Origin: an uncultured Bacillales bacterium
Lineage (GTDB): Bacteria > Bacillota_I > Bacilli_A > RF39 > UBA660
DNA length: 64,000 nt
Assembly: GCA_946412015.1 (NCBI GenBank)
Contig: CAMKGA010000004.1
Coordinates: forward strand, 3,858-67,857
Reading direction: 5' to 3'
Notes under the pieces: generated by a model
What the model saw: only the letters and a program-made list of their open reading frames with translations
Database searches by the model: none
What the model was told of the DNA's origin: nothing
Program-made: the position numbers and the translations under genes
Shown: positions 1 to 64,000 of the stretch, piece after piece
Layout: each line of letters opens with the position of its first letter
Position numbering within the stretch: the first letter of the stretch is position 1

Positions 1-1
1 T

Positions 2-175
2 GCTAAGGTTAATAATGAAGAATATGGAATATCAGCGCGTAGTATTGGAGAGTATGATATACTTAAAGTAATTAGGAAACTAGATGGTGGAGGATCAACT
101 ACTAGTGCGGGGGCTAAGACTAATAAAAGTTTATCTAGTATTAAATCAATTATAATTAAATCAATTAAAGGATAG
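2..175 (+). CDS. 3' end of a DHH/DHHA1-family phosphoesterase (GdpP-like), partial at window edge
   Basis: Frame-2 ORF runs off the 5' edge and ends at TAG 173-175. GGGSTTSAG resembles the DHHA1 GGGHxxAAG motif. Lies upstream of rplI as in Firmicutes gdpP-rplI-dnaB. Confidence 0.35.
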   Translation, partial: AKVNNEEYGISARSIGEYDILKVIRKLDGGGSTTSAGAKTNKSLSSIKSIIIKSIKG

Positions 176-181
176 GTGTTT

Positions 182-619
182 ATGAAGATAATATTATTAG
201 AAGATATTAAGAAAAAGGGTAAAAAGGGAGATATTCTAAATGTAAAAGATGGATATGGGAACTTTTTAATTAATGAGAAGAAAGCTATTATAGCAAGCCA
301 AGAAAATGTTAGAAATTTAGATAGAAATAATGAAAGAAAAAAAGAAGAAGAAGAAAAGTTAATTAAAGAGTGTGAACAAATAAAAAATAAATTAGAAAAA
401 GAAAAAATTGAATTTAAAGTGAAAACAGGAACACAAGATAGAGTGTTTGGTAGTGTTAGTGCAAAACAAATTGAAAAACAACTTAAAAACTTAGGATATA
501 ATATTGATAAAAAAAGTATTAAAATAGATAGTAGTTTATCTAGTTTAGGTACTCATATAGTTAATATTGAATTACATAAAAAGGTAATTGCTAAGGTAAA
601 TATTAATTTAGTAAAGTAG
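182..619 (+). CDS. rplI: 50S ribosomal protein L9
   Basis: N-terminus MKIILLEDIKKKGKKGDI matches the L9 family. ~146 aa, RBS aaaggatagg upstream. The track ORF starts at GTG 176; ATG 182 is preferred. Confidence 0.9.
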   Translation: MKIILLEDIKKKGKKGDILNVKDGYGNFLINEKKAIIASQENVRNLDRNNERKKEEEEKLIKECEQIKNKLEKEKIEFKVKTGTQDRVFGSVSAKQIEKQLKNLGYNIDKKSIKIDSSLSSLGTHIVNIELHKKVIAKVNINLVK

Positions 620-626
620 GTGTTTT

Positions 627-1955
627 ATGAATAAAGAGATTCCAAAAAATATAGATGCGGAACAATCTGTTATTGGATCTATGTTTTTAACAAAAAAAGC
701 AATGCAAAAAGTACTTGAAAACTTAAAAGAGGATTCTTTTTATTTAGATAGTCATAAAAAAATATTTTCTTGTATATATGAATTAGATAGTAAAGGAAAG
801 CCTGTTGATTTAACTACTGTTGTTGAAGAGTTAAATAATAGAAATTGGCTTGGTCAAGTTGGTGGTGTTGAATATTTAACTGAGGTAATCGAGAGTGTAC
901 CAACTGCTGCTAATGTTGATGAATATATAAAAATTGTAGAAGATAAGTTTGTACTTCGTACGCTAATCGATGAGGCAACAAGTATAATTACTGAAAGTTA
1001 TAATACTACTAATGATGTAAACGAAGTAATTGAAACAGCTGAAAAAAAGATATTTGATGTATCTAAAAATATTCGTTCTACTGAGTTTAAGACTATTCAA
1101 GATGTTCTTGTAAAAACTCAAAATGATTTAGAGAAATTAGCTTCTATGAAAGGTGATATAACAGGTATTCCAACAGGATATTATGAACTTGATAAAATAA
1201 CATCAGGATTTCATCCACATGAGCTAATTATAATTGCAGCACGTCCTGGTATGGGGAAGACAGCAATTGCGCTTAATATGGTAAATAATATTGCAATTAA
1301 TGCAAAAAAAAGTGTTGCTTTATTTAATATGGAGATGGGTGCTGAGCAACTTGCTACTCGTATGCTTGCATCAGTCGGTCAAATTGATTCTGGCAAGCTT
1401 AAAACAGGTAATTTAAATCACAGTGATTGGAAAAGAGTTAATGAAGCTGTAAGTAGGCTTTCTGAATCTAGAATATTTATAGATGATACTGCAGGTATAA
1501 CTGTTAATGAAATTAGAGCTAAATGTAGGCGTCTTGCTGCATCTCCATCAGGATTAGATATAGTTGTAATTGACTACTTAACTTTAATTCAAGGTAATAG
1601 TAAAAGTGGAGCAAATAGACAACAAGAAGTATCTGATATATCACGTGCATTAAAGACTATGGCGATGGAACTTGATGTTCCTGTAATTGCTTTATCACAG
1701 TTATCACGTGGGATTGAACAGAGAACAGATAAAAAACCAATGCTTAGTGATTTAAGAGAATCTGGTGCGATAGAACAGGATGCGGATATTGTTGCTTTTC
1801 TTCACTGTAGTGATGAGGAAAGAGAAAAAGAGAATAGTTTAATGGAATTTGTAATTAGAAAGCATCGTAATGGTCCACTTATGGATATTCCACTTATATT
1901 TCAAAGAAATACAAGTACGTTTGCTAATGTTGCGAATTTTGAAGAGGGTGTATAA
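627..1955 (+). CDS. dnaB: replicative DNA helicase DnaB
   Basis: 442 aa with Walker A GMGKTA, RecA-like helicase motifs and a DnaB N-terminal domain. Sits immediately after rplI. Confidence 0.95.
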   Translation: MNKEIPKNIDAEQSVIGSMFLTKKAMQKVLENLKEDSFYLDSHKKIFSCIYELDSKGKPVDLTTVVEELNNRNWLGQVGGVEYLTEVIESVPTAANVDEYIKIVEDKFVLRTLIDEATSIITESYNTTNDVNEVIETAEKKIFDVSKNIRSTEFKTIQDVLVKTQNDLEKLASMKGDITGIPTGYYELDKITSGFHPHELIIIAARPGMGKTAIALNMVNNIAINAKKSVALFNMEMGAEQLATRMLASVGQIDSGKLKTGNLNHSDWKRVNEAVSRLSESRIFIDDTAGITVNEIRAKCRRLAASPSGLDIVVIDYLTLIQGNSKSGANRQQEVSDISRALKTMAMELDVPVIALSQLSRGIEQRTDKKPMLSDLRESGAIEQDADIVAFLHCSDEEREKENSLMEFVIRKHRNGPLMDIPLIFQRNTSTFANVANFEEGV

Positions 1956-3676
1956 TGAAAAAGTTTTTAATGTATTTTAGTGTGATATTAATTAGTATAC
2001 TTGTATTAGTTTTAGCTAGTAGTCATAAAAAGTCTAGGATACCTAATACGTTTTATCAGGTATATTTAGATGGTGAACAATTAGGGATGATTAATTCGAA
2101 AAGAGAGCTTGAAAGCTATATAGATTCACAAGCAGATGTAATCCGTGAAAATGTAAGAGATTATGAAAAAAAGATTAATGCTATTGATGATTTTAACGAA
2201 TTAGTAAGTAGTATTGATGCAGAAAAGATTGGTGCAGATTATCCTGTATTTATAAATATGCAAAATGAAGCTAAAGCTACTTATATGCTTAGTAATAGAG
2301 ATTTATGTAGAATTAGTGATTCAAAATATTCTAATTTAAAATATTACAATTCTAATCGTATGTGGAATTTATCAGATAAAGAAATAAAGGAGATAAGAGA
2401 CTATTACGATAGTAATAAAGTATATTTGGAATCAGATAAAATATATATACCTAATGGTATTGAGATGAAAGAAGTAAAAACATATAAAACATCACTTGTA
2501 TCAACTGAAGCTATGTATAAAAAAATAATTGAAAAGAAGAATTGTACAATACCTGGTTATAAGTTCATTATTCATAGTGATAATAAAGAAAATGAGATCT
2601 ATGTTACAGATAAAGAAATATTCAGCGATTCTATAGATACAATGGCATCAATCTTTGTTGGAGATAATGCTTATAATCAATATAAAGAGGATAATCAACC
2701 AGAAATAGAATCTACGGGAGATATGATTAATAATGTATATGTAGATGAAGATATATCATATAAAGCTGTAAATATATCTACTGATGAAAAAATTTATACA
2801 GATTCTAAGGAACTAGTACAGTATTTATTATATGGAGATAATCATAATGAAACTACTGTAACAGTAAATGCAGGAGATTCAATAAGTAGTCTTGCATATA
2901 ATAATAAGATAAGTGTTGAAGAGTTTTTAATTTCTAATCCTGAATATACTAGTGAAGATAATTTATTATATACAGGCAAACAGGTCAAGATTGCTAAAGT
3001 TGATCCACAAATTAATATTGTCGAAGAAAAATATAGTGTTAATGATGTTGAGTCTAATTATAATACAGTTGAAGTATATGATAGTTCTATGACACAGGGG
3101 GATCAAGTTGTAACACAAGAAGGTGAAACAGGAATAGAGCGAGTTTCACAAAATGTTAAGGTTGTTAACGGTGAGATTGCATATGTAGAACCTGTTAGTA
3201 AACAAACTATTAAAAGTTCTATAGATAGAAAAATTACTGTTGGTACTAAAGTTACACCACATATTGGTAGTACGTCTTCGTGGGGATGGCCAACTAGTCA
3301 AGGTTATACATTAAGTTCAAGATTTGGATATCGTATTGCAGTATTTGGAGAAGGAAATTTCCATTCTGGTCTCGACATAGCCGGAACAGGTTATGGATCA
3401 CCAGTGTATGCTACAAATAATGGCGTAGTTACAACAGCATCTTATGTAGGAACTTATGGACATCATATAATAATAAATCATAATAATGGATATTACTCAC
3501 TATATGGACACTTATCAGGATATGCAAGTGGTATTAAACCTGGTGTAGTTGTAGAACGTGGTCAATTAATCGGATATGTTGGTTCAAGTGGATGGGCAAC
3601 AGGGCCACATTTACACTTTGAAATTAGAACTTGTGAACGATATGCTTGTGTTGTTAATCCAGAGAATTACTTATAA
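1955..3676 (+). CDS. membrane-anchored LysM domain / M23 family metallopeptidase
   Basis: N-terminal TM segment, one LysM-like segment (DSISSLAYNNKISVEEFLISNP...) and a C-terminal LytM domain with HSGLDIA and HLHFEIR motifs intact. Confidence 0.75.
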   Translation: MKKFLMYFSVILISILVLVLASSHKKSRIPNTFYQVYLDGEQLGMINSKRELESYIDSQADVIRENVRDYEKKINAIDDFNELVSSIDAEKIGADYPVFINMQNEAKATYMLSNRDLCRISDSKYSNLKYYNSNRMWNLSDKEIKEIRDYYDSNKVYLESDKIYIPNGIEMKEVKTYKTSLVSTEAMYKKIIEKKNCTIPGYKFIIHSDNKENEIYVTDKEIFSDSIDTMASIFVGDNAYNQYKEDNQPEIESTGDMINNVYVDEDISYKAVNISTDEKIYTDSKELVQYLLYGDNHNETTVTVNAGDSISSLAYNNKISVEEFLISNPEYTSEDNLLYTGKQVKIAKVDPQINIVEEKYSVNDVESNYNTVEVYDSSMTQGDQVVTQEGETGIERVSQNVKVVNGEIAYVEPVSKQTIKSSIDRKITVGTKVTPHIGSTSSWGWPTSQGYTLSSRFGYRIAVFGEGNFHSGLDIAGTGYGSPVYATNNGVVTTASYVGTYGHHIIINHNNGYYSLYGHLSGYASGIKPGVVVERGQLIGYVGSSGWATGPHLHFEIRTCERYACVVNPENYL

Positions 3677-4440
3677 TGAGAGTATGTGTTTTATCAAGTG
3701 GAAGTAAGGGAAATTGTTCCTATATTGAGACTAAAAATCATAAGATTTTAATTGATATAGGTAACAGTTGCGCTTACGTTGAAAGATCTCTTAGATCAAT
3801 TGGTATAGATTCAGATGAAATCGATACTATATTAATAACACATGCTCACATAGATCACGTGGCAGGACTTAGAGTTTTTGCAAAAAAACATAAACCTAAT
3901 ATTTATATGACAGAAAAAATATATAAAGAATGTAATTTGATGCTTGAAAATGTATTTGATATTCCTGCTTATTATGAGATAGATGATGTAAAAATTACTA
4001 GTATAAAAACATCACACGATGTAGATGATTCTAATGGATATATTATTGAAGAAGATGGATTATCTTGTGTTTATATAACAGATACAGGATATATTAATAA
4101 AAGATACTTTAAAAAATTATATGACAAAACTATTTATATTTTTGAAAGTAATCACGATCCAGAAATGCTTATGAATAATCCTAATTATCCTCATCATACT
4201 AAGATTAGAATATTAGGAGATACAGGGCATTTATCTAATCAAGATTCTGCATATTATATGTCAGAGTTTATTGGACCTAATACTAAAAAAGTTTATCTTG
4301 CCCACTTAAGTGAACAGAATAATACATCGGAACTTGCATTAAACACTTTAAAAAAAGAATTAAAAAGTAAAAATATTAAATTTAATAATATTGAAATTAC
4401 TTTTCAAAATGAATTGTCTGAGGTATTCGTATATGATTAA
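3676..4440 (+). CDS. MBL-fold metallo-hydrolase (WalJ/YycJ-like)
   Basis: HAHIDHVAG beta-lactamase-fold motif, ~254 aa. Confidence 0.75.
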   Translation: MRVCVLSSGSKGNCSYIETKNHKILIDIGNSCAYVERSLRSIGIDSDEIDTILITHAHIDHVAGLRVFAKKHKPNIYMTEKIYKECNLMLENVFDIPAYYEIDDVKITSIKTSHDVDDSNGYIIEEDGLSCVYITDTGYINKRYFKKLYDKTIYIFESNHDPEMLMNNPNYPHHTKIRILGDTGHLSNQDSAYYMSEFIGPNTKKVYLAHLSEQNNTSELALNTLKKELKSKNIKFNNIEITFQNELSEVFVYD

Positions 4441-4888
4441 AATAATATGCGTAGGTAAGATTAAAGAGAAATATTTAAAAGATGCAATTAGTGAATATCA
4501 AAAAAGATTAAGTAAATATACTAAGATAGAAATTATTGAACTTAATGATATTAGTAACTTAAATAAGAATGATATTATAGAAAAAGAAGGGATTAATATC
4601 CTTAATCATATTAAAGATAAAGATTATGTTATTACACTTGATATTAATGGTGTTAAAATGGATAGTGTTACATTTGCTGATACTTTATCTAAAACTTTAA
4701 TTATTAATTCTAATATTGTTTTTATAGTTGGTGGTTCATATGGGCTTAGTAATTCAGTTAGTAATAGAAGTAATTTCAAATTATCTTTTTCAGATTTAAC
4801 ATTTCCACATCAATTATTTAGAGTAATATTATTAGAGCAAATTTATAGGGCGTTTAAAATAAATAACAATGAAGAATATCATAAATAG
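4433..4888 (+). CDS. rlmH: 23S rRNA (pseudouridine1915-N3)-methyltransferase RlmH (SPOUT)
   Basis: MIKIICVGKIKEKY... is the typical RlmH start; ~150 aa. Start chosen at ATG 4433 with a gaggt RBS; the track ORF starts further upstream. Confidence 0.85.
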   Translation: MIKIICVGKIKEKYLKDAISEYQKRLSKYTKIEIIELNDISNLNKNDIIEKEGINILNHIKDKDYVITLDINGVKMDSVTFADTLSKTLIINSNIVFIVGGSYGLSNSVSNRSNFKLSFSDLTFPHQLFRVILLEQIYRAFKINNNEEYHK

Positions 4889-4991
4889 GTATTCTTTTTT
4901 AGTTTTCAATTAATTTTCATTTTATGATGATATAATTTTATTGATAAAATAATTATTTTGTATTAGAATATATTTTGCGGATGGGTGATTT

Positions 4992-6329
4992 ATGAAAGAT
5001 GTAATTGAATATTTATTAAAATTACTTAATGATAGTGATTATATTGTTACTGCAATTTCTGGTGGTCCAGATTCGATGTGTTTGTTAGATATACTTATTA
5101 AGGTAAGAAAATCGAAAAAAGTTAATATTGTAGTTGCACATGTAAACCACAATGTAAGAGTTGCAGAAAGTGAGCTTGAAAAAGTACAAGTTGAGAATTA
5201 TTGTAAAGATAACAACTTAATATTTGAGTATATGAAAATAGAAAAATATGAAAATACCAATTTTCATGATTATGCTAGAAGTGTAAGATACAACTTCTTT
5301 AATAAATTAGTAAAAAAATACAACGCTAAATATTTAATGACTGCACACCATGGTGATGATTTAATGGAAACTGTTTTAATGAGAATAGTGAGAGGATCAA
5401 GTTTGTCTGGTTATGCAGGATTTAATAAAGAAAGCAAGTTAAAAGATTATAAAATAATAAGACCATTAATTACAAAAACAAAGTTAGAAATACAAAATTA
5501 TATGGACAGTAATAATTTATGGTATGCAATTGATAAATCCAATTTAAAAGATGTTTACACACGTAATAGATATAGAAAGTATATATTGCCAAAACTTAAG
5601 GATGAAAATGAGAATGTTCATTTAAAGTTTTTAAAGTTTTCAGAAAAAATAAGTGAAGTTAGTAACTTTTTAGAAAAATATACTAATAAAGTATATGATG
5701 AGTTAATTAAAGATAAAAAGATTAATATAAAGTCATTATTAAAAGAAGATAAGATAGTTATTGACAATGTTTTGTCAAAATATTTGTATAGTTTTTATAA
5801 AAATAATATTCATTTGATTAATGATATAAATATTGAAACAATATATAATTGTATGAATAACAAAAAATCTAGTTTATCGATAGACTTGCCAGGTAATTTT
5901 AGATTTATTAAATCATATAACTTAGGATATATTATGTCTGATGAGAATAAAACAATATATAAATATAAACTAAAAGATAATCTAAGTATAAAAGGGTATG
6001 GAACTATAAAAAAAATAGAATCATCAAAAGAAACTGATAATAATATATTATATTTAGATAGTAATGATATTGCTTTACCACTATATGTTAGATGCAGAAA
6101 AATAGGTGATAAGATGCATGTTAAAAACATGAAAGAATTAAAAAAGGTAAAAAATATTTTTATTGATTGTAAGATACCTATAGAATTAAGAGATACATAT
6201 CCAATTGTAGTAGATAGTAATGATAATATACTATGGATACCGGGTTTAAAAAAATCGCAATTTGATAGGAAAAATAGTACAAAGTATGATATAATACTTA
6301 AGTATGAGCAAGAAAGGATGTTTTTATGA
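4992..6329 (+). CDS. tilS: tRNA(Ile)-lysidine synthetase
   Basis: PP-loop SGGPDSM motif near the N-terminus. Directly upstream of ftsH, as is usual. Confidence 0.85.
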   Translation: MKDVIEYLLKLLNDSDYIVTAISGGPDSMCLLDILIKVRKSKKVNIVVAHVNHNVRVAESELEKVQVENYCKDNNLIFEYMKIEKYENTNFHDYARSVRYNFFNKLVKKYNAKYLMTAHHGDDLMETVLMRIVRGSSLSGYAGFNKESKLKDYKIIRPLITKTKLEIQNYMDSNNLWYAIDKSNLKDVYTRNRYRKYILPKLKDENENVHLKFLKFSEKISEVSNFLEKYTNKVYDELIKDKKINIKSLLKEDKIVIDNVLSKYLYSFYKNNIHLINDINIETIYNCMNNKKSSLSIDLPGNFRFIKSYNLGYIMSDENKTIYKYKLKDNLSIKGYGTIKKIESSKETDNNILYLDSNDIALPLYVRCRKIGDKMHVKNMKELKKVKNIFIDCKIPIELRDTYPIVVDSNDNILWIPGLKKSQFDRKNSTKYDIILKYEQERMFL

Positions 6330-8293
6330 GAAAAAAGAGTGTTAAAAGAAGTATTGTTTCTTGGGTTGCTTTAATAATTATATTTTTAGGAGTTATATAC
6401 TTATTTAATGTATTTAACAGAACTATAAATAAATTATCTTATAGTGAACTTATGAAAGCAATGGATAAAAATAAGATTACAGAATTAAATATTACGCCTA
6501 ATGGTAGTGCTGGAATATATGAACTTACTGGAAAAATGAAAAATTATAAAGAAAATGAATCATTTCAAGCATCAGCGCCATTAGCAGATGAAACTATTAA
6601 AGAAATTTATGATGGAAGAAAAGAATATGATTTTGATGTTAGTACATCATCTGATCCATCATCAAGTATATTATTATCATTACTTATAAATGTTTTACCT
6701 ATAGTTTTACTTGTAGGTATTGGTTTTTACTTTATTACAAGACAAATGGGTGCAGCTAATAAGTCTATGGATTTTGGTAAAAGCAAGGCAAGACTTACAT
6801 CGGATAAAGATAAAGTAACATTTAAAGAGGTAGCTGGACTTGAAGAGGAAAAAGAAGAAGTAGCTGAATTAATCGATTTTTTGAAACAACCAAAAAGATT
6901 CCAAAGTATGGGTGCAAGAATTCCTAAAGGAGTACTATTAGTTGGTCCTCCTGGTACTGGTAAAACATTACTTGCAAAAGCAGTTGCTGGAGAAGCTAAT
7001 GTTCCATTTTATTACATAAGCGGTTCAGATTTTGTTGAGCTTTTTGTAGGTGTAGGTGCATCACGTGTTCGTGATATGTTTAAACAAGCAAAACAAAATG
7101 CTCCATGTTTAATATTTATAGATGAAATTGATGCAGTAGGAAGACAAAGAGGTGCTGGTTTAGGCGGAGGACATGATGAACGTGAACAAACCTTAAATCA
7201 ATTACTTACTGAAATGGATGGATTTGGAGCAAATGAGGGAATAATTATTATTGCTGCTACAAATAGACCAGATGTACTTGATCCTGCACTATTAAGACCA
7301 GGTAGATTTGATAGACAAATTACTGTTAACTTACCAGATATTAAGGGTCGTGAAGAAATACTTGAAGTGCACGCAAGAGGTAAAAAGTTTGCTCGTAATG
7401 TAAAACTTTCTAATATTGCAAAAAGAACAGTAGGATTTAGTGGAGCGGATTTAGAGAATTTATTAAACGAAGCTGCACTACTTGCTGTAAGACGTGGTAA
7501 AGATAAAATAACTATGTCTGAAATTGATGAAGGACACGATAGAGTTATTATGGGACCTGCTAAAAAGAGTAAGCAATATACTGAGCATGAAAAAGAAGTT
7601 GTTGCATACCACGAAGCAGGACATGCTGTTGTTGGCATTAAACTAGAAGGTGCTAACGAAGTACAAAAAGTAACAATTATTCCAAGAGGTGCAGCTGGTG
7701 GTTATAACCTAATGTTACCTAAGGAAGAAACTTTCTTATCTACTAAAAAAGAGTTGCTTGAGACAATCAGTGGCTTACTTGGTGGACGTGTTGCTGAAGA
7801 AATACAATTTAATGAGGTTACAACTGGTGCACATAATGACTTTGAAAAAGCTACAAAGATAGCTCGTGCAATGGTTACAGAATATGGTATGAGTGAACTT
7901 GGACCTGTTCAATTTGAGCATCAAGAATCAAGTGTGTTCTTAGGAAGAGATTACAATAAAACACGTAACTTTTCTTCACAAGTAGCATTTGAAATAGATC
8001 AAGAACAAAGAAAAATAATTAATGAATGTTACGATGTAACAAAGAAAATTATAAATGAAAACAAAGATTTACTTGATTTAATTGCCAAGACATTACTTGA
8101 GTATGAAACAATTACTAAAGAACAAATTGAATATCTTGTAGAACATGGTCATATGCCAGATGAAGACGAAAAAAATGATAACAATTTAAATGATAAAACA
8201 TTAGAAGAATTAAAAGAAATAGCAAAAGAAAATGGACTTAAAAATTATAGTAAATTAAATAAAGATGAATTAATTGATAAACTAAGTGAATAG
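6326..8293 (+). CDS. ftsH: ATP-dependent zinc metalloprotease FtsH
   Basis: TM segments, AAA Walker A GPPGTGKT, second region of homology, and the HEAGH zinc-protease motif. Confidence 0.95.
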
Positions 8294-8380
8294 ATTATAT
8301 TCATCTTTTTTATTTATTTATACTTATTGCAATTTTATAAAAAAAAATATATAATTTATATAAGAATAGAGGGTGCTTTT

Positions 8381-9427
8381 ATGGGTAGTGTAGGAAATAT
8401 TTCTTTATTAGAAGAGTTAAAGAATGAATTTGAAAAAAGAGATACTGCTTTAGAAAAGTTAAGAAATAAAAATCATAATGTTTATTATTCTATAGATTTA
8501 GATTTTTTAAAGAATGTTGATCCAAGGTATAAGAGTATTGCTAATGCTATTATTAATATGTATGATAAAATAGTTCCTATTAAATTATTAACAGATGATA
8601 TAGATACTGCAAAAAAGAATGAGAATACACTTAATACAATATATTTAAATTCTAATAAATTAAAAAAAGAAGTAAAAAAAGATTTAGTTAATGTAGTTGA
8701 TTATGTTGATAGAGTATTTAATAGACTAGATATATCAAATATTAATAAGAGTACTCCTTTAGGTATATATATAATAAATAAATATAATTCTTTAAAAATA
8801 TTTTCGTCTAATATTGATATTCAAAATATAAATAGAGGTATGAAAAATCAATCAGAGAGGTTAATTGGGATAAAAGAATTACAGCAATTAATAGAGCAGT
8901 ATAATAAAATAAATTCTATATATAATAAAGATAATACAAAAAATTTTATTAATAATTTATATTATATATTAGGTAATTATATACATTTACTTACAAATCA
9001 AGAATATGAATATACTAAAGAAGCAATAAAAAAGTTATTATCATATCAGTTTAATTTTATAGATAAATATATTTATACATATAAAATTATAGTTTCTAAA
9101 ATATGGCATAGTGATGAATTAAATATGAAATTTGTATGTAATTTAGATTTAGATGATGATAATGTATATATTATGTTTAATAATAATGTTGATAAGTATT
9201 GGACTTCGGGATATATTTGTGATGTACCAGAAGATTTCTTTGATTATTTTAAAATAAATGATATTAATATAATTAATTTTCCTTTACCTAAAGATATTAA
9301 AGATAAATATGCATTAAAAATAGGTGATATAAATAATAATAATGTGAGATTTAATGCAATGTATACTAAATACGATAAAATAGATTTTGATAGTTTACTG
9401 CCTGTTGTTTATTTAAATGAAAAATAA
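8381..9427 (+). CDS. hypothetical protein (Asn/Ile-rich, no recognisable domain)
   Basis: ORF with RBS agaggg before ATG 8381; no motif recognised. Confidence 0.3.
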   Translation: MGSVGNISLLEELKNEFEKRDTALEKLRNKNHNVYYSIDLDFLKNVDPRYKSIANAIINMYDKIVPIKLLTDDIDTAKKNENTLNTIYLNSNKLKKEVKKDLVNVVDYVDRVFNRLDISNINKSTPLGIYIINKYNSLKIFSSNIDIQNINRGMKNQSERLIGIKELQQLIEQYNKINSIYNKDNTKNFINNLYYILGNYIHLLTNQEYEYTKEAIKKLLSYQFNFIDKYIYTYKIIVSKIWHSDELNMKFVCNLDLDDDNVYIMFNNNVDKYWTSGYICDVPEDFFDYFKINDINIINFPLPKDIKDKYALKIGDINNNNVRFNAMYTKYDKIDFDSLLPVVYLNEK

Positions 9428-9457
9428 GTAAGATGAATTTATCTTACTTATTTTTTT
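9426..9457. terminator. bidirectional rho-independent terminator between convergent genes
   Basis: Hairpin aagtaagat-gaattt-atcttactt followed by a T-run, between the stops of 8381..9427(+) and 9448..10653(-). Confidence 0.5.
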
Positions 9458-10653
9458 ATTAGTTTATATATTTTTGTTAGAATTGGTTTAAACACTTTTA
9501 CAAAATTATATTTTTTCTTATTTATTATAAGATCATATTCTCCTGCAAATTCTAATATAACAGCGTTATATTTAGATTTAAATTTAGTAAGAGAATCATC
9601 AAGAGTTCCAGATATTCCTCCTAAATTGCAGTAATGACAATTATTTTCAATTGATATTTTAGCAGCTTCTAAAGCAATACCACCAGAGACATTAAGTTTA
9701 TTTAATCTTAAATCATTTCCTGCATATAAGTATTCACTACACCTATACCCATCATTAATTGGTAGTAATAAAAGTGCACTTGATAAAGTTAGTATATCTT
9801 GTTCTTTTAATAATTCTTTTACTTGACTTATTTCATCTTCTTTTCCATTGTTATTATTTAAAAACTCTAAATACTTGTTTAAATCTACTTTTCCAAATAA
9901 AATACAAGCTCTATTTTTAAAGTTATCCACAATTTTGTTGAAATATTCTTCATTTCTTAAATGTATATTTTTATTCTTTTCAGTACATTTTAATAATTGA
10001 ACAAACTCTTTAATATCTTTTTTATCGTGAGAGCATGTAAAAAATACTCCTCTTTTAGTGTGATAATCACCTAAATAATATCTAAATTTACTTTTAAAGT
10101 TTTTAAGTAATTGTTCATAACTTATAAACTTATTATCTTCATCAATTAATGGTACAGCCATTTGATACCTTGGTTGAAAGTTTTTATGAATATCTTTAGT
10201 ATATCCTGTATGAACATAACCTAATTCTATTAAATTATTATGCTTTTTGTGATATTTATTAGAATATATGTTAAAAGAGATATTTTGATTTTTAAAAAGT
10301 TTTTCACTTACGCAAAAGTTAGGGTCTATTTTAACTAAGTAAACTTTTTCATCTTTAGCAACCTTTTTAATATTATCTGTCATAAACTTAAGTAATTCTT
10401 TATTTTCAAAGTCAATCAAATATCCTCTTGGAATATAAAATATTTTAAATCCTTTATACAATGTTCTTTTTAGTATTGAGCATGCGGCAATTAACTTTTT
10501 ATTTTCATAAACACCGCATAATATATTTTTAAAATTGTCTTTAACATTAGCCCAATTACTTTCTTGCATAAAAGATGTATATTCGAATTTTTTTACAAAA
10601 TTATCATATTCTTTTTTTTCTATATTTATTTTGAATGTATACATATATATCAT
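9448..10653 (-). CDS. FemAB-family peptidoglycan interpeptide bridge peptidyltransferase (FemX/MurM-like)
   Basis: 401 aa with the overall FemAB pattern (QESNWANVKD..., C-terminal region). Confidence 0.65.
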   Translation of the reverse strand: MIYMYTFKINIEKKEYDNFVKKFEYTSFMQESNWANVKDNFKNILCGVYENKKLIAACSILKRTLYKGFKIFYIPRGYLIDFENKELLKFMTDNIKKVAKDEKVYLVKIDPNFCVSEKLFKNQNISFNIYSNKYHKKHNNLIELGYVHTGYTKDIHKNFQPRYQMAVPLIDEDNKFISYEQLLKNFKSKFRYYLGDYHTKRGVFFTCSHDKKDIKEFVQLLKCTEKNKNIHLRNEEYFNKIVDNFKNRACILFGKVDLNKYLEFLNNNNGKEDEISQVKELLKEQDILTLSSALLLLPINDGYRCSEYLYAGNDLRLNKLNVSGGIALEAAKISIENNCHYCNLGGISGTLDDSLTKFKSKYNAVILEFAGEYDLIINKKKYNFVKVFKPILTKIYKLIKK

Positions 10654-10744
10654 CCTTTCTTTAATTATTATAGACTAAAGTAGGACTTTTTACAACTTGT
10701 TTAAATATAAAAAAGATAGTATAATTATTCCTAGGGAGAATGAT

Positions 10745-12331
10745 ATGAAAAAAAATTCATTTATGGAAGGAGCTATAATTGCTACCTTAGGTATTATTTT
10801 AGTAAAAATAATTGGTCTTATATATGTAATACCATTTAATGCAATTATTGGTGAAAAAGGTGGAGCATTATATGGTTATGCATATAATATATATATGTTG
10901 TTTTTATCTGTATCTAGTGCAGGTTTTCCTTTTGCAATCAGTAAGATTACTAGTGAATATAGTGCTTTAGGTTATAAAAAAGCAATAAAAGATACATATA
11001 AAATTGCAACTAAAATTATTTTAGGAATATCTATTTTTATATTCTTATTATTATTTATATTTGCTCGTCCAATAGGACATTTAATAATTGGAAATTCAAC
11101 AGGTGGTAATAGTCCTGATGATATTGCATTTGTAATTAGAATGGTTTCTTTTGCTATTTTAATAATTCCATTTTTAAGTGTTTCTAAAGGATTTTTACAG
11201 GGGCACAAATATATAAAACCTACTACAGATAGTCAAATTATAGAACAAGTTGTTCGCGTTATAATAATTATATTAGGTAGTTTTCTAGCCTTAAAAGTAT
11301 TCCATACAGATTTAAAAACTGCTGTTGGTATTGCTGTATTTGGTGCATTTTTAGGTGGACTTGCTGCATATCTTTTCTTAAAAAGAAAAATAAAAAAGTC
11401 AAATTTATTACCTGATAAGATAGAAGATAATAAACATATTACATCTAAAGAAATAGTAAAGAAAATACTTGCATATTCAATTCCATTTATTATAGTTAGT
11501 TTAATATATAATTTATATAATACTGTAGATATGATTTTAGTATCACGTACTATGAGTGATATATTACATTTACCTATTAATAGAGTAGAATCTGTACTTA
11601 GCGTATTTACAACCTGGGGTGTTAAACTTAATAATATCTTGCTTGCAGTAACTACAGGACTTACCACAAGTTTAATACCTAATATAGTTGCAAGTTATAC
11701 AAAAGGTGATATGAAAGATGTTAACTCTAAATTTAATAAAGCATTACAATGTACATTACTTGTAATAGTTCCTGCAACATTATTTTTATCATTATTAGTA
11801 AAACCTGTATGGATGCTATTTTATGGTAATAGTAATTATGGCCCTATTGTTTATAAAGTATTTGTATATACAGCTTTATTTGGAGGATTACATTCTGTTG
11901 TTGTAAATACTTTACAAGGACTTAGTAAATATAAGCTAGTAATTATTTGTGTATTAACAGGGCTTTTAATTAACACATTTATGGATGTACCATTTATGTT
12001 AATATCAAATAAATTAGGGTTTGATGTTAGTTATGGAGCAATAGTTGCTGCAATACTTGGATATACTGTATCGATGATAATAGCTTTAATGATATTAAAT
12101 AAAAAGTATGGTTTTAATTTTATGGATACAATAAAGAGAATGCCAAGTTTTATAATTTCTGTAATAGCATTTGTATTGGTTATAGTTTTATTAAAGTTAG
12201 TTATACCAATAGATTTAAAAGGAAGATTTGTTCAAATACCAATACTTTTAGTTTATGGATTGTTAAGTTTTGGTGTATACTTTGTAATTAATTATTTCAG
12301 TGGTAATTTAAAAAGTTTATTTAAAAAATAA
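10745..12331 (+). CDS. MOP-superfamily polysaccharide/lipid-II flippase (SpoVB / MurJ-like)
   Basis: ~14 predicted TM helices; the N-terminal motif matches the SpoVB/polysaccharide biosynthesis protein family. RBS gggaga precedes ATG 10745. Confidence 0.65.
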   Translation: MKKNSFMEGAIIATLGIILVKIIGLIYVIPFNAIIGEKGGALYGYAYNIYMLFLSVSSAGFPFAISKITSEYSALGYKKAIKDTYKIATKIILGISIFIFLLLFIFARPIGHLIIGNSTGGNSPDDIAFVIRMVSFAILIIPFLSVSKGFLQGHKYIKPTTDSQIIEQVVRVIIIILGSFLALKVFHTDLKTAVGIAVFGAFLGGLAAYLFLKRKIKKSNLLPDKIEDNKHITSKEIVKKILAYSIPFIIVSLIYNLYNTVDMILVSRTMSDILHLPINRVESVLSVFTTWGVKLNNILLAVTTGLTTSLIPNIVASYTKGDMKDVNSKFNKALQCTLLVIVPATLFLSLLVKPVWMLFYGNSNYGPIVYKVFVYTALFGGLHSVVVNTLQGLSKYKLVIICVLTGLLINTFMDVPFMLISNKLGFDVSYGAIVAAILGYTVSMIIALMILNKKYGFNFMDTIKRMPSFIISVIAFVLVIVLLKLVIPIDLKGRFVQIPILLVYGLLSFGVYFVINYFSGNLKSLFKK

Positions 12332-12342
12332 GAGGTGATAAA

Positions 12343-12780
12343 ATGATAATAGGAATAGGTAATGATAGACATGCTGTTGAAATTAAAAATAATTTGACAA
12401 AATATTTAACGGATAAGGGTTATAATGTAATAAACTATGGTTCTGATTGCGAGTCATATGATGATTATTGTGATTATGCTTTTAAAGTGGGAGAAGATGT
12501 AGCAAGTAAAAAGTTAGATTATGGCATACTTATATGTAATACAGGAATAGGAATGAGTATTGCTGCTAATAAAGTAAAAGGTGTTAGATGTGCAAAAGTA
12601 TCAGATGAATATGAAGCAAAAATGACAAGAAGAGATAATAATGCTAATGTACTTGCGCTTGGAGCTCATATGGATATTAAAAAAATGTATGAAATTATAG
12701 ATATATTTCTTAACACAGAATATATGAATATTGAAAGATACAATAGAAGATTAGAAAAGATAGATAATTATGACAGCTAA
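12343..12780 (+). CDS. rpiB: ribose-5-phosphate isomerase B (RpiB/LacAB family)
   Basis: MIIGIGNDRHAV...ICNTGIGMSIAANKV is diagnostic of RpiB. Confidence 0.85.
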   Translation: MIIGIGNDRHAVEIKNNLTKYLTDKGYNVINYGSDCESYDDYCDYAFKVGEDVASKKLDYGILICNTGIGMSIAANKVKGVRCAKVSDEYEAKMTRRDNNANVLALGAHMDIKKMYEIIDIFLNTEYMNIERYNRRLEKIDNYDS

Positions 12781-12991
12781 GATAGTTTTATATATTATTA
12801 CAGTACCATTATCAATTTATGCACTTGATAGTATTAGAATAAATAATGTATTTAAAGTAAATAGAGTATTTCAAGCACGACTATTATATTTAATGATTAG
12901 TTTTTCTTTATCTTATCTATTTACAAATTTTTTATACGATTTTTTCTTAAATTGTCAAATAATAAAGTAGTATGTTTTATATGAAAGGTAA

Positions 12992-13912
12992 GTGATCATC
13001 TTGAATATAAAAAAATTACTACTTTTTTCTTTTTTAATAATATTAATTCCATTTATAATAGTAAGCTTATTTATAAGTAATGATAATATAAAATTTAATT
13101 ATACATCTAATAATATAGTTAGAGTTTATAAAGAAAAAGAAAATGTTATTGAATCAGTTCCTTTAGAAGAATACGTATATAGAGTAGTTTCATCTGAAAT
13201 GCCTGCAACATTTAATAAAGAAGCATTAAAAGCTCAAGCTGTTGCATCTAGAACTTATGTTATGTATCAAATAAATAAAAATAAAGATAAAGATTATGAT
13301 GTATATGATTCTGAAAATAGTCAAGTATATAGTACAGAAGATAAATTGAAAGAAAAATGGAAGGATAAATATAGTGAATATAGTAATAAAATAAAAAAAG
13401 TAGTAGTAGAAACAATGGGAGAATGTATATTTTATAATAATGAAATTATTGATGCATTATTCTTTTCAACTTCTGTTGGTTATACAGAAAATAGTGAGGC
13501 AGTATTTAGTGAGAGTCTTCCTTATCTTAGAAGTGTTGAAAGCAAGTGGGATATGGATTCTCCTTCATATGAATCAGAAAAAAGTTTTTCTAAACAAGAA
13601 TTCTGTAATATGTTAAATACTGATTGTTCTAATTTAATAATAGAAGTATTATCTAAAACAGATACTGGTAAGATTGACAAAATTAAAATAAATAATAAAG
13701 AATATACAGGAAAAGAATTAAGAAGTATTTTAGGACTTAGATCAAGTTATTTTGAAATTATAAATGAAAATAATATAATTATTAAAACAAAAGGATATGG
13801 TCATAATGTTGGGATGAGTCAGTATGGTGCTAATGGAATGGCTAATTTAGGATATAAATATAAAGATATTATAAAACATTATTATACTAATGTAGAGGTA
13901 AAAAAATTATAA
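12992..13912 (+). CDS. spoIID: stage II sporulation protein D (SpoIID lytic transglycosylase)
   Basis: SpoIID/LytB domain motifs EMPATF...ALKAQAVASRTYV. The start codon is uncertain (GTG 12992 or TTG 13001). Confidence 0.8.
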   Translation: MIILNIKKLLLFSFLIILIPFIIVSLFISNDNIKFNYTSNNIVRVYKEKENVIESVPLEEYVYRVVSSEMPATFNKEALKAQAVASRTYVMYQINKNKDKDYDVYDSENSQVYSTEDKLKEKWKDKYSEYSNKIKKVVVETMGECIFYNNEIIDALFFSTSVGYTENSEAVFSESLPYLRSVESKWDMDSPSYESEKSFSKQEFCNMLNTDCSNLIIEVLSKTDTGKIDKIKINNKEYTGKELRSILGLRSSYFEIINENNIIIKTKGYGHNVGMSQYGANGMANLGYKYKDIIKHYYTNVEVKKL

Positions 13913-13963
13913 ATTTATGTATAAAATCTCATTTGTGGTTAAAACTGTAAATGAGGTGATAAA

Positions 13964-14617
13964 ATGAATAGAAGATTGAAAAGATCTGTTGTTTATAGTT
14001 TGTACGCTTTATCTATTTGTATGCTTATTGGAGGGATAATTTTACTAGAGGTAAATAGTAAAAAATTAAAAAGTGATAATACTAATACAAATAATGATAA
14101 TAATTATCAATATGTATCAAAAACAGGAATAGATAAAAAAGATATACCTGTTGTTAATACTAAAAATACTTTAATAAGACCATATAAAGATACAGATATA
14201 AAAATAGTAAAAAATTTTTATGATTATAAAGCAACAGAAGAAGAACAGAAAAACTCATTAATTTATTATGAAGGTACTTATATTCAAAGTAGTGGAGTAT
14301 CTTATGGTAAGGAAGATGAATTTGATGTAATAGCTGTATTTGATGGAAAAGTAACATCAGTAAAAGAAGATGAACTATTAGGTAATGTTGTAGTTATTGA
14401 AAATAGTAATGGAATTAAAGCAACATATGAAAGTATTAAAGATATTAAAGTAAAAGAAGGAGATACAGTATCTCAAGGAAATATGATTGCTAAAAGTTCT
14501 ACATCAAACATATCTAAAGATTTAAATAATCATCTTTATTTTGAATTAACTGTTAAAGATACGTCTGTTAATCCAGAAAAATACTTTGATAAATCAATTG
14601 ATGAAATAGGAGCATAA
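13964..14617 (+). CDS. SpoIIQ-like membrane protein with degenerate M23/LytM domain
   Basis: N-terminal TM and a C-terminal LytM-like region, but HLYFEL replaces HLHFE and no upstream HxxxD was seen. Adjacent to spoIID as spoIIQ is in Peptostreptococcaceae-type layouts. Confidence 0.5.
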   Translation: MNRRLKRSVVYSLYALSICMLIGGIILLEVNSKKLKSDNTNTNNDNNYQYVSKTGIDKKDIPVVNTKNTLIRPYKDTDIKIVKNFYDYKATEEEQKNSLIYYEGTYIQSSGVSYGKEDEFDVIAVFDGKVTSVKEDELLGNVVVIENSNGIKATYESIKDIKVKEGDTVSQGNMIAKSSTSNISKDLNNHLYFELTVKDTSVNPEKYFDKSIDEIGA

Positions 14618-14759
14618 TTGCTCTTTTTTAAGTAATAATTATTTATTATTTGAATATGATAATTATGTAAAATATGTGTGCAAAAAAAATGAAAATTTGT
14701 AATTATTGTTAAAAACTAATTAATATATGATATAATATATGTTGCGATGGGGTGATAAA

Positions 14760-15749
14760 ATGTTTACAAAAGATATTGGTATAGATTTAGGTACAGCTAA
14801 TGTATTAATATATATAAAAGGACAAGGTATAGTTCTTAACGAACCAAGTATAGTTGCAATAGATGCAGAAACAAAAAAACCACTTGCAGTAGGTGCAGCA
14901 GCGCGAGAAATGTTTGGAAGAACACCAGGAAGTGTAAAAGCAATTAGACCTATGAAAGATGGAGTAATAGCTGATTTTGAAATAACTGAGATTATGCTTA
15001 ATAACTTTATTAAAAAGGTAAATGGTAAATCGTTTTTTTCGCGCCCTAGAATTCTTATTTGTTGTCCATCAAATATTACCCAAGTAGAAAAAAATGCCAT
15101 AAAAGAAGCAGCAGAAAGAACTGGAGCTAGAAAGGTATTTCTAGAAGTAGAACCAAAAGTTGCTGCAATAGGAGCTGGTATGGATATATCTAAACCAAGT
15201 GGTAATATGGTAATAGATGTTGGTGGGGGAACTACTGATATTGCGATATTATCATTAGGAGGAATAGTTACTAGTTCATCAATAAAAATTGCAGGGAATG
15301 TTTTTGATAATGATATAGTAAAATATATTAAAGATAAGTATAAATTATTAATAGGCGAAAGAACAGCAGAAGATATTAAATTTACAATTGGTTCAGTATT
15401 TCCAGGAAGTAGAAATGAAAAAATGGAGGTTAAAGGTAGAGATTTAGTTACAGGATTGCCTCATACAGTTACAATTACATCAGATGAGATTGAAGAAGCA
15501 CTTAGAGAAAGTATTTATGAGATAATCCATGCTGCAAAAAATGTATTAGAACAAACTCCGCCAGAACTTGCAGCTGATATTATTGATAAAGGAATTGTAG
15601 TAACAGGTGGAGGTGCGTTAGTTCACGGATTTGATGAATTATTATCACATGAGTTAAAAGTCCCTGTATTTATTGCAGAAAGTCCTCTTACTTGTGTTGC
15701 AGAAGGTACAGGAGTTCTTTTAGATAATATTCATTTAATTGGCAAATAA
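14760..15749 (+). CDS. mbl: rod-shape determining protein MreB/Mbl
   Basis: MFTKDIGIDLGTANVLIY... actin-fold ATPase. RBS ggggtga precedes ATG 14760. Confidence 0.9.
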   Translation: MFTKDIGIDLGTANVLIYIKGQGIVLNEPSIVAIDAETKKPLAVGAAAREMFGRTPGSVKAIRPMKDGVIADFEITEIMLNNFIKKVNGKSFFSRPRILICCPSNITQVEKNAIKEAAERTGARKVFLEVEPKVAAIGAGMDISKPSGNMVIDVGGGTTDIAILSLGGIVTSSSIKIAGNVFDNDIVKYIKDKYKLLIGERTAEDIKFTIGSVFPGSRNEKMEVKGRDLVTGLPHTVTITSDEIEEALRESIYEIIHAAKNVLEQTPPELAADIIDKGIVVTGGGALVHGFDELLSHELKVPVFIAESPLTCVAEGTGVLLDNIHLIGK

Positions 15750-15837
15750 AATTTGGAAAATTAAAGAAAAACTATTGCATTTTACAAAAAAATATTATAT
15801 ACTTAATGAGTAATTTAATCAATTGATTGAATTATGT

Positions 15838-15926
15838 GCCTGAGTGGCGAAATTGGTAGACGCACAGGACTTAAAATCCTGCGGGAGTCAAATCCCGTGC
15901 CGGTTCAAGTCCGGCCTTAGGCACCA
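15838..15926 (+). tRNA. tRNA-Leu (anticodon TAA)
   Basis: Cloverleaf with long variable arm, anticodon loop cttaaaa, acceptor gcctgag/cttaggc, 3' CCA encoded. Confidence 0.85.
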
Positions 15927-15933
15927 TTATATT

Positions 15934-16024
15934 GGAGAAATACCCAAGTCTGGTTGAAGGGACTGGTCTTGAAAACCAGCAGGTCGGAAACGGCGCGGGG
16001 GTTCGAATCCCTCTTTCTCCGCCA
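15934..16024 (+). tRNA. tRNA-Ser (anticodon TGA)
   Basis: Long variable arm, anticodon loop cttgaaa, T-loop gttcgaatc, CCA end. Confidence 0.85.
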
Positions 16025-16039
16025 CTAATATTTTAATAT

Positions 16040-16116
<77 letters not shown>

Positions 16117-16121
16117 ATAAT

Positions 16122-16197
16122 GGTCCCGTGGTGTAGCGGTTATCACGTCTGCCTGTCACGCAGAAGATCGCGAGTTCGATTCTCGTCGGGACCGCCA
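16122..16197 (+). tRNA. tRNA-Asp (anticodon GTC)
   Basis: tgcctgtcacgcag anticodon arm is identical to Firmicute tRNA-Asp; CCA end. Confidence 0.8.
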
Positions 16198-16207
16198 TTA
16201 TTTTTTT

Positions 16208-16283
16208 GGCTCTATAGCTCAGTCGGTAGAGCACAGGACTGAAAATCCTGGTGTCGGTGGTTCAATTCCACCTGGAGCCACCA
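16208..16283 (+). tRNA. tRNA-Phe (anticodon GAA)
   Basis: Anticodon loop ctgaaaa, gctcagtcggtagagc D-arm, CCA end. Confidence 0.85.
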
Positions 16284-16296
16284 TAGAAATAATATA

Positions 16297-16314
16297 GCTG
16301 GCATGCCAGCTTTT
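16297..16314 (+). terminator. intra-array hairpin terminator after tRNA-Phe
   Basis: Perfect palindrome agctggcatgccagct followed by tttt. Confidence 0.45.
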
Positions 16315-16377
16315 AAAAAAGACAAATATTGACTTATTTTAAAAAAAGTGATAACATTAATGATGTCTCGGGGATAC

Positions 16378-16454
16378 GCGCTCGTAGCTCAGCTGGATAG
16401 AGTGTTTGGCTACGAACCAAAAGGTCAGGGGTTCGAATCCCTTCGAGCGCACCA
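16378..16454 (+). tRNA. tRNA-Arg (anticodon ACG)
   Basis: Acceptor gcgctcg/cgagcgc, anticodon loop ctacgaa, CCA end. Confidence 0.85.
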
Positions 16455-16460
16455 TATTAT

Positions 16461-16537
16461 CGGGAAATGGCTCAACTTGGTAGAGCACTTGGTTTGGGAC
16501 CAAGGGGTTGCAGGTTCAAATCCTGTTTTCCCGACCA
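16461..16537 (+). tRNA. tRNA-Pro (anticodon TGG)
   Basis: Acceptor cgggaaa/tttcccg, anticodon loop tttggga, CCA end. Its 3' end is the attachment site of the adjacent island. Confidence 0.85.
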
Positions 16538-16572
16538 TTAAGTTTATAAATCCTTGTATTGCAAGGATTTTA
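16521..16572 (+). repeat. attL: 3' end of tRNA-Pro plus downstream hairpin, direct repeat of 22863..22915
   Basis: tcctgttttcccgaccattaagtttataaatccttgtattgcaaggatttt recurs with about 5 mismatches at 22863..22915. It includes the terminator-like hairpin aatccttg-tatt-gcaaggatt. Confidence 0.65.
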
Positions 16573-16612
16573 TAATAATTTGATATTCATAACCCTTATA
16601 AAACACTTAAAA

Positions 16613-17701
16613 TTATTTGTTTTGTTTCATTTGATTCAAGATGTTGACCGCTTTATCTTCATCTTTAGGAATCATATGAGAATAGGTATTGAGTGTCATA
16701 TTGATATCTGAATGTCCTAAACGTTCGGAAATAACTGTTATAGGGACATTCATTGATAAAAGTAAGGATGCATGACTATGTCTGAAGTCGTGTATTCTTA
16801 TTTTTTTGACCTTAGCTATATCACAATACTTATTCTTCTTTCTACCAATTGTTGATGGTGCTAATGGATTTAATCCACCAAATATAAACCAATTATCATT
16901 GAAATCTACACATTGTTGATAATATTTCTTTAAAAGATTAAGTTTATTAATTAATTCATTATCTAGTTTTACTTTTCTGATACTTTGACTAGTTTTAGGT
17001 GTATTAATAATATGTTTGTTATCAACCATTTCTTTAGAGATAGTTTTATTTATGTCTAAATATCCATCTTTAAAATCATTCCAGTTAAGAGCTAGTGCTT
17101 CACCTTGCCTTAATCCAGTATAGTATAGTGTTTCAAATAAGAATTTATATACTAAATCATCAACACATTTAATAAACTTTTGATATTCTTCTATTGTCCA
17201 AAAATCAACATTTTTAACTAACTCTGTTTTTCTTTTGAAATTACCAGTTAGTGTGGCTACATTTGTTTTTAGTCCATAAAACCTAATAGCATAATTTAAG
17301 ATATTAACCATTGCTCCATGCAAACTAGAATTGTATTTATGTTTAAAACCTTTTTTCTCAATTTCAATTTGCCATTTTAAATAAACACTATTAGTTATTT
17401 TATTAAGTTTATAGTTTTCAAAATATGGTAGTATATGATTTTTAAATCTACTCTCAACTGATCTATATGATTGAGTCTTTAATCTTAATTCTTTATAATT
17501 AGCATATTCTTTCCATAAATCATTAAAAGTCATATTAGAGAAATTAAACTTATCTCCCATTTTAAAATCATATTCAGCTTGTTGAGCTTCCTTTTTGGTA
17601 TTAAATCCTTTTCTCTCAAACTGTTTTCTATTTCCATATACATCATCACAATAGGTTCTAAACTTCCATTTCTTTGTTCTCTTATCTTGATATACCGGCA
17701 T
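16613..17701 (-). CDS. int: tyrosine-type site-specific integrase
   Basis: 362 aa; C-terminal catalytic region ...HDFRHSHASLLL...LGHSDINMTLNTYSHM carries the R-H-R-Y box residues; immediately adjacent to the tRNA. Confidence 0.9.
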   Translation of the reverse strand: MPVYQDKRTKKWKFRTYCDDVYGNRKQFERKGFNTKKEAQQAEYDFKMGDKFNFSNMTFNDLWKEYANYKELRLKTQSYRSVESRFKNHILPYFENYKLNKITNSVYLKWQIEIEKKGFKHKYNSSLHGAMVNILNYAIRFYGLKTNVATLTGNFKRKTELVKNVDFWTIEEYQKFIKCVDDLVYKFLFETLYYTGLRQGEALALNWNDFKDGYLDINKTISKEMVDNKHIINTPKTSQSIRKVKLDNELINKLNLLKKYYQQCVDFNDNWFIFGGLNPLAPSTIGRKKNKYCDIAKVKKIRIHDFRHSHASLLLSMNVPITVISERLGHSDINMTLNTYSHMIPKDEDKAVNILNQMKQNK

Positions 17702-17969
17702 ATTTTAAAGTCCTATTATTTAATTTAACTTCTGTATCTGCCATGCTAATAATATAATCTAAATCAAGACCAAGATATTCAATTACTTTTTTAGTAGGTA
17801 CAAGTATTGTTTTACCACTAGGAAGTTGTTTACCATTTTTAACAATTTCATCGGCTATTACTTTTCTGATTTTAATCGCACTGTTTCTTCCGCAATTAGC
17901 AATTAAAGCAATTTCTTTAATACTTGCCCATGGTTTTGATATAATTTTATATAATTCTAAATTGGACAT
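17682..17969 (-). CDS. small excisionase/DNA-binding (Xis-like) protein
   Basis: ~95 aa ORF upstream of and overlapping int, with a strong RBS aaaggaggtgaagat; helix-turn-helix-like segment. Confidence 0.4.
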   Translation of the reverse strand: MSNLELYKIISKPWASIKEIALIANCGRNSAIKIRKVIADEIVKNGKQLPSGKTILVPTKKVIEYLGLDLDYIISMADTEVKLNNRTLKYAGISR

Positions 17970-18108
17970 ATCTTCACCTCCTTTCTTTTGGAAACTTGTT
18001 TCCAAATACACTATACCACTTTAAAAATATTTTGTCAACTAGTTTCCAAAAAATGTTTGGTTTTTTGATAAGATGTGCTATAATGTAGGTGTTGAGGGAT
18101 GTGAATCA

Positions 18109-18609
18109 ATGAAAAAAAAAGAACAAGAATTAGGGGAATTAGTAAAAAAAGCTAGAGAAGAAAAAGGATTATCAGCACGTAAATTAGCTGAGTTATGTAA
18201 TGTGAGTCATACCGAAATTAATAATATTGAAAAAGGTTTAAGAGTAAAACCTGCTGTACTAACACTTAAAGGTTTTGAAAAATATCTTGATTTACCTTTT
18301 GATAAAATAGCTAAGATGGTTGGGTATTCAGATGTAACTATTGACTTTACAGAAAAGAATATAATTGTATCTTATGAAATGTATGATAAATATGTTCAAC
18401 TCAGAAAAAGTGAAGAAGATAATATGTTACATACAATTGATATTAAAAGACATATGGCAATGGATATAAAAAAATCTTTTAATGAAATATATAATTATTT
18501 AAAAAAACAGCCTGATGTTGATAAAACATTATTGAAAAATGCCGATGAAATTATTGATATGCTAAATATAATTGAATTAAAATATGAACCTATTATTAAA
18601 GAAAAATAA
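18109..18609 (+). CDS. XRE-family HTH transcriptional regulator (island repressor candidate)
   Basis: N-terminal ELVKKAREEKGLSARKLAELCNVSHTEINNIEKG is a classic XRE/Cro-C1 HTH; divergent from int/xis. Confidence 0.75.
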   Translation: MKKKEQELGELVKKAREEKGLSARKLAELCNVSHTEINNIEKGLRVKPAVLTLKGFEKYLDLPFDKIAKMVGYSDVTIDFTEKNIIVSYEMYDKYVQLRKSEEDNMLHTIDIKRHMAMDIKKSFNEIYNYLKKQPDVDKTLLKNADEIIDMLNIIELKYEPIIKEK

Positions 18610-18993
18610 TCGTTATAATAATTAAATGATTATTTTTTTTGTGGGCACTTTTCCCTAAATTATTCAAAAATTACATAAAAAAGCACTGTATTTTTTTAAT
18701 GAGCATAAGATGTTCGCCACCCATTTTCGAGTTCCCACTTATAAATCAAAGGAAAAACTGGGTGGCATTTCTATTTTTGCATTTGCAAAAATGCCGACAT
18801 TTTTAAGGAAAAGTGTCCACTCATTATCAAAAACACCATATATATCAACGAATTTAATGCCTACTAATTTAGTGACAAGTACCGGCAATAGTTAAAATGG
18901 TGTTAAAAAAGTGCTTCCTATAATTTTTTTGAATTGATATAAATATGTTGACAATGATAGTTATTTTTTTATATAATAAATTACCAAGAAAGA

Positions 18994-20883
18994 ATGATTT
19001 GGATGAAAAAATTATTAGAATTAAATGAATTATTAAAGAATTATTTAGATATTGACTTTATATACTGTAATAATGAAATTGCAAAAAAAATAAACAATAG
19101 GATAAAAAAACAATTTACTGTAAGCATGAATTTAGAAGATTTAACAAATAAAGTTTATAAACAAAAAGTAAATTTTGAACCTATTAAAAAAAATACTAGT
19201 GATAGTACGCAAGCTGTATCTGCAAATATTAAAGAATTATTTAAAGAAAAAATTTCCAATCCTGATTTAGTATTGTCTTTAGAAAATTTGGGGTATTCAT
19301 ATGAAACAATAAGTTATTATATTGAGACAGAAGAAGAAAAAATGGAATTAGGAATATATAATGAACCTGTCATCAAATTATCTAATATGATAAGCAAAGC
19401 TCATTTTTTAACTCTTTTAGAGAATATGACAAAAAAAGAAATTGATTTTTCAAAATTAGAATATTTAACTTGGGAAGAAGTTGCACCAGCTTTAAATAGA
19501 GAGGGATATGCTAGCACTTGTAAATGTCATAATCCAAATATTTTTAAGAATATTCAATCAATAGATGGAACAATTTTATGTAAGTATTTAGATTTTACTA
19601 ACTATCAGGGCTATAAATCTGACGATTTTTTTCCAAAAAATATTTATGTTACGATTAATCCTTTAGAATACTTTTATGAAAAATTAAGTCTTTCGGAGAA
19701 ATTAATTTTATTTAATGAATCTTGTACAAATGATATTAAACAATCTATCCCTGAACTAATTGATGAAAATCAAATAATAGAACAGATACTATTAATAATA
19801 AAAGATGAAATTGTAAAAAAAGTGTCTAAATATATAGATTTGATAGACAATAAATATATTAAAGGTAGTGAAAATGGAGTCACTAAATTTGATTTAGATA
19901 TTAATAAATCTCTTGATTTTCATTATATTAATCACTTATCTGAAATATATAAATTAGATGTACCTGAATTCACAATAGAAAGTTTGAAGATATTTAAAAA
20001 TAATATATTGGAGATTGAAAATAATAATTTAAAACATTTTATCAAAAAGCGAGAATTAATTGAAACTGAAAAATTTAAAATTGAAATAAAAAACAAAAAA
20101 AATCAGCTTTGTTTTAAAAAAAATAAATCAGCATTTTTAGAAAAAATAATAGAATTTGAAAGATTATTTGAAAATGGAGAAATTTGTGATCCTGATTGGT
20201 ATTTGGAAGATACAACATATAGATCAATAGAAGTTGAGCACTTAACAACATATATAGATAACATAATATATTGTCTAAAAGCTTTTCTTAATGATGATAC
20301 AGAAACGCTGAAAGAAAATCAATTTAATCTTGAATTTGTTAGTGATAATCTAGATTATATTGAAAGAATGTGTAACGAATATATGAGTTATGACCCCCAA
20401 AAGTTTTATGTTGGGAACATTGACAATTTTTATGAATATGGCAAATGGGATAAGTTGCCTTATCAAGAAATAAAATTAATTATTAAATATATTAAAAGCG
20501 AAATGCCTTTTCTTAATGATTATAAAAATGGTCTGTATTCTAATGATACAACTAAAACTCTAGATGAACAAGAAGATAATTGTAATACAAATATTTACAA
20601 TATTGAACGAAAGATCAATTATGACATAGAACAAAATATAAGATTTATTTGTGATGAAATAGAAAAGAATTCTAATATTTATGATGCTTTAACAAATATA
20701 ATTGGTTTACTAGATACTATTAATAAGCCTAATATATTTAATGAAACTATAATTGAACAATTATATGAATTATTGAAAGTGTATGGAATGTTAAGTAATA
20801 GAAAAATTTCTGTTGAATGCGGTATTAATAAGGGACAAAAAGAATCAATACAAAAAGTCTTGATGATAAAAGATAATAAATAA
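18994..20883 (+). CDS. hypothetical 629-aa island cargo protein, no recognisable domain
   Basis: Long ORF with its own TTGACA-N18-TATAAT promoter (18949..18978), located just upstream of Abi_2 inside the island. Confidence 0.3.
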   Translation: MIWMKKLLELNELLKNYLDIDFIYCNNEIAKKINNRIKKQFTVSMNLEDLTNKVYKQKVNFEPIKKNTSDSTQAVSANIKELFKEKISNPDLVLSLENLGYSYETISYYIETEEEKMELGIYNEPVIKLSNMISKAHFLTLLENMTKKEIDFSKLEYLTWEEVAPALNREGYASTCKCHNPNIFKNIQSIDGTILCKYLDFTNYQGYKSDDFFPKNIYVTINPLEYFYEKLSLSEKLILFNESCTNDIKQSIPELIDENQIIEQILLIIKDEIVKKVSKYIDLIDNKYIKGSENGVTKFDLDINKSLDFHYINHLSEIYKLDVPEFTIESLKIFKNNILEIENNNLKHFIKKRELIETEKFKIEIKNKKNQLCFKKNKSAFLEKIIEFERLFENGEICDPDWYLEDTTYRSIEVEHLTTYIDNIIYCLKAFLNDDTETLKENQFNLEFVSDNLDYIERMCNEYMSYDPQKFYVGNIDNFYEYGKWDKLPYQEIKLIIKYIKSEMPFLNDYKNGLYSNDTTKTLDEQEDNCNTNIYNIERKINYDIEQNIRFICDEIEKNSNIYDALTNIIGLLDTINKPNIFNETIIEQLYELLKVYGMLSNRKISVECGINKGQKESIQKVLMIKDNK

Positions 20884-20946
20884 AATCTATAATTTATGGA
20901 GACTAGATTTATTGTATCATTTCTTAAAAATTTTTTGAAAAATGAT

Positions 20947-20974
20947 TTGACATTTGGTCAAAATAGTGTATAAT
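20947..20974 (+). promoter_or_regulatory. sigma-A-like promoter of Abi_2 gene
   Basis: TTGACA at 20947-52, 16-nt spacer, TATAAT at 20969-74. Confidence 0.45.
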
Positions 20975-20981
20975 TATATTT

Positions 20982-21020
20982 AATTGGTACTCAGGAAACT
21001 TTCGAAGCCCTGAGTCAATT
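20982..21020 (+). repeat. 39-bp element with internal 6-7 bp hairpin, upstream copy flanking Abi_2
   Basis: aattggtactcaggaaactttcgaagccctgagtcaatt; near-identical copy at 21936..21974. Confidence 0.6.
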
Positions 21021-21040
21021 TTATATATGGGGGCATAAAA

Positions 21041-21907
21041 ATGAAGGAATATAAAAGCAATGAAGAATTATTAGAATATTTAATATCTAAAGGTGTTAGT
21101 GTTAAAAATAAGAAAGTAGCTTTAGATAAAATAGAAAGATATACGTATTATTGTATTGTAAACACTTATAAAGAAGTATTTAAAGAAGATAATAAGTATA
21201 TTGATGATGTTACATTTGAAGAAATATATGCCCTATATGATTTTGATAAGAGTTTAAAGAATATATTTTTAAAATATATATTGGAAATAGAACAAGTTGT
21301 TAAAGCTCTTATAGCTAATACTGTATCAGAGAAATATGGCATTAAAGATTATTTAACATATAATTGTTTCAATCAAAAAATAAATCAAGATGTTATAGAT
21401 GAAATGATATTAAAAATAGATGATGAAATAAGTAAAAACTATGGTAAACATGCTGCAATAACACATTATAAAGATACATATGGTTTTATCCCGCCTTTTG
21501 TATTAGTTAAAATAATGACAATAGGACAGATAAGTAGATATTATGGAATATTAAAACAAGAAGATAGACAAAAGGTTAGTAAATATTTTAAAATATCTGA
21601 TAAATTACTAAAACAAATACTTCTAAATATTACTTTAGTTCGTAATTTCTGTGCTCACAATAATAGATTATATACATTTCATAGTAAATTCTTTATTAGT
21701 TTTAAATCAATAGATACATCATATAATAGTGCTAATAAAACAACTAATCTTTATATGATTATGAAATGTATGGAATTGTTATTAGATAAAAAAAGGAAGA
21801 AACAATTTATAAATCAAATTAATAAAGAAATAAATAAATTAGATAAAAAGTTAAATGTTATAGATATAAGAATTATTTTAAAGATTATGGGTTTCCCATG
21901 TGAATAA
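21041..21907 (+). CDS. Abi_2 family abortive-infection protein (AbiD/AbiF-like)
   Basis: 288 aa; the N-terminal region matches the Abi_2 family pattern (...EELLEYLISKGVSV...YCIVNTYKEVF...); second paralog at 36545..37468. Confidence 0.7.
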   Translation: MKEYKSNEELLEYLISKGVSVKNKKVALDKIERYTYYCIVNTYKEVFKEDNKYIDDVTFEEIYALYDFDKSLKNIFLKYILEIEQVVKALIANTVSEKYGIKDYLTYNCFNQKINQDVIDEMILKIDDEISKNYGKHAAITHYKDTYGFIPPFVLVKIMTIGQISRYYGILKQEDRQKVSKYFKISDKLLKQILLNITLVRNFCAHNNRLYTFHSKFFISFKSIDTSYNSANKTTNLYMIMKCMELLLDKKRKKQFINQINKEINKLDKKLNVIDIRIILKIMGFPCE

Positions 21908-21935
21908 TTATTTATAATTTGAATATAATAATAGT

Positions 21936-21974
21936 AATTGGTATTTAGGAAACTTTTGAAGCCCTAAGTCAATT
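21936..21974 (+). repeat. 39-bp element, downstream copy flanking Abi_2
   Basis: aattggtatttaggaaacttttgaagccctaagtcaatt; 35/39 identical to 20982..21020 with a compensatory pair change in the stem (ctcagg/cctgag to tttagg/cctaag). Confidence 0.6.
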
Positions 21975-22057
21975 ATTCCTTAATTTTCTAATATGAAAAT
22001 TAAGGTTTTTTTAGAATTTAAAAAGAAGAAACGAATTCTTCTTATAATAAGCATATG

Positions 22058-22723
22058 CTAATATTCTAAATCAATATCTTGATTAATTAATTCTAAATTA
22101 TTGTAAATAGAATGTTTAAAATAACTATATTGATTTTCGATTACCTTACCATATTCATCCAATTTATTATTTAATTTATAATGTCTAATAATATAATTAA
22201 TTACTGTTATTATTTGTGTATAATTATATTCTTTTAATAACTCAGTAAATATATTATCATAATTTGTTAAATTAATATCAGTATCTTTTATAAAGCCTTT
22301 TCTAACTAATTCTAATGTTAAACTATGGTGAATAGTTTTATCTATTTTATCTTTGTTATTATTGCTTTGTATATTAGTATTTAGTAGTGATTTGTTATCG
22401 GTACACCCTTTATCCGTGAACCCTTTAGGGTATTGTGGTGTTTCATAAATATCATATTGATAATTGATTCTACCTTTTTCATCATGTGTTTTTTCTCTTA
22501 TTAAATAACAATTATCTTCTAATTCTTTTAATGTTGATTGTATAGCTTTCTTTCCTTCTTTGCACATTCCAACTAATCCATTAACAGAATATATCCAATC
22601 ATCAGGTAAACTTAACATCATTGATAGTAATCCTTTAGTCTTTAATGATAATTTTTTATCTCTTAAATGATAGTTAGACATCACTGTATAGTTCTTTGTT
22701 TTATTAATTCTAAATACTGCCAT
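22058..22723 (-). CDS. replication-initiator-like HTH protein (RepA_N / DnaD-like N-terminal domain)
   Basis: N-terminus MSNYHLRDKKLSLKTKGLLSMMLSLPDDW...LKELEDNCYL resembles Firmicute plasmid/PICI replication-initiator N-terminal domains. Confidence 0.4.
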   Translation of the reverse strand: MAVFRINKTKNYTVMSNYHLRDKKLSLKTKGLLSMMLSLPDDWIYSVNGLVGMCKEGKKAIQSTLKELEDNCYLIREKTHDEKGRINYQYDIYETPQYPKGFTDKGCTDNKSLLNTNIQSNNNKDKIDKTIHHSLTLELVRKGFIKDTDINLTNYDNIFTELLKEYNYTQIITVINYIIRHYKLNNKLDEYGKVIENQYSYFKHSIYNNLELINQDIDLEY

Positions 22724-22862
22724 AAATTACTCCTCTCCAGCCCTTATCTAGCCCCTTAAAAATTCTTTCTTTAAGCGTTTTAAGCAGAAATGAGTAGTAA
22801 TGAAACGTAAAAAACCTACTATTTTCTGTAGGTTATGTAATATCAAATTATTTTATATTTTC

Positions 22863-22915
22863 TCCTGTTTTCCCGACCATTTAGTTTATAAACCTTGTAT
22901 AACAAGGTTTTTTCT
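22863..22915 (+). repeat. attR: direct repeat of tRNA-Pro 3' end
   Basis: tcctgttttcccgaccatttagtttataaaccttgtataacaaggtttttt, copy of 16521..16572. Confidence 0.65.
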
Positions 22916-22981
22916 TTACTTTAATGTTTTATAGATTTTCTAATAGCTTTTTTAGAATATATTATTAACTGATTTACATCA

Positions 22982-23005
22982 GTTATTTTTTGTAATATAA
23001 AGGTA
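22982..23005 (+). promoter_or_regulatory. conserved 24-bp motif gtaatataaaggtagttactgata (copy 1), ~125 bp upstream of the pilin gene
   Basis: Second copy at 24405..24428 (22/24 identical). Both follow a hairpin and T-run, and each precedes a + strand gene by ~100-125 bp. Confidence 0.4.
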
Positions 23006-23128
23006 GTTACTGATACTAGAATTATAATAAATAATGTGATAAAATTATTTTGTAAAATAAAACAGTACAGTTTTGTTTTATAATTTCTCTTTTATTCAAA
23101 TTTTTATTTTGAAAGGATGGTAGATTTT

Positions 23129-24175
23129 ATGAATAAGAATAAAAGAAAAGGATTCACATTAATAGAACTAATAGCAGTTCTAGTAATACTAGCAATTCTT
23201 GCATTAATAGTAACACCACTAGTTATGAATATTATAAGAAAAGCTAGAATTTCAGCGGATAAAAGAAGTATTGATGCATACGGAAGAAGTGTTGAGTATG
23301 CAATAGCTACATATTTACTAGATAACGGAAAGTTCCCAACAAGTATAGAAGAGCTAACGATAGAATATACAGGAGATGAAGTAGTATGTTCAACATCTAA
23401 GCTTAATTCTGATTCTTCAGTATATCTAGCTGGATGTACTGTAGCAGGAAGAAGTGTAGATTATACATATGGTAGTGAAGAGTCTATCGTATATGATGTA
23501 TATCAAAAAGGAGATACAGTAACATATAATGGAATGAATTTCCACGTAATAAAAGATAGTGGAACAAGTCAAGATTATGTTACATTATTATTAGATACTC
23601 CGTTGACTGCAACTGAGGTTAATACATATGGAGGAGTAGGAACAGCAAATAACCATGTAAATATGCATGTAACTTCTAATACAAATGCATCATATTACCA
23701 AAAAGCATATGATTATAATAGTGCAGGCTATTTAGCATTCTACTCAAGTGAAACTTGTGGATATGATAGTAATAACAATTGGGTAACTACTGGATGTAAT
23801 AATAATTATGCAGATAGTGATATAAAATATGTAGTAGATGCTTGGGCGTTAGATAAAACAACCTCAAGTGATTTAAAAGAAATAGATGGATATAAAGCAA
23901 GAATGATAACATATGATGAATTAACAGATGAGCTAGGATATGAAAAAGCATCAAGTGGAACAATAATGCCATCAAGTAATGGTGATACACCAAACTGGGT
24001 ATGGAATTCAGGAAATAACGCTGGATATTGGACAATGAGTGGGGTAGCAGATAGCACTGACCGTGCCTGGTATGTTATTGGTGATGGCGGGCTTAACAAC
24101 AACAACGTGCGCTACGGCAACTACAGCTACGGGTCTGTTCGCCCAGTTATAAATCTCTTGAAATCTGCCATCTAG
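23129..24175 (+). CDS. type IV pilin/pseudopilin-like protein with large C-terminal domain
   Basis: N-terminal prepilin signal KRKGFTLIELIAVLVILAILALIV (G/FTLIE methylation motif). The C-terminal ~90 aa share a motif block with two modules of the 1906-aa protein (…YW…G…VRPVI…). Confidence 0.65.
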   Translation: MNKNKRKGFTLIELIAVLVILAILALIVTPLVMNIIRKARISADKRSIDAYGRSVEYAIATYLLDNGKFPTSIEELTIEYTGDEVVCSTSKLNSDSSVYLAGCTVAGRSVDYTYGSEESIVYDVYQKGDTVTYNGMNFHVIKDSGTSQDYVTLLLDTPLTATEVNTYGGVGTANNHVNMHVTSNTNASYYQKAYDYNSAGYLAFYSSETCGYDSNNNWVTTGCNNNYADSDIKYVVDAWALDKTTSSDLKEIDGYKARMITYDELTDELGYEKASSGTIMPSSNGDTPNWVWNSGNNAGYWTMSGVADSTDRAWYVIGDGGLNNNNVRYGNYSYGSVRPVINLLKSAI

Positions 24176-24362
24176 GTTATCAAGAAGGTCTCGTGCTAGG
24201 AATAAACTAGATTTAAACAAGTACAATATTTAGAACAATATGAAATGCAATAATTTGGAAACAAATTATTGTAAAAGGCAGCTTGTCTGCCGTAGCTTCA
24301 CGTCTGCGTAGCGAAAGTGAAGCTTATAAATATATATTTTAATGGATAAAGAGAAATTATGA

Positions 24363-24396
24363 AACCCAGTAATATTTAAATTACTGGGTTTTGTTT
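24363..24396 (+). terminator. rho-independent terminator after pilin gene
   Basis: Hairpin aacccagtaat-atttaa-attactgggtt followed by ttgtttt. Confidence 0.55.
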
Positions 24397-24404
24397 TATA
24401 TTGT

Positions 24405-24428
24405 GTAATATAGAGGTAGTTACTGATA
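24405..24428 (+). promoter_or_regulatory. conserved 24-bp motif gtaatatagaggtagttactgata (copy 2)
   Basis: Paired with 22982..23005. Confidence 0.4.
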
Positions 24429-24554
24429 TATATAAGGTATTCCAAAAAAGTATACCCTATATAAATTTTTATTATTAAAATTATTATTAATAATTATTTA
24501 CAATTTTTATCTTGCTGTGATATACTATTGTTGTATAGGATAGTGAGGTATAGT

Positions 24555-24767
24555 ATGAACAAAAGAATTATTGAAGATGTAAATATTAAATGTGAAAAGT
24601 GTGGTAGAGATATTGGCTTTAAGGTATATTATGAGTCAAGTAATGAAACAGGAGAGAATAAATATAAAAAGTCTAATTTAGATGATGTAGAGGTATGCTC
24701 TTGTAGTGGTGCATATAAGCAGTATGTTAGTAAATATAATGATCTGCCTGCATTAATTACAAGATAG
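24555..24767 (+). CDS. small hypothetical protein with CxxC...CxC cysteines (zinc-ribbon-like)
   Basis: 70-aa ORF, RBS gtgagg; CEKCGR ... CSCSG. Confidence 0.3.
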   Translation: MNKRIIEDVNIKCEKCGRDIGFKVYYESSNETGENKYKKSNLDDVEVCSCSGAYKQYVSKYNDLPALITR

Positions 24768-24768
24768 A

Positions 24769-25263
24769 TTATTTAAATATTGTAAGTTTTTTTATAGGAT
24801 TATCTTTAATTTTTCTTTTTGAAAGATAATCTTTTTTTATGTTTGAAATGTTATATAGTTTATTTATTGAATTTGTTATTTTTATTTTTGTATCTTCATC
24901 TATATTATTTTTATTATATAAATATTTTTTTATAATTGTTGGATTTACTCCTGTTATTTTTTTGCACATTTCTGAAAAATATTCTAACGAATTAAAACCA
25001 CTTATTAGTGCGATATTTAACATATTGTTATTGCTTGTTTCTATAGATTTAATTGTGTTATATATTTTAAGTGAATTAATATAATCTGTAATCGTTAAAC
25101 CTATTTCTTTTTTAAATAATTTCATTATGTAATATCTATTATAATAAAATTTTTCTTCTAATGTTTGAATAGATATTTTATGTTTTAAATTATCATTTAT
25201 ATAAATTAAAATGTTACAAATAAGTTCATTTGAAAACATATTATCACCAATTATAATATACAT
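24769..25263 (-). CDS. AraC-family HTH domain protein
   Basis: The C-terminal half has AraC-type HTH features (…YFSEMCKKITGVNPTIIKKY). Confidence 0.5.
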   Translation of the reverse strand: MYIIIGDNMFSNELICNILIYINDNLKHKISIQTLEEKFYYNRYYIMKLFKKEIGLTITDYINSLKIYNTIKSIETSNNNMLNIALISGFNSLEYFSEMCKKITGVNPTIIKKYLYNKNNIDEDTKIKITNSINKLYNISNIKKDYLSKRKIKDNPIKKLTIFK

Positions 25264-25349
25264 TATATATTTGTTAGAGTCAATATACCACTATTGTTTA
25301 AATGTAATATTAATATCTAGTATATACTGAGTGTGAAAGGAGAGATAAT

Positions 25350-26639
25350 ATGTTAGAATCACATTTTGAAACTACAGAAAATATGAAAAAGTATGTACCA
25401 TTAATACCGGTTAACAAGAATTCTAAAATTAATAATTCAGGTGTTTATATGTGCTATGATGATGAGAATATTTATATTGATAAAAAGTTTAACAATAATT
25501 TAATTATTGGAGAGGGTGGAAGTGGTAAGACACAAGCAGTAACTTTGCCATTATTAAAAACATCACTTTTAGCAACCGAATCTGTAATTGTAACTGATTT
25601 AGGTGGTGATATATATAAAAATATGCATGACGAGTTTGAGAAGAATGGTTATACTAATTTAGTTTTAAACTTTGATAATCCACGTAATGGGGATAGGTGG
25701 AACCCATTTTCTTTAATTACTAAATTATATAAAAATAAAGATTATGATCTAGCGCAAGAAGCAATTGAAAATTTAGGATTTTCTTTAATTAGAGAAAGAA
25801 CAGATAATACTAATGATCCGTTTTGGGAAAATTCTGCTGTAAACTTTTTTTCGGGACTTGTATTATATGCGCTTGAAAATAATATTGATTTAACTTTTGA
25901 TGCGTTACAAGATATAGAAAATAAGATTGATGAAAATAGTAGTGAATTTATTAATTCTTTAGATAAAAAAGATCCGTCATATATAAATTTAGTTGGAATA
26001 TTAAATGCACCAAATGAAACAAGAGGAAGTATTATTTCTGTATTTAATCAGAAAATTAAATCGTTTTTTAGTAAAATAGATTTAAAAAATATGTTATCAG
26101 ATGCCAATTTTGATTATGATAAATTATTAAATAGCAAAACTATTGTTTATTTAATACCAGGAGTAACTACAGTATCTGAAAGATTAATATCACTTTTTGT
26201 AAGTCAATTTGCGTATGTAAAAAGGATTTTTAAAAGCACACTTAAATACAATATTATATTAGATGATTTTTATAATATGAATTATATAAAAAATATTGTA
26301 AATATTATTAATAATTCAAAATCTTTTGGAATGAAGTTTACTATTACAGTAGGTGGTTTTAATGAGATTAATAATATATATGGTAAGGAACAAGCAAATT
26401 TATTAAAGGCATGTTTTAATAATATTATATATTTATTATCATCTGATATTGAAACACTTGAAGAAGTTAGTAAGATGTGTGGTAGTAAAAGTAGCGATGG
26501 TAAAATGTTGCCGCTAGTATCGGTATCTGAGTTAAAAACATTAAAAATGTTTGAAGCAATTATTTTAGCTCAAAGAGTTATGCCTTATAAAACTAAGTTA
26601 TGTCCATATTATAAATTAACTGAAAATGGTATATTTTAA
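25350..26639 (+). CDS. type IV secretion coupling protein (TraG/VirD4/TcpA-like) ATPase domain, N-terminally truncated relative to canonical T4CPs
   Basis: Walker A IIGEGGSGKTQ, the NP..GDRWNPF block, and Walker B/ATPase C-region NIILDDFYNM...GMKFTITVGGFNEINNIYG all match the T4CP soluble domain. No N-terminal TM segments, 429 aa. Confidence 0.55.
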   Translation: MLESHFETTENMKKYVPLIPVNKNSKINNSGVYMCYDDENIYIDKKFNNNLIIGEGGSGKTQAVTLPLLKTSLLATESVIVTDLGGDIYKNMHDEFEKNGYTNLVLNFDNPRNGDRWNPFSLITKLYKNKDYDLAQEAIENLGFSLIRERTDNTNDPFWENSAVNFFSGLVLYALENNIDLTFDALQDIENKIDENSSEFINSLDKKDPSYINLVGILNAPNETRGSIISVFNQKIKSFFSKIDLKNMLSDANFDYDKLLNSKTIVYLIPGVTTVSERLISLFVSQFAYVKRIFKSTLKYNIILDDFYNMNYIKNIVNIINNSKSFGMKFTITVGGFNEINNIYGKEQANLLKACFNNIIYLLSSDIETLEEVSKMCGSKSSDGKMLPLVSVSELKTLKMFEAIILAQRVMPYKTKLCPYYKLTENGIF

Positions 26640-26707
26640 GCTAAGTAATTAGCTTTTTTTTTTATATTAATTAGTGTATAATTGTATATAGGAAAGTTGG
26701 TATTAAG

Positions 26708-27736
26708 ATGAATTACATAGGCTCTAAACATTCAATAATTAATTTTTTAGAAGAATCTATTATTGATTTTACAAATAAAGAAGGTAAAGTATTTTGTGAC
26801 ATATTTGCAGGAACTGGAGTTGTTGGAAAAAGGTTTAAAAAACTTGGTTATGATATAATTGCTAATGATACACAGTTTTATAGTTTTGTTTTAAATAAAC
26901 ATTATTTAGAGAATAACAATAACTTATTATTTTCTAAGCTAAAATTAAAAGGAATACAGGATGTATTTATATATTTAAATAAACTTAATAATTATCAAGG
27001 GTTTATTTATAATAATTATACTAGTATTGGAACTATTAACGATAAATATGAAAGAAACTATTTTACTATAGAGAATGCTATTAAAATTGATTCAATGAGA
27101 GATCAAATAGAAAAGTGGTATAAAAAAGAATATATTGATAAAAATGAATATTATTATTTACTTGTTTGTTTAATTGAAGCTGCAGATAAGGTAGCAAATA
27201 CTGCATCAGTATATGAAGCTTTTTTAAAGAATATAAAAAAGAGTGCGCAAAAAACTATAGAGATTAAACCGCTTGAAATAGTTATAAATAAAAATACTAA
27301 ATCTAAAGTTTTTATTGAGGATTCTAATGAGTTAATAAAAGAAATAAAGGGAGATATTTTATATTTAGATCCTCCATATAACTCTAGAAGATATAGTTCT
27401 AATTATCACATACTTGAAACAATAGCTTATGGAGATAATCCTATTATTAAAGGAAAAACTGGAATTAGAAAAGAGAGTATCTCATCAAAATATAATAAAA
27501 AAAATGAAGTAGCTAAGGCTTTTGAAGATTTGATTGCTAATGCTAAATTTAAATATATATTTTTAAGTTATAATGATGAAGGAATTATGAGTTTTAAAGA
27601 AATAGAAGAAATTATGAGTAAATATGGTAAGTATAAAAGATATGAGACTAATCATAAAAGATATAAGGCTAGTAAAAATAAAGAAGTAGGAAAGAAGACA
27701 ACTATTGAATATTTACATGCTTTAAAAAAAGAATGA
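26708..27736 (+). CDS. Dam-class (D12) N6-adenine DNA methyltransferase
   Basis: MNYIGSKHSIINF start, FAGTG SAM motif I, DPPY catalytic motif IV (LYLDPPYNSR). Confidence 0.85.
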   Translation: MNYIGSKHSIINFLEESIIDFTNKEGKVFCDIFAGTGVVGKRFKKLGYDIIANDTQFYSFVLNKHYLENNNNLLFSKLKLKGIQDVFIYLNKLNNYQGFIYNNYTSIGTINDKYERNYFTIENAIKIDSMRDQIEKWYKKEYIDKNEYYYLLVCLIEAADKVANTASVYEAFLKNIKKSAQKTIEIKPLEIVINKNTKSKVFIEDSNELIKEIKGDILYLDPPYNSRRYSSNYHILETIAYGDNPIIKGKTGIRKESISSKYNKKNEVAKAFEDLIANAKFKYIFLSYNDEGIMSFKEIEEIMSKYGKYKRYETNHKRYKASKNKEVGKKTTIEYLHALKKE

Positions 27737-27782
27737 TAATATAATAAAAGTATATAAAAATAATAAATATAATAATAGAAAA

Positions 27783-28651
27783 GTAAAGAAGGTAAGAACT
27801 TTTAAAAAGAGAGCACTCGCTCTTACAGGAATTGGTATTTTAGTTTTATGTGGAATTAATATTGCTAAAACTAATGTAGAAGAGGATGAAACAAAGATAG
27901 TTGTGACTATTGATGAAGATAATAAAAAAAATAAAAATATTAATACTAACGTAAATAATCCAATAATTGATCCGTTTAAAGTTGGTTCTTTAAGTGTTAG
28001 AGAAGTAAATGATTGTTTATATGGACCACTTGGGAGGTATTTTTATGAATATGCTGATATGTATGATGTAGATGCTAATTTAATGTGTGCTATTGCTATG
28101 CAAGAATCATCTTTAAACCATAAGGCTTGTATTCCTAGAGTCTGGATATGGAGTAGGACTTATGCAATTAGAAAGTCCATCTGGGGAGGAGATTAGAGCT
28201 TATAATTATAAAACCGGACAGATAGATACAGAATATATTACAATGGATGAAGCTTGTGATATTATTAAGAATATTAAAATTGGCTGTATGATTTTTCAAA
28301 ATAGTTTGAATTATAATAATGGTAATGTATTTAGCTATACAGTCACATAACTATGGTCCTGGAATGACTGATTTGGTTTTAACAAGTGCGTATGGTAATT
28401 CTGATGATATAAAAGATGATTATACAAACTACAAATGGGTAGAATATATGAAGGATGCTCATGAAAACCCTTGGAAATACTTACCTGATTGGAAAGAAAG
28501 TAAATATGTAGATGGAAATTATGTTAGTAATGTTTTAAGATTTTTTCCAAGTGATAAAGTAAAGTATAATTATGATGGTAAAAGAATTTGCCTAAATTTA
28601 AAAACAATGAAAGTAGAAAGTAAGATAGATTTGAATTCAAAAATAAAATAA
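27783..28651 (+). pseudogene. lytic transglycosylase (SLT domain, VirB1-like), disrupted by two frameshifts and lacking an in-frame ATG
   Basis: Signal/TM-like RTFKKRALALTGIGILVLCG in one frame and the SLT motif AIAMQESSLNHKA. The text then continues as SGYGVGLMQLESPSGEE in a second frame and MVMYLAIQSHNYGPGMTD... in a third (ORFs 27903..28196, 28162..28350, 28319..28651). Confidence 0.6.
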
Positions 28652-28679
28652 TAGTTATTTAATTTAGGGAGGTATTTAA

Positions 28680-29804
28680 ATGAGTATTATTGATAATATG
28701 AATAAATTTGAAAAGAATTTGTCTAAATATGCTTGTAAAAATAGTGATGCAATAAGAATAAGAAAAGAGGAAAATGATATTAGGCCTCCGTTTTTTAGAG
28801 ATATAGATAGAATTATATATTCACTTTCATATACAAGATATTTAGACAAAACGCAAGTGTTTAGTAATAATGAGAATACTAATATTAGTAAGCGTATGAC
28901 TCACGTACAACTTGTAAGTAAGATTGCAAGAACAATAGGTAGAGCTCTTAATTTAAATGAAGATTTAATTGAAGCTGCTTCCTTGGGACATGATTTAGGA
29001 CATGTTCCTTATGGACATGTGGGAGAGGCTATATTAAATAAAATTAGCTTAGAAAATAATGAAGGATTTTTTAATCATAATATTCAGAGCGTAAGAACAC
29101 TTATGAATATTGAAAATAAAGGACAAGGAAGAAATATGACTGTTCAAGTGTTAGATGCAATTATGTGTCATAATGGTGAGATACCATTAGGCTTATATGA
29201 ACCTAAAAAAAAGAGTGTTGATGAATTTATTAAAGAATATGAAGATTCATATAAAGATAAAAGTATTATTTCTAAAATGCGCCCAATGACATTAGAAGGG
29301 TGCGTTGTTAGAATTAGTGATATAGTAGGCTATATTGGAAGAGATATAGAAGATGCACTAAGAGTAGGTGTAATAAGTAGAGATAAAATTCCTAAGCATA
29401 TTACTAAATACTTAGGTAGAAATAATAGGGAACTTGTTAATAATGTTATATTGGATATAATTAATAATAGTTATAATAAACATTATATAACTATGTCTAG
29501 TGAAATATATAAAGCTATTGTTGATTTAAAAAAATTTAATTATGAAAATATATATTTAAAAGCAAATTCCAAAGAGCAAATTAAAAATTATGAAAAGATG
29601 TTTAGACTTCTTTTTAATACATATCTTAATGATTTAAATAATAATAATTTAGATTCGCCAATTTATAGTGTATACTTAGATTATAAGAATAAAAATTATC
29701 ATAAAAATACGAATGCAAGAATGGTGATTGATTTTATTGCTGGCATGACAGATGATTATTTTAATCGTGAATATAAAAGAATTAGAAATGTGAAAAATAT
29801 GTGA
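28680..29804 (+). CDS. HD-domain dGTP triphosphohydrolase-like protein (Dgt family)
   Basis: The HD motif THVQLVSKIARTIGRAL...LGHDLGHVPYGHVGE matches dGTPase-type HD phosphohydrolases; RBS gggagg. Confidence 0.7.
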   Translation: MSIIDNMNKFEKNLSKYACKNSDAIRIRKEENDIRPPFFRDIDRIIYSLSYTRYLDKTQVFSNNENTNISKRMTHVQLVSKIARTIGRALNLNEDLIEAASLGHDLGHVPYGHVGEAILNKISLENNEGFFNHNIQSVRTLMNIENKGQGRNMTVQVLDAIMCHNGEIPLGLYEPKKKSVDEFIKEYEDSYKDKSIISKMRPMTLEGCVVRISDIVGYIGRDIEDALRVGVISRDKIPKHITKYLGRNNRELVNNVILDIINNSYNKHYITMSSEIYKAIVDLKKFNYENIYLKANSKEQIKNYEKMFRLLFNTYLNDLNNNNLDSPIYSVYLDYKNKNYHKNTNARMVIDFIAGMTDDYFNREYKRIRNVKNM

Positions 29805-29852
29805 ATTTGTTTACACATAATATATAATTTGTTATAATTAAGCTGTGATACT

Positions 29853-31739
29853 ATGAGAAAGAAAAATAAAACAAGAAAAAGAAAAATAAGTTTTTTTAAA
29901 ATATTAGCATTATTATTAATGATTGCTTCAATATTTATTTCATATATTTTATATAAGGTAAATATACTTCCTAATAAATATTATTATGCAATTGTTATAG
30001 CTTTAGGATTTATAAACATTTTATTTTCTTCATTTTTAATGCGGAGAAAAGCTAAAAAAGGATTAAGGATATTTATAAGTTTTTTATCAATTATTGTAAT
30101 AGGTATTATTTGTTTTGCATCTTATTATATATTGCATACATTAGGATTTTTATCAAAGATTAAGAATGTAAATTATAAATTAGAAAATTATTCAGTGATT
30201 GTACTTAAAGATAGTAAGTATGAAAAAATAGAAGATATTGATTCGCTTGATGTTGGATATTATAGTAATTCTAATGGAGCTGCTGATGCAAATAAAAAGA
30301 TTTTAAAGAAAGTAGATGTAACATTTAAAAAATATAATGATTCTACATCAATTGCATCTGATTTACTTAATGATAAGATAAAAGTAATTGTAATTGAAGA
30401 TTCTATTTTGTCTATGATAAAAGAGGAAAACATTGATTTTGATTCTAAGACAAAAGTAATATATAAGTTCTCTATTAAAATTAAATCGAAAGCTAAGGCA
30501 AAAGATGTAGATGTAACATCTAAACCATTTACAATTTATGTAAGTGGAATTGATACATATGGAAAAATTTCTTCTGTATCTAGAAGTGATGTAAATATGC
30601 TTATAACAGTAAACCCAGAAACAAAACAGGTTTTACTTACAAGTATTCCTAGAGATTATTATGTTCAGTTACATGGAGTTAGAGGAAATAAAGATAAGTT
30701 AACACATGCTGGGATGTATGGTGTTGATATGTCAATTTCAACTATTGAAGATTTACTTGATGTAGAAATAAATTATTATGTTAAGGTTAATTTTACTTCA
30801 TTAATTGATATTGTAAATGCACTTGATGGAATAACTGTTTATTCTGATTATACATTTACATCCATTGATGGAATGCATTATACACAGGGTAATAATTTAA
30901 TGAATGGAGAGCAGGCATTATCGTTTGCCCGTGAAAGGAAAGCATTTGCAGCAGGAGATAGACAACGTGGTAAAGATCAACAGGCAGTAATTTCAGCTAT
31001 TATAAAAAAAGTATGTAGTAAAAAAATAATAACAAAATATAGTTCTTTATTGAAATCGCTTGAAGGAAAATTTCAGACAAATATGAGTCAAAATAAAATT
31101 ACATCTCTTTTAAAGATGCAGCTTAATGATATGGCAAGTTGGAATGTATCTACTTATAATTTAGAGGGAGTAGATAGCAGGGAATATACATATAGTGGAG
31201 GTAATTTACAACTTTATGTAATGTTACCTGTAACAGGGTCACTAGAACAAGCAAAAAATTTAATTGATGATGTAATTGCAGGTAAAACATTATCTTCATC
31301 TTATACATATGATGGACCGATAAATACTGTAACTACTACAAAGACAAATGAAAATGTTAATCAAGAAAAGAAGGAAAAAGAAGAAAATAAAGAAGAAAAG
31401 AAAGAAGAAAAAAATGAAATAAAAAAAGATACAAAGGAATATGAATATCCTAAGTGTAAAAATCCTGAAAATGGCATTTGTTTAATTGAAACAGATGATG
31501 TAGAAGTAGAGGAAGCTGTATGTGAGGGAGAATTAATTGATGAAGATGGCATTAAAAAGTGTAGTGAAGAATTAACTTGTCCTAAAGATTATACTTTAAG
31601 TAATGGAAAATGTATAAAAAATAGTATTGAGAAAGTTTCAGTATGTAAGGATAATTATCATTATGAAAAGGCTGGAATGGTATGTTGCCCTGATAATTAT
31701 TCATATGATTCTAATTTAAAAGCTTGTGTTGCTAATTAG
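29853..31739 (+). CDS. LytR-CpsA-Psr (LCP) family cell-wall glycopolymer transferase with K/E-rich linker and Cys-rich C-terminal extension
   Basis: N-terminal TM helices and the LCP catalytic domain (…ITVNPETKQVLLTSIPRDYYV…). The last ~140 aa are an EKKEKEENKEEKK low-complexity segment plus ~10 cysteines. Confidence 0.8.
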   Translation: MRKKNKTRKRKISFFKILALLLMIASIFISYILYKVNILPNKYYYAIVIALGFINILFSSFLMRRKAKKGLRIFISFLSIIVIGIICFASYYILHTLGFLSKIKNVNYKLENYSVIVLKDSKYEKIEDIDSLDVGYYSNSNGAADANKKILKKVDVTFKKYNDSTSIASDLLNDKIKVIVIEDSILSMIKEENIDFDSKTKVIYKFSIKIKSKAKAKDVDVTSKPFTIYVSGIDTYGKISSVSRSDVNMLITVNPETKQVLLTSIPRDYYVQLHGVRGNKDKLTHAGMYGVDMSISTIEDLLDVEINYYVKVNFTSLIDIVNALDGITVYSDYTFTSIDGMHYTQGNNLMNGEQALSFARERKAFAAGDRQRGKDQQAVISAIIKKVCSKKIITKYSSLLKSLEGKFQTNMSQNKITSLLKMQLNDMASWNVSTYNLEGVDSREYTYSGGNLQLYVMLPVTGSLEQAKNLIDDVIAGKTLSSSYTYDGPINTVTTTKTNENVNQEKKEKEENKEEKKEEKNEIKKDTKEYEYPKCKNPENGICLIETDDVEVEEAVCEGELIDEDGIKKCSEELTCPKDYTLSNGKCIKNSIEKVSVCKDNYHYEKAGMVCCPDNYSYDSNLKACVAN

Positions 31740-31762
31740 CCACAAGCTTTTATTTTGTTTTG
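31718..31762. terminator. bidirectional terminator between LCP gene and cotJC
   Basis: Hairpin aaagcttgtg-ttgctaattagc-cacaagcttt overlapping both stop codons, with a T-run downstream. Confidence 0.45.
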
Positions 31763-32325
31763 TAACTTTTACCATATTTTTCTAAATAATAATCTCTTAA
31801 TTCTTTAAATCTTTGGTAGTGAACTACTTCTCTTTGTCTTAAAAATGAAAGTGGAGCAAGTAAATCTGGATCATTAGTTAGATTCATTAAATATTCATAT
31901 GTTGCACGTGCTCTTTGTTCTGCTGCCATATCACTTTCTAAATCTGCTCTATAGTCTCCTTTAGTTTCAATATATGCACTACTAAATGGTACACCGTTTG
32001 CATTTAATGGAAATATTGCGTGATCGCTATATACATAATTTGGAGTAAGACCTGCATTTTCTAATTCCTTAGTAGTTGCACCTTTCATAAGTTGAGTAAC
32101 CATTGTTGCAATCATTTCAACGTGAGCAAGCTCTTCTGTTCCTATATCATTTAAAAGTGCAAATCCTTTTTCATCTGGCATAGAATACCTTTGATTTAAA
32201 TATCTCATAGCTGCTGCATATTCACCATCCGCACCGCCATATTGATCTAGTAGTAATTTTGCCATCTTTAAATCTTTGTTTTTTATATTAACTGGATATT
32301 CCAGTTTTTTTTCATATATCCACAT
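31750..32325 (-). CDS. cotJC: spore coat protein CotJC (manganese-catalase family)
   Basis: 191 aa with a ferritin-like di-metal motif (EELAHVEMI...), typical CotJC length. Follows cotJB. Confidence 0.85.
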   Translation of the reverse strand: MWIYEKKLEYPVNIKNKDLKMAKLLLDQYGGADGEYAAAMRYLNQRYSMPDEKGFALLNDIGTEELAHVEMIATMVTQLMKGATTKELENAGLTPNYVYSDHAIFPLNANGVPFSSAYIETKGDYRADLESDMAAEQRARATYEYLMNLTNDPDLLAPLSFLRQREVVHYQRFKELRDYYLEKYGKSYKTK

Positions 32326-32333
32326 ATTTACCT

Positions 32334-32744
32334 CTAATTATTATCCCATGGCCATGGCCTTTCATTCCAAGCCCACGGATATGCATTTAATGCATCACTA
32401 TCAAGTGTTAATGGACCAAATTTTTCTTGATATTTATCCATTAAACTGTTTTTTTGTCTATTATATTTATTAAATAAATTAATAATATCTTTATTATTTG
32501 GAAATACATCTAAATAAAGTCCTAAATCAATACAAGCAAAACATAAAGCATCAATATAAGTTAACATTTCAGCTTGTTCATTCATTGGTTTTATTTCATA
32601 TGGAGAGCTAATTTTATAAGGGTCATATAATTCTTTATACATATTTCCTCTAATAAATCCCTCATATGGGTCATATAAATCTATGTTTTGTTTATTAATA
32701 TCTTTATTAAAAAATTTATTATCTATATCAAAATAGTTATTCAT
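32334..32744 (-). CDS. cotJB: spore coat protein CotJB
   Basis: CotJB-like core (LYLDVFP...) and the characteristic C-terminal W.W...PWPW; immediately upstream of cotJC. Confidence 0.65.
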   Translation of the reverse strand: MNNYFDIDNKFFNKDINKQNIDLYDPYEGFIRGNMYKELYDPYKISSPYEIKPMNEQAEMLTYIDALCFACIDLGLYLDVFPNNKDIINLFNKYNRQKNSLMDKYQEKFGPLTLDSDALNAYPWAWNERPWPWDNN

Positions 32745-32871
32745 AACATCCTCCTCGTTTTATAATATGTTACTAGTTAATATGTGTATAGGCTTTTATT
32801 ATAATTAAAGTATTAATTTTTTATTGTAAAAATAAATAAAATATGTATATAATAAGTACATTGGAGGTATT

Positions 32872-33528
32872 ATGATTGGTATTATTGTTGCAATGGATGA
32901 AGAATTAGATGCATTATTAAAAATATTTAAATTAAATAAAGAAAATGAATTATATGGTATAAAATTTTTAGAAGGAAATATTAATAATAGAGATGTTGTT
33001 ATAGTAAAATGTGGAATAGGCAAGGTTAATGCTTCTCGTACTGCACAAATTTTAATTGATAATTATAAACTAGATTATGTTATTAATGTTGGTGTTGCAG
33101 GAGGCTTGAAGGATACTAAAATTGGTGATTTAATAGTTGCAGAAAGGCTAGTTCAACATGATTTTGATTTAACTAAATTTAATCACGAACTAGGTTATAT
33201 TCCTGATATTGGAGTATATATTGAAGCATCGAAAAAGTTAGTTAATGAATGTGTTAAATTTGGAATAAAAAAAGGTGTAATTGCATCCGGTGATATATTT
33301 GTAACAGATATAGATTATTCTAGAATGTTAGAAAATAAATTTGATTGTGATGCAGTAGAAATGGAAGGTGCTGCTATCGCACAAGTATGTTACTTATCCG
33401 ACATTGATTTTATAGTTGTTAGAAGCATATCAGATAACCCTAATAGTAATAATCAAATGGACTTTTTACAATTTTTAACATCTTCATCTGAAAAAATAGC
33501 TAATTTTATAAGTAAATTAGTAAAATAA
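32872..33528 (+). CDS. mtnN: 5'-methylthioadenosine/S-adenosylhomocysteine nucleosidase
   Basis: MIGIIVAMDEEL N-terminus and overall PNP/UDP-1 fold pattern, 218 aa. Confidence 0.85.
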   Translation: MIGIIVAMDEELDALLKIFKLNKENELYGIKFLEGNINNRDVVIVKCGIGKVNASRTAQILIDNYKLDYVINVGVAGGLKDTKIGDLIVAERLVQHDFDLTKFNHELGYIPDIGVYIEASKKLVNECVKFGIKKGVIASGDIFVTDIDYSRMLENKFDCDAVEMEGAAIAQVCYLSDIDFIVVRSISDNPNSNNQMDFLQFLTSSSEKIANFISKLVK

Positions 33529-33716
33529 TGTAAATAAAAAATAAATATATATAATTATTTATTTTTTTGTGTTAAAATTTAAATATGAAAATGTACATTA
33601 TATTAATTGTTATTTTATAATAAACTATTGTGCAAACTATGATTATCATCCAAATAAGATTGGTAATGAGTTAATAGTTAAGAAAATTATAGGCCAAATA
33701 GACAATTATATAAGAG

Positions 33717-34910
33717 GTGATAATAGTGCAAGAAAAGAAAATTTTAGAAATACAAAATGAAGAAAATAACAGATTAGCTGGTATATTTAGTAATCTTGGA
33801 ATAAAAAATGTTATTATGACCAGTCTTGGAAATTCTATTGGAGCAGGCTATTCAATGACTAGAAAAATAAAACCTTTGTTAATGAGAAATGAAAGTTTAG
33901 ATATTTTATTAAATAAACATAATATTAAGTTAGAAAGACATAGTTTTGCTCGTGCTCAAAATAATGGTGACGAGCATATATATGATTGGCTTATTTCTAA
34001 TATAAAAGAATCAGAAATGAATAATATGGTAAGAAGAGACTATAGTGGTGGTGTTACTTCTATGGTTTCACCTGGTATAACTGATGATGAAATTAATGAG
34101 TATTATCCTTTAAAAGTTGATGATGATAAAGGATTAAATGATATTATTACTAAAGATGATGAAAATTTAGCTAATATAGTTATATACAATGGTTGTACAG
34201 GATCATTTTTAGACAACGTAACAAGGGGAGGAAAAATAAAAAATAAACTTGTTTATGGTGTGAAAAGGGATTTAAAATCATTAGAAGCAATTTTAAAATA
34301 TATTCATAATCAAAATCGTATTAGTGGAAAAAATACTCAAGTTTATTTGTGTGGAGCACCTAATTGGTTAGGAATTCATTTAACTGATATTTTGAATAGA
34401 AAACTAAAACAAATTGCAAAGGAGTATGCTAATGTAACCTATGTAGATAGTGTTCCATCTAAGTTTTTTTATAAAAAGATTAGAGATGATGAAATTACTG
34501 ATGCATCTTTAGCACAATCAATGTTAAGCAGTATTCCACTGCCTGATCCACATTATGATGAAGGGGAATACTTAAAGTTTAATAATAATATTATTGAAGC
34601 TATAAATAATAATTATGTTTTAAAGCAAGCTTTAATAAATATTGATAGAAATTTATATAGAGCAAGTTTATTTATAGAAAAAGAAGGAAAAAGTGAATTT
34701 AGGGAGGAAGAATTTCAAAAGCAAATAATCAAGACTGCTATTGAAAATGAGATTCTATTAATTGAAAAAAGCAATATTCCTTCTAGTTCATTGAGTACGA
34801 TAAAAAAACAAATAATTAATTATGTTATTAATAGATTTCCTTATGATTTTTATTATCTGGGTAAAAAAAATATAAAATCAGTTATAAACGATGAATTTAT
34901 AACAAAATAA
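33717..34910 (+). CDS. hypothetical protein (possible SGNH/GDSL-like hydrolase fold with GNS variant)
   Basis: VIMTSLGNSIGAG near the N-terminus and DPHY near the C-terminus loosely resemble SGNH blocks I and V; otherwise unassigned. The start could be GTG 33717 or 33726. Confidence 0.25.
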   Translation: MIIVQEKKILEIQNEENNRLAGIFSNLGIKNVIMTSLGNSIGAGYSMTRKIKPLLMRNESLDILLNKHNIKLERHSFARAQNNGDEHIYDWLISNIKESEMNNMVRRDYSGGVTSMVSPGITDDEINEYYPLKVDDDKGLNDIITKDDENLANIVIYNGCTGSFLDNVTRGGKIKNKLVYGVKRDLKSLEAILKYIHNQNRISGKNTQVYLCGAPNWLGIHLTDILNRKLKQIAKEYANVTYVDSVPSKFFYKKIRDDEITDASLAQSMLSSIPLPDPHYDEGEYLKFNNNIIEAINNNYVLKQALINIDRNLYRASLFIEKEGKSEFREEEFQKQIIKTAIENEILLIEKSNIPSSSLSTIKKQIINYVINRFPYDFYYLGKKNIKSVINDEFITK

Positions 34911-34920
34911 AGGAGTAATT

Positions 34921-35139
34921 ATGAATTATGGAAAAATAGTTGAATTTGATGGTAATACAGGGAGTATAATTGACTTAAATGGTGATAATTATCTACTTTT
35001 AAGTCATGAATTAAAAGATAAAAAATTAAATTTAAATGATTATGTAATATTTAAAGCTGAAGAGTTTAAAACACCGGAGATAAATGAAAATGTAGCTCGA
35101 TTTGTAAAGAAGTTAAAAAAAGAAAACTTGTCTAAATAA
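34921..35139 (+). CDS. small hypothetical protein (72 aa)
   Basis: ORF only; RBS aaggag upstream. Confidence 0.25.
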   Translation: MNYGKIVEFDGNTGSIIDLNGDNYLLLSHELKDKKLNLNDYVIFKAEEFKTPEINENVARFVKKLKKENLSK

Positions 35140-35202
35140 ATATTAATTATATACTATCTACTATTTTTAATAAATGATTAATTTGACAAGTTATATACAA
35201 GA

Positions 35203-35231
35203 TGGTAACATGAATCTATACTTAATTTTAA
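35203..35231 (+). promoter_or_regulatory. sigma-A-like promoter TTGACA-N17-TAACAT
   Basis: ttgacaagttatatacaagatggtaacat upstream of 35246. Same architecture as the pnuC promoter at 37710..37738. Confidence 0.4.
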
Positions 35232-35245
35232 ATTGAGGTGGATTT

Positions 35246-35860
35246 GTGAAGTTTAATAAGAAGTTTGGAATAATACTAACTATTCTTGATGTTATTGTAA
35301 TAGTTTTAGTTTTAGTAATAAAAGGTAACACAAAGGTAGATGTTAAGGCTAAAGATACGCTTGCAGCAGCCAATGTTTTAGTTGATAGTGAAGATGCTTT
35401 AGATGATTATAAAAATAGTGAAATACAAGAATATATTGATTCAAGACCTGTTATTGTATATGACAATATGACTATTGAAGAGTTGTCTATGAAATTAGAT
35501 AGAGTATTACATTCAACTATGTCTGGTAAAGGTAATTTAATCGCAACTTATGCTTTAGAGGTTGGTGTAGATCCTTATCTTGCAACTGCGATTATTCTGC
35601 TTGAAACAGGATGTAATTCATCTTGTAGTAGAATGGTAAACACTTGTTATAATGTTGGTGGAATGAAAGGATCTGGTTGTGGAGCTTATGCTTCTTTCCC
35701 ATCACTTGATGATGGAATTAAAGCGTTTATAGATAATTTAAATAGAAATTATTATAGTTATGGTCTAACTACTCCTGAGACTATGGGACCTAAGTATGCT
35801 GAATCTAAGGAATGGCCAATGAAAGTTAATAATTATATAAATAAAATAAAAAATGCATAA
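35246..35860 (+). CDS. membrane-anchored glucosaminidase-domain protein (FlgJ/LytD-like muramidase/glucosaminidase)
   Basis: N-terminal TM followed by the glucosaminidase-family core (…YALEVGVDPYLATAIILLETG…NVGGMKG…). GTG start with RBS gaggtgg. Confidence 0.55.
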   Translation: MKFNKKFGIILTILDVIVIVLVLVIKGNTKVDVKAKDTLAAANVLVDSEDALDDYKNSEIQEYIDSRPVIVYDNMTIEELSMKLDRVLHSTMSGKGNLIATYALEVGVDPYLATAIILLETGCNSSCSRMVNTCYNVGGMKGSGCGAYASFPSLDDGIKAFIDNLNRNYYSYGLTTPETMGPKYAESKEWPMKVNNYINKIKNA

Positions 35861-35933
35861 CTAAAGTTATGTTTTTTTATAAAAAAATGTGTATAAATAA
35901 TAAATATTTAATCAAAATAATAGTGGAGGAAAA

Positions 35934-36488
35934 ATGAAAAAGATATTTATTATTATACTTACTTTAATTATAATTAGTGGATGTAGTTTAAATATTAATG
36001 ATATAGATAATACTCCTATAAAAAAAGTGGAAAGTTATTTAAATAATTATCAAAAATTAACCGATGATGTATTAAATGATTTGAATTTGGTTGTAGAAAA
36101 GGAGCAATTATTCAATAGCAATCAAAAAAGCATGTATAAAGATATAATGAAAAAGAACTTTCAGAATATGGTATATTCAATAAAAGACGAAACTGTCAAC
36201 GGTGATAATGCAATGGTAGAAGTTGAAATTACAGTATATGATTACTATAAAGTAATTAAATTTAGTGATAATTATTTAAATAATAATATGAATGAATTTA
36301 CCAATAAAGACAACACAATAAATTTAGAAAAATTTACAGATTATAAATTAGATAAAATGAAAAATAATACTGATAAAGTTAAATATACTATTTATTTTAA
36401 TTTAACAAAAGATGAAAATAATAAATGGATAGTAGATGAATTAAGTGAACTTGATGAAGAAAAAATATTAGGAATTTATGAATATTAA
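35934..36488 (+). CDS. putative lipoprotein, unknown function
   Basis: Signal peptide with lipobox IISGCSL. Confidence 0.4.
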   Translation: MKKIFIIILTLIIISGCSLNINDIDNTPIKKVESYLNNYQKLTDDVLNDLNLVVEKEQLFNSNQKSMYKDIMKKNFQNMVYSIKDETVNGDNAMVEVEITVYDYYKVIKFSDNYLNNNMNEFTNKDNTINLEKFTDYKLDKMKNNTDKVKYTIYFNLTKDENNKWIVDELSELDEEKILGIYEY

Positions 36489-36544
36489 AGAACTATTTTG
36501 TTCTTTTTTTTCTTATAATATGTTATACTTGATATGGTGATAAC

Positions 36545-37468
36545 ATGAGAAAAGTATTTAGAACATTAGATGAACAAATTGAAATATTAAAAAATAGGGG
36601 ACTAATTATTTTTGATGTAGAAAAAGCAAAAAATATTTTGCTTAGGGAGAATTATTTCTTCTTAAGTGGATATAGACATTTTTTTGAATCTTCAAAAGAT
36701 AAGTTTATAAAGGGTACAACATTTGAAGAATTACATGGTATGTTTATATTTGACAGAAAAATGCGTAATATATTTTTTAAAAATTTGTTGGTAATTGAGA
36801 ATAACTTAAAATCAATAATTAGTTATCAGTTATCGCAAAACTATGGTATTAATGAAAAAGAGTATTTATTGCCTAAAAATTATACAAATGATCCTATGGA
36901 TGTTAGACAAGTTCATGATGTGCTTAATAAAATTAGTAGACAAATTAAAATTAATGGATCTAAACATACTGCAACTTACCATTATATAACTAATTATGGT
37001 TATGTTCCTATGTGGATTCTTGTTAAGGTTTTATCATTTGGATTAGTATCAGAATATTATGATATATTAAAGACTAAAGATCAAAAAATGATATCTGATT
37101 TATATAATTTAGATCCAATAACGTTCTCAACATATTTGCACATTTTATCTAATTATAGAAATTTATGCGCTCACGAGGATATTTTATATGAACATAAGAC
37201 ACAAAGATCAATACCTGATACTGTTTATCACAGTTTGTTAAAAATTGAGAAAAAAGACGATGAGTATATTTATGGAAAAGATGATATGTTTGCAGTAATT
37301 ATTATATTTAAACAGATGCTGACAACTGATGAATTTAGAGACATGATGAATGAAATAAGTTATGAATTTGATATTTTAGATGGTAAAACAAATATTATTC
37401 CAACTAATAAATTACTAAATAAAATAGGATTTCCAGATAATTGGAGAGATATTGTAGATATGAATTAG
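36545..37468 (+). CDS. Abi_2 family abortive-infection protein (second paralog)
   Basis: 307 aa; same family pattern as 21041..21907 (…EQIEILKNRGL…FFLSGYRHFF…LVIENNLKSII…). Confidence 0.7.
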   Translation: MRKVFRTLDEQIEILKNRGLIIFDVEKAKNILLRENYFFLSGYRHFFESSKDKFIKGTTFEELHGMFIFDRKMRNIFFKNLLVIENNLKSIISYQLSQNYGINEKEYLLPKNYTNDPMDVRQVHDVLNKISRQIKINGSKHTATYHYITNYGYVPMWILVKVLSFGLVSEYYDILKTKDQKMISDLYNLDPITFSTYLHILSNYRNLCAHEDILYEHKTQRSIPDTVYHSLLKIEKKDDEYIYGKDDMFAVIIIFKQMLTTDEFRDMMNEISYEFDILDGKTNIIPTNKLLNKIGFPDNWRDIVDMN

Positions 37469-37532
37469 TTACTATAGATTATTAATTATTTTATCGTAAA
37501 ATAATTAATGATTAATACCTTAAATGCAATGC

Positions 37533-37631
37533 AAAAGGTAATATAATTGAATATTTGTCAACAGAAAGTAAATTGTAATTATATTTTTATTAATTAAGAA
37601 AAAGTGTAAATATTATATTGTACACTTTTTT
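37533..37631 (+). repeat. ~100-bp intergenic repeat element, copy 1 (ends in terminator-like hairpin + T-run)
   Basis: ~85% identical to 41554..41653. Shared blocks are aaaggtaaYataattgaatatttgtcaa … ttatatttttat … aagtgtaaataYtatRttgtacactttttt. Confidence 0.6.
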
Positions 37632-37709
37632 ATTTGAATTTACTATTCTATAAAGTTTATACTTATGATATAAAATCTTATACATATGGTAAAAAGTACC
37701 ATAAACATA

Positions 37710-37738
37710 TTGACAATGTATTACATATGGTGTAACAT
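37710..37738 (+). promoter_or_regulatory. sigma-A-like promoter TTGACA-N17-TAACAT upstream of pnuC, embedded in palindromic candidate operators
   Basis: ttgacaatgtattacatatggtgtaacat. Flanking inverted repeats are atggta-N5-taccat and ttacatat-N13-tatatgtaa. Confidence 0.4.
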
Positions 37739-37762
37739 ACTATATGTAAGAGGTGATTATTT

Positions 37763-38314
37763 ATGTTTTTTGAAATAGGAGCTACAGTATTTGGTTTAAT
37801 TCAAGGGGTGTTGGTAATGCTCAATAAAAGGAGTAACTGGATATTTTATATTTTACAGATGATATTTTTAATAATATTTTCTGCTTTAAATCACTTGTAT
37901 GGAGATATAGCTAATAATAGTATTTACTTAGTTATGGGGGTAATAGGATTTATACTTTGGAATAATAGCAAAGAATCAAATAAAATAACTAAAGCAAGTA
38001 CAAAGGAAAGAATAATTTATATTTTGTTAATTGCTTTAGGAACAATTATTTTAAGTACAGTTCTTAAAAAAACAAATGATCCGTTGCCGGTACTTGATTC
38101 ATTTACAACAATATCTAGTTTAATTGCAACTTTTTATATGATGAAGAAAAAAATTGATACTTGGATAATTTGGTTTGTTAATGATATTTTCTATGCTGTA
38201 GAATATTTTATTCTTCCCAATCAAGCATTATACTTATTTGCACTAAATATCATTTGGACATTTATGGCAATTGGATCTTATATAAATTGGAATAAAATTA
38301 TGAAAGGACAATAA
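37763..38314 (+). CDS. pnuC: PnuC-family nicotinamide riboside/nucleoside transporter
   Basis: ~7 TM helices, 183 aa, PnuC-like W-rich motifs (…WNN…, WIIWFVND). Confidence 0.6.
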   Translation: MFFEIGATVFGLIQGVLVMLNKRSNWIFYILQMIFLIIFSALNHLYGDIANNSIYLVMGVIGFILWNNSKESNKITKASTKERIIYILLIALGTIILSTVLKKTNDPLPVLDSFTTISSLIATFYMMKKKIDTWIIWFVNDIFYAVEYFILPNQALYLFALNIIWTFMAIGSYINWNKIMKGQ

Positions 38315-38319
38315 TAAAT

Positions 38320-38829
38320 ATGATTAAACTATTTTATTCAGGAACATATAAAGTTAGACATGAAATGATTAATGAAAAAAATGTATTAGAAATGTTAAAA
38401 GACGATATGAGAAGTAAAATTGTTGGAAATGTTAAAGATACCGTTTATGCATCTGATGGTGTAATTATTGAAAAAAATAAAAATGTTATGTATATTGGTG
38501 GATTCTACTACGAAAAACAAGATAAAAATAAAACGGTTTGTGAAAATGTAGTAAGTGAAGAATTAAATCAAATAGATAGGTGCGATTTAGTTGTTGCTAA
38601 TCTAACTAATTATTCAGCAATTGCTTCAGTAACAGAAATTATATATGCTGCATTTAAGCAAAAGAAAATAGTTTTATTTTGTGATCCAAAAATGACAAGT
38701 TATAAAGTAGAAGGAGAATATTGGTTTCCAATATTAACTTGTAAACAATTAAATAAAAATATAGAAATAAAATTTATAAATAATGAAGAAGAAATAATAA
38801 ATTACATAAATGAATTAGGTGAGATTTAA
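38320..38829 (+). CDS. nucleoside 2-deoxyribosyltransferase-like protein
   Basis: YIGGFYY and CDLVVANLT...EIIYAAFKQKKIVLF resemble the NDT family YFGAGWF and D..G.E..YA blocks. Confidence 0.35.
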   Translation: MIKLFYSGTYKVRHEMINEKNVLEMLKDDMRSKIVGNVKDTVYASDGVIIEKNKNVMYIGGFYYEKQDKNKTVCENVVSEELNQIDRCDLVVANLTNYSAIASVTEIIYAAFKQKKIVLFCDPKMTSYKVEGEYWFPILTCKQLNKNIEIKFINNEEEIINYINELGEI

Positions 38830-38830
38830 A

Positions 38831-39724
38831 ATGATAATGAAATATGGAAATATTAATAATACAGAAAGAAAGTTTATTTCTACAAACATAGTATATTTAA
38901 ATAACTATTTAGAAAGATTAGAAATTATAGAGGATGTTAACATTATTCAAACATTTTATAAAGAATATAAATATAGAAAATATATAACATCAAATGGGTA
39001 TGAATACACAAAAAATCTTAAAGTAAATAATATAACTATTGTAAACAAAATTGATGAAAAAGAATTTAACAAAATTTTATGCATAACAAAAAAATGTATA
39101 AAAAAGCGAAGAAGAACTTACATAGATAATAATTATCAAATTGATGTTGATGATTTTTTAGCGCCTAATAAATTTACTATGGTCGAAGTATCAAATGACA
39201 ATTTAGATGAATATAAAATACCTAAAGGATTGGTTGATGTAACAAATATAAATGGATACCAAAATAAAGAAATATATAATGGATTTATAAAAAAGGTAGG
39301 AATAATTATAGAAGGAACAGATGCTGTTGGTAAATCATTAACACTTAAAGGATTATTAAAAGAAGGTATAGTATGTAAGGATAGAGAATCTAAAGTGATA
39401 TCTGTTAATATGTTATTTGAAATTCCTATGGAAGAAAGAGCAAAAAAATATGAAGACTTTTTAATAAATAATGATGATCTATTGCTGTTCTTAATTAATA
39501 ATGATAAAGAAGAATTATTAAGAAGGGTATATTCAAGGGGCAATATATCAGATTTTGATTTAGATACATATGAATACAACAAATTATACAAAAAAACATA
39601 TGAATATATGCGAGCTAATAATATGTTACATGATAAGCTTCATTGTGTTGATTGTACAGGATTAGATGTAAATAAACAATTGGTAAAAGTTAAAAAGGTA
39701 ATTGATAAGTATGCCAAATATTAG
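38831..39724 (+). CDS. P-loop nucleoside/nicotinamide-riboside kinase-like protein
   Basis: Walker A GTDAVGKS in the C-terminal half; adjacent to the PnuC-like transporter (NadR-RNK-like context). Confidence 0.4.
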   Translation: MIMKYGNINNTERKFISTNIVYLNNYLERLEIIEDVNIIQTFYKEYKYRKYITSNGYEYTKNLKVNNITIVNKIDEKEFNKILCITKKCIKKRRRTYIDNNYQIDVDDFLAPNKFTMVEVSNDNLDEYKIPKGLVDVTNINGYQNKEIYNGFIKKVGIIIEGTDAVGKSLTLKGLLKEGIVCKDRESKVISVNMLFEIPMEERAKKYEDFLINNDDLLLFLINNDKEELLRRVYSRGNISDFDLDTYEYNKLYKKTYEYMRANNMLHDKLHCVDCTGLDVNKQLVKVKKVIDKYAKY

Positions 39725-40292
39725 TGCACATATGATTGTTGCTAAAGAAGTAGCTAAAAGGTTAAATATTAATAGTGATGAATTTATAAAAGGAAACCTA
39801 CTTCCTGATATTATAGATATGGAAGATAGTCACCACAAAGTACAAAATGGTGTTTATATGGTACCTGATATAGAATATTTTTTACAAAACTTGGATTTTA
39901 GTAAAGATTTAAATATTGGCTATCTTACACACTTGCTTTTAGATAAGTATTATTTAAGTGATTATTTGGGGTCTTTATATCCTAATACAAATATATTCTT
40001 AGATGGTACTATTTACAAAGATTATGATTATTTAAACTTTCTACTTGTTGATAGATATGGATTAAATATTGATAAATTAGAAAACATATTAAGTCAGTAT
40101 GATTGCAAAATTTTAGAAGAAAAGTTAAAATATAATATAGAATGTTTAAAGCAAAAGAAAGCCGAGAAAACTAAATATCTGAATTTTGAGAGCTTTGCTA
40201 GCTTTCTTTTAGAAATTTCGGATACTATTAGTAAGGAGTTGTTAGATTATGCAAATAAATCTAGTAAGTTGTATATTCGTATTAGACAGTGA
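39702..40292 (+). CDS. hypothetical protein
   Basis: ORF only; overlaps the next gene by 44 nt. Confidence 0.25.
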   Translation: MISMPNISAHMIVAKEVAKRLNINSDEFIKGNLLPDIIDMEDSHHKVQNGVYMVPDIEYFLQNLDFSKDLNIGYLTHLLLDKYYLSDYLGSLYPNTNIFLDGTIYKDYDYLNFLLVDRYGLNIDKLENILSQYDCKILEEKLKYNIECLKQKKAEKTKYLNFESFASFLLEISDTISKELLDYANKSSKLYIRIRQ

Positions 40293-40962
40293 AAAAAATG
40301 ATAATATTAGAAAAAATGACGTAAAAAAATTAAAAGTGTTAGTTAATAACAATAATGAATTGCCAACAATTAGCATTGAAGGTAATGAGATAAAAAAGCA
40401 GGTTAGAAAGAGCATTTCTAGTATTATAGGTAGCAATATTTTTCATTTAGAACAAGTATATACTATGGATTATAAAAGTGATATAGATATAATCTATTTA
40501 GGTGTGACAAATATTGATAATATAAGTGAATTAAAAGAAGATTATAAACTTGTAGATTTTGAAATTAAAGATAATAGCTTAATTATTTTAGATAATAAAG
40601 AATATGAATATAAAACTATTGAATTAGAAGATAACAATAATATTGAATATATACATGATATAAAAATAAAAGATGAGCAAGTTAAGAGAACATTAATGAA
40701 TTTATTAATAAGTTATAAGCGTATTAGAAATAATATTGATAGTACTGATATTATATTTAAGTTTATGGGTTCTAGTTTCACTTTAGAAGATGTTAGAATT
40801 GTATATGAATTAATAAAAGATTGTAGTGTAGATAAGTCTAATTTTAGAAAAAAAATTATTAAATATTGTGAAAAAGTTGATTCTACCACAAATGAAAAAA
40901 ACGGATATAGGCCAAGTCAAAGATATAAATTTAAACCTTTAAAAGGAGATGTATGGTTATGA
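40249..40962 (+). CDS. NrtR-like regulator (degenerate Nudix N-domain + C-terminal winged-helix)
   Basis: The C-terminal SFTLEDVRIVYELIKD...DKSNFRKKIIKY...GYRPSQRYKFKP matches the NrtR winged-helix domain pattern. Next to NAD/nucleoside salvage genes. Confidence 0.45.
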   Translation: MQINLVSCIFVLDSEKNDNIRKNDVKKLKVLVNNNNELPTISIEGNEIKKQVRKSISSIIGSNIFHLEQVYTMDYKSDIDIIYLGVTNIDNISELKEDYKLVDFEIKDNSLIILDNKEYEYKTIELEDNNNIEYIHDIKIKDEQVKRTLMNLLISYKRIRNNIDSTDIIFKFMGSSFTLEDVRIVYELIKDCSVDKSNFRKKIIKYCEKVDSTTNEKNGYRPSQRYKFKPLKGDVWL

Positions 40963-41534
40963 TTTTAGCAACAAATAATAAAGGCAAATTAGAAGAAATA
41001 AGAAAAATATTAACAGATTATAAGATATATTCTTTAAAAGATAAAAACATAAATGTCGATGTTGAAGAAGATAAAGATTCATTTTTAGGTAATGCAATGA
41101 AGAAAGCAAAAGAAATATATGAAATTTCTCATGAAGAAACTATTGCTGATGATTCTGGATTATGTATTAATTGTTTAGATGGTTTTCCTGGAGTTATGAC
41201 ACATAGATTTTTAGGCGATGATGCTACTGATAGAATGAGAAATGAGTATTTAATCAATGAAGTAAATAAATATGAAGATAGAAGTGCTCAAGTAGTATGC
41301 AATCTAGTTTACTATGATGGAGAAAAAGAAATAGTTGGTGAAGGAGTACTGAATGGATTTATTTCTACAGAATGTAGAGGAAATAATGGCTTTGGATTTG
41401 ATGAAATATTTGAACTGCCAAATGGGTTAACTCTAGCAGAACTTTCCTTTGAAGAAAAGAATAGAATTAGTGCTCGTAGTATAGCTATAAATGCTTTAAA
41501 AAAGAAATTAATTAAATATAAAAGCAATAAATAG
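40953..41534 (+). CDS. rdgB: non-canonical purine NTP pyrophosphatase (RdgB/Ham1, dITP/XTPase)
   Basis: MILATNNKGKLEEI start and Ham1 family motifs, 193 aa. Confidence 0.85.
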   Translation: MVMILATNNKGKLEEIRKILTDYKIYSLKDKNINVDVEEDKDSFLGNAMKKAKEIYEISHEETIADDSGLCINCLDGFPGVMTHRFLGDDATDRMRNEYLINEVNKYEDRSAQVVCNLVYYDGEKEIVGEGVLNGFISTECRGNNGFGFDEIFELPNGLTLAELSFEEKNRISARSIAINALKKKLIKYKSNK

Positions 41535-41553
41535 AGTATATTTATATCAACGT

Positions 41554-41653
41554 GAAAGGTAACATAATTGAATATTTGTCAATAAGAAGTTAATTGGGGT
41601 TATATTTTTATGAATTGAAAAGAAGTGTAAATACTATGTTGTACACTTTTTTT
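41554..41653 (+). repeat. ~100-bp intergenic repeat element, copy 2
   Basis: See 37533..37631. Confidence 0.6.
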
Positions 41654-41685
41654 TAATTCGAATATAATAATTTAGGAGTGATAAT

Positions 41686-41982
41686 ATGGCAAATATAGTT
41701 ATTGATGCAGGACATGGAGGTACTGATTCTGGTGCTGTTGGAAATGGTATTATCGAAAAAGATTTAACACTTAAAATATCTAAATATATGGCTGATAGAT
41801 TAAAGCAACTTGGAGCTAATGTTACTTTGACAAGAGATACTGATGAAACATTAACACCCGATGAAAGGGTAAAAAGAGTATTAAATGCATATGGTAACAA
41901 TAAAGATGTTTTAGTTATTTCTAATCACATAAATGCTGGAGGTCCTGATACAAGTAATTATGAATGGTTAAATTTAATATAA
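41686..41982 (+). pseudogene. N-acetylmuramoyl-L-alanine amidase (Amidase_3, CwlD/endolysin-like) N-terminal fragment only
   Basis: MANIVIDAGHGGTDSGAVG...LVISNHINAGG is the first ~85 aa of Amidase_3. The ORF then diverges and stops (98 aa versus ~180-aa domain), so it is truncated at ~41945. Confidence 0.55.
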
Positions 41983-42064
41983 TAAATATCTAATAATGAA
42001 ACAATTAAAATTGTTTGAGATAAAGAACAAGAAAAAAATTGTAATGAGAAAGAGGTGATTGATT

Positions 42065-42613
42065 ATGGATTTAAAAATAATATATTATGTACATGGTACA
42101 ACATTTGATAATGCATCTAAAAAATGTAGTGGTTGGAAACAAGTAGAATTGAATGATTTAGGAAAAGAACAAGCAATTAATTTAGGAAAAAATACACCAT
42201 ATAAATTCGATGTATTATTTACATCAGACTTGATAAGAGCAAAGGAATCGGCAAAATTAGCTTTTCCAAAGTTTCAAGTAATTGAAGACAAAAGGCTTAG
42301 AGAATGTAATTATGGAGATTTAGATGGTGAAGATAAAAATCAAATTATATATGAAGACCATATAAATAATCCATTTCCAAACGGAGAATCTTTAAAAGAT
42401 GTAGAAAAAAGACTTAGAGATTTTTTTAAGTATGTAAAAGAAAATTACAAAGATAAAACTATAGGAATTATAGCTCATAGAGCCCCTCAATTAGCAATCG
42501 AGGTTATTACAAAGAATATATCTTGGGAAGAAGCTAATGCTAATGATTGGAGAAAAACAGGTGCTTGGCAGCCAGGTTGGGAATATTGTTTAAAAAAATC
42601 TGATTTATTTTAA
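42065..42613 (+). CDS. histidine phosphatase family protein (phosphoglycerate mutase-like)
   Basis: The start (IYYVHGTTFDNASKKCSGW) and the overall histidine-phosphatase (branch 1) pattern; ATG 42065 with RBS agaggtga. Confidence 0.65.
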   Translation: MDLKIIYYVHGTTFDNASKKCSGWKQVELNDLGKEQAINLGKNTPYKFDVLFTSDLIRAKESAKLAFPKFQVIEDKRLRECNYGDLDGEDKNQIIYEDHINNPFPNGESLKDVEKRLRDFFKYVKENYKDKTIGIIAHRAPQLAIEVITKNISWEEANANDWRKTGAWQPGWEYCLKKSDLF

Positions 42614-44263
42614 GAAATTTTTTCCTTTTCTCCCGTATGGGTTACGAACTCTATTATCTTTATATTTAAAAGTATGGTTATCTAGAATATTGTATTTAAG
42701 TTTAATAATTATATTTCTATCTTTGTCTGCTTCAATTCTTTCTATTAGAGCAAATAATAAATTTTTATTAGGGTTGTTTAAGTTTAACAACTTTTTTATT
42801 TTGTCTTCATAGTTTAGATATTTATCAGTATTATCTTTTTCATTTTGAATTTCATTATTAATATCTTCTAAAATATTATTTAAATCTTTTAATTTATCTT
42901 CATATGGCTTTGATAATATTTTATATTGATTAGGCGTAATATTACCTTCTAAACGGTCTTTATATATAGTTTGAATAGTGTCTAATAATTTGTTTTGTTC
43001 TTTAATAATACCTTCTTTTCTTTTTTTATAATCGTTAGAATTATTCTTAGTTCTTTTAATAACTTCTTCATTTAATTCTTTTATGTTTAAATTAAGAAAT
43101 AATTTAGATAGTATTTTTTTTAGTTCTTTTAAAACTAATTCTTCAAAATAATCATATGAAAAAAAGTGCGATGTGCATAATTTTCTAACTGGGTCTCTAG
43201 CATACTTATTACAATTAATACACCAGTAGTCTTGCTTTTTTCTATAAAGTACACTAAGTCTATTTCCACATTCATGACAAAATAATAATCCTTCTAATAA
43301 TCTTTCAGGTCTTTTTCTTTTAGAATAAGATCTATTTTTATTATTTGTTTTTTTATTAATTAACATAAATGTATTTTTGTCTACTAATGCTTCATGTGTA
43401 CCTTCAACAATTATCCATAATCTTTTATCTAAAGTAATTCTTTTTTTCGATTTATAATTTATATTTGTCTGAGTACGTTGTACCATGTCACCAGTATACA
43501 TTCTGTTTTGTAATATATTATGAATTGAATGTATTGTCCATTTATTATTATTTTTATTTCGATTAGAAATAGGCAAGTTTTTATAATCTGCAGGAGTTGG
43601 TGCACCCATATTAGTTAATTTAGTTGCTATTTCACTAATTTTTATGTTATTTGCTCTTAGTTCAAATATTATTTTTACATATTTAGCTACTTGAGGATCA
43701 GGTATCAAATGTCCTTTATCATTTGGGTCTCTCATATATCCATAACAAGGTTTGCTACCTATAAATTTACCATCTTTTCGTTTTAAATCTAATACATTTC
43801 TAATTTTTAATGAGTTTTGTTTACTATAGTAATCATTGCACGCAATTATAAATGTTGATGAATCGTTACTAGCTTGATCCTTTATGCTATCGTAATTTTC
43901 TACAATCGATATAAATCTTACTTTGTTTTCTGGGAAATACTTTTCAATGTAATATCCTGTCATTACATGGTCTCTACCTAATCTTGATAAATCTTTTACA
44001 ATAACTAAATTAATTGTTTTGTTTTTTATATCTTCTATCATTTTATTAAATCCAGGTCTATTGAAATTAGTGCCAGAATACCCATCATCTATATATTCTT
44101 TAATTAATTTAAAGCTGTTCTTTTTACAGTAAGTACGCAGTATATTTTTTTGATTTATTACGCTTTCACTATCTAATTCGTGCTTCTTGTCTTTATCTTC
44201 TTGTGATAATCTTATATAAATACCAGCGTTATAATCTGAGTCTAGTAAGCAGCTATAATTCAT
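42605..44263 (-). CDS. large serine recombinase (TnpX/TndX/SpoIVCA-like)
   Basis: N-terminal resolvase catalytic domain YNAGIYIRLSQED...DDGYSGTNFNRPGF...VIVKDLSRLGRD, recombinase domain, and a C-terminal zinc-ribbon (CHECG...C) with coiled-coil, ~550 aa. Confidence 0.9.
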   Translation of the reverse strand: MNYSCLLDSDYNAGIYIRLSQEDKDKKHELDSESVINQKNILRTYCKKNSFKLIKEYIDDGYSGTNFNRPGFNKMIEDIKNKTINLVIVKDLSRLGRDHVMTGYYIEKYFPENKVRFISIVENYDSIKDQASNDSSTFIIACNDYYSKQNSLKIRNVLDLKRKDGKFIGSKPCYGYMRDPNDKGHLIPDPQVAKYVKIIFELRANNIKISEIATKLTNMGAPTPADYKNLPISNRNKNNNKWTIHSIHNILQNRMYTGDMVQRTQTNINYKSKKRITLDKRLWIIVEGTHEALVDKNTFMLINKKTNNKNRSYSKRKRPERLLEGLLFCHECGNRLSVLYRKKQDYWCINCNKYARDPVRKLCTSHFFSYDYFEELVLKELKKILSKLFLNLNIKELNEEVIKRTKNNSNDYKKRKEGIIKEQNKLLDTIQTIYKDRLEGNITPNQYKILSKPYEDKLKDLNNILEDINNEIQNEKDNTDKYLNYEDKIKKLLNLNNPNKNLLFALIERIEADKDRNIIIKLKYNILDNHTFKYKDNRVRNPYGRKGKNFLK

Positions 44264-44540
44264 ATTTATTACCTTCCTTATCATACTATCTTTTAGTAAT
44301 TAATTCTTTTATCAAATAGTTAATAATGATTTCAGTAAATAATTTTTCCTTATTTTTATTCATATTTTAATTTATGATTTATATTTTTATATTATTCTTT
44401 TTTCTTCATAATTGGTCTATATTTACACAACTACAGTTTGTCTAAAAATGTTGTTTTTTATATAGATTTATGGTATACTCGAATAGTAAAGTAGTAAATC
44501 ATAAAAAACCTTTACGATGTATCATAAAGGAGGTGGAAAA

Positions 44541-45089
44541 ATGAAAGGGGATAAGAAAATTCTAGTAGCTGCCATTTTAGTTTTACTATTAGCAGTATGC
44601 TTTGGAACATATGCTATTTATAGAGCAACTGGAAATGCAACTGGTAGTATTAAAGCTGCAACTTGGTCTGTTAAAGTAAAAGATACTGATATTGCTTCAA
44701 CAAACTATACTTTTGGTGCGGATGATATTACTTGGACTACATTAACTGGTTATAATCATACAATCGCACCAGGATCAGAAGGATATATTGAAATTCCTGT
44801 TGATGCTACTGGATCTGAAGTAGATGTAGTTCTTACTGCAACATTAGGTTCAACTAATCTTCCAAATGGAATGACTGCAACTCTTGCTAGTGGTAGCGAT
44901 TCACAAACAATTGCTTATTCTGAAACTGAAGGTGCAATGAAAAAAAAGGTAAGAATTAATATTGCATGGGCTGGAGCTGAATCAGATACTGCAGAAAAAG
45001 ATGGTACTGACTTAGCAGCTAAAGGTACAACTTTAAGTATTCCAGTAACATTAACTGCTAAACAATCATTAACTCATCATAATCCATAA
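44541..45089 (+). CDS. TasA/camelysin-like secreted fibre protein with SipW-cognate-type signal peptide
   Basis: N-terminal KKILVAAILVLLLAVCFGTYAIYRATGN resembles SipW-cognate signals (…GGTYAYF…). Thr/Ser-rich beta-type body; encoded in an operon with sipW. Confidence 0.5.
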   Translation: MKGDKKILVAAILVLLLAVCFGTYAIYRATGNATGSIKAATWSVKVKDTDIASTNYTFGADDITWTTLTGYNHTIAPGSEGYIEIPVDATGSEVDVVLTATLGSTNLPNGMTATLASGSDSQTIAYSETEGAMKKKVRINIAWAGAESDTAEKDGTDLAAKGTTLSIPVTLTAKQSLTHHNP

Positions 45090-45194
45090 GAGCAGTAAAA
45101 ATAAGAAAAGAATAATACATATTATTCTTTTGTTTAAAGTTTATAAGTAATTGTAGATTTTAACCAGAAGAATAATTTTTAGGAAGTGAAACAA

Positions 45195-46412
45195 ATGTCT
45201 AAACAAGAAAAAAATAATGATAGTAATATAATAAATAGAGTAATTCAAGTGATATTAATAATTATAATTATTATTTTGTTATTACATAACTGTTCTTTAA
45301 TTAAGAAGAAAAATGGTAAGGGGAATACTATTGATATAAAATGTGATGATGGTAAGTGCAGTAAAGATGATAAAATGATAGATTGTTTGTACGATGATGA
45401 AAATAGTAAATGCTTAGTTCCTAATTTTGTAGGGAAAAGTAAAAAAGATGTTTTAAAATGGCTTAGTTTATTATCAAATAATATTGATGTTGAGTTTAAA
45501 CTAGTAGAAAATCCTAATTATAAAGATGTAGTTGTTTTAGAACAATCAATTGTAGGAAAAAGTGTTAAAGAACTAATTAAAGGTAGAAAAAAAAATGTAA
45601 TTACAATTGTAAATAATGGTTCACTTGTAGATTGTAATAAAGATAGTCAAAATGATAAATGTACATTACCAAATTTTATAGATAAGAAAATAAGCAATGT
45701 AGAAAAATGGCTTGATAGTATTGCAAATAATGTAAAAATAAAATATGTTTATGTTGATTCTGATAAAATGGCAGGAACAATTGTTAATCAATCTATAAAA
45801 GGTGGCGCACCTATTAAAGAACTCATAAATAGTGACGAGGTAATAATTATTTATATTTCTAAAGGAAGTAAAAATAATAAATCTAATAACAGTAATAATA
45901 GCAATCAAGGTAGTAGTAATATACCGGAATCTAATCCAAGTTCAGATTCTGAAACAGAACCAGAGTTAGAAGATGACTTTTATGTTAGTGATAATGATAA
46001 AGTAAAATGGCATGATGACGTGAATTTAAATGTTTTTGAAGATTCATTGAAGATATCTAAAGTTAACGGAAAAATTGCTCCTGAAAGTACTGGAACTTAT
46101 AAATTCACGGTTAATAATGGAACTAAATATAATTTAAAATATAAAATTTCCTTTAATGAAGAAAATGAATATAATATGAATATAAAATATAAACTAAAAA
46201 AAGGAAATACATATTTAGTAGATGAATATGTTTCATATAATCAATTAAGTATAAATAATATGACATTAAACAGTACTAAGTCTGAGACATATTATTTGGA
46301 ATGGAAATGGGTTGGAGATAACGATTTAAATGATACTGCTATTGGTAATAGTGCTAAAAATAGTGATATTAAATATAGTTTAAAAATAAATGTAGAGGCA
46401 GAGAGTATATAA
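45195..46412 (+). CDS. membrane-anchored protein with two PASTA-like domains and C-terminal domain of unknown function
   Basis: N-terminal TM; two ~65-aa units (LVPNFVGKSKKDVLKWL...VLEQSIVGKSVKEL...VNNG and LPNFIDKKISNVEKWL...VNQSIKGGAPIKEL...SKG) fit the PASTA pattern. Confidence 0.4.
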   Translation: MSKQEKNNDSNIINRVIQVILIIIIIILLLHNCSLIKKKNGKGNTIDIKCDDGKCSKDDKMIDCLYDDENSKCLVPNFVGKSKKDVLKWLSLLSNNIDVEFKLVENPNYKDVVVLEQSIVGKSVKELIKGRKKNVITIVNNGSLVDCNKDSQNDKCTLPNFIDKKISNVEKWLDSIANNVKIKYVYVDSDKMAGTIVNQSIKGGAPIKELINSDEVIIIYISKGSKNNKSNNSNNSNQGSSNIPESNPSSDSETEPELEDDFYVSDNDKVKWHDDVNLNVFEDSLKISKVNGKIAPESTGTYKFTVNNGTKYNLKYKISFNEENEYNMNIKYKLKKGNTYLVDEYVSYNQLSINNMTLNSTKSETYYLEWKWVGDNDLNDTAIGNSAKNSDIKYSLKINVEAESI

Positions 46413-46861
46413 TGAATAAAGTATTTAAAATAATATTTGATGTTATATTTATTATTTCTATTATTATATTAGGACTATATTTTTTATTAAGATTATTAAA
46501 GATAGCTGAAATATATGAAGTTAAAACAGGCTCTATGGAAGATGATATTCATGTTGGTGATTATATATTAATTATAAAAAAAAGTGACTATAAAGTAAGA
46601 GATGTAGTTACATATGAAAAAGATGGATACTATGTTACTCATAGAATTATAAAGAAAAATAAAAATAAAGTTATTACTAAAGGTGATGCTAATAACGTTG
46701 CAGATGAAGAGATAAAAGTATCTAGTATAGTCGGAAAAGTAATATATCATGGAGGAATATTAAATTTCTTAATAAACTTTAAATATTTTATAGTTTGTGG
46801 ATTATTAGGATTATATTTATTAAGTACATTTTTTAATAAAAAGATAAAAGAACAGGAGTAA
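46412..46861 (+). CDS. sipW: signal peptidase I, SipW type (S26B, ER/archaeal-like)
   Basis: VKTGSMEDDIHVGDYILI...VTHRI...VITKGDANNVADEE...GKV matches SipW-type peptidases; N- and C-terminal TM. Confidence 0.75.
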   Translation: MNKVFKIIFDVIFIISIIILGLYFLLRLLKIAEIYEVKTGSMEDDIHVGDYILIIKKSDYKVRDVVTYEKDGYYVTHRIIKKNKNKVITKGDANNVADEEIKVSSIVGKVIYHGGILNFLINFKYFIVCGLLGLYLLSTFFNKKIKEQE

Positions 46862-46883
46862 AAAAAGTGAAAGGAGTATTGAT

Positions 46884-47360
46884 ATGAAAAATAAGATAAT
46901 AAAATCAATGTTATTGATTGTAGGAATATCACTTGTTTTTTATGCAGTACATACTTTTGCTTTAATGAGAGCTAGCGGTTCTGTTAATGGCTCAATTAAT
47001 ACATCTACATGGAGTGTAACAAGAAATCATAGTCAGAGTGGAGATTCAATAAATGTATATAAGGGTGGAGCTACAGATAGTTATACATTAACAGTTCAAA
47101 GTAATTCGCAAGTTGATGTTTTATATAAAATTATTATTAGTAATTTACCCTCTGGTGTTGAAGTAGATATTGATAATACCGGTTATCTAACTCCAACGGC
47201 TAGTGGAACTTTAACAATAGAAAATGCCAATACTGTTATAAATTATGGCGATTCGACAAAAACAAAAACGCATATTTTAACATTTAGAGCTACTAATGGC
47301 GCACAATTGGTAACAAATCAAAAAATAGATATTGATGTAGAATTTAGACAAGGGATTTAA
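46884..47360 (+). CDS. TasA/camelysin-like secreted protein, second paralog
   Basis: N-terminal TM plus ALMRASGSVNGSINTSTWSV, similar to the 44541 protein (…TGNATGSIKAATWSV). Confidence 0.5.
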   Translation: MKNKIIKSMLLIVGISLVFYAVHTFALMRASGSVNGSINTSTWSVTRNHSQSGDSINVYKGGATDSYTLTVQSNSQVDVLYKIIISNLPSGVEVDIDNTGYLTPTASGTLTIENANTVINYGDSTKTKTHILTFRATNGAQLVTNQKIDIDVEFRQGI

Positions 47361-47393
47361 TAAAAAAATAGAAAAAGGAAGTGAGGTATAGAT

Positions 47394-50300
47394 ATGAAAT
47401 TAAAGAAGCATAAAAAAATTTTGATTCTTTTTGCTTTTGTTGTTGCTTTCTATGCCATTGTTAGTGGGACTTTTTCTATTTATAGAGAAAAAAAAGGGGA
47501 TAAGATTGATTTAAGTATTTTGGATGCTTCTGGAATGGTTACAGTAAATTTTAAGGCTAATGGTGGAGTAATTGATTCTGAAGATGAGACAAAAACTGTT
47601 CAATCAGGTACGACTATTGGACAATTACCAGAAGCAACAAGAGATGATTATAATTTTGATGGATGGTATACTGAACCAACGGGTGGAGAAAAAATTGATG
47701 AGAATACTGTGGTAACGGGAACAACTGTTGATTATTATGCACATTGGATTAAAATAGTATGTAAAAAGGCCGTAACTGGTACATTACACAGTGAAACTTG
47801 TGCTCAAGGTGGAGCGTGTTCAGGATCTGGCGGTGGTTATCACGCTAATGATACTATCTATTATGGAACAATTCCAAGTTCTATTAGCCCTATTGTCGGA
47901 GATGCTTATGATTGTGATGTAAACGATGATGATACATGGGATCCTCAGACTGAAAGATTTTATTATGTTAGACATTATGGGACAACAGATGAATTTGAAA
48001 ATTCTGTATTGGTTCATTATACAAGTTTTGATGATTTAGGGCAAATGGATTCATCTCCTTCAAGAACCAATTATTTATACGGAGATGCTAGTGATTATTT
48101 ACCTACATCTGCAACTTGGGATAATCCAGCTCTTATTGAAATGAATGGTAATATTACTAGATTTATTGCACGAGAGGATTTAGCTGCAGCTTGTGGTTCT
48201 GAATCAGGAGGAAATAAATTTGAAAATTGCCGCTTCTATTTAGAAAATAGTAGGTATCAATCTAGTAGTTTAGGTAGAGCAGGTATATGGTTAGCTGCCG
48301 AAGGAAATACACATTATAGAATTCATACAGAACAACTATCTGTTTCAGTTGCTGATACAGATAGTAAAAATACAGTTAGACCAACTATTCAAATTCCGTC
48401 TAATAGAATAGAAGATTTTAACAAGAAGAAAAAATATACTATAAATCTTGATTCTCAGGATGGAATGCCAAGCGAGTATTCTTTTGAGAAATGGGAAGGT
48501 GAAAGATTAGACACACTTCCAATCCCAACAAAATTTGGTTATATTTTTTCTGGATGGTATACAGACAATGAAGATTATACAACTGAAATTACACAAAATA
48601 CTATTGTAACAGGTAATATTAATGGATATGCTAAATGGGTACCTAAACAAGTGCCATTAGATTATGTATTCTATATACCAGGAGAGTGTTCTTTTACATC
48701 AACAGGTATTGTAAATGGTGAAAATGGAGATTGTATTAGTACAATTAATCCAACAGGATCAAATATTGATTATACAGGAAGTTCTTTATCTTCAAAAAAA
48801 TACATAGATACTCAAGTAGGTTTATATAATTCAATAAATCACGATAAAGATTTTGAAGTGGGATTTACTATCGTAAGTTATAATTCAGCTGATAATATAA
48901 ATAGAGCAACATTAGTTCATTCAAAAGCAGAAATAGTAAATAGATATCCAGGATTTACGTTTAGAAAAAAAGATGCTACAAATAATTTTTTACTACAGTC
49001 TAGAGAAACACAAAGTAGTAATGCTGAGTATATAATTGCATCCTCATCTGTACAAAATGTAAAAATATATAGAATAAGTAATTCTATTTACTATAGTATA
49101 AATGATGGTGAAAAAACTAAATTAAATGATTTAAATCAATACAATCCAGTTTTTGATTTAACAACTTGGTTTGGTGGTGCTCCAAAAGATGAATCAGCAC
49201 TTGTTGCGGATAGATTATTTATAGGTACATTAAGTAATATGTATATCAAACTATCTCCAACAGCAAAAGTAACATTTGATCCTAATTATACTGGAGAACC
49301 ATCATTTGAACAAGATGCTAATGTTGGTAAAAAAATTGGTGATTTACCAACAATTACTAGACCGGGATATGCATTTATTGGTTGGTATACCGATCCAGTT
49401 AATGGTTCTAAGATTAACTCAAATACTATAATTGATGGAGATATTAGATTTTATGCTCATTGGACTGATGGTGCTACAGTAACACTTCATGCAAATGGTG
49501 GAAGTGTAAGTCCAAATACAATAACAGTTTATCATGGACATGAAGTAGGAAATCTTCCGACACCAGAGAGAACAGGATATACTTTTGATGGTTGGTATCA
49601 AGATGTGAATCTTACAATTCCTGCTACATCAGAAACAGTAATAAATCAAAATACAGATTTCTACGCAAAATGGATTGAAAATGTTACTATTACATTTGAT
49701 GCTGATGGTGGAGAAGTAAGTCCAACTAGTAAAACACAAGCTTCTGGACTTGCAATTGGAGATTTGCCAATACCATCAAAAATAGGTTATGACTTTGTAG
49801 GTTGGTATACCGATAATACATATACAACAGAAGTAACTTCTTCGACAGTGTTTAATACAACAACAACAATTATTGCAAAATGGGAAGAATTAGATGATAT
49901 AACTGTTAATTTTGATGCAGATGGAGGAAGTGTAAGTCCAACTAGTGTTACATTCCCACCTGGATCAGCAATAGGTGAATTACCAATTCCGGAAAAAACA
50001 GGATATAATTTTGTAGGTTGGTATACGGATAATACATATACAACAGAAGTAACATCTTCTACAACATTTAATACAACAACAACAATTATTGCAAGGTGGG
50101 TAGATGAGCAATATGTAGCTTGTGTAGGATTGAATTGTTATCTAACATTAGATGAAGCTATAGCTGCGGTACCAACTACTAAAGTAAAAACTAAAGTTAA
50201 AATCTTAAAAGATATTACGACTACAGATACTATAAATATAACAAGTAGCAAATGGGTTGAATTAGATATTGGAAATAATACTATTAGTGCTACTAGCGGA

Positions 50301-53114
50301 ACGTTCTCTTTGTTTACAAATACAGGTAAATTAGATATTATTAATGGTAAATTATATAGTTCAGGTGGATATATTATTGAAAATAAATCTACTGCAACTG
50401 TAAATATTTATGATGGAGAGCTAACTTATAATAAATCAAGTGATGGTGAGAAAAAAGTAATTGAAATTAAAGGTGGAACAGTTAATATTTACGGTGGAAC
50501 ACTTTCTTGTAACTCTAAAGCTGCAGTAATTAATGTTAATGCAGGAGCGTCATTAAATGTATATGGTGGAAAAATTAAGGGTACTAATACATTTAAAGGA
50601 CAAGCAGTTTATAACAATGGTGGAATAGTAACAATAAGTGGAACAGCTTATTTAGAGAATAACTCTCAGACTGGTACTGCAAATGGTAGAGCAGCTCTTC
50701 ATAATAATGCTGGAACAATTAATATACTTGGTGGAACAATTATAAGTAATAATAATTCAGCTGTAAAAAATAGTGATACAATGACAATTGGTACTAATGA
50801 TGATCCAATAGATAATACAAACCCAGTTATGCAAGGCTATAATTATGGTTTAGAAATAGCTAGTGGGAAAACAGTAACAGTTTACGATGGTATTTTCAAA
50901 GGTAATGTAAATACTAATAATAAAGCAATTAATGATGAATCAGGCGTAATTGTTAATAATGCAACAATTGTTCATACCAATGAAACAATAGATAATATTC
51001 AATATGATGTAGCTTATCTAGAAGATATTTCAGTTAATATTACAGTAAACTTTAATAAAAATGGTGGGGATACGGTTGAGTATAATTCAAAAACATTAAC
51101 TGAAATAGGTCCTATTGGAAACCTGCCTACTGCAACTAAAGCTAATTCAGAATTCTTAGGTTGGTTTACTGCAGGAGTTGGTGGAGAAAGAGTACTTTCA
51201 ACAACAGAAGTTGATGATGATGTTACTTATTTCGCACATTATACAAACACAAAAACAGTATGTAGACCAGCGACTGTTCTACATTCATCTGGATCAACAG
51301 AATTTGGACAAATTCCAAGTAGTCCATCATTAAGTGCTGGAGACGCTTTTGATTGTGATGTTAATGGTGACGGCACATATGATGCAACAAATGAAAGATT
51401 TTATTATTTAAATAAAACAAGTGATGGCAAAGCAGTATTAATATTCTATAATAATACATCACAAGTTAATAATAATGTATCTCCAGTTTGTAGTGCAACT
51501 GCTGTTAGTTATGCTCCTACATTTACAGAAGGTCCAAATACAGCTATTTCTGAGCTTCCTACGATAGCTCAGTGGCCAAATGTAAGTTTATATACAGAGC
51601 CAAGAACTATCACAGATGAGTCTGGAAATACTGTTTTAAGTAATTATGTATATAGTGGTTCAGCTGCAAGATTTGCAACTCTTGATGAGATTAAAGCAGC
51701 AACTAATTCTAATTTAAATGAAACTGCAAATGAGTTAGAAGATTACACATTCTTACTTGAAAATACAATTTCATATGGAAGCGATTGTAGATCAAATTAT
51801 TGGTTAGAAACAGTTAATTCAAATGGTGGAGCTGAAAGAATTAATGGTGCTGTTACTGCTAAGAGTCTTGGCCATGCTTCTGGTAATTCAGGAGTAAGAC
51901 CTGTAATCGAAGTCCCATTTGATTCAATTGAAGGAGCAATAAATATTGTTGAATTTGATACAATTCCAGAAGCAATGAGAACATATTTTAACAATGTTAA
52001 TTCATGGAATACTGGACAGGATGATACAAATTATAGTAGTTTTAATGATGCTATGACAGCAAATCTTAATAATTATGATTGTGCATATTATAAAAATGAT
52101 AATGTTACAACACAATATGGTAGTGTCTATTGTGATCAGCCAAATAAGTATAATACAGGTATTACAGGTAATATTAATGTATATGAATATAACGAGTTAA
52201 CAGGATTAAGATCAAATAATACAGTAAACTATGTATTTAATGATAATGGTAAGCTATATAATTTTATTCCTGGTAAAACATATTATTGGGAATCAGCTAG
52301 TGATAATACTAAAAAAGGTTTTGTAAGACCTACTGGTGAAAGACGACTTATTACTATTCCTGGTGTTAATAGACAGACGCGTAATGTAAGAGATTTAGGT
52401 GGCCTTCCTGTTGATACAAATGGTGATGGTGTTATTGATGGAAAACTTAAATATCAAAAGCTATATCGTGGTGAAAAAATTTGGGGATTAAATAATGATG
52501 GTACAACAAGAGCACAATTTGAAAAGTTAGGTATTTATAATGAATATGACCTTCGAACTCCAGGTTCAGATATTGTTATATCAGAAGAAGATAAATTGGC
52601 AAATTATAATCAAAACGAAATAGTTCATTATAAGATTGATCATACTGAATTTGGATCTCCTGCAACAGAAACACGTTTCAATGGTAAAAGTTATTATCAG
52701 TTATCTAGAGATGCTGCAATAGATGTAATGAAAAAAGTAGTAGCTGGTAATGATGATTATTCTATTTATTTACATTGTCGTATAGGAGCTGATAGAACAG
52801 GTACTCTTGCTTATTTATTAGAAGGTGTTTTAGGAGTGCCAACGGAATATAGATATCAAGATTATGAATTAACAACTTTCTTCGGATTAAGAGAAAGAAC
52901 AAGGTATTATTATATGAAAGATTCTACTAATGATATGTATAAATTCATATATTTAAAAAAAGCAATTCGTCATGCAACTTTAGGAAATGATGAGATTACT
53001 GGAGAAGAAAATGTAATTGATTGGTTCTTATTAGAAGGTAATTCCACAAGTGAATGTAGTGATATAACTGCACTAATAAATCAATTTAGAGCTAAGATGA
53101 TTGACTATAATTAA
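47394..53114 (+). CDS. giant (1906 aa) surface/secreted protein: SipW-type signal, Listeria-Bacteroides (Flg_new) repeats, parallel beta-helix, duplicated VRPVI modules, C-terminal CX5R tyrosine-phosphatase-like domain
   Basis: N-terminal FAFVVAFYAIVSGTFSIY signal. Seven G[YF].F.GW[YF]T..........W repeats, Gly-rich GG..IYGG beta-helix repeats, and a C-terminal HCRIGADRTG (CX5R P-loop). Two ~220-aa modules end in ..YW..G....VRP[VT]I..P. Confidence 0.7.
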   Translation: MKLKKHKKILILFAFVVAFYAIVSGTFSIYREKKGDKIDLSILDASGMVTVNFKANGGVIDSEDETKTVQSGTTIGQLPEATRDDYNFDGWYTEPTGGEKIDENTVVTGTTVDYYAHWIKIVCKKAVTGTLHSETCAQGGACSGSGGGYHANDTIYYGTIPSSISPIVGDAYDCDVNDDDTWDPQTERFYYVRHYGTTDEFENSVLVHYTSFDDLGQMDSSPSRTNYLYGDASDYLPTSATWDNPALIEMNGNITRFIAREDLAAACGSESGGNKFENCRFYLENSRYQSSSLGRAGIWLAAEGNTHYRIHTEQLSVSVADTDSKNTVRPTIQIPSNRIEDFNKKKKYTINLDSQDGMPSEYSFEKWEGERLDTLPIPTKFGYIFSGWYTDNEDYTTEITQNTIVTGNINGYAKWVPKQVPLDYVFYIPGECSFTSTGIVNGENGDCISTINPTGSNIDYTGSSLSSKKYIDTQVGLYNSINHDKDFEVGFTIVSYNSADNINRATLVHSKAEIVNRYPGFTFRKKDATNNFLLQSRETQSSNAEYIIASSSVQNVKIYRISNSIYYSINDGEKTKLNDLNQYNPVFDLTTWFGGAPKDESALVADRLFIGTLSNMYIKLSPTAKVTFDPNYTGEPSFEQDANVGKKIGDLPTITRPGYAFIGWYTDPVNGSKINSNTIIDGDIRFYAHWTDGATVTLHANGGSVSPNTITVYHGHEVGNLPTPERTGYTFDGWYQDVNLTIPATSETVINQNTDFYAKWIENVTITFDADGGEVSPTSKTQASGLAIGDLPIPSKIGYDFVGWYTDNTYTTEVTSSTVFNTTTTIIAKWEELDDITVNFDADGGSVSPTSVTFPPGSAIGELPIPEKTGYNFVGWYTDNTYTTEVTSSTTFNTTTTIIARWVDEQYVACVGLNCYLTLDEAIAAVPTTKVKTKVKILKDITTTDTINITSSKWVELDIGNNTISATSGTFSLFTNTGKLDIINGKLYSSGGYIIENKSTATVNIYDGELTYNKSSDGEKKVIEIKGGTVNIYGGTLSCNSKAAVINVNAGASLNVYGGKIKGTNTFKGQAVYNNGGIVTISGTAYLENNSQTGTANGRAALHNNAGTINILGGTIISNNNSAVKNSDTMTIGTNDDPIDNTNPVMQGYNYGLEIASGKTVTVYDGIFKGNVNTNNKAINDESGVIVNNATIVHTNETIDNIQYDVAYLEDISVNITVNFNKNGGDTVEYNSKTLTEIGPIGNLPTATKANSEFLGWFTAGVGGERVLSTTEVDDDVTYFAHYTNTKTVCRPATVLHSSGSTEFGQIPSSPSLSAGDAFDCDVNGDGTYDATNERFYYLNKTSDGKAVLIFYNNTSQVNNNVSPVCSATAVSYAPTFTEGPNTAISELPTIAQWPNVSLYTEPRTITDESGNTVLSNYVYSGSAARFATLDEIKAATNSNLNETANELEDYTFLLENTISYGSDCRSNYWLETVNSNGGAERINGAVTAKSLGHASGNSGVRPVIEVPFDSIEGAINIVEFDTIPEAMRTYFNNVNSWNTGQDDTNYSSFNDAMTANLNNYDCAYYKNDNVTTQYGSVYCDQPNKYNTGITGNINVYEYNELTGLRSNNTVNYVFNDNGKLYNFIPGKTYYWESASDNTKKGFVRPTGERRLITIPGVNRQTRNVRDLGGLPVDTNGDGVIDGKLKYQKLYRGEKIWGLNNDGTTRAQFEKLGIYNEYDLRTPGSDIVISEEDKLANYNQNEIVHYKIDHTEFGSPATETRFNGKSYYQLSRDAAIDVMKKVVAGNDDYSIYLHCRIGADRTGTLAYLLEGVLGVPTEYRYQDYELTTFFGLRERTRYYYMKDSTNDMYKFIYLKKAIRHATLGNDEITGEENVIDWFLLEGNSTSECSDITALINQFRAKMIDYN
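49684..50103 (+). repeat. tandem near-identical duplication of a 216-bp (72-codon) Flg_new repeat unit inside the giant gene
   Basis: 49800..49878 and 50016..50094 are ~92% identical at DNA level (ggttggtataccgataatacatatacaacagaagtaac...); the flanking parts of the units are also similar. Confidence 0.6.
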
Positions 53115-53120
53115 AAAAAT

Positions 53121-53160
53121 TAGTAGTGTTGGTAATTATATTTACCAGCACTATTTATTT
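53121..53160 (+). terminator. putative rho-independent terminator after giant gene
   Basis: Hairpin agtgttggtaa-ttatat-ttaccagcact (one G-U pair) followed by a T-rich run. Confidence 0.4.
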
Positions 53161-53204
53161 TGAAATCTTGATAAGTTTAGTAAAATATGATATTATTCTA
53201 CTAG

Positions 53205-53660
53205 GTGATTAGAGTGGAAACGAAGCAAAGAAAAATTAAATTAAAAAGCATAATTATATTATTAAGTATAGTTTTAATAATTGGAGTTGTGTTAGTATTT
53301 ATATTGAAAAAAAATAATACAATAGATGATGGTCTTAAACACAATAATAATAAAAGTTTTGTACAAAAGCAAAAGGTAAAGGGGATTATTTTTAAAAATA
53401 TAAAATGTACTTATGATGGTAAAAATTCATTGATTAGTTATACTATGGTTAATAAAACGAAAAATAAAATATATTTAAACAATTATGATGTAATAGTAAA
53501 GGATAAAAATAAAGTTAAACTTGTTAGAATAGCTGCTCACGTTACACAAACTCTATCGCCTGATGAACCAGTAGATATGGCTAATCAAGTAGTAGGAGTA
53601 GACTTAACAAATGCTCATTATATGGAATTAAAATTGAATACCAAAAAGAAGGATAAGTAA
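53205..53660 (+). CDS. small membrane-anchored hypothetical protein
   Basis: N-terminal TM (SIIILLSIVLIIGVVLVFIL); no recognised domain. Confidence 0.3.
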   Translation: MIRVETKQRKIKLKSIIILLSIVLIIGVVLVFILKKNNTIDDGLKHNNNKSFVQKQKVKGIIFKNIKCTYDGKNSLISYTMVNKTKNKIYLNNYDVIVKDKNKVKLVRIAAHVTQTLSPDEPVDMANQVVGVDLTNAHYMELKLNTKKKDK

Positions 53661-53821
53661 TATGAGATTACTTATTTTTTTAATAAATATATAAATAGTA
53701 ATATATTTTATAATATAATTTATTTATAATATCTTCTATCGTGAGGTGGCGACAGTCATTGTGTAACAAATATTAAGTATAACAATTAAAGCCTAAATAT
53801 GATAAGAAAAGAGGAAATGCT

Positions 53822-54172
53822 ATGAATATTAGTTACATTAAACAAGGGGATTATTTATTACCTGATTTAATACTAAAAGAGAAAGTTCAATATAATATAG
53901 GAAAATATGGATTATTAAGATTAGAGTATATAAAAAAATATAAACTTGGATTATATTTTGATTTACTTGTTAATGATAATTTAAATGAATATCTTCAAGA
54001 TATAGACACTACTGTTATGGAGAAGGTGCAAAGTTTAATTAAAGAACTTGATGAAAAAGAAAATATAAATGAAAAATTAAAACAAGATAATCAAATACTT
54101 TGGGTAAGTAAAATGAATAATATTAAAAATATAGCAGAAGAAATAATTCTAAAGGAGTATATCTATGTGTGA
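53822..54172 (+). CDS. TnpV-like protein (Tn4451/Tn5397-type mobile element accessory protein)
   Basis: 116 aa; length and blocks (…EYIKKYKLGLYFDLL…NQILWVSKMNNIKNIAEEII) resemble what I recall of TnpV. This was not verified by search. Confidence 0.35.
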   Translation: MNISYIKQGDYLLPDLILKEKVQYNIGKYGLLRLEYIKKYKLGLYFDLLVNDNLNEYLQDIDTTVMEKVQSLIKELDEKENINEKLKQDNQILWVSKMNNIKNIAEEIILKEYIYV

Positions 54173-54464
54173 TATTACCGATAAAGAATTTGAAAGAATA
54201 TACTTACCAGTATGTATTAATTATGATAACTATCTAAAAGAATTTGTAATACCCGATGTAGTAGCTTTTTATATAGCAGATAATTTTTATAAGAAAGTAC
54301 TTTCTAAAGCACCACTTTATAATCATATTAATTCAGCAATAGATATTTTTAACGTAAGATGTGATATAGATAAATTAATACCATCTATAAAAAAGATATT
54401 AAAAATAAAATATAATTTAAGGATAGTAAAAGATAATCCATTAATATTAAAGAAATTTTATTAA
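54165..54464 (+). CDS. hypothetical protein (99 aa)
   Basis: ORF overlapping the tnpV-like stop by 8 nt. Confidence 0.2.
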   Translation: MCDITDKEFERIYLPVCINYDNYLKEFVIPDVVAFYIADNFYKKVLSKAPLYNHINSAIDIFNVRCDIDKLIPSIKKILKIKYNLRIVKDNPLILKKFY

Positions 54465-54696
54465 AAAGAAGAACTCTATCAAATTTAAACGATAGAGTTT
54501 TTAAGTTCAATTATTATTTTAGGAGTTATGTTATTGTCTAGCCAGCACTTAATTTGTACTCTCGTACGAAATTCTTTCGTGGGATTACTCCCAAACCCTA
54601 TTTTAAAAATTTGTAAGTATTTCAATGTCAAAATTAAAAATTTGTCGAATTATATGTTATAATAATATTGATTTGAAACTTTAGGAGTGAGAGAGT

Positions 54697-55353
54697 ATGA
54701 AAGAAAAATGTGGAGTAATTTATATATTAACTAATCCATCATTTCCAGAGTATATCAAAATTGGATATGCTGACGATGTTGAAGCAAGAGTAAAACAATT
54801 AAATAATTCTGAGGCTGTTCCTTTTTCATTTCATATTTATGCAACATTTGATGTAACTGAGAGATTAACTGATATAAAATTACACAAGTTTATAGATACT
54901 ATAAATCCAGAACTTAGAAGTAAAGAAAAAATAGGAGATAAAATTAGAGTCAGAGAATTTTATCATATGAGCCCAGAAGAAATGTATTCTGCATTTGAAA
55001 GTATGGCTGAAATAAATGGAACAACTAATAGACTTCATTTATGGAAGGAAACAAATGAAGAAATAGAAGATAGGAAAGAAGCATTATTATTATCAAAAAA
55101 TAGACATCATTTTAAAAATATAAATTTTCATTCAAGTTTAACAGGAAAAGATTATTATTCTAAAACAAATGAAGATGGAACTTTGGGTATATATGAAAAA
55201 GATACAGATAATGAAGTTCCTAATAATTCAAATCCCTCAAAACGTCAAATCTTATATTCAGCACTTGAAGATTTAGGTGGAGATGTATCTAGTGGAAATA
55301 CTTTATATCAATTAGAGCATAAATTAGAGAAAATTTTAGTTAGTAGGAAGTGA
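54697..55353 (+). CDS. T5orf172 / GIY-YIG superfamily domain protein
   Basis: GVIYILTNPSFPEYIKIGYADDVEARVKQLNNSEAVPF matches the T5orf172 (MUG113-like GIY-YIG) consensus. RBS ggagtgagag. Confidence 0.6.
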   Translation: MKEKCGVIYILTNPSFPEYIKIGYADDVEARVKQLNNSEAVPFSFHIYATFDVTERLTDIKLHKFIDTINPELRSKEKIGDKIRVREFYHMSPEEMYSAFESMAEINGTTNRLHLWKETNEEIEDRKEALLLSKNRHHFKNINFHSSLTGKDYYSKTNEDGTLGIYEKDTDNEVPNNSNPSKRQILYSALEDLGGDVSSGNTLYQLEHKLEKILVSRK

Positions 55354-55357
55354 TTAT

Positions 55358-56488
55358 ATGTCAAAGAATCATCAGTTAACAAACGCAAAAAAAAATAAAG
55401 ACGATGAGTTTTATACTGAATATTCAGATATTCAAAAAGAAATAAATGCCTATATAGAATATAATCAAGATGTTTTCAAAGATAAAACAATATTACTACC
55501 ATGTGATGATCCAGAGTGGTCAAATTTTACAAAGTTTTTTGCTCAAAACTTTGAAAGATTTGGATTAAAAAAATTAATAAGTACGAGTTATGCTAATGAT
55601 AAAAAGAATGATATATATATTCAATTATCATTATTTGAATCAGAGTCACCTAAATTTGATAAGAATAAGACTAATTCACATGGGAAAATATTTACATTAG
55701 ATAGAGATACAAATAAATCAGGTAGAATTGATATAAATGATTTAGAATGGGACTATCTAAAAGGAGATGGAGATTTTAGATCTGACGAAGTGAAAAAATT
55801 AAGAGATGAAGCTGATATAATAGTTACTAATCCACCTTTTAGTCTATTTAGAGAATTTATTGATTGGATTTTTGAGGGTAAAAAAGATTTTATAATATTA
55901 GGAAATGAAAATAATGAAACGGATAAAGATATCTTTACTTTAATTAGAGAATCAAAGATGTGGCTTGGTAAATCTAATGGTGAAATGGCTTTTAAAGTTC
56001 CAAAAACATCAGAAAAAAGAGATACAAGATTTTGGATAGATGAGACTGGTCAAAAATGGCGAAGTTTTGGAAATATGTGCTGGTTTACCAATCTTGATTT
56101 AGGAAGAAGACATCAACCACTGAGATTAATGAATATGGCTGATAATTTGAAATATAATAAACCATTAATAAAAACATTAAGTGAGAAGTATAATGTTGAT
56201 TTCTATCCTGAATTTGATAATTATGATGTGATAGAAGTTCCAAGATATGATGCAATTCCTTATGATTATAACAAACCAATGGCTGTTCCAATTACTTTTT
56301 TAAAGTATCATGACCCACATCAATTTAAAATTTTAAATGCAAATGATTTTAGAAAAAATAATTCCATTCCGATTAAAGCACATGGATTGATAAAAGATAA
56401 GGAAAGCACTATAAATGGGAAGGCAACATATGTTAGAGTTGTAATTATAAGTAGAGGTGAAGAATATGAAAACAATATTGAAAACTGA
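55358..56488 (+). CDS. EcoRI-methylase-family N6-adenine DNA methyltransferase
   Basis: N-terminus …NAKKNKDDEFYTEYSDIQKEI… matches what I recall of the M.EcoRI N-terminus (…KAKKSKSDEFYTQY…); catalytic TNPPFS (NPPF) motif at ~aa 157. Confidence 0.65.
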   Translation: MSKNHQLTNAKKNKDDEFYTEYSDIQKEINAYIEYNQDVFKDKTILLPCDDPEWSNFTKFFAQNFERFGLKKLISTSYANDKKNDIYIQLSLFESESPKFDKNKTNSHGKIFTLDRDTNKSGRIDINDLEWDYLKGDGDFRSDEVKKLRDEADIIVTNPPFSLFREFIDWIFEGKKDFIILGNENNETDKDIFTLIRESKMWLGKSNGEMAFKVPKTSEKRDTRFWIDETGQKWRSFGNMCWFTNLDLGRRHQPLRLMNMADNLKYNKPLIKTLSEKYNVDFYPEFDNYDVIEVPRYDAIPYDYNKPMAVPITFLKYHDPHQFKILNANDFRKNNSIPIKAHGLIKDKESTINGKATYVRVVIISRGEEYENNIEN

Positions 56489-57629
56489 TTTAACTGTTAG
56501 AGATATAAATGAAGGATTTGTTTATAATGAGTATGAAGGTAAAGGTTTATTTGGTTGGGGTGGAAAATTAACTATTCAACCAGAATATCAAAGGAATTAT
56601 ATTTATGCTGATGGGAAAAGAGATGTTGCAGTAATTGACTCATTATTAAAAGGATATCCTTTAGGTTTGTTATATTTTGTTAAAGTTGGGGAAGATAAAT
56701 ATGAGATATTAGATGGACAACAAAGAGTTACTAGCTTCGGAAGATTTATTACGGATAAATTTGCTATTAAGGATGAACATGGCATGGAGCAATATTTTGA
56801 TGGTTTTGCCAAGAATTTACAAGATAAAATTTTAGATTCTCAATTAACAATTTATATTTGTGAAGGTGAAGAATCAGAAATTAAAGAATGGTTTAAAACG
56901 ATTAATATTGTAGGTGTTCCACTTAATAATCAAGAATTATTAAATGCAATTTATTCAGGACCATTTGTAACTATGGCTCGTGAAGAATTCTCTAATTCTC
57001 AAAATGCAAATATTCAAAAATGGAGTGCATATATAAAGGGTGATGTAAATAGACAAGAGTATCTTGCAACAGCACTTAATTGGGTAAGTAAAGGGAATGT
57101 TGATAGTTATATGAGTCAACACAGATTTGATACTAATATTACAGAATTAAAATCATATTTTAACTCTGTAATAACTTGGGCATCAACTGTATTTAAAGAT
57201 GTTAAATCTGATATGAGGGGCTTAGAATGGGGAAGATTATATGAAATGTATCATAATAATTCATATGATCCTAACAAAGTTTCAGAAATACTATGTAAAT
57301 TATATGCTGACCCTCAAGTACAAGATACTAAGGGTATATGCGAGTATATATTGGGTGGATGTAAAGATACTAAATTATTAAATATTAGAGTATTTGATGA
57401 TAATACAAAGCGAGTTGTATATGAAAAACAAACTCAAGAAGCAAAATTAAAAGATATTAGTAATTGTCCATTATGTGCAATGGGAAATGACAATAATAAA
57501 AATAGAATTTGGGAATTAAAAGAGATGGATGCAGATCATGTAACAGCATGGAGCAAAGGCGGCTCTACTGATATTGATAATTGCCAGATGCTATGTCAAA
57601 CACATAATCGAGCAAAAGGAAATAAATAG
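56466..57629 (+). CDS. DUF262 (ParB/GmrS-like, DGQQR) + C-terminal HNH nuclease protein
   Basis: ILDGQQRVTSF is the DUF262 signature. The C-terminus CPLC...DADHVTAWSKGG...NCQMLCQTHNRAKGN is an HNH motif. Its start overlaps the MTase stop by 23 nt, which indicates translational coupling. Confidence 0.7.
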   Translation: MKTILKTDLTVRDINEGFVYNEYEGKGLFGWGGKLTIQPEYQRNYIYADGKRDVAVIDSLLKGYPLGLLYFVKVGEDKYEILDGQQRVTSFGRFITDKFAIKDEHGMEQYFDGFAKNLQDKILDSQLTIYICEGEESEIKEWFKTINIVGVPLNNQELLNAIYSGPFVTMAREEFSNSQNANIQKWSAYIKGDVNRQEYLATALNWVSKGNVDSYMSQHRFDTNITELKSYFNSVITWASTVFKDVKSDMRGLEWGRLYEMYHNNSYDPNKVSEILCKLYADPQVQDTKGICEYILGGCKDTKLLNIRVFDDNTKRVVYEKQTQEAKLKDISNCPLCAMGNDNNKNRIWELKEMDADHVTAWSKGGSTDIDNCQMLCQTHNRAKGNK

Positions 57630-57704
57630 TATTAAAGCGCTAGTACAGGCTTAAATATATTTAAGTTTTTGTATTGCGCTTTTTATGTAGTGGGAGGTAA
57701 TTAT

Positions 57705-59834
57705 ATGCAGTTAGAATTTTTAAAACTAAAAAAGGAAAATATTTTTTGTGAAGATTTTATTGATATGAATAAAAATAATATAATTGATTTTACTAATACA
57801 AACATCAGTGTTTTATATGCTCCTAATGGTGTTGGTAAAAGTAGTTTTTGTAAAGTTTTAGATAATCAAGGAGAATTTACACTTAACTATGATGGAAATC
57901 AATATTCAACTAATAATTGTAATTTGTTTCATATTATAAATGATCAGAATAGTAGAAATATTATTAAAGGAAAAGCGCAAGACTTTTTATTAGGTGATAA
58001 TATAGCTAGAGAATATGAACTTAAAGAATGGATTGATGATAAATTTGATGATATTTATAAGGATTTAAGATTATCATTAAAAAATAATATGAATTTGTCT
58101 AAAATTTCAGATAATAAATTTTCATGGATAGATCATTCATTACATAATATTCTGAAAAAGATTGTAAATGTTAGAGCAAAATCAACAGATATTAATCTAG
58201 ATGATTATATACATCTTATTCAAAAATTGAAAGAAGAAAAACTGGATGAACATAATGCTGATAAATTTAAGTATGTCATTTCTGATGAAAATTTTGAAAT
58301 TATTAATAGAATAGTGAGAATTTCTAATATTAAGGAATCAAACGATTTTTCCAAAATCGAACAATATGATGATGCTATTATTATATTAAATAAATATAAT
58401 GAATTAAGTAATTGTATAGTTTGTGATAATGACAATATTAATTCAAAAGAATTACTGGAAAAGAAGAATATTAAAAAAGCAGAAATAATTAATAATCTTG
58501 ACGATGATACTAAAAATATATTAATTGAAATTATAAATAGAATTGGTGAAACTGATCCTTTTAATATAAAAAATACTTTGACTCGTGCAATATCATCTGG
58601 AAGTATAGATATTGTTTCAAATCTTATAAAAGAGATTGAAATGTACATTAATATTTATAAATCTTTAATAAACAATTTATTATCTTCTTCACTTTCAAAA
58701 GAATTTGTTGATAAATATACAGAATATAAAGAAATGTTGACTAAAGAATTAAATATTACTGATGAGGACTTAATGTTTATTGAAGAATTTATAGAAAAAA
58801 ATATCAATAAAAGCATAAAATTACAAAGAGCAGATAATAGAATTGTTATTACTTTAGATTCTGAAGATTTAATTGGAGTAGCGCGTGAAAATTTAAAATT
58901 GAGTTCTGGTGAACAAAATTTTATTTCATTAACATTTGAACTTTTGAAAGCAAAAAATGTTGAAAATGAAATAATAGTTATAGATGATCCAATCTCAAGT
59001 TTTGACTCTATTTTTAAAAATAAATTGGTATATGCTATAGTAAAATTTTTAATAAAAAAGAAAGTAATTATTTTAACTCACAATATTGATTTAATACGAT
59101 TAATTGAATATCAAAATAAAAATAGTTTTAACATTTATTTATTTAATAATTTTGATGGACAAGAAAATGGATTTATTGAAGTTAATCGTAATGAAAAAAT
59201 GCTTTTAATTTCAATCCCTGATTTTCTCGATTTTATTCGTTCGAATGAAATTATTGAATTTGTAAAAGATGAAAAATTATATATTTATTCATTAATTCCA
59301 TTTATGAGGGGATATGTTAAATATACAGGTGATCAAGTTATAAAAAATCAATTAACAAAATTAATGCATGGATATGAAACAGAATATGTTGATTTAGGAC
59401 AAATATATTATTCACTATTTAATAATAACTTAATTAATAATTATACTATAAATATTAGTGATATATTAAGTTTAGATATTTGTAATCTAAATGAGATTAT
59501 TGACAAAAACGAATATCCAATTTTGAATAAAGTTTTATGCAATAATCTTACATATTTGTATTTAAGATTGAAAACTGAAAAAACATTAGTCGATAAATTT
59601 AGTATTAATACCACTAAATATGATCAACTTTCAAGTATAATTTTCCAATCATTTAAAGAAGAAACAATTGAAAATAGTAGGATGAGAATATTTTTCTATT
59701 CAAAAAAAACATTGCTTAACGAGTTTAATCACTTTGAAGGAAATATAAATATTTTTCAGCCTGCTATAGATATATCTGAGAATATTTTAATCAAAGAGAG
59801 AAATGAAATTTTAGATAAATTAAATAATTTATAA
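57705..59834 (+). CDS. ABC/SMC-like ATPase (AAA_15/AAA_21-type) with ~400-aa uncharacterised C-terminal region
   Basis: Walker A VLYAPNGVGKSSF, signature-like LSSGEQNF, Walker B IIVIDDPISSFD. RBS gtgggagg; 710 aa. Confidence 0.6.
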   Translation: MQLEFLKLKKENIFCEDFIDMNKNNIIDFTNTNISVLYAPNGVGKSSFCKVLDNQGEFTLNYDGNQYSTNNCNLFHIINDQNSRNIIKGKAQDFLLGDNIAREYELKEWIDDKFDDIYKDLRLSLKNNMNLSKISDNKFSWIDHSLHNILKKIVNVRAKSTDINLDDYIHLIQKLKEEKLDEHNADKFKYVISDENFEIINRIVRISNIKESNDFSKIEQYDDAIIILNKYNELSNCIVCDNDNINSKELLEKKNIKKAEIINNLDDDTKNILIEIINRIGETDPFNIKNTLTRAISSGSIDIVSNLIKEIEMYINIYKSLINNLLSSSLSKEFVDKYTEYKEMLTKELNITDEDLMFIEEFIEKNINKSIKLQRADNRIVITLDSEDLIGVARENLKLSSGEQNFISLTFELLKAKNVENEIIVIDDPISSFDSIFKNKLVYAIVKFLIKKKVIILTHNIDLIRLIEYQNKNSFNIYLFNNFDGQENGFIEVNRNEKMLLISIPDFLDFIRSNEIIEFVKDEKLYIYSLIPFMRGYVKYTGDQVIKNQLTKLMHGYETEYVDLGQIYYSLFNNNLINNYTINISDILSLDICNLNEIIDKNEYPILNKVLCNNLTYLYLRLKTEKTLVDKFSINTTKYDQLSSIIFQSFKEETIENSRMRIFFYSKKTLLNEFNHFEGNINIFQPAIDISENILIKERNEILDKLNNL

Positions 59835-59985
59835 TTAGGTTCTATGAGAGTACAGTTTTTACTCCTTTTTTCTTTTTTGTAGAATATCTTTTTATTTTTA
59901 TTTGATGTAAGATGAAAACACCTAGGAGAAGTAGTATGTAAAAGTGCACTTTTATAAAGATATATTTTATGTATGATTCTATAGA

Positions 59986-60450
59986 ATGGATACTATGGAA
60001 GAATTTATAAATCCAATTATACCAATATCGGTATTAAGTGATAGTAGAATATTATCTTTAGAAAAGTTATTATTACTACACATAATTTCTTTGTGTAAGA
60101 ATAAAGGATATTGTTGGCCTACTAATAGGTATTTTATGAATAAGGTTAATTGCACCAAGACAACAGTATCAAAGAGTATAAGTAGTTTATCAAAGTTTGG
60201 ATATATTGATATAGAAATTAATAATAGTGAAACAAATAATTCAAAGAGGATAATTAGACTATCCGAAGTGTTAAAGAAAAGAATAACAAGTATTCAAGGA
60301 AATATTAATACTAGTATTCAAAATAATTTTAACCATTATAATAAATATAATAAAAATAATAAAGATAAAATAGATAACATTTATTATGTTGATGATAATG
60401 GTATGAATACTGGCATGGTAAACCTACCCTATCAAAAGAAGCAACTATAG
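59986..60450 (+). CDS. HTH protein resembling replication-initiator N-terminal (RepA_N/DnaD-like) domain
   Basis: ISVLSDSRILSLEKLLLLHIISLCKNKGYCWPTNRYFMNKVNCTKTTVSKSISSLSKFGYI resembles the N-terminal segment of 22058..22723. Confidence 0.35.
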   Translation: MDTMEEFINPIIPISVLSDSRILSLEKLLLLHIISLCKNKGYCWPTNRYFMNKVNCTKTTVSKSISSLSKFGYIDIEINNSETNNSKRIIRLSEVLKKRITSIQGNINTSIQNNFNHYNKYNKNNKDKIDNIYYVDDNGMNTGMVNLPYQKKQL

Positions 60451-60718
60451 AAGAGCAAGAAGAGTTAGAGAGAATATTAGAGAGTTTTAAAGAAAATGAG
60501 GAAGATATAAAATGACTAAGACACTCATAAACTTAAATGAGGTGGCTTATGTTTAATATAATAGAAACTTTCAAAGATGATTCTCCTAATTTTAATGAAC
60601 TGGTAACTGAATTTATAAAAAGTATGGTAAATAGAGACTGATATCGTGGGCCAAGTTAAATTTATGTGGTATAATTTAATTGGCTTTAGTTGTTATACAA
60701 CGGAAAAGGATAGTAAGC

Positions 60719-62299
60719 TTGTATAACACTTTAAAACAGATGCCAGATTACTATAAAGCAGGAATTTATATAAGATTATCAGAAGCTGATGAAGGCAAGT
60801 CTTACGAATCTGAAAGTGAGAGTGTCCTTAACCAAAGAAATATACTAATGAATTTTATTAAGGAAAAAGGATTTATTTTTGTAGATGAATATGTAGATGA
60901 TGGATATTCTGGCACTACTTTTGATAGACCAGGATTTCAAAGACTAATTGAAGATATTAAAGCTAAAAGAATTAATCTTGTAATAGTAAAAGACTTATCA
61001 AGATTAGGTAGAGATCATATTTTAACAGGTTATTATGTTGAAACTTTCTTCCCTGAAAATGGAATAAGATTTATTTCTATGCTAGAGGGGTATGATAATG
61101 CTGTAAATCAAGCAAGCAATGATTCATCAACATTTATCTTTGCTTGTAACGATTTTTATAGTAAACAAAATTCAGTTAAAATACGTAATGTTTTAAATGA
61201 TAAAAGAAGAGATGGTAAGTTTATAGGTAGTGTTCCAAGTTATGGATATTTAAGAGATCCAGAAGATAAGGGACACTTAATACCAGACCCAGATTATGCG
61301 TGGGTAGTAAAAAAGATATTTAATATGGCTTATAGTGGAGTAGGAGTTTCTGAAATAACTACTTATTTGAATGACAATAACATTAAAACACCTAGTAGTT
61401 TAAAAAGAAAAAATCCTAATTCAAAAGCTAAATATAATCCTATGTGGACTATTTCTTCAGTTAAAAAGATATTAAAAAATCAAATGTATGTAGGTGATAT
61501 GGTACAAAGTGTACAAACTAAGGTATCATATAAATCTAATAAGAAAAAAACATTACCTAAAAGTAACTGGGATATTGTTAAAAATACTCATGAACCATTA
61601 GTAGATAGATTTATATTTGAAAGTGTTCAAAATAATGTTAAAAGAACAAATGTTTCTAATGTTACTAAAAGAGAAAAAAGATTATTTGAAAATTTATTAT
61701 ATTGTAAAGAATGTGGTAATACTTTAACAGTATCATATAGAAAACAACATAACTATTGGACCATTAATTGTAATAGATATTCAAGAGATCCAAAAAGAAG
61801 AATGTGTGAACCTCATTTTAGCCCGTATGATAAATTAGAAGAAGCATTACTTGAAGTTATAAAAAATACTTGTAAAAAGTATTTAAAAAATTTAGATATA
61901 TCAGAAATATCTAAAAATATTAATAAAAAAGATAATAGTGATATTAATAATCAGATAAATGATTTAAGAAAACAAGAAAAAGACTTAATTAGTAAATTAG
62001 ATATGCTATATCAAGATAAATTTAATGGAATAGTATCTGAAGAAATGTATTTACGAATATCTAGAGAAACAGAGAATTCTTTAATTAGAACAAGAGAAAA
62101 AATCCAAAGTCTACAAGATATAAAAGAAGAGAAGAAAGTTAATAAATCAGAAATAAAAGACTACGAAGATAAAATAAGAAAATTAATTGATATTGATAAT
62201 TCTTCAAGAGAGTTAATACAAGCCTTAATCGATAAAATTGTTATAGATAAAGATAGAAATATAGAAATTATCTATAAATTTAGTATACTTAATAATTAG
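60719..62299 (+). CDS. large serine recombinase (second copy, TnpX/TndX-like)
   Basis: YKAGIYIRLSEAD...DDGYSGTTFDRPGF...VIVKDLSRLGRD is ~70% identical to the 42605..44263 protein in the catalytic domain; C-terminal zinc ribbon and coiled-coil. Probable TTG start at 60719 (RBS aaaagga); alternative ATG at 60740. Confidence 0.9.
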   Translation: MYNTLKQMPDYYKAGIYIRLSEADEGKSYESESESVLNQRNILMNFIKEKGFIFVDEYVDDGYSGTTFDRPGFQRLIEDIKAKRINLVIVKDLSRLGRDHILTGYYVETFFPENGIRFISMLEGYDNAVNQASNDSSTFIFACNDFYSKQNSVKIRNVLNDKRRDGKFIGSVPSYGYLRDPEDKGHLIPDPDYAWVVKKIFNMAYSGVGVSEITTYLNDNNIKTPSSLKRKNPNSKAKYNPMWTISSVKKILKNQMYVGDMVQSVQTKVSYKSNKKKTLPKSNWDIVKNTHEPLVDRFIFESVQNNVKRTNVSNVTKREKRLFENLLYCKECGNTLTVSYRKQHNYWTINCNRYSRDPKRRMCEPHFSPYDKLEEALLEVIKNTCKKYLKNLDISEISKNINKKDNSDINNQINDLRKQEKDLISKLDMLYQDKFNGIVSEEMYLRISRETENSLIRTREKIQSLQDIKEEKKVNKSEIKDYEDKIRKLIDIDNSSRELIQALIDKIVIDKDRNIEIIYKFSILNN

Positions 62300-62413
62300 A
62301 ACTTTGTCGCAAACTGAGACAAGGTGTACATATAAAAATTGATAAACTACTTATACAACTATTGTAATTAGAACATATGTTTGATATAATATATACAGCA
62401 AAGGAGGTATCTT

Positions 62414-63271
62414 ATGAATCAAGATAAAATGCATTTAGTAAATAAAATATTTAATAATGAAACAATTAGAACTGTTTGGGACAAGGAGCAAGAAAAATAT
62501 TTTATAAGTGTTGTTGACATAGTTGGAGTACTTGCCGATAGCACTGAACCTAGAAAGTATTGGAATTGGTTAAAAAGTAAGTTAAAAAAAGAAGAAAATT
62601 TTGAAACGTCTAGTATTACTAGACAGTTGAAATTGAAAGCCCAAGATGGTAAATATCGTATGACTGATGTTGTTGATATTGAAGGAATGTTTAGAATTAT
62701 TGAATCAGTTCCTAGCAAGAATGCAGAGCCTATAAAACAATGGCTAGCTAAACTAGGTAGTGAGAGAATAAATGAAACATTTGATCCTTCATTAGCAGCA
62801 CAAAGAGCGATAGACTTATATAGAGCTAAAGGTTATGATGAAAAATGGATTGCAAAAAGAATTAAAGGTATTCAGGATAGAAAACAACTTACTGATTTAT
62901 GGAAAGATGGTGGAATAACTGAATCAAAGGAATATGCAATTCTAACAAATGAAATTTATAAAGAATGGTCTGGCATGACTGCTAAAGAGTACAAATCATT
63001 TAAAGGACTTAGGAAAGAATCACTCCGAGATAATATGACTGATGTTGAAGTAGCACTAGCAGATTTAGGAGAAATAGCAACTAGAGAAATTGCCAAAAAG
63101 AAAAATCCAAAGGGTTTAAATGAAAATATAGATGTAGCAAGGCGTGGCGGTAAAATTGCTGGTAATGCAAGAAAAGAATTAGAACACGAAATAGGCGAAA
63201 GTGTAGTTACTAATGCAAATGCTTTAAACTATCAATATGTAGATGAAAGAGAAATTGAAATGAAAAATTAA
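62414..63271 (+). CDS. Bro-N domain protein (phage antirepressor / DinD-like)
   Basis: N-terminal ...IRTVWDKEQEKYFISVVDIVGVLADSTEPRKYWNWLK fits the Bro-N pattern; RBS aaaggagg. Confidence 0.65.
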   Translation: MNQDKMHLVNKIFNNETIRTVWDKEQEKYFISVVDIVGVLADSTEPRKYWNWLKSKLKKEENFETSSITRQLKLKAQDGKYRMTDVVDIEGMFRIIESVPSKNAEPIKQWLAKLGSERINETFDPSLAAQRAIDLYRAKGYDEKWIAKRIKGIQDRKQLTDLWKDGGITESKEYAILTNEIYKEWSGMTAKEYKSFKGLRKESLRDNMTDVEVALADLGEIATREIAKKKNPKGLNENIDVARRGGKIAGNARKELEHEIGESVVTNANALNYQYVDEREIEMKN

Positions 63272-63362
63272 TTACTCTAAGATGTAATAATTTTGAAAAA
63301 CAAAAAGTTATTACGCTTAACCGTAATAACTTTCTAAAATAAAAAAGTAGTAGGTGAGGTAA

Positions 63363-64000
63363 ATGGATAATAAATTTAATAATATGATTAATGAGTTTTT
63401 AGCAAATACTGATGCTAAAGATGAAAAAGAACTTAATGAAAAATTACAAGAGTTTATAAAAATGTATAATAATGGAGAAATAGAATATGAAAATACACCT
63501 CTAGATGATGCATATGAAATATTAGAAGAAGCACAAAATGCAAAAACTGAAAAAGAGGCTATAAAGTTGGCTAAAAAGGCATATGAAAAATCAAGAGAAT
63601 GTTTTGATGCAATTTTATTTCAATGTGATTTAGAAGAAAACGGAATAAAAAGAATGAAACTTTTAGATGATGGTTTAGAATTTGAAAAAAGCAGATTAAC
63701 AAAAGAGAAATATTTTGATAAAGAAAATATTGGACATTTTTATGGAATATTTGAAACAAGACCATACATTAGAGGATTGGTTATTAAAGCAGAGTATTTA
63801 CTAGAAGAAGGAAAAATAAGTCAAGCAGAAAATGTATGTAGGGAAGTTTTAAGATTAAATGAGAATGATAATATGGGTGCTAGATATTTATTAATGGCAA
63901 TATATGCAACATTAGAAAAGGAAAACGATATGTTGAAATTGTATAAAAAATATCCAGAAGAAGATTTAGAGATGATGTTCCCTTTATTTGCTCTATACTA
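63363..64000 (+). CDS. hypothetical protein, truncated by window end
   Basis: ORF starts MDNKFNNMINEF with RBS gtaggtgagg and continues to the edge; no domain recognised. Confidence 0.3.
   Translation, partial: MDNKFNNMINEFLANTDAKDEKELNEKLQEFIKMYNNGEIEYENTPLDDAYEILEEAQNAKTEKEAIKLAKKAYEKSRECFDAILFQCDLEENGIKRMKLLDDGLEFEKSRLTKEKYFDKENIGHFYGIFETRPYIRGLVIKAEYLLEEGKISQAENVCREVLRLNENDNMGARYLLMAIYATLEKENDMLKLYKKYPEEDLEMMFPLFALY

Follow-up and report, generated by a model that had tools for sequence, protein, structure and literature searches.

The window analysed here is a 64-kb stretch of DNA with an overall GC content of 26%, which carries a gene coding for a type IV pilin-like protein whose last codons differ sharply from the rest of the gene. 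The features that concern this gene end are the following:

23117..24175, + strand: gene for a type IV pilin-like protein of 352 aa (ORF), very probably the target gene of a diversity-generating retroelement (DGR)
24063..24146, + strand: 84 nt of 54.8% GC, the proposed variable region (VR), which aligns to the template repeat (TR) of the relatives' contigs L005 and L044-L047
24131..24146, + strand: GGGTCTGTTCGCCCAG, the GC-rich stretch with which the TR/VR homology ends on its 3' side, in the IMH position and overlapping the codons for ...VRPVI
47394-53114: a giant gene with two copies of a ...VRP(V/T)I motif, at 48255-48398 (34% GC) and 51774-51917 (39% GC)

The window protein starts with a prepilin N-terminus, KG/FTLIELIAVLVILAILALIV (KG/FTLIE...), that is, the cleavage and methylation motif G/F-x-x-x-E followed by a hydrophobic helix which characterizes type IV pilins and pseudopilins (Pfam N_methyl, E = 4e-9). 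A profile of 71 homologues matched, in the PDB, the N-termini of pilins and pseudopilins only (MshA, GspG, PilE). A Pfam scan of the same 71 homologues returned DUF6273 in 39, Lcl_C (formerly DUF1566) in 12 and, weakly, CBM_5_12 in 38, while the window protein scores below the Pfam thresholds of these three domains. Judging from these domain matches, the VR sits in a C-terminal domain that appears to be DUF6273/Lcl_C-like, and the protein would also contain a weak CBM5/12-like segment. The AF2 model (mean pLDDT of 90 over the full length and 88.6 for residues 160-352) shows a long helix at residues 15-70. Foldseek gave no significant match against the PDB, with C-type lectins and TvpA, a Treponema DGR target, appearing at E ~0.75-5. 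The protein family is large (2118 database matches), and the exact window protein has no database record. The 87-member 90% cluster of P0001 was considered as a set of 87 VR variants and discarded, 5 of the 15 listed members being unrelated membrane proteins. Among the ORFs flanking the pilin-like gene, we noticed no prepilin peptidase and no pilus or secretion assembly genes.

The pilin-like gene has a GC content of 32% up to position 24039, which rises to 53% in 24040-24150, and GC3, 0.14 over the gene body, climbs to 0.62 in codons 24062-24148. In the entire window, GC reaches at least 50% over 110 nt solely in a seven-tRNA cluster (15828-16539, also delimited as 15838-16537) and in 24008-24170. 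The GC-rich 3' end had been picked out in a sequence-only reading of this DNA, and the GC profile and the GC3 jump bear it out. The same reading had pointed out that the giant gene encodes the motif with AT-rich codons, which also holds for both of its copies.

We propose that this GC-rich tail is, with high probability, the VR of a DGR target gene. It sits at the far 3' end of the ORF, the stop codon following 29 nt beyond the VR end, and hypervariability is confined there. Homologues with 92-95% identity over the whole protein differ nearly only in the segment AW(Y/F)V(I/L)G..GGL....V......GS, which is coded by the GC-rich tail, and in 13 close homologues the VR is different in each and the remainder near-identical. 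At the DNA level, divergence among six contigs amounts to 16-26% in the VR versus 1.6-5.4% elsewhere in the gene. Mosaic patches of variation are also seen in the gene body, for instance at residues 186-200 and 215-232.

No second copy of the tail that could serve as a TR was found in the window on either strand (BLASTN, word size 7, plus an exhaustive scan for ungapped matches), and the TR (GGCGGGCTTAACAACAACAACGTGAACAAC) had 0 exact-pattern matches in genome, metagenome and viral contig collections. The TR comes from contigs of relatives, obtained from ENA/Logan assemblies via protein look-ups. It is a non-coding sequence of 79 nt at L005:2558-2636, GCCTGGTATGTTATTGGTAATAATGGCGGGCTT(AAC)4GTG(AAC)5GGGTCTGTTCGCCCAG, and one identical TR is present in five independent contigs (L005, L044-L047). 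The TR RNA may end in ...CTGCAATTTTTTT. TR and VR are identical through CGCCCAG and unrelated beyond, and the VRPVI-coding motif is kept in all VR-bearing paralogues.

The differences between the two repeats fall nearly all at TR adenines. The TR of L005 differs from the VR of the same contig at TR adenines only, and a codon-aware comparison of five VRs counts changes at 53 of 121 TR-adenine sites versus 1 of 268 non-adenine sites. The window VR reads GGT GAT GGC GGG CTT (AAC)4 GTG CGC TAC GGC AAC TAC AGC TAC GGG TCT GTT CGC CCA G. When positions 24065-24146 are compared with the TR of the sister contigs, 7 adenine sites are changed and none of the 53 non-adenine sites. Its first (AAC)4 tract equals that of the TR and is thus unmutated, and it has one AAT codon fewer and two NNC codons more than the TR. 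By eye, the VRs of L048 and L050 match this scaffold as well. Although the TR is invariant, VRs measure 76, 79 or 82 nt, because NNC codons have been gained or lost in frame within the AAC tracts, and the VR of L020 has four NNC codons more than its adjacent TR. Indels in multiples of three beside AAC repeats have been described in ~7% of DGRs and ascribed to template slippage (PMC5758913).

These data also account for the composition of the tail. Adenine makes up 25 of the 79 nt of the TR, nearly all of it inside AAC or AAT codons. The tail is GC-rich because the TR restricts adenine to the sites of wanted variation and builds the scaffold from G, C and T, and the A-to-N changes raise GC further in the VR (47% in the TR versus 55% in the window VR). 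The compositional anomaly is therefore explained without foreign DNA. A DGR VR in an AT-rich genome may be recognised as a GC-rich island of NNC codons at a gene's 3' end, also where no retroelement lies nearby.

The same architecture recurs in a large family of paralogues. Most paralogues, in four uncultured Bacilli/Erysipelotrichaceae MAGs, have GC-rich tails (42-57% GC versus 28-35% in the preceding 600 nt), and one uncultured gut Bacilli MAG contains at least 15 paralogues. In the MAG CAKPFG01, eight paralogues have VRs of equal length that share one scaffold, GTG TGG nnT GTG nnC nnC nAT GGC nnC GTG nnC nnC nnC nnT GTG nAT nnC nnC GnA GGT nCC GTG CGC CC. Such a shared scaffold would be the expected product of one TR serving many remote targets. 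Within the fetched flanks, an RT is found in L005 and L020 only. Eight further paralogues (L012, L023, L024, L026, L032, L034, L036, L037) have AT-rich tails, and from their sequence look non-diversified. The picture suggested is one of type IV pilin-like surface proteins that form a large family in uncultured gut Bacilli/Erysipelotrichaceae, with many paralogues per genome and with putative ligand-binding tips hypermutated by DGRs.

The sequence-only reading had interpreted the tail differently, as a recent import by gene conversion from a donor of higher GC, a view to which horizontal transfer from such an organism can be added. In its favour are the sharp compositional break (53% versus 26-32% GC) and the presence, adjoining the gene, of a mobile element integrated at a tRNA-Pro. 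However, GC-rich tails are shared by most paralogues and relatives across several MAGs, which by the terms of that reading itself refutes a recent arrival. Moreover, the donor belongs to the lineage itself, being an endogenous TR that five sister contigs carry, the changes in the tail are adenine-specific, and the tRNA-Pro element is unrelated to the tail, since L044 combines it with the cassette and L005 and L045-L049 are without it. We consider an import almost certainly wrong. The accompanying suggestion of a recombination site survives in spirit, in that the VR would be overwritten from a template by cDNA retrohoming, and fails as a conversion from a foreign donor. A third proposal, that the tail overlaps a structured RNA, is not supported: an Rfam scan of 23900-24600 at E <= 10 returned chance-level matches alone (best E = 1.2), which speaks against a known RNA family, and the variation falls at positions 1 and 2 of NNC codons, a pattern unlike that of an RNA structure.

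The presence of large paralogue families, with at least 15 copies in one MAG, together with the mosaic patches in the gene body, raises another possibility, namely that C-terminal hypervariability arises when pilin paralogues recombine, by cassette gene conversion as in Neisseria pilE/pilS, and not from a retroelement. Exchange among paralogues is hard to reconcile with changes concentrated at TR adenines, in the counts given above, with a third codon position fixed as C in the VR, and with a non-coding (AAC)n template that adjoins genes for an RT and Avd. We therefore hold it to be very unlikely, and retain the DGR reading.

The retroelement itself is present in relatives and absent from the window. 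The pilin-like protein of L005 is 92.6% identical to that of the window, and directly upstream of its gene L005 carries genes for a small protein with MutS domain I (MutS_I, E = 2.4e-7), for bAvd (1.4e-9) and for a reverse transcriptase (RT; RVT_1, 6.4e-13). Among the described DGR components is a MutS-like accessory gene (MSL), which always occurs together with avd (PMC5758913). The gene order in relatives is MSL-avd-RT-TR-target, and four further contigs found via the RT, L044-L047, have the same cassette at the syntenic site. Conversely, a tblastn search with the L005 proteins detected neither RT nor Avd nor MSL within the 64-kb window (best E for the RT = 4.8), nor did the window yield any other accessory gene. 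Two features occupy the region upstream of the pilin-like gene:

16572-22862: 6.3-kb element integrated at a tRNA-Pro, with att repeats at 16522-16571 and 22863-22912
22992..23030, no strand: 39-bp filler, GTAATATAAAGGTAGTTACTGATACTAGAATTATAATAA, replacing the 2.4-kb DGR cassette (MutS-like, bAvd, RT, TR), from synteny with relatives

The breakpoints are exact: positions 318-446 of L005 correspond to 22863-22991 of the window, and L005 from 2852 onward to the window from 23031 onward; those of L044-L047 are the same as in L005. An identical filler occurs in four contigs of other samples (L001, L048, L049, L050), so that the cassette-less haplotype is real and not a misassembly. The presence of the cassette varies by strain, some having it and others not. 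The tRNA-Pro element was examined as the agent that displaced the cassette and rejected, because L044 carries both and L048 neither.

With no RT or TR in 64 kb and a filler in the place of the cassette, the VR of the window is locally orphaned: it is either the frozen product of earlier rounds of diversification or a target served in trans by a DGR located elsewhere in the genome. The first of these alternatives, in which the cassette was lost from this allele, or never there, and rewriting in this genome has ended, has a chance that we put slightly below even. It agrees with the lack of RT, Avd and TR in the window, with a filler at the cassette site that is common to other contigs, and with the first (AAC)4 tract being the same as in the TR. 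Yet the four cassette-less haplotypes (the window, L001, L048/L049 and L050) have a common filler and four different VRs, which hints at diversification in trans, and in the MAGs no RT lies within 6 kb of most VR-bearing paralogues, which points to trans-diversification as the normal situation in the lineage. The different VRs are in themselves no proof of diversification after loss of the cassette, since the cassette-less contigs are 1.6-3.1% diverged from each other outside the VR, and old polymorphism together with recombination may account for them.

If targets are served from a distance, they have to be recognised, and the sequence 3' of the VR holds a possible candidate for this role. 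The following structures lie past the stop codon:

24246..24273, + strand: hairpin A, 12 bp, with a 10-bp covarying core (24248-24257/24262-24271) and a GAAA loop (24258-24261)
24277..24291, + strand: hairpin B, ggcag-cttgt-ctgcc, which folds
24294..24324, + strand: hairpin C, agcttcac-15 nt-gtgaagct, which folds
24359..24400, + strand: intrinsic terminator of the pilin-like gene, a 15-bp stem followed by a T run (terminator scan and fold; 24359-24394 in the scan)

Hairpins B and C are the two adjacent GC-rich hairpins that the sequence-only reading had described, and both are present in the MFE and centroid folds. Hairpin A, which is stronger and lies upstream of this pair, and the terminator were absent from that reading. 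The RNA fold of 24176-24400 has a z-score of -4.95 and the DNA fold of 24240-24330 one of -6.3, and none of 200 shuffles folds as well.

The region 3' of VR-bearing genes is conserved among paralogues and MAGs, and the three hairpins behave differently within it. The core of hairpin A begins 101 nt past the VR end. In the alignment, 99.3% of its cells are paired and 5 of the 10 pairs show compensatory changes (RNAalifold and pair counts), as in the stems CAATAATTTG/CAAATTATTG, CAAATCCTTG/CAAGGATTTG, CAATGGTTTG/CAAACTATTG and CAAAGACTTA/TAAGGCTTTG. Its covariation score was reached by none of 500 shuffles, and slid controls collapse. At the position of hairpin B, relatives have GGCAAAT/ATTTGCC or other stems, and in the close relative L003 the hairpin is disrupted (ctgcc to cttta). 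Hairpin C is identical in L001, L003, L004 and L005; its form is lineage-specific, because distant relatives carry different small C-GAA-G hairpins in its place.

A covariance model of this module, run on 530 kb of fetched loci plus the window, gave 24 strong matches, all on the gene strand, and for 23 of them the start lies 90-106 nt downstream of the VRPVI-coding motif. None of the matches in these loci and the window follows a TR or an AT-rich-tail paralogue. The module stands behind 19 of 27 VR-bearing genes versus 0 of 8 with AT-rich tails (Fisher p = 5e-4, a value that ignores relatedness). It is also found behind two gene remnants, L021:6289 and L030:6950. The full module is missing behind eight VR-bearing (GC-rich-tail) paralogues, and an IS-like insertion in L048/L049 parts the VR from the module position. 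The module therefore recurs, hairpin A covaries, and both hairpins noticed from the window alone belong to it, which answers the question of recurrence and covariation that the sequence-only reading had raised about them.

What the module does can be read in two ways. Published DGR targets have a hairpin or cruciform 4-34 bp past the VR, with a GC-rich stem of 7-10 bp and a GRNA loop (PMC3240598). Here, the GC-rich GGGTCTGTTCGCCCAG lies at the homology boundary, and hairpin A, with its GAAA loop, is 101 nt off and has an AT-rich stem. It is plausible, by analogy, that the module is a target-side DNA hairpin or cruciform that aids cDNA integration; a role in the 3'UTR or in mRNA stability is about equally likely. 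The latter reading, in which the hairpins are RNA structures associated with the 3'UTR and terminator, inherited with the duplicated genes and devoid of any role in DGR targeting, comes close to an even chance without quite attaining it. It draws on the placement of the hairpins between the stop codon and the intrinsic terminator, because of which they are transcribed, on a distance and an AT-rich stem of hairpin A that are outside the published DGR range (PMC3240598), and on the eight VR-bearing paralogues without the full module as well as the insertion that separates the two in L048/L049. Inheritance with the gene fits less well with a spacing to the VR end that is held at 90-106 nt in very divergent lineages, although the intervening sequence is not alignable by eye, with the absence of the module after the TR and after non-diversified paralogues, and with its persistence behind gene remnants. 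The loops of the module hairpins are also either GAAA or C-GAA-G, both typical of stable DNA hairpins. To our knowledge, integration of the cDNA at the target is a still open step of the DGR mechanism, and a hairpin module at a fixed distance is a candidate for the recognition of remote targets.

Taking the DGR reading of the tail and the target-side reading of the module together, the following scheme can be drawn, in which the copying of the template by RT and Avd, the replacement by cDNA and the randomised binding surface are borrowed from established DGR biology. In the lineage, the cassette (a MutS-like protein, Avd and RT, then the 79-nt TR) is located ~250 bp upstream of the pilin-like gene. 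The RT, together with Avd and perhaps the MSL, would copy the TR RNA into cDNA, with misincorporation opposite adenines. This cDNA would take the place of the VR, the matching stretch at the gene's 3' end, as far as the GC-rich boundary GGGTCTGTTCGCCCAG, and the hairpin module ~100 nt past the VR end might assist as a target-side hairpin or cruciform. The NNC codons of the putative ligand-binding C-terminal domain would thereby be randomised, giving a varied binding surface on a pilin-like surface protein. A bolder extension, which we offer tentatively and think unlikely on present evidence, is that a few DGR cassettes act in trans on a repertoire of pilin-like adhesin genes dispersed over the genome, at least 15 in number and with cassette-less loci such as the present one among them, and that these are recognised via the hairpin module ~100 nt downstream of the VR, which would be a target-side signal of a new kind. 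If true, it would constitute a retroelement-driven system of antigenic or adhesive pilin variation in Gram-positive bacteria.

As a kind of system, the DGR VR is known, whereas the target family, with a type IV pilin-like N-terminus and a DUF6273/Lcl_C-like variable domain, is little described. A GspG-type pilin domain is listed among the rare VR-bearing domains in one survey (PMC11661182), and the searchable part of the literature, including a large 2021 survey searched by term, gave nothing specific on DGR-diversified type IV pilin-like targets.

The DGR of the Bordetella phage BPP-1 (mtd-avd-TR-brt) offers the closest parallels in design: a TR/VR pair with adenine-specific substitutions, a VR that closes the gene on its 3' side, a target that binds a ligand (putatively so here), a GC-rich end of the TR/VR homology, an Avd (here in relatives), and a hairpin with a GRNA loop, here GAAA, downstream of the VR (PMC3240598). 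It differs from the present case in gene order (MSL-avd-RT-TR-target in our relatives) and in the nature of the target, here a cellular pilin-like protein instead of a phage tail fibre; moreover, the hairpin here is 101 nt off (versus 4-34 bp) with an AT-rich stem, and the window is without a cassette. The chromosomal DGRs of Legionella LdtA and Treponema denticola TvpA share with our relatives an MSL gene accompanying avd, targets distant from the RT (Wu et al. 2018, PMC5758913) and in-frame TR-VR indels at AAC tracts (PMC5758913). Unlike the targets of these MSL DGRs, those described here have a prepilin N-terminus, and the host is an uncultured gut member of the Bacilli/Erysipelotrichaceae with a window of 26% GC. 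The survey of Wu et al. 2018 (PMC5758913) counted a maximum of seven non-adjacent targets, compared with at least 15 candidate targets in one MAG here.

Two further comparisons concern pili. The Bacteroides DGRs directed at tip adhesins of type V pili similarly represent, according to the abstract of the preprint, a case of gut bacteria diversifying adhesive pilus components (bioRxiv 10.1101/2024.11.15.621889); the type V pili of Bacteroidota and the present Bacillota protein, with its type IV pilin/pseudopilin N-terminus, are unrelated protein families. Neisseria pilE/pilS resembles our locus in having a hypervariable C-terminal region of the pilin and several related gene copies. Pilin variation in Neisseria proceeds by RecA-dependent gene conversion from silent cassettes, whereas the variation of the pilin-like gene described here bears an adenine-only signature that marks a reverse-transcribed template.

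Within the variable region (VR) of the window's pilin-like gene, the first (AAC)4 tract (24096-24107) is the same as in the non-coding template repeat (TR, L005:2558-2636, in a relative contig), leaving 8 adenines unmutated. Several of these adenine sites are changed relative to the TR in the other four VRs. The window VR also departs strongly from the TR in its second AAC tract, which has gained two codons in length. The unmutated first tract may result from selection or from non-mutagenic conversion. VR length varies between 76, 79 and 82 nt in six relative contigs (L001, L003, L004, L005, L048 and L050), while the TR is identical in five contigs. In the paralogue locus L020, the VR (L020:1510-1590) carries four more NNC codons than the adjacent TR (L020:297-370). 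These length differences are consistent with slippage on AAC repeats, a process already reported for diversity-generating retroelements (Wu et al., 2018; PMC5758913).

A stretch of ~170 nt immediately 3' of the TR is conserved between two different diversity-generating retroelements (DGRs) of the family (L005:2637-2815 and L020:371-545), with apparent compensatory changes (CCTTA...TAAGG versus CCTAG...CTAGG) and a 3' end reading ...CTGCAATTTTTTT. This stretch probably corresponds to a structured portion at the 3' side of the DGR RNA. In L005 the gap between the reverse transcriptase (RT) gene and the TR is only ~77 nt, whereas L044, another cassette-bearing relative, has a further gene there and its TR lies further downstream, at 7989:

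L044:6439-7731, minus strand: gene for a 430-aa HTH_38 protein, downstream of the RT

Its HTH_38 domain suggests that a transposase-type gene has inserted into the DGR cassette.

In the window, a short repeat flanks the pilin-like gene, one copy on each side:

22992-23016 and 24405-24429: repeat GTAATATA[A/G]AGGTAGTTACTGATA

The upstream copy falls within the filler that stands in for the DGR cassette, and the downstream copy is seen in the window only and not in the relatives L001, L004 or L005. Two exact copies of the 15-mer core are present where 0.27 would be expected, and the flanking pair could be a recombination footprint.

The window also carries an integrated element at the 3' end of a tRNA-Pro gene:

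16572-22862: integrated element, ~6.3 kb
16522-16571 and 22863-22912: att repeats of the element
16613-17701, minus strand: tyrosine-integrase-like ORF, assigned by eye

It further encodes Abi_2 and an HTH_36 protein, and its 629-aa ORF gave no Pfam match. The element is polymorphic, being present in L044 and L050 and absent from L005 and L045-L049.

Several pilin-like genes are followed, just past the stop codon, by an IS-like terminal sequence (CTTATAACCGGACAGTTTTAGAAAA...) and then a long hairpin (CGTGAATAT...ATATTCACG), as in one relative:

L048:7085-7200: IS-like insertion, 40 nt past the stop codon

Related sequence lies within about 50 nt of the stop codon in L016 and L023. Truncated or stop-ridden gene remnants are still trailed by the last ~15 codons (...VRPVITIKKSAI and stop) and the conserved hairpin module (L021:6289-6394 and L030:6950-7055). 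The gene 3' end and the hairpin module seem to stay linked, either persisting or moving together.

Domains that end like the pilin variable domain also occur in a second gene of the window:

47394-53114: giant ORF, 1906 aa

It contains seven Flg_new (Listeria-Bacteroides) repeats and a C-terminal Y_phosphatase3 domain, and two of its domains end in ...VRPTIQIP and ...VRPVIEVP; both are AT-rich, so that judged by composition they are not DGR targets. When AF2 models of the pilin-like protein (23117-24172) were compared by Foldseek, its C-terminal domain matched best to the IgA peptidase 9qa6 of Thomasclavelia ramosa, an Erysipelotrichaceae species (E = 1.2e-3 with the full-length model and 0.08 with the domain model; 24% identity over 53 aligned columns). 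Going by these models, a solved structure may already hold a related domain.

Finally, the pilin-like gene has many paralogues within single MAGs. The paralogue loci (L006-L043) come from CAKPFG01, CADCIZ01, CACZAH01 and CAMJTE01, and CAKPFG01 holds 18 matching loci. Most of these paralogues carry a GC-rich VR-like tail on a common scaffold and have no RT within 6 kb. This number of paralogues in a single MAG exceeds the maximum of seven non-adjacent DGR targets cited in the 2018 survey (PMC5758913).

Follow-up and report, generated by a model that had tools for sequence, protein, structure and literature searches.

The 64,000-nucleotide stretch of DNA analyzed here (the window), from an uncultured Bacillales bacterium, very probably carries two integrative elements of different families, stacked head to tail in a single attB site inside an amidase gene. 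From left to right, the locus is made of the 5' half of the amidase gene, the attL of element A, element A itself, a hybrid junction of structure P_A-GG-P'_B, and element B. Element A spans positions 41943-53746 (11.8 kb), with its large serine recombinase (LSR) gene at the left end on the minus strand. Element B starts at 53747 and extends beyond 64000 (at least 10.3 kb), with its LSR gene near the right end on the plus strand. A previous sequence-only reading had proposed that the two LSRs bracket one cargo region of ~16 kb. A hybrid att junction at 53745-53746 instead divides this interval into the cargo of A (44.5-53.7 kb) and that of B (53.8-60.5 kb), in agreement with the "adjacent elements" option of the same reading. 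That reading had missed the split amidase gene, which defines the whole locus.

The target gene encodes an N-acetylmuramoyl-L-alanine amidase with an Amidase_3 catalytic domain and LysM repeats and without a signal peptide. Its 5' half (AmiN, 41686..41942, plus strand) corresponds to positions 1-79 of the 174 of the Pfam Amidase_3 model. The gene is broken after NHINAGG, at 41941-41942; homology to the intact amidase genes of L029 and L030 ends at 41943, and the ORF continues into element A up to a stop at 41982. The 3' half (AmiC) is absent from the window according to a negative tblastn search. Intact alleles, which represent empty sites, are common, and show 77-83% N-terminal identity. The empty locus L030 shares downstream synteny with the occupied locus L027. 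Small integrative elements of a superfamily, every one of them moved by its own LSR, have their attB in this amidase gene. As the catalytic Glu belongs to the missing half, the amidase would be inactive while the site is occupied, and only the removal of both units, or of the stack in one piece, would restore it.

Both LSR ORFs are intact, confirming the pair of facing large serine recombinases described by the sequence-only reading. LSR-A is encoded by 42605..44263 on the minus strand. The longest ORF is 42605-44284 (559 aa), and the likely start is the ATG at 44263, preceded by AAGGAAGG, which gives a 552-aa integrase; this exact 552-aa protein is found in public assemblies. For LSR-B (60719..62299, plus strand; longest ORF 60680-62299, 539 aa), the start was placed at TTG 60719 because its relatives (69-94% identity, mostly 524-529 aa) are, like the resulting integrase of element B, 526 aa long. 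Resolvase, Recombinase, and Zn_ribbon_recom domains are all detected above Pfam cut-offs in the two proteins: the catalytic domain PF00239 (8e-23 in LSR-A and 1e-21 in LSR-B), which contains the nucleophilic serine in a YIRLS motif, is followed C-terminally by PF07508 and PF13408. The catalytic domains share 108 identical residues out of 158 (68.4%), close to the ~70% first estimated. Identity is 48.9% overall and 30% over the 160 C-terminal residues. The two genes are divergent, with their 5' ends towards each other.

The attL of element A (41920..41975, plus strand) consists of the B arm TCTAATCACATAAATGCTGGA, the core GG at 41941-41942, and the P'_A arm TCCTGATACAAGTAATTATGAATGGTTAAATT. Eleven A-type loci have the same junction and a conserved P' arm. 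Next to it lie a relict 5'-terminal fragment of a Bro-N gene (41972..42043, plus strand), 82% identical to 62433-62504 (direct repeat D6), and a histidine phosphatase gene (42059..42613, plus strand; His_Phos_1 in Pfam and NCBIfam). A Bro-N gene also follows the P' arm in L038, and unrelated genes occupy the slot between attL and LSR-A in other A-type loci, showing that this slot is variable. Upstream of LSR-A, a micro-ORF (44286..44363, minus strand; MNKNKEKLFTEIIINYLIKELITKR) is conserved in A-type loci: MNKDKKELFKEIIINYLIKQITTKN or close variants were found at this place in 11 of the 12 loci examined, the exception being L004. The cargo of element A (44517..53660, plus strand), annotated with Pfam and NCBIfam, encodes o190, a PASTA protein, a SipW-like signal peptidase, o158, a 1906-aa Flg_new/Y_phosphatase3 surface protein, and o151, and is missing from other A-type loci. 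The cargo genes listed previously for the two elements are indeed present, except that the TasA-like label has to be dropped, the small ORFs beside sipW giving no TasA/camelysin match. LSR-A orthologs (72-85% identity) were identified in 13 MAG loci. AmiN lies directly 3' of the ortholog, in convergent orientation, in 11 of these, the other two contigs being too short. In L005, L008, L009, and L013, the amidase 3' half with LysM lies on the same strand at a distance of 8.5-10 kb; it is also present in L010, whose contig stops before AmiN. HTH_36 and o143 genes precede LSR-A in relatives. Both are missing from element A, which may therefore be defective.

The hybrid junction (53720..53775, plus strand) combines the P_A arm TTTATAATATCTTCTATCGTGA, the core GG at 53745-53746, and the P'_B arm TGGCGACAGTCATTGTGTAACAAAT; there, the right end of A meets the left end of B. 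Its P_A arm matches the attR_A arms of L005 and L010 and forms an imperfect inverted repeat (14/20) with the P'_A arm of the window. On the other side, 53743-54637 aligns with positions 680-1565 of L028, the left end of a B-type element. The left flank of this end is AmiN in L028, whereas it is the P_A arm in the window. Among 63 metagenome junctions with the P'_B arm, ~53 abut diverse amidase alleles. Other stacks exist: L065 and L089 are C-B stacks, and L002 contains a P_X-GG-P'_A hybrid. From the junctions of the window and of 20+ loci, we rebuilt attB, attP_A, and attP_B, which all have inverted-repeat arms centered on GG. The attB sequence is AATGCAGGA-GG-TGGCGAAGG, the codons for NAGG|GEG. 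The crossover takes place at this GG of attB in both families, each with its own imperfect-palindrome attP; in L008, comparison of attL, attR, and attB confines the crossover to GG. Two of the places where att sites had been proposed, 41.94 kb and 53.745 kb, are real junctions; no att-like sequence was found at the other three (44.3-44.5, 60.45-60.7, and 62.3-62.4 kb).

The elements might be tolerated or domesticated intervening sequences in a CwlC-like lytic amidase gene, which LSR-mediated excision in a terminal cell type, such as the sporulating mother cell, or under stress would rebuild, in the way that sigK is rebuilt by excision of skin and spsM by that of SPbeta. The amidase is cut inside its catalytic domain. 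As in CwlC, it lacks a signal peptide and has a wall-binding C-terminus; the 16 closest relatives of AmiN (≥84% identity) are all split. A SpoIID equivalog encoded in the window, above the NCBIfam cut-off, predicts that the host is probably a spore former. The skin (sigK) and SPbeta (spsM) elements also use LSRs (PMC5025042, PMC5499854). However, the frequency of intact alleles argues against such a role, as do the highly variable cargo and the nearly identical P' arms found across many diverged amidase alleles, which together indicate recent horizontal spread. Stacks of two or three units would, moreover, need several coordinated excisions. The sole promoter-like match upstream of the amidase gene is of the sigma-70 type and not above chance, and our literature search found no description of an amidase as the target of such intervening elements. 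We consider this explanation improbable. A broader proposal is also improbable: LSR excision of stacked islands would switch the integrity of a CwlC-like lytic amidase in a spore-forming gut bacterium, and at least three related LSR families (A, B, and C), with diverged attP arms and flipped core polarity, would share attB and use each other's recombinant sites. These families would then form a natural enzyme set with one target, different attP sites, and relaxed partner choice.

Alternatively, the window might contain a single composite element with two recombinases, moving as one unit, the internal junction being a fossil, by analogy with ccrA/ccrB of SCCmec or with elements carrying several LSR genes. 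An independent sample (L082) has a junction identical to the hybrid of the window, with a different B cargo, so that in at least some cases the stack is passed on in one piece, by inheritance or transfer, and three LSR genes are present on each of the viral contigs L024 and L025. Against this, A-type and B-type elements each also occur alone and complete between the two amidase halves in gut metagenome assemblies. Furthermore, the two outer sites, attL_A and attR_B, are those of different enzymes, and excision of the whole stack would give a hybrid attP (P_B-GG-P'_A). A composite is therefore about as improbable as regulated gene integrity, and stacking of two independent elements better accounts for the locus.

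Element B begins with TnpV and o99 (53822..54464, plus strand; Pfam TnpV 5e-35), the conserved left-end genes of B-type elements, which adjoin the P'_B arm in most of the 63 metagenome loci. The defence cargo (54697..59834, plus strand), a restriction-modification/defence cassette identified with Pfam and PADLOC, comprises genes for a T5orf172/GIY-YIG protein (PDC-S57), an EcoRI-type methylase, a GmrSD_N+HNH nuclease matching a type II restriction endonuclease model, and an AAA_13 ATPase (PDC-S06/S46). It is swapped or missing in relatives. The next gene (59986..60450, plus strand), previously labelled RepA_N-like, encodes an HTH_36/DnaD_N replication-initiator-like protein according to Pfam and to the PHROGs replication initiation families, and is kept at the same position upstream of the LSR gene in L006, L007, L008, L027, and L028. 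It is followed by a conserved 30-aa ORF, MFNIIETFKDDSPNFNELVTEFIKSMVNRD (60549..60641, plus strand), found as an exact sequence on 860 contigs and called in L027, L028, and L094. Downstream of LSR-B lie a gene for a Bro-N/DinD-like protein (62414..63271, plus strand; Pfam; PADLOC candidate PDC-S13, 9e-112) and an ORF of unknown function with no PHROGs hit (63363..64000, plus strand), which runs off the window. Bro-N is a usual neighbor of LSR-B inside the element, the same succession being present in L026, L027, L028, and L094. This organization suggests that element B is a defence island whose ends are conserved and whose cargo can be exchanged.

The right end of B lies outside the window, in which pattern searches and tblastn detected neither a P_B arm, nor a B' arm, nor the amidase 3' half. 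Presumably, attR_B and then the amidase 3' half are located beyond 64 kb; a third stacked element, or a deletion, may also be found there. In L028, the LSR-B ortholog lies between AmiN and AmiC and is directed towards AmiC, and the B-type elements of L027 and L094 end at AmiC. The sequence-only reading had correctly placed the continuation of the right-hand element beyond the window, and had envisaged that LSR-B might be a prophage integrase. Domains associated with phages, Bro-N and T5orf172, are indeed present, and the element does run off the window. Nevertheless, its complete relatives (L027, L028, and L094) measure only ~5-14 kb and end at the amidase 3' half 0.3-1.3 kb after Bro-N, no virion, packaging (including terminase), or lysis gene was found in them or in the visible part of B, and the P'_B arm has no match in IMG/VR, making a prophage very unlikely. 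More generally, no relaxase, T4SS, virion, or invertase gene was recognized in any ORF of A or B with Pfam, NCBIfam, PADLOC, and PHROGs.

The polarity of the core accounts for the orientation of the two LSR genes. In A, the LSR gene is on the P' side, with the core appearing as CC on its coding strand; in B, it is on the P side, with GG on its coding strand. The orientation of insertion is set by the core, which is not a palindrome; A and B therefore enter the amidase gene in opposite orientations, and this opposite polarity relative to the LSR gene explains why the genes are divergent. The last option, an invertible segment in which the inverted LSR genes or their sites flip the 16-kb interval, is scarcely credible: although the genes form inverted repeats of ~530 nt at 73-78% identity, their longest exact match is 20 nt, LSR-A aligns collinearly with its orthologs from end to end without signs of a chimera, the proteins are large integrases and not Hin/Gin-type invertases, and the att cores in the window are both GG on the plus strand (41941, 53745), a direct orientation that predicts deletion and not inversion, with no inverted att pair in the interval.

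The tandem stack appears to have originated by accretion. The attP of the second element would recombine with whichever recombinant site, attR or attL, the first had left, generating the hybrid junction; alternatively, a cointegrate would integrate. Canonical LSRs recombine attP only with attB, and a P-GG-P' hybrid would therefore need a relaxed partner choice. Integration of a second element into a recombinant att site of the first is known to form arrays of diverse neighbors (PMC7192596), including ICEs and IMEs (PMC5704250). Most documented arrays involve tyrosine integrases, for which attL and attR keep an identical core region, whereas for LSRs only the 2-bp core is common to the sites, implying that LSRs carrying out accretion tolerate a foreign half-site. 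No excised circle, revealed by a single-family P-GG-P' junction, was found for either family among the 63 metagenome junctions or in IMG/VR, which is weak negative evidence as circular forms are seldom captured in assemblies. The distribution of A-type and B-type elements suggests that they are currently mobile.

Small LSR-moved elements are likewise known in low-GC Firmicutes, such as Tn4451/Tn4453 (TnpX, TnpV) and Tn5397 (TndX) of clostridia. Element B shares the TnpV gene with Tn4451/Tn4453, and, among named proteins, TndX is nearest to LSR-B (32.5% identity over 97% of the latter). Unlike Tn4451 and Tn5397, the elements described here have no recognized tnpZ-type mobilization gene or oriT, target one specific codon pair in an amidase gene, and carry defence or surface genes in place of resistance genes. 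The core dinucleotide of TnpX and TndX is reported to be GA, compared with GG here. Stacking in direct orientation within one attB, with internal att-like junctions, is also a property of the SCCmec/SCC cassettes mobilized by the LSRs CcrAB at orfX. SCC elements use the CcrA/CcrB pair and leave rlmH active upon insertion at its 3' end; here, there is a single LSR per unit, attP arms differ between the families, and insertion disrupts the target gene. The arrangement is of an ordinary kind and leaves current concepts unchanged; the family and the target seem undescribed. The resolved map provides exact element boundaries, attB, and two attP sites for two LSR families with one target. These natural pairs of att sites and enzymes, together with the hybrid junctions, offer test beds for partner choice and core polarity and orientation in serine integrases.

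Like the skin (SpoIVCA), SPbeta (SprA/SprB), and gin (gerE) elements, these LSR elements interrupt a coding sequence that precise excision would rebuild. The amidase gene is a candidate for a lytic enzyme gene that would be intact only after excision of an element. Skin, SPbeta, and gin have a fixed place in sporulation genes, from which they excise in the mother cell, whereas here intact alleles are common and cargo and hosts vary. In uncultured gut Bacilli, small islands carrying defence genes frequently land in this cell-wall amidase gene, of which metagenomes contain hundreds of split alleles.

The two large serine recombinase (LSR) genes do not bracket one ~16-kb cargo, as the sequence-only reading had it. 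They belong to two elements, A and B, lying side by side in one attB, an arrangement listed among its options, with a hybrid junction at 53745-53746 between them. The reading best supported, with high confidence, is that two autonomous LSR elements accreted in tandem at one attB; the data below establish the anatomy, the core common to both and the fact that each family occurs independently.

The window has a G+C content of ~25% and nearly all of its genes lie on the plus strand. LSR-A is encoded on the minus strand (longest ORF 42605-44284); translation probably begins at the ATG at 44263, following AAGGAAGG, which gives a protein of 552 aa, and this exact protein is present in public assemblies. 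LSR-B is encoded on the plus strand (longest ORF 60680-62299), and its start was placed at 60719 because its relatives are 526 aa long. Both ORFs, already named from the sequence alone, are intact, and their products match the Pfam profiles Resolvase, Recombinase, and Zn_ribbon_recom. The two proteins share 68.4% identity in the catalytic domain and 48.9% over their full length. The closest named recombinase to LSR-B is TndX of Tn5397 (32.5% identity). Like Tn4451, element B carries TnpV; neither A nor B, however, has a mobilisation gene, and their core is GG.

The ORF at 41686-41982 covers only positions 1-79 of the 174-position Pfam Amidase_3 profile. This 5' half, AmiN, is preceded by chromosomal genes encoding Ham1 and an NrtR-like regulator. 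Scanning a single genome of each species, we retrieved 13 LSR-A orthologs (72-85% identity) in gut metagenome-assembled genomes labelled Bacilli or Erysipelotrichales. In 11 of them AmiN lies just past the LSR 3' end in convergent orientation, as in the window; the remaining two contigs do not extend far enough to show it. Using phage amidases as full-length probes, we found the 3' catalytic half with LysM repeats, AmiC, 8.5-10 kb away on the strand of AmiN in four comparison loci (L005, L008, L009, and L013). AmiC is also present in a fifth, L010, whose contig stops short of AmiN. The same probes detected no AmiC in the whole window. Empty sites, for which the sequence-only reading had proposed a check, exist: with the reconstituted catalytic domain as query, many intact Amidase_3 or Amidase_3-LysM proteins were identified, with 72-91% identity over the whole length and 77-83% in the region of AmiN. 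One intact gene (locus L030) shares its downstream neighbors, encoding a tRNA U5-methyltransferase, YuzI, and BacA, with the occupied locus L027. The 16 closest relatives of AmiN are all split, and the matches listed by a first protein search were only truncated proteins of 90-155 aa, as if no relative were complete; the intact alleles led us to reject this. We also rejected a prophage endolysin, as the neighbors are chromosomal (Ham1, NrtR-like/Nudix, metK, tRNA methyltransferase, and BacA); no holin or virion genes were found near the amidase gene.

Each family occurs on its own in this gene. In the typical A-type locus L008, the genes from AmiC to AmiN encode an OLD-family ATPase, a type IIG restriction-modification enzyme, HTH_36, o143, the LSR, and o317, with NUDIX, metK, and mscS flanking the locus; this element is therefore a small defence island inside the chromosomal amidase gene. 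Relatives of LSR-B are numerous (69-94% identity). The B-type locus L028 contains, all on one strand, AmiN, a TnpV remnant, o99, cargo, HTH_36, a 30-aa ORF, LSR-B, o246, Bro-N, two small ORFs, and AmiC-LysM. L027, whose LSR is 94% identical, encodes, as in the window, T5orf172, an EcoRI-type methylase, and GmrSD-HNH, followed by HTH_36, LSR-B, Bro-N, and AmiC-LysM. The right end of L094, a contig whose methylase is identical to that of the window, consists of Bro-N, a spacer of ~330 nt, attR, and AmiC. B-type elements therefore also split the amidase, with their LSR pointing to AmiC.

The attachment sites were reconstructed by aligning the junctions. The attB, TCTAATCACATAAATGCAGGA-GG-TGGCGAAGGTGCTGAAGTAATATATGCA (alternative short form AATGCTGGAGG-TGGCGA...), encodes SNHINAGG/GEGAEVIYA and is intact in L030 and in a second locus, L029. 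The attP of A (from L008) is CCTTTATCATTACTTACATCACCA-GG-CTCAGATATAAGTAATTATGAAGG and that of B (from L028) ACACTTTGATTATCTCCA-GG-TGGCGATAATCATTGTGT, each an imperfect inverted repeat centered on GG. In L008, attL corresponds to attB through GG inclusive and attR to attB from GG on, which confines the crossover to this dinucleotide. Families A and B have attB and core in common and dissimilar arms. Family A has its LSR gene on the P' side, on the strand reading the core as CC, and family B on the P side, on the strand reading GG. A non-palindromic core fixes the orientation of insertion by serine integrases, so that A and B insert with opposite polarity and their LSR genes diverge.

In the window, homology to intact amidases ends at 41943, which places the attL_A core at 41941-41942; a typical P'_A arm follows. 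Positions 53743-54637 align at 80% identity with positions 680-1565 of L028, the left end of a B element, where AmiN lies to the left. The left flank in the window is instead TTTATAATATCTTCTATCGTGA, a P_A arm resembling the attR_A arms of L005 and L010 and forming a 14/20 inverted repeat with the P'_A arm of the window. The junction is therefore a P_A-GG-P'_B hybrid, which would have formed by recombination of attP with attR or with attL, or from a cointegrate. Element A (41943-53746, 11.8 kb) contains a Bro-N remnant, a histidine phosphatase gene, LSR-A with its micro-ORF, o190, genes for a PASTA protein and a SipW-like peptidase, o158, the gene of a 1906-aa Flg_new/phosphatase protein, and o151. 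Element B starts at 53747 and continues past the window end, with TnpV, o99, T5orf172 (PDC-S57), a type II methylase, a GmrSD_N/HNH nuclease, AAA_13, HTH_36, a 30-aa ORF, LSR-B, Bro-N (PDC-S13), and an ORF running off the window. The genes previously listed between the LSRs are thus present, except that the RepA_N-like gene is HTH_36/DnaD_N replication-initiator-like and the TasA-like label was not confirmed: Pfam, NCBIfam, and PHROGs searches gave no evidence of TasA or camelysin for o158, o190, or o151. At the right end of B, the order expected is P_B (about ACACWTTGAYTATCNNCA), GG, TGGSGAWGG..., and AmiC with LysM; pattern searches found neither a B' nor a P_B arm in the window. A hairpin lies 3' of Bro-N (63285-63352, GTTATTACG-CTTAAC-CGTAATAAC). 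The same hairpin occurs in L038, a locus holding a 1.8-kb mini-unit with Bro-N alone flanked by P'_B and P_B arms, and is followed there within ~20 nt by the P_B arm. An ORF of unknown function takes this place in the window; the right end of B has therefore gained extra cargo.

Stacking at this attB is recurrent, as four other loci testify. L082, a 1286-nt contig from another sample, carries exactly the hybrid junction of the window, with o151 97% and TnpV 91% identical. In L065 and L089, a third LSR family, C (54-59% identical), is encoded ~1.1-1.5 kb upstream of a P_C-GG-P'_B junction, followed in L065 by a short B element reaching AmiC. In L002, a P_X-GG-P'_A hybrid separates AmiN from LSR-A. 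L082 aligns with 53184-54361 and 59899-60022 of the window: o99 is joined directly to the HTH_36 upstream region and the defence cassette is missing, so that the T5orf172/RM/AAA_13 cassette acts as an exchangeable module whose flanking ends are conserved. Among JGI metagenome contigs scanned with the P'_B arm, 63 junctions were found, ~53 of them with the amidase B arm at left. The amidase alleles are many and diverged and the P' arm and TnpV nearly constant, a pattern indicative of horizontal spread.

The persistence of the A-B stack in L082 would also fit a single co-mobile composite, which we consider improbable for this pair. A skin-like regulated rearrangement of the amidase is a minority possibility: the gene is cut within its catalytic domain, the protein lacks a signal peptide, and a SpoIID equivalog is encoded in the window, but intact alleles exist, the cargo is variable, the hosts are many, and evidence of a sporulation-type promoter was not found. 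The proposal that LSR-B is a prophage integrase is supported neither by the complete relatives nor by IMG/VR, where searches with LSR-B, Bro-N, and the P'_B arm gave only distant or partial matches and no P'_B arm. Inversion of the segment between the LSR genes, another earlier option, is not supported, as all cores are direct and exact matches between the two genes do not exceed 20 nt. Inversion was likewise rejected as the cause of the lack of HTH_36 upstream of LSR-A, which is collinear with its orthologs. Tandem accretion as proposed here gives an array resembling the tandem arrays of integrative elements already described (PMC7192596) and, in architecture, the SCC composite islands. LSR-mobilised islands with defence and surface genes are of a known kind, here stacked. 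The target gene seems to be previously unreported: none of the papers searched, which treat tandem arrays and intervening elements in general, names an amidase in this role.

Just inside the left end of A, a 72-nt remnant of the Bro-N 5' end (41972-42043) is 82% identical to the intact copy (62433-62504). This direct repeat was rejected as an element end or target duplication, because it is a gene remnant starting only at the last P'_A bases and LSRs do not generate long duplications. It seems that Bro-N can pass from one side of attP to the other. LSR-A and the histidine phosphatase gene are convergent, with a 9-nt overlap of their 3' ends (42605-42613). In both families, a conserved micro-ORF directly precedes the LSR gene: MFNIIETFKDDSPNFNELVTEFIKSMVNRD in B (60549-60641, plus strand), with the exact sequence on 860 public contigs, and MNKNKEKLFTEIIINYLIKELITKR in A (44286-44363, minus strand), with related versions in 11 of 12 A-type loci examined (among L001-L013). 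It could encode a small accessory factor, a directionality factor, or a leader peptide.

The host, uncultured and low in GC, probably forms endospores, as indicated by the SpoIID equivalog (12992-13912; TIGR02870, 331 bits for a cut-off of 235) near an MreB/Mbl gene. Upstream of the amidase locus are genes encoding a tyrosine recombinase (16613-17701, minus strand), a prepilin-type protein (23117-24175), a VirD4/TraG-like coupling protein (25350-26639), a dGTPase (28680-29804), whose match to anti-phage dGTPase models is weaker, and AbiD/Abi_2 (36545-37468). The region at ~16-29 kb may contain a further integrated element, which could supply functions for transfer. Finally, a fourth LSR family (31-33% identity with A and B) is encoded just 5' of the amidase start in seven loci (L007, at 12940-14553, L032, L033, L041, L055, L070, and L088), with an HTH_36-like gene of its own in front of it in L007 and L070 at least. 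Between its end and the downstream amidase start codon lie a few tens to a few hundred bases, so that the 5' flank of the amidase seems to be a second landing site.

Follow-up and report, generated by a model that had tools for sequence, protein, structure and literature searches.

The window, that is the whole stretch of 64,000 nucleotides analysed here, comes from an uncultured Bacillales bacterium and contains a cassette of six genes in the order A-B-SPase-C-D-E (SPase being a signal peptidase), which spans positions 44541-53660. A preliminary description had set the limits of the locus at 44541-47360; the four genes it reported there (A, B, the peptidase and C) are present where it put them and are genuine and conserved, but the unit runs on through D and E. 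The peptidase had also been described as lying between the two small proteins, whereas the order is A-B-SPase-C and it is therefore flanked by B and C. The cassette genes and their associated signals, all on the plus strand and numbered from the first letter of the window, are as follows:

44450-44540, plus strand: the cassette's own promoter-like region, leader and ribosome-binding site, conserved in 14 loci
44471-44479, plus strand: extended -10, TGGTATACT, part of the promoter-like region
44486-44491 and 44510-44515, plus strand: conserved 5' leader hairpin, GTAAAG pairing with CTTTAC
44541-45089, plus strand: gene A, 182 aa, secreted beta-sandwich protein, candidate major subunit
45103-45163, plus strand: double hairpin 3' of gene A, candidate attenuator
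45186-46412, plus strand: gene B, 408 aa, PASTA protein, candidate wall anchor or nucleator
46412-46861, plus strand: SipW/Sec11-type signal peptidase I (Ser-His-Asp), 149 aa
46884-47360, plus strand: gene C, 158 aa, secreted beta-sandwich protein, candidate adaptor
47394-53114, plus strand: gene D, 1,906-aa surface protein
53122-53155, plus strand: intrinsic terminator after D
53205-53660, plus strand: gene E, 151 aa, type II membrane protein, small domain at the C-terminus

The cassette genes are real and conserved. Their order is the same in 12 of 12 loci from the genome collection and in the metagenome contigs fetched for the comparison, and the carriers of all these cassettes are uncultured rumen or gut Bacilli. 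In distant cassettes, which are located among housekeeping genes, the peptidase and genes resembling A, B and C are retained, whereas the cargo differs and is either Flg_new plus DUF285 or DUF285 fused to C. E, for which no family match was obtained, is present in all close cassettes that extend to its position, and the distant ones do not have it. The promoter and leader are retained in the 14 loci irrespective of the flanking genes, and the leader has no match in Rfam. The ATG of gene A, from which its 182 aa are counted, follows a strong ribosome-binding site, AAGGAGGTG. Downstream of A, the first hairpin consists of an 11-bp AU stem and a subsequent U-rich tract, the double hairpin as a whole has a minimum free energy of -10.3 kcal/mol (z = -3.2), and the same stem occurs 3' of A in the loci compared; the structure is a candidate attenuator. 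A stem and U-tract are also found 3' of D in most other loci compared.

The peptidase is indeed SipW-type, as initially described: it is of the ER/archaeal kind, reaches 72.1 bits with TIGR02228, for which the cut-off is 51.85, and has human SEC11A/C as its nearest solved relatives. The Ser, His and Asp boxes of these proteins align (TGSMED, THRI and KGDANNVAD with SGSMEP, HRV and KGDNNxVDD), giving a Ser-His(-Asp) and not a Ser-Lys arrangement, and hydropathy places membrane segments at both the N- and the C-terminus. Against the Bacillus SipW equivalog NF046067, the peptidase reaches 35 bits where 190 are needed, and it is therefore considered a SipW-type enzyme, not a SipW orthologue.

By profile comparison, A and C are paralogues (HHalign 98.8%, E = 6e-17). 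A has no match in Pfam, NCBIfam or the PDB. The family of C is unnamed; it comprises 87 close proteins and, when clustered at 50% identity, at least 385 clusters, and all 118 members scanned fall below the Pfam and NCBIfam gathering thresholds. The AlphaFold model of C (pLDDT 79) is a plain nine-strand beta-sandwich, in which the N-terminal strand is less confident than the core. Members of the C family also occur as natural fusions, either joined to the peptidase (P0288, P0308, P0331) or as the N-terminal module of bigger proteins that carry cargo (P0298, P0306, P0325). The signal of A ends in GTYA-IYR and that of C in HTFA-LMR, the hyphen marking the predicted cleavage site, and conserved N-terminal strands are present in both (AATWSVKV in A, STWSVTR in C). 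In the third protein with such a signal, D, the end is GTFS-IYRE, followed by a short conserved strand, KIDLSIL, that lacks the (A)xWxV motif of A and C. Of the window's 95 ORFs with 60 aa or more, just three, A (TYAIYR), C (TFALMR) and D (TFSIYR), have an N-terminal hydrophobic stretch that ends in the motif [TAS][FYW][AS][ILKAM][YFM][RKNST]; the same pattern is found in 115 of 117 TasA-family proteins (TWAAFN) vs 0 of 120 B-family proteins, and the shared motif is not due to chance. The earlier remark that the N-termini of A and C resemble SipW-cognate signals thus stands and extends to D, the motif being T-aromatic-A/S and then x-aromatic as in TasA; the curated signal model TIGR04088 is not matched. 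None of the curated NCBIfam SipW-cognate families is matched by A, C, 12 A orthologues or the 118 C-family members, six of which give sub-threshold matches to TIGR04087, the TapA N-terminal model (best E = 0.015). Peptidase and substrates are co-located in every cassette whose contig included neighboring genes, and the motif, this co-location and the peptidase::C fusions suggest that the peptidase would cut A, C and D.

Seven Flg_new repeats come after the N-terminal strand of D, then domains that remain unassigned, and a Y_phosphatase3 domain, which has HCX5R at 1794, lies at the C-terminal end. The cargo proteins of the cassettes share the signal and a short xIxLxI strand right before the first Flg_new repeat. 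D has no LPXTG, C-terminal membrane segment or other wall anchor.

Gene B encodes a membrane helix, a Cys-rich spacer, two PASTA repeats (residues ~65-228), a disordered Asn/Pro/Ser linker (229-283) and a C-terminal A-type beta-sandwich (~263-408); its orthologues suggest that the ATG at 45195 would be the true start. The description of B as a TM-anchored protein with two PASTA-like repeats is upheld by four agreeing lines of evidence: the Pfam match (PF03793, E = 2.6e-9, 37.3 bits against a gathering score of 23.2), the internal repeat (35% identity between the two PASTA units, E = 5e-14), the AlphaFold model, in which PASTA folds are present as two alpha+3-beta units with pLDDT ~90, and the Foldseek matches, which are the PASTA domains of PknB, Stk1 and StkP (3m9g, 5e12, 5nod). 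No kinase or transpeptidase/PBP domain was found in B, and NF033483 is matched over the PASTA portion only (24 vs 450 bits). The C-terminal domain, modelled at moderate confidence (pLDDT ~50-86), is probably an A-type module, judging from its alignment with the A family (HHalign 80%, E = 1.4e-5). B has 247 homologues, with PASTA in 120 of 120 among the matches listed. PASTA is absent from the deeper-branching cassettes (L003, L021, L023, L028, L029) and is therefore regarded as a lineage-specific addition. PASTA domains bind peptidoglycan, muropeptides or lipid II, and from this knowledge of the family the repeats of B would bind peptidoglycan.

The preliminary description further took the small proteins to be TasA/camelysin-like, and profile and fold evidence did not bear out such a family membership. 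PF12389 (Peptidase_M73) has no match, with E up to 1, in A, in C or in 118 C-family members; in a control it was found in 120 of 120 TasA homologues among the matches listed. When compared by HHalign with a TasA family alignment of 110 sequences, C scores at most 2% and the C-terminal domain of B 0.1-0.2%; A scores 7.9-13.7%, or 45% (E = 2e-4) with an enlarged A alignment, a value raised by the inclusion of the signal peptide in the aligned region. In the structure comparison, made with the C model, a TasA-type jelly-roll is not the closest neighbor: the top PDB neighbors are CBM2/chitin-binding domains and chaperone-usher pilins (E 2e-3 or weaker), the weak neighbors include the donor-strand pilins FimG, CfaB and SafA, with the TasA fibre in 29th place (Foldseek E = 0.022, TM 0.33/0.25). 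That A and C are true but divergent TasA/camelysin members which form TasA-type biofilm matrix fibres is hence improbable. Such a membership would fit the end-of-signal motif, which is identical in kind, the in-register alignment of A with TasA (GTYAIYR/GTWAAFN, AAxWSVKV/AGTLDLxV, IAPGS/KPGD) that underlies the 45%, the weak TIGR04087 matches in six C-family members and the appearance of the TasA fibre among the fold neighbors of C; in addition to the profile and fold results, it is opposed by size, as mature C and A have ~130 and ~155 aa vs ~230 aa in mature TasA, and by the C model, which is without the helices of TasA. With no PF12389 match, HHalign values of at most 45% and a weak fold match, what these proteins have in common with TasA is thus a layout (signal motif, N-terminal strand, sandwich and dedicated peptidase) and not a demonstrable family membership.

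At about even odds (a probability of roughly 0.5), the cassette builds a sortase-independent surface assembly with the help of its own peptidase, in which B is the anchor, A the shaft, C the adaptor and D the distal cargo. A, C and D would be exported with SipW-cognate-type signals and cleaved by the ER-type peptidase after T-aromatic-A/S, so that each predicted mature N-terminus would bear a conserved short beta-strand. By analogy, and from these conserved strands, polymerization would proceed by strand complementation. A, which is promoter-proximal with the attenuator-like hairpin behind it, would be the main subunit, a candidacy founded on gene order and this hairpin; its paralogue C may act as the adaptor that links the distal cargo, and D, with a signal and N-terminal strand before its adhesin-like and phosphatase domains, would be an exchangeable cargo or tip. 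B would remain in the membrane and grip peptidoglycan with its PASTA pair, while its long disordered linker would push the A-type module outward as a base or nucleator, like TapA for TasA. The order of parts in the assembly is likewise put forward conditionally.

It is also conceivable, if unlikely, that no polymer is made and that the cassette matures and tethers D, with A and C as monomeric accessory or chaperone-like proteins and B, perhaps together with E, holding the complex at the membrane or wall. D far exceeds the other products in size, its counterpart varies between cassettes and it lacks a known anchor, all of which would fit a tether; C is directly fused to cargo, so that a 1:1 adaptor would suffice, and there is no significant fold match to a fibre subunit. 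However, two paralogous small sandwich proteins that have conserved N-terminal strands, together with an A-type module on B, exceed the needs of a 1:1 tether, the hairpin behind A suggests that A is overproduced, and the characterized SipW-type cassettes all make a polymer (PMC9674648, PMC7395162, PMC11821415). A covalently linked polymer, for instance through intermolecular isopeptide bonds as in BsaA of Clostridium perfringens instead of strand exchange, appears highly improbable: BsaA, a small SipW-dependent protein, gives extremely stable polymers (PMC7395162), for which a preprint reports intermolecular isopeptide bonds (10.1101/2024.11.04.621531), and Lys, Asn and Asp are abundant in A and C, but the NCBIfam SipW-cognate models, to which the BsaA-type one would belong, are unmatched, and the conserved features are the N-terminal strands, with no obvious Lys/Asn/Asp triad.

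The preferred reading, a strand-complemented surface assembly, draws on three characterized systems. In tapA-sipW-tasA of B. subtilis, fibres form by donor-strand exchange and TapA provides strand complementation (PMC9674648, PMC10151520). The cassette shares with it an ER-type peptidase in the operon, signal ends of the form T-aromatic-A followed by x-aromatic, a conserved beta-strand after the cleavage site (here predicted), independence of sortase, and an accessory or anchor gene directly upstream of the peptidase (TapA there, B here). It differs in that A and C cannot be shown to be homologous to TasA (PF12389), that there are two paralogous small subunits of about half the size of TasA, with an all-beta C model, that the anchor B has a membrane helix and two PASTA repeats, which TapA has not, and that a 1,906-aa cargo with the same signal (D) and a sixth gene (E) are present. 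The tafi locus of Haloarcula hispanica (tafA-G) has a dedicated peptidase TafD, a major subunit TafA, an adaptor TafE, an anchor TafF and a tip, TafC, in which a large distal domain is combined with an N-terminal donor strand (PMC11821415). The proposed division of labor into peptidase, major subunit, adaptor, tip and anchor is alike; tafi is archaeal, with Tat-type signals and no PASTA anchor, and the cargo of the present cassette is far larger and has a phosphatase domain. In sipW-bsaABCRSD of C. perfringens, a terminator lies behind the major subunit gene, with read-through to the accessory genes (PMC7395162), comparable to the attenuator-like structure behind the proposed major subunit gene here. 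Both systems encode small secreted proteins of Firmicutes; the one in C. perfringens depends on SipW and forms extracellular polymers, as would be the case here. In C. perfringens sipW comes first, whereas A and B precede the peptidase here; this cassette has no two-component system, A and C are unmatched by BsaA-type models, and BsaA polymers are largely released, whereas a predicted wall-binding anchor is encoded here. With PknB/StkP-type kinases and class B PBPs, B shares the PASTA fold and repeats and their extracellular position after a single membrane helix; it differs in having no kinase or transpeptidase domain and in placing PASTA between the helix and a fibre-subunit-like module.

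The surroundings of the cassette contain the following features of inserted DNA:

41686-41982, plus strand: N-terminal fragment of an Amidase_3-LysM cell-wall amidase gene, covering Pfam Amidase_3 positions 1-79 of 174 only
~41938-41960: attL, the element's left junction, ACAAGTAATTAT, in common with the L006 element end
42059-42613, plus strand: His_Phos_1 (histidine-phosphatase) gene, additional cargo that lies between attL and Rec1
42605-44284, minus strand: Rec1, large serine recombinase (Resolvase, Recombinase, Zn_ribbon_recom)
53700-53760, unstranded: right arm of the cassette element, ending in TATAATATCTTCTATCGTG followed by AGGTGG (53743-53748)
53822-62299, plus strand: second, tandemly integrated element
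60680-62299, plus strand: Rec2, serine recombinase of the second element, 49% identical to Rec1

The homology of the amidase fragment ends after NHINAGG (41923-41943), and the intact orthologue of 416 aa aligns over residues 5-89 only. An insert of 11.2 kb separates amidase residues 5-88 from residues 87-398 in L006, the shared core being AGGTGC; the two halves sum to an intact gene, and the HINAGG codons are interrupted precisely. The right arm in the window aligns with attR of L006 and L012 but is joined to the second element, not to the amidase 3' part, and the 64 kb contain only the 5' half of the amidase gene. Going by these junctions, the cassette here lies inside an element of ~11.8 kb that is bounded by serine recombinase sites and splits the amidase gene. 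An orthologue of Rec1 (80% identical) has the same position in L006-L010; the 3' end of Rec1 is ~650 bp from attL, with the His_Phos_1 gene in between, whereas in L006, whose type of element lacks this gene, it directly abuts attL. The second element carries TnpV, T5orf172, an EcoRI-type methylase, GmrSD_N+HNH, AAA_13, an HTH/DnaD-like gene and the serine recombinase; L001 also has TnpV, but different restriction-modification cargo. The earlier placement of the locus on mobile DNA by a serine recombinase is thus correct as to the adjacent recombinase and the inserted DNA but holds for this lineage only; in relatives the same cassette adjoins an intact amidase gene without a recombinase. Elements of the skin, SPbeta and Tn4451-TnpX kind likewise have a large serine recombinase at one end and interrupt a gene precisely, and TnpV is present in the neighboring element here. 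The differences lie in the putative surface-structure cargo and the Amidase_3-LysM target, and in the relatives that keep the cassette beside the intact target without a recombinase.

The cassette could also be accessory cargo that serves the mobile element, e.g., as an aggregation or adhesion factor for transfer, and not a chromosomal surface organelle. This is very hard to credit: the cassette does lie inside a recombinase-bounded insertion in the window and in L006-L010, IS-type genes flank it on both sides in L024 and a TraG/T4SS gene is situated ~4 kb downstream of it in L006, but the most divergent relatives have it at the same chromosomal site without a recombinase, it retains its own conserved promoter and leader, and distant cassettes sit among housekeeping genes. 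As a tentative and on balance doubtful proposal, the cassette may represent a new class of Gram-positive surface organelle, with a sortase-independent, strand-complemented stalk made of pilin-like proteins of a new family (A, C and the B module), its own ER-type peptidase, a PASTA root in peptidoglycan and a swappable giant tip cargo (Flg_new/phosphatase or BspA-type LRR), which in some lineages is a serine recombinase cassette of ~11-12 kb that splits an amidase gene.

To our knowledge, sortase-independent fibres with a private peptidase are known in few systems, namely TasA, BsaA, the archaeal ABP and tafi. If the proposed reading is true, a large unnamed family with at least 385 clusters at 50% identity would join this principle, the distal cargo would be modularly exchanged between cassettes, and with B, PASTA repeats would for the first time be found in the role of a structural wall anchor and not in that of a kinase or PBP sensor. 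The amidase gene is split here and intact beside the cassette in relatives, which raises the question of whether excision switches both functions. Uncultured Bacilli that are abundant in the rumen and gut carry the cassette, and in this habitat adhesion to plant fibre, host mucus or partner cells is important.

The four genes named in the preliminary description (44541-47360) are real and lie at the coordinates given, within a larger unit to which D and E also belong; the observation of the locus is thus confirmed and enlarged. The window has a G+C content of ~25% and carries nearly all of its genes on the + strand, with six co-oriented genes (window ORFs) forming the cassette within 44541-53660. 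The cassette and the features next to it are:

44450-44540: leader region of gene A, from the alignment of loci
44541-45089, + strand: gene A, 182 aa if read from the ATG downstream of a strong ribosome-binding site
45103-45163: two consecutive hairpins after gene A, compared with the corresponding A-B spacers of other loci
45186/45195-46412, + strand: gene B, 408/405 aa
46412-46861, + strand: signal peptidase gene, 149 aa
46884-47360, + strand: gene C, 158 aa
47394-53114, + strand: gene D, 1,906 aa
53205-53660, + strand: gene E, 151 aa
53822-63271: second element, joined in tandem to the first

A search among 5.8 billion proteins returned 87 homologues of C at 51-99% identity, none of which is a named protein and only one of which has a precomputed Pfam entry (P0057, a fragment on an 892-bp contig; the others have none). 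Wherever the contig is long enough, gene order and content are the same across the contigs with C homologues and across 12 loci from a species-level genome collection. The carriers come from rumen and gut MAGs, whose titles mostly read uncultured Erysipelotrichaceae, Bacillales or Bacilli and in two cases Muribaculaceae; in view of these titles a Clostridium origin, which the low G+C content might suggest, was rejected. A tblastn search of 72,556 plasmids gave no match to gene C. The closest contig, L001, has a DNA identity of 98% over 10 kb; its gene A is just 87% identical and its B to E are 96-99% identical, and a 325-aa ORF that is transposase-like on reading alone (L001 3-980) substitutes for the sequence upstream of window 44444. 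Elsewhere in the window, seven tRNA genes (Leu, Ser, Met, Asp, Phe, Arg, Pro) are clustered at 15838-16537, where the local G+C content is above that of the surroundings.

Upstream of the cassette, the homology of an Amidase_3 gene ends directly after NHINAGG (41923-41943), and the fragment is followed by a His_Phos_1 gene and by the first serine recombinase gene on the minus strand. The same recombinase (80% identical) and the cassette form an 11.2-kb insert in the related loci L006-L010, where the amidase gene is cleanly divided at residues 88/87 and the core AGGTGC is shared. The left end in the window has the element-end sequence ACAAGTAATTAT in common with L006, while the right arm (...ATCGTG|AGGTGG at 53743-53748) is joined to a second element rather than to the amidase remainder. 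The latter element encodes TnpV, a 99-aa ORF, T5orf172, an EcoRI-type adenine methylase, a GmrSD_N+HNH nuclease, an AAA_13 ATPase, an HTH_36/DnaD_N protein, a second large serine recombinase (60680-62299; 49% identical to the first) and a Bro-N protein; L001 has the same TnpV, and D12 methylase, HinfI and Mrr genes replace the defence genes. The arrangement is a tandem integration, and the remaining 3' portion of the amidase gene falls outside the window; excision would be predicted to yield the repaired amidase junction AATGCTGGAGGTGCNGAAGG and the circle junction ...CTATCGTGAGGT..TGATACAAGTAATTAT. Matches of the first recombinase to phage records were all below 60% identity (~29-34% among the matches listed) and are uninformative.

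The locus had been described as sitting on mobile DNA, which holds for the recombinase element in the window, but the cassette itself is not intrinsically mobile, because in L003, L021 and L026/27 it lies directly upstream of an intact amidase gene, with no recombinase and with the chromosomal neighbours that L006 has, in L012 the recombinase abuts the amidase 3' half with the cassette downstream, and in L024 IS-type genes stand on both flanks. Four arrangements of cassette and amidase gene can be distinguished (sites compared: window 41923-41960 and 53700-53760; L006 5570-5600 and 16790-16815; L012 4990-5020; L026 17445-17535), namely one in which the cassette lies within the split gene and a recombinase is present, one in which it precedes the intact gene and there is no recombinase, one in which it is downstream of the 3' half with the recombinase on the other side, and one with no amidase gene nearby; no single recombination history was found to explain all four. 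The spacer between E and the amidase gene in L026 bears a loose likeness to the element's right arm; its end coincides with the ribosome-binding site of the amidase gene, AGGTGA, which is close to the att core AGGTGC.

The cassette-encoded peptidase passes the TIGR02228 model of archaeal/ER-type signal peptidase I (72.1 bits, cut-off 51.85) and lies below the cut-off of the Bacillus SipW equivalog model; an exact-sequence look-up found no record. Its nearest solved relatives are human SEC11A/C, to which it aligns at the Ser (TGSMED), His (THRI) and Asp (KGDANN) boxes, and membrane segments are found at both termini. By these features it is a SipW-type enzyme, as originally proposed. The N-termini of A, C and D are basic and run into a hydrophobic helix and then a signal-end motif (GTYA|IYR in A, HTFA|LMR in C, GTFS|IYRE in D), followed ~8-16 residues past the presumed cut by a short conserved beta-strand (AATWSVKV in A, STWSVTR in C, KIDLSIL in D). 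A pattern tailored to the three signal ends picks A, C and D only among the 95 window ORFs, and matches 115 of 117 TasA-family proteins (TWAAFN) and 0 of 120 B-family proteins. The suggested resemblance to SipW-cognate signals is therefore upheld by a motif common to the TasA family; TIGR04088, the curated short model of such signals, gave no match. Type IV pilin-like signals were rejected because the motif stands after the hydrophobic stretch, not before it.

A and C are clearly paralogous by profile comparison (HHalign 98.8%, E = 6e-17). Their assignment to the TasA/camelysin family did not hold up, and true membership of A and C in that family is regarded as improbable. In its favor, HHalign of A against a TasA reference alignment built here (110 sequences) gave 8-14%, and enlarging the A alignment raised this to 45% (E = 2e-4) in an equivalent register, with the signal included in the aligned stretch. 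Against it, C reached ≤ 2%, and a PF12389 profile search of A, C and 118 C-family members gave no match. The AlphaFold model of C (pLDDT 79) shows the signal helix and then a nine-strand sandwich; it had no Foldseek match in the PDB at E ≤ 1e-3, its weak top matches were CBM2/chitin-binding domains and chaperone-usher pilins, and the TasA fibre ranked 29. A and C are thus not demonstrably TasA-like. PDB sequence searches with the C-family and A-family profiles and with A and D returned nothing meaningful, the A- and C-family profiles matched no solved structure, and Pfam and NCBIfam searches of A, C, E and the C-terminal domain of B gave sub-threshold Ig-like noise only (DUF11, FixG_C, BACOVA_00961-like, DUF4402). 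C falls into a wider unnamed family that comprises at least 385 clusters (50% identity) and typically shows the motif T[FL][AS]KY...G...[VI]AKW[DE]VS; for this family the weak DUF11 and FixG_C matches suggest a generic Ig-like sandwich.

B runs from a short basic tail through a single membrane helix, a spacer rich in Cys and a pair of PASTA repeats to a disordered Asn/Pro/Ser linker (~55 residues) and a highly conserved C-terminal sandwich; it contains no kinase or PBP domain. The two PASTA repeats recognized at the outset are borne out by agreement between Pfam (E = 2.6e-9), the internal repeat (second repeat, E = 5e-14), the AlphaFold model (pLDDT ~90 in this region) and Foldseek, which matches the region to PASTA domains from PknB, Stk1 and StkP. 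The sandwich at the C-terminus probably represents a module of the A type, as it aligns with the A family (HHalign 80%, E = 1.4e-5), with KIAPESxGTYKFxVNN opposite TIAPGSEGYIEIPVDA and YYLEWKWVGDND opposite VRINIAWAGAESD. B has 247 homologues, with PASTA in all 120 among the matches listed, and the deeper-branching cassettes (L003, L021, L023, L028, L029) have a B-like protein in which PASTA is absent and both the membrane helix and the C-terminal module are retained. PASTA was thus inserted, in one lineage, into a more ancient anchor protein.

In D, the signal and strand are followed at once by the first of seven Flg_new repeats, then by unassigned domains and a C-terminal Y_phosphatase3 domain (window 52680-53114, residues ~1661-1836), whose HCX5R(T) signature is intact (HCRIGADRT at 1794). 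As an extracellular PTP-type phosphatase of a rumen bacterium, it could act on host or plant phospho-compounds; the domain is kept in every full-length D orthologue with listed Pfam hits. D also has an internal duplication of a ~300-residue domain (~120-340 and 1185-1514; window 47700-48400 and 50950-51930; ~30% identity between copies) with the motif CxxAxxxxLH...YGxIP...GDAYDCDVNxDG...ERFYY, which matches no Pfam family. As D has no LPXTG, C-terminal membrane segment or wall-binding repeat, a cleaved form would leave the cell unless a partner holds it; sortase anchoring was rejected for the missing LPXTG. E, a small membrane protein of type II, is restricted to close cassettes and has no family match, and HHalign shows no relationship to A, B or C.

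Upstream of A, 14 of 14 loci compared have a promoter-like region and a 5' leader, whatever the upstream context (window, L001, L003, L006, L012-L017, L019, L020, L024, L026). The leader has an invariant stem (GTAAAG 44486-44491 with CTTTAC 44510-44515), and an alternative pairing of CCTTTA (44509-14) with TAAAGG (44525-30) would mask the ribosome-binding site. The leader could be a translational control element; in an Rfam search, neither it nor the A-B spacer matched any family. Of the two consecutive hairpins 3' of A, the first is AU-rich and conserved, its stem AAAGAAUAAU/AUUAUUCUUU near-constant among loci, its loop variable and a U-rich tract next to it, and a stem with a U-tract lies 3' of D in most loci compared. 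From these conserved, regulatory-looking features, transcription probably follows the order A, attenuator, B-SPase-C-D, terminator, E. The hairpin after A recalls the terminator after the major subunit gene of sipW-bsaA (PMC7395162).

That the parts work together is supported by natural fusions and by distant cassettes. The peptidase occurs fused to a C domain (P0288, P0308, P0331), and in P0298, P0306 and P0325 (annotated as a BspA-type LRR protein) the C domain is N-terminal in a larger surface protein. Distant cassettes retain the core and differ in cargo: L028 encodes a peptidase, A-like and B-like proteins, a peptidase, a C-like protein and a Flg_new+DUF285 protein; L029 A-like and B-like proteins, a peptidase and C fused to DUF285; and L023 a B-like protein, a peptidase::C fusion and a Flg_new protein. 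The two SipW-type peptidase genes of L028 lie before the A-like gene (7499-8092) and before the C-like gene (9533-9982). Separate cargo proteins always start with a signal of the same kind and a short xIxLxI strand.

We propose, with a probability of about 0.5, a shaft-adaptor-tip surface assembly matured by its private peptidase. The peptidase would process A, C and D, and the freed N-terminal strands would let the sandwich modules link in series, with A as the repeated shaft unit, C as the adaptor and D as the exchangeable tip, while B, at TapA's gene position beside sipW, would be the base or nucleator rooted in membrane and wall. The main rival, considered less likely, is a non-polymerising tether that holds D. 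The logic of the proposed shaft-adaptor-tip assembly is that of tapA-sipW-tasA (PMC9674648, PMC10151520) and is even closer to the haloarchaeal tafi system, which has the peptidase TafD, the major subunit TafA, the adaptor TafE, the tip protein TafC (which bears its donor strand at the N-terminus) and the anchor TafF (PMC11821415). The locus would belong with the private-signal-peptidase-dependent fibres or surface assemblies; its use of PASTA would be new, and the cassette is built from undescribed families.

Follow-up and report, generated by a model that had tools for sequence, protein, structure and literature searches.

The four genes at positions 54697–59834 of the window (the whole 64,000-nucleotide stretch of DNA analysed) do not appear to form one new four-gene system; we conclude with considerable confidence that they are three defence modules with separate inheritance, placed one after another in a mobile element's cargo bay. 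The modules are a T5orf172 gene (g1), a restriction-modification (R-M) pair (g2 and g3) and an RloC-like ATPase (g4), and the locus combines parts of known kinds into a mosaic. The original prediction had read the genes as defence-type with the methyltransferase (MTase) and DUF262-HNH genes as an R-M core, and both of these points are supported.

The region is best explained as a cargo bay with two slots in a ~9.6-kb mobile element (about 53745–63340) of the TnpV/large-serine-recombinase kind. Pfam searches confirm both the TnpV and the recombinase genes, and the earlier designation of the locus as part of a mobile region is supported (Table 1). DNA similarity to sibling elements has its left limit at ~53743 (blastn). 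In an alignment of six variants, divergence begins just past the left junction of the bay and tracks the cargo carried; no covariation and no Rfam match were seen for this junction. The 99-aa ORF following TnpV has no match in Pfam or PHROG, and the Bro-N gene is found in sibling elements L012, L014, L031 and L032 but is missing from L030 (L numbers designate individual loci). The host of the element is an uncultured low-GC gut Bacilli bacterium.

Table 1. Features of the mobile element and its cargo, in window coordinates.
Feature	Position	Strand	Description
TnpV gene, left scaffold	53822–54172	+	Pfam TnpV 5e-35; conserved in all siblings
99-aa scaffold ORF	54165–54464	+	Always after TnpV; in L001–L017 and L030–32
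Terminator-like hairpin	54472–54499		Closes TnpV/orf99 unit; terminator scan
Left junction of cargo bay	54518–54606	+	Conserved; alignment of 6 variants
Slot A (proposed)	54607–57629		g1 at head of g2+g3 pair
Promoter-like site	54634–54663	+	TTAAAA-18-TG-TATAAT, upstream of g1; consensus scan only
g1	54697–55353	+	218 aa; T5orf172 protein (GIY-YIG subfamily); PADLOC candidate PDC-S57
g2	55358–56488	+	376 aa; EcoRI-family N6-adenine DNA methyltransferase
g3	56466–57629	+	387 aa; DUF262-HNH restriction endonuclease (REase)
Inter-module junction	57630–57704	+	21-bp hairpin and U-run, then Shine-Dalgarno site of g4; conserved in 8 variants
Slot B (proposed)	57705–59834		g4, stand-alone
g4	57705–59834	+	709 aa; RloC-like: split ABC head, CxxC helical insert, C-terminal helical domain
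HTH_36/DnaD_N-like protein, right scaffold	59986–60450	+	Pfam; PHROG replication-initiator families; conserved in siblings
Large serine recombinase	60680–62299	+	Pfam Resolvase, Recombinase and Zn_ribbon_recom; conserved in siblings
Bro-N domain protein	62414–63271	+	Pfam Bro-N 1e-6; phrog_15286 3e-100
Right-end stretch with hairpin	63281–63341		Conserved; approximate similarity limit; blastn vs L011, L030, L031

An ORF scan agrees with the original prediction that four forward-strand genes are tightly packed, with a 4-nt gap between g1 and g2, a 23-nt overlap of g2 and g3, and a 75-nt gap between g3 and g4. Gene starts were revised using homologue lengths and Shine-Dalgarno sites: g3 begins at ATG 56466 and not at GTG 56457 because every homologue is 387 aa long, and g4 begins at an ATG preceded by GGGAGG, a TTG at 57669 being rejected. 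The promoter-like site upstream of g1 is conserved in alignment among the T5orf172-carrying variants. The shared strand, the close junctions and this single promoter-like site, together with a terminator scan that calls no strong canonical terminator inside the cluster, all favor the proposal that g1–g4 constitute a single integrated system, as yet uncharacterised, in which a GIY-YIG protein and an ATPase supplement an R-M-like core and work together with it. A conserved hairpin followed by a U-run lies between g3 and g4, however, in a junction that is kept in the 8 variants regardless of the genes on either side. The hairpin (dG −19.3 kcal/mol, z −2.8) is matched in stability by 0/200 shuffles, one pair has two compensatory changes, and it is terminator-like; co-transcription of g1–g4 is possible despite it.

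Comparison with other loci also bears on the one-system proposal. Two loci, L031 (98% identical g4) and L111 (100% identical), have exactly the same four-gene arrangement, but both are of the window's own lineage. In all ten contexts of a 96%-identical g3 (L001–L010), g1-g2-g3 is followed by GajA and GajB (PADLOC, 6e-188 and 2e-198) and not by g4; these Gabija-carrying siblings share with the window the scaffold, the g1-g2-g3 module and the junction before slot B, and differ in what fills that slot. Conversely, g4 relatives with 98%, 80% and 69% identity lie in the same scaffold behind three different upstream modules, the 98%-identical g4 following a completely different R-M set, and a relative with 50% identity belongs to an unrelated element, of the integrase/Mob kind, that carries no R-M genes. 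Breaks in DNA similarity coincide exactly with the borders of modules: similarity between the window and the Gabija variant ends at 57707 (the g4 ATG) and picks up at 59848, and similarity to L011 skips 54599–57619. Among 78 genome loci with g4 relatives, g1 is present in one and g2/g3 in two, and the 126 nearest neighbours of g4 relatives belong to 101 Pfam families, each represented no more than five times; at metagenome loci with g3 relatives, g1 accompanies 5 of the 46 that have enough upstream sequence, and g4 is present in 1/39. PADLOC likewise reports separate described or candidate units, namely MTase_II with a full-length REase_II, PDC-S57, and weak PDC-S46/S06. The single-system reading thus fails because the genes are not co-inherited and the pieces are assigned separately, and we consider it extremely improbable. 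With three modules in two slots, the conserved non-coding junctions flanking the slots would allow homologous recombination to exchange cassettes between sibling elements, substituting Gabija for g4, or other R-M sets for g1–g3.

The g2 product matches Pfam EcoRI_methylase over nearly its full length (3e-116) and PADLOC MTase_II (1e-89), and its NPPF motif is intact. In g3, GmrSD_N/DUF262 (1e-19) is joined to HNH (5e-8), the DGQQR and DADH...HN motifs are intact, and PADLOC REase_II profile PDLC03418 is matched over the full length (5–372/372, 8e-93). An EcoRI-family MTase is upstream of g3 relatives at 65 of 66 loci, often overlapping, and the MTase and REase genes are present as a pair alone on Enterococcus, Pediococcus and Pseudarthrobacter plasmids (three phyla). 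Judged by these matches, g2 and g3 are an autonomous, ordinary Type II-like R-M pair that has spread across phyla, in which g2 (an m6A MTase) would mark host DNA and g3 would cut unmarked incoming DNA. For g3, no avoidance of AATT-core sequences was seen. A DUF262 N-terminal domain (DGQQR) fused to a His-Me finger nuclease is also the layout of GmrSD and BrxU, and there are weak PADLOC matches to HEC-05/06 and NsnA, such that g3 could be a Type IV, modification-dependent nuclease and not the cognate REase of g2. This is very unlikely: GmrSD and BrxU have no obligatory MTase pairing whereas g3 relatives have an MTase directly upstream in a pair conserved across phyla, the full-length match is to a PADLOC/REBASE-derived Type II profile, and the C-terminal domain is a PF01844 HNH and not DUF1524. 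Known Type II pairs of an HNH REase and an EcoRI-family gamma-class m6A MTase resemble g2 and g3 in being overlapping, autonomous and mobile across phyla, although the N-terminal DUF262 of g3 (ParB/GmrS-like; NTP-binding in GmrSD/BrxU) is unusual for classical enzymes.

The g1 protein matches Pfam T5orf172 (2e-11) and, over aa 4–145, PADLOC PDC-S57 (1e-55), with its last ~73 aa outside the profile match; the GVIY, YIKIG and REFY catalytic motifs are intact. PDC-S57 is a single-gene 'phage defence candidate', and PDC families were flagged through being embedded in R-M, BREX or DISARM loci (Payne et al., preprint 10.1101/2024.01.29.577857); the searched literature contains no tested member of PDC-S57. 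The g1 family, consistent with that definition, recurs beside several types of R-M system and is also solitary, with homologues (59–74% identity) found alone or adjoining Type III, Type IIG or CBASS loci. Our reading of g1 is a nuclease-like candidate that accompanies R-M systems optionally, either as an accessory or as a hitchhiker.

A closer association, in which g1, g2 and g3 are a functional three-gene unit separate from g4 and g1 serves the R-M pair (for example by regulating it, by sensing anti-restriction or as an additional nuclease), is suggested by the deeply diverged L168. This locus has T5orf172, MTase and REase genes in the same order (34%, 41% and 70% identity to g1, g2 and g3) between housekeeping flanks, with junctions of 2 nt and 1 nt, compared to 4 nt and an overlap in the window, and its g1 counterpart is a full-length PDC-S57 match (6e-62); recurrence of the order in two such distant lineages indicates that g1 may be functionally tied to the pair. 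Similarly, g1 is kept beside an EcoRI-like MTase in L012 where the downstream genes differ, but L012 and the window have common ancestry, as their DNA is similar from TnpV up to and including the 5′ end of the MTase gene. Given that 41 of the 46 g3 loci with sufficient upstream sequence do not have g1, that the plasmid-borne pairs also lack it, and that g1 homologues occur alone or with other systems, we view the three-gene unit as somewhat unlikely. It is less likely still that g1 is a homing-endonuclease-like selfish gene, with cutting that promotes recombination and hence the mosaicism of the cassettes. T5orf172 is a GIY-YIG subfamily that includes phage homing endonucleases at the boundaries of genetic exchange (PMC10448857), and g1 does lie at the left edge of a swappable module, with the L012 breakpoint just inside the neighbouring MTase; nevertheless, Pfam gives only T5orf172/MUG113, with no zinc-finger DNA-binding domain of the CapR/DUF723 type that has been reported in such phage enzymes, and the family was identified through its embedding in defence loci.

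The T5orf172, EcoRI_methylase and DUF262-HNH assignments of the original prediction are upheld by Pfam, but its AAA_15/21 call for the ATPase is not: g4 matches AAA_13 (PF13166, 4e-13) over aa 407–510 only, and PADLOC profiles of the Septu, PARIS and Gabija ATPases, to which it had been likened, give no match. The C-terminal ~400 aa are also not one unassigned block; the ABC head, which ends near aa 492, contains a helical insert of ~300 aa (about aa 98–395) that splits it, and only the final ~217 aa make up an all-helical domain of their own. With 204 representatives at E ≤ 1e-30, the g4 family clusters tightly as a clade apart. The Walker A, signature, Walker B and H-loop motifs of g4 are invariant, as are C237/C240 (a CxxC hook) and an R621-x3-E625-x50-H676 triad in the C-terminal domain. 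This domain is weakly HEPN-like; g4 lacks the Rx4-6H motif of classical HEPN proteins and has K668-x7-H676 instead.

These features fit the published RloC definition of R-X3-E-X36-52-H, a CX2C hook and a length of 658–897 aa (Davidov & Kaufmann 2008, PMC2610378), and we classify g4 from its sequence features as RloC-like. As in RloC, the two parts of the ABC ATPase head lie on either side of a helical insert with a CxxC 'zinc hook', the size is within range, and g4 is a single gene in a mobile, R-M-containing neighbourhood of the kind RloC frequently occupies. The insert is shorter than that of Geobacillus kaustophilus RloC (about 300 aa vs about 420 aa), and the residue before the triad histidine is Asn in g4 and Ser in RloC. 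The likeness is one of motifs and layout and not of demonstrated sequence homology to bona fide RloC or PrrC; in an hhalign comparison of g4 with an OCR'd fragment of the G. kaustophilus protein, the alignment was confined to the CxxC motif (E 0.055). By analogy with RloC, the Rad50-like head, with its zinc-hook insert, would act in infected cells as a sensor of DNA or DNA damage and then release the C-terminal R-E-H ribonuclease, which would cut tRNA anticodon loops and abort the infection; g4 thus probably cuts tRNA.

PrrC in the Type Ic EcoprrI locus is likewise an ABC ATPase-plus-RNase beside R-M genes, and suggests that g4 could be coupled to the adjoining R-M system as a second line of defence, whereby it would be silenced by R-M proteins or triggered by REase-made DNA breaks or phage anti-restriction. 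In all sibling elements g4 is directly downstream of some R-M set, and in L091 a distant g4 adjoins an MTase-REase pair that is likewise distant but belongs to the same families, so functional cooperation is possible; in addition, R-M parts (HaeIII, AlwI, EcoO109I, N6_N4 MTase) account for ~15 of the 126 nearest neighbours seen for distant relatives, and the literature includes RloC-like ABC-HEPN genes near R-M loci and RloC activation by DNA breaks. On the other hand, many relatives have no R-M neighbour, the same R-M genes carry Gabija in that slot, pointing to a generic cargo position, and the R-M partners are mutually unrelated, which makes a specific PrrC-style protein-protein lock unlikely. 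We therefore regard such coupling as unlikely overall. PrrC also differs in having no coiled-coil/zinc-hook insert and in being almost always within an hsdMSR locus, whereas g4 has the insert and comes after Type II-like sets whose families are unrelated.

The scaffold may resemble the Tn4451/Tn4453-type elements of low-GC Firmicutes, in which TnpV and a large serine recombinase (TnpX) likewise flank the cargo. Their cargo is catP, whereas the element described here carries defence genes, together with the HTH_36/DnaD_N and Bro-N genes.

The four plus-strand open reading frames at 54697–59834 had been read as one uncharacterised four-gene defence system, and as a description of the gene cluster the original prediction is correct. 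All four are present in the window: a T5orf172 gene (g1; Pfam, 2e-11), an EcoRI-family methyltransferase (g2; EcoRI_methylase, 3e-116, close to full length), a nuclease with Pfam GmrSD_N/DUF262 and PF01844 HNH domains (g3), and an ABC ATPase (g4). The start of g3 was placed at an ATG giving 387 aa, the length of all of its homologues, and that of g4 at an ATG behind GGGAGG giving 709 aa, fixed by homologue lengths together with ribosome-binding sites. With these corrected starts the junctions are +4, −23 and +75 nt, as predicted, and each of the four proteins has intact catalytic motifs. In the flanks, Pfam also confirms TnpV and the large serine recombinase and identifies HTH_36/DnaD_N and Bro-N proteins. 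The assignment of g4 to the AAA_15/21 ATPases of Septu, PARIS and Gabija did not hold, as Pfam gives only AAA_13 (PF13166; aa 407–510) and PADLOC returns no GajA, PtuA or AriA match at E ≤ 0.01. With AAA_13 only and no conserved partner gene, g4 was rejected as a Gabija-, Septu- or PARIS-type ATPase with a TOPRIM, HNH or helicase partner.

It is incorrect to read these genes as a new four-gene system. Comparative contexts and counts both separate the genes, and co-inheritance of the four across genomes, the lack of which the original prediction had itself named as grounds for giving it up, was looked for and not found. A 96%-identical g3 is present in ten distinct contigs carrying siblings of the TnpV/serine-recombinase element, and all ten have the gene order TnpV – orf99 (a 99-aa scaffold ORF) – T5orf172 – EcoRI-type methyltransferase – DUF262/HNH – AAA_15/21-TOPRIM – UvrD helicase – HTH_36 – serine recombinase. 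The AAA_15/21-TOPRIM and UvrD pair is Gabija, with full-length PADLOC matches to GajA (6e-188) and GajB (2e-198). A 98%-identical g4 shares the scaffold and has a Dam-type methyltransferase, a PF09520 nuclease and an Mrr_cat protein upstream; an 80% g4 lies behind T5orf172, a fused m6A+m5C methyltransferase and two unknown ORFs; a 69% g4 has the Dam/PF09520/Mrr set upstream once more; and a 50% g4 is in an unrelated integrase/Mob_Pre/RepA_N element from which restriction-modification (R-M) genes are absent. DNA similarity to the Gabija variant extends across g1–g3 and the 75-nt spacer, ends at 57707 in the g4 ATG, and restarts at 59848, 14 nt past the g4 stop; similarity to the public locus L011 covers the scaffold, an 81-nt element at 54518–54598 and everything from 57620 on, and nothing else.

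A scan of genomes with the g4 profile found relatives at 78 loci in many phyla, of which the closest (98%) are in uncultured Bacilli metagenome-assembled genomes from Hadza gut samples; g1 is present at one of the 78 and relatives of g2/g3 at two. Among non-sibling g4 relatives, the 126 nearest neighbours represent 101 Pfam families, each seen no more than five times, and are scattered R-M parts, RloB, integrases and regulators. Relatives of g3 were found at 80 metagenome loci (69–100% identity; gut, sludge, marine and brine samples), with an EcoRI-family methyltransferase directly upstream in 65 of the 66 that have room for one. T5orf172 occurs in 5 of 46 loci, and g4 and GajA each in one of 39, the g4 case being a contig 100% identical to the window. 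Here, tight packing on a shared strand of a mobile element did not amount to one system, and comparative context split the cassette cleanly. Three modules, each of a kind known or flagged before, make up the mosaic: the R-M pair (Type II-like), the PDC-S57 candidate, and the ABC protein resembling RloC. All three are cargo of a mobile element whose siblings hold other defence cargo.

Some g4 relatives have neighbours of other types. On the integrase/Mob_Pre/RepA_N element (L018–L021), DUF6076 and AlbA_2/HATPase_c_4/Fic-like_C proteins flank the 50% relative at a spacing of 12–15 nt, and may be alternative partner genes. At L091, 252 nt separate a 42% relative from the 40% EcoRI-family methyltransferase and 39% DUF262-HNH protein that come after it; the families are those of the window, but the order is different and the lineage distant, and the arrangement either is due to chance or points to a recurring association of g4 with R-M.

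Positions of features in the window and in public loci (L-numbers) carrying relatives of g1, g3 or g4
Feature	Position	Length or strand	Observation
Second large serine recombinase	42605–44284	559 aa, minus strand	10 kb upstream, facing away
Repeat-rich secreted or surface protein	47394–53114	1906 aa	C-terminal tyrosine-phosphatase domain
Extent of sibling similarity	about 53745–63340		
Left cargo junction	54518–54606	~85 nt, non-coding	Kept in all sibling variants, with cargo-dependent divergence right after
Slot A (g1–g3)	54607–57629		
Break in DNA similarity	56335–56463		Within the 3′ end of g2
g3 start (ATG)	56466	plus strand	
Inter-slot junction	57630–57704	75 nt	Kept whatever genes flank it; equivalents in L001, L011, L012, L014 and L030–L032
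g4 start (ATG)	57705	plus strand	
Slot B (g4)	57705–59834		
L005, split methyltransferase	1611–2830	86 aa + 319 aa	Nuclease intact
L010, split methyltransferase	3500–4719	86 aa + 319 aa	Nuclease intact
L018–L021, g4 relative	6001–8151		
L091, g4 relative with R-M genes	8001–12667		
L168, GIY-YIG-like ORF	3446–3703	85 aa	Separate, just upstream of the trio
L168, T5orf172–methyltransferase–nuclease trio	4105–7170		
L191–L194, g1 homologue with R-M fusion and ATPase	342–6735		

The two junctions of the element differ in what can be said of them. At the left junction we saw no covariation, Rfam gave no match at E ≤ 0.1 across 53000–64000, and the segment could be a putative recombination or protein-binding site. 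The inter-slot junction forms a 21-bp hairpin with a U-run behind it (dG −19.3 kcal/mol, z −2.8, with none of 200 shuffles as stable), one pair of the hairpin is preserved via two independent double substitutions, and the Shine-Dalgarno and ATG of the slot-B gene lie directly 3′. The hairpin looks like an intrinsic terminator or attenuator, and because it precedes the g4 Shine-Dalgarno it argues against a simple four-gene operon, with read-through possible. The fixed junctions plausibly act as homology arms through which cassettes are exchanged. A megablast of 53800–62300 against PLSDB plasmids and INPHARED phages gave no match. With conserved junctions and interchangeable defence cargo, the element neatly illustrates how cassettes are shuffled in human-gut Bacilli. 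We consider it improbable that it goes further and is a dedicated two-slot 'defence cassette exchanger', in which the junctions are recombination/expression adaptors and slot B is functionally matched to slot A. Any R-M set would then enter slot A and any second-line abortive system (RloC-like g4 or Gabija) slot B, and be expressed there; as an example of such matching, the Rad50-like head of g4 would be triggered by DNA ends from the neighbouring restriction enzyme.

Further upstream, the second serine recombinase is 65–71% DNA-similar to those of the siblings and brackets a block with a PASTA protein, a signal peptidase and the giant surface protein. L030 has two recombinases as well, and the arrangement in the window may be a composite or tandem island. 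The 1906-aa protein (Y_phosphatase3, 4e-19; HCRIGADRTG motif) is unusual in its architecture, a repeat-rich secreted or surface protein with a tyrosine-phosphatase end.

T5orf172 protein g1 is a predicted PDC-S57 phage-defence candidate. It matches the PADLOC PDC-S57 profile at 1e-55, over aa 4–145 only (profile positions 3–145 of 221); the PDC families are 145 untested candidates chosen for their embedding in BREX, DISARM or Type I R-M loci (10.1101/2024.01.29.577857). NCBIfam has no match for g1 or g2, and in PHROGs g1 and g4 match unknown-function families only. A rival explanation is that g1 is a selfish gene resembling homing endonucleases; T5orf172 is a GIY-YIG subfamily, and T5orf172 homing endonucleases of phages sit at boundaries of genetic exchange (PMC10448857). 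The PDC-S57 candidate is mobile independently of its present neighbours and repeatedly R-M-linked, since the contexts of sampled homologues (59–74% identity) vary: one is behind a Type III R-M system in an island also holding a helicase and GmrSD, one is in an island with CBASS, one is alone amid housekeeping genes, and one is immediately 5′ of a Type III mod-res pair. At L191–L194 a 62% homologue has a 1212-aa Type IIG R-M fusion (N6_Mtase+Eco57I+Methylase_S) on one side and a 674-aa AAA_21 ATPase on the other, a second case of T5orf172 with R-M and an ATPase, of families unlike those of the window. The T5orf172–methyltransferase–nuclease order is found again at L168 (34%, 41% and 70% identity, 2-nt and 1-nt junctions, housekeeping flanks; also L156), where the g1 homologue matches PDC-S57 at full length (6e-62). 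This trio is an independent, deeply diverged recurrence, and because it repeats the order, a closer tie of g1 to the R-M pair stays alive.

The best reading of g2 and g3 is a putative, conventional methylation-protected restriction system, because their pairing is obligate across phyla. The whole length of g3 matches the PADLOC REase_II profile PDLC03418 (8e-93, positions 5–372 of 372), which relates it to REBASE-listed Type II enzymes, and g2 matches MTase_II (1e-89); the pair has NPPF, DGQQR and HNH motifs, and as in Type II R-M the adjacent methyltransferase and nuclease are conserved together. On plasmids of Enterococcus, Pediococcus and Pseudarthrobacter (three phyla) the pair is found by itself, annotated just as 'adenine-specific methyltransferase EcoRI family protein' and 'DUF262 domain-containing protein'. 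A GmrSD/BrxU Type IV enzyme is unlikely, because in g3 an HNH replaces DUF1524 and a methyltransferase is always there: GmrSD and BrxU combine DUF262 with DUF1524 and have no cognate methyltransferase, whereas g3 combines DUF262 with a C-terminal PF01844 HNH and is methyltransferase-paired. The host part of the window shows no shortage of the palindromes AATT, GAATTC, CAATTG and AAATTT. It has fewer GATC and CATG sites than expected (1–53700; observed/expected 0.56 and 0.58, z −4.7 each), which hints at past or present R-M of those specificities elsewhere in the genome.

The two genes of the pair have diverged to different extents. Between the window and L001, one of the Gabija siblings, the nuclease is 96% identical and the methyltransferase 56%; the values are 96–98% versus 56–61% for close siblings (L001, L031), and about 70% versus 39–68% across metagenomes (L111–L190). 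The break in DNA similarity within the methyltransferase gene suggests that the methyltransferase may have been replaced by recombination. Frameshift, assembly error and phase variation could each explain the split methyltransferases of L005 and L010; a genuine split would be lethal alongside an active nuclease. The DUF262-HNH nuclease with its obligate EcoRI-family methyltransferase represents a widespread form of R-M, and its recognition site and any NTP dependence seem not to have been characterised.

RloC is defined by ABC motifs, a CX2C zinc-hook/coiled-coil insert, Arg-X3-Glu-X36–52-His, and a size of 658–897 aa (PMC2610378), and at the sequence level g4 has all four. In an alignment of 41 relatives (40–88% identity) Walker A (G42, G44, K45), the ABC signature (S400, G402, E403, Q404), Walker B/D-loop (D427, D428) and the switch His (H459) are invariant. 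So is C237-x-x-C240, a putative zinc hook in the middle of an insert of ~300 aa that splits the ATPase head (helical in the model, about aa 98–395). In the C-terminal domain R621, E625 and N675–H676 are invariant, with R621, E625 and H676 fitting the Arg-Glu-His motif (X = 50), and the size of g4 is in range, with full-length relatives of about 710–800 aa. We refer to g4 as RloC-like and not as a proven member, because in hhalign the OCR'd reference fragment (GkaRloC residues 121–480, a partial query) aligned at the CxxC hook alone (15 columns, E 0.055, not significant). Foldseek of the C-domain gave no significant match, and NCBIfam gave generic ABC-transporter matches and nothing else. [quoted passage not shown]

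The g4 family is compact and phylum-spanning, with about 200 clusters at 50% identity (204 representatives at E ≤ 1e-30). A tblastn search of plasmids and a scan of viral contigs were both blank, and so there is no sign of plasmid- or phage-borne g4. With its invariant CxxC hook and R-E-H triad, the family is an easy test case for tRNA-cleaving abortive defence in gut Firmicutes. We also considered and rejected g4 as PrrC: PrrC is encoded inside a Type I hsdMSR locus and is without a coiled-coil insert, whereas g4 has the insert and no hsd genes nearby.
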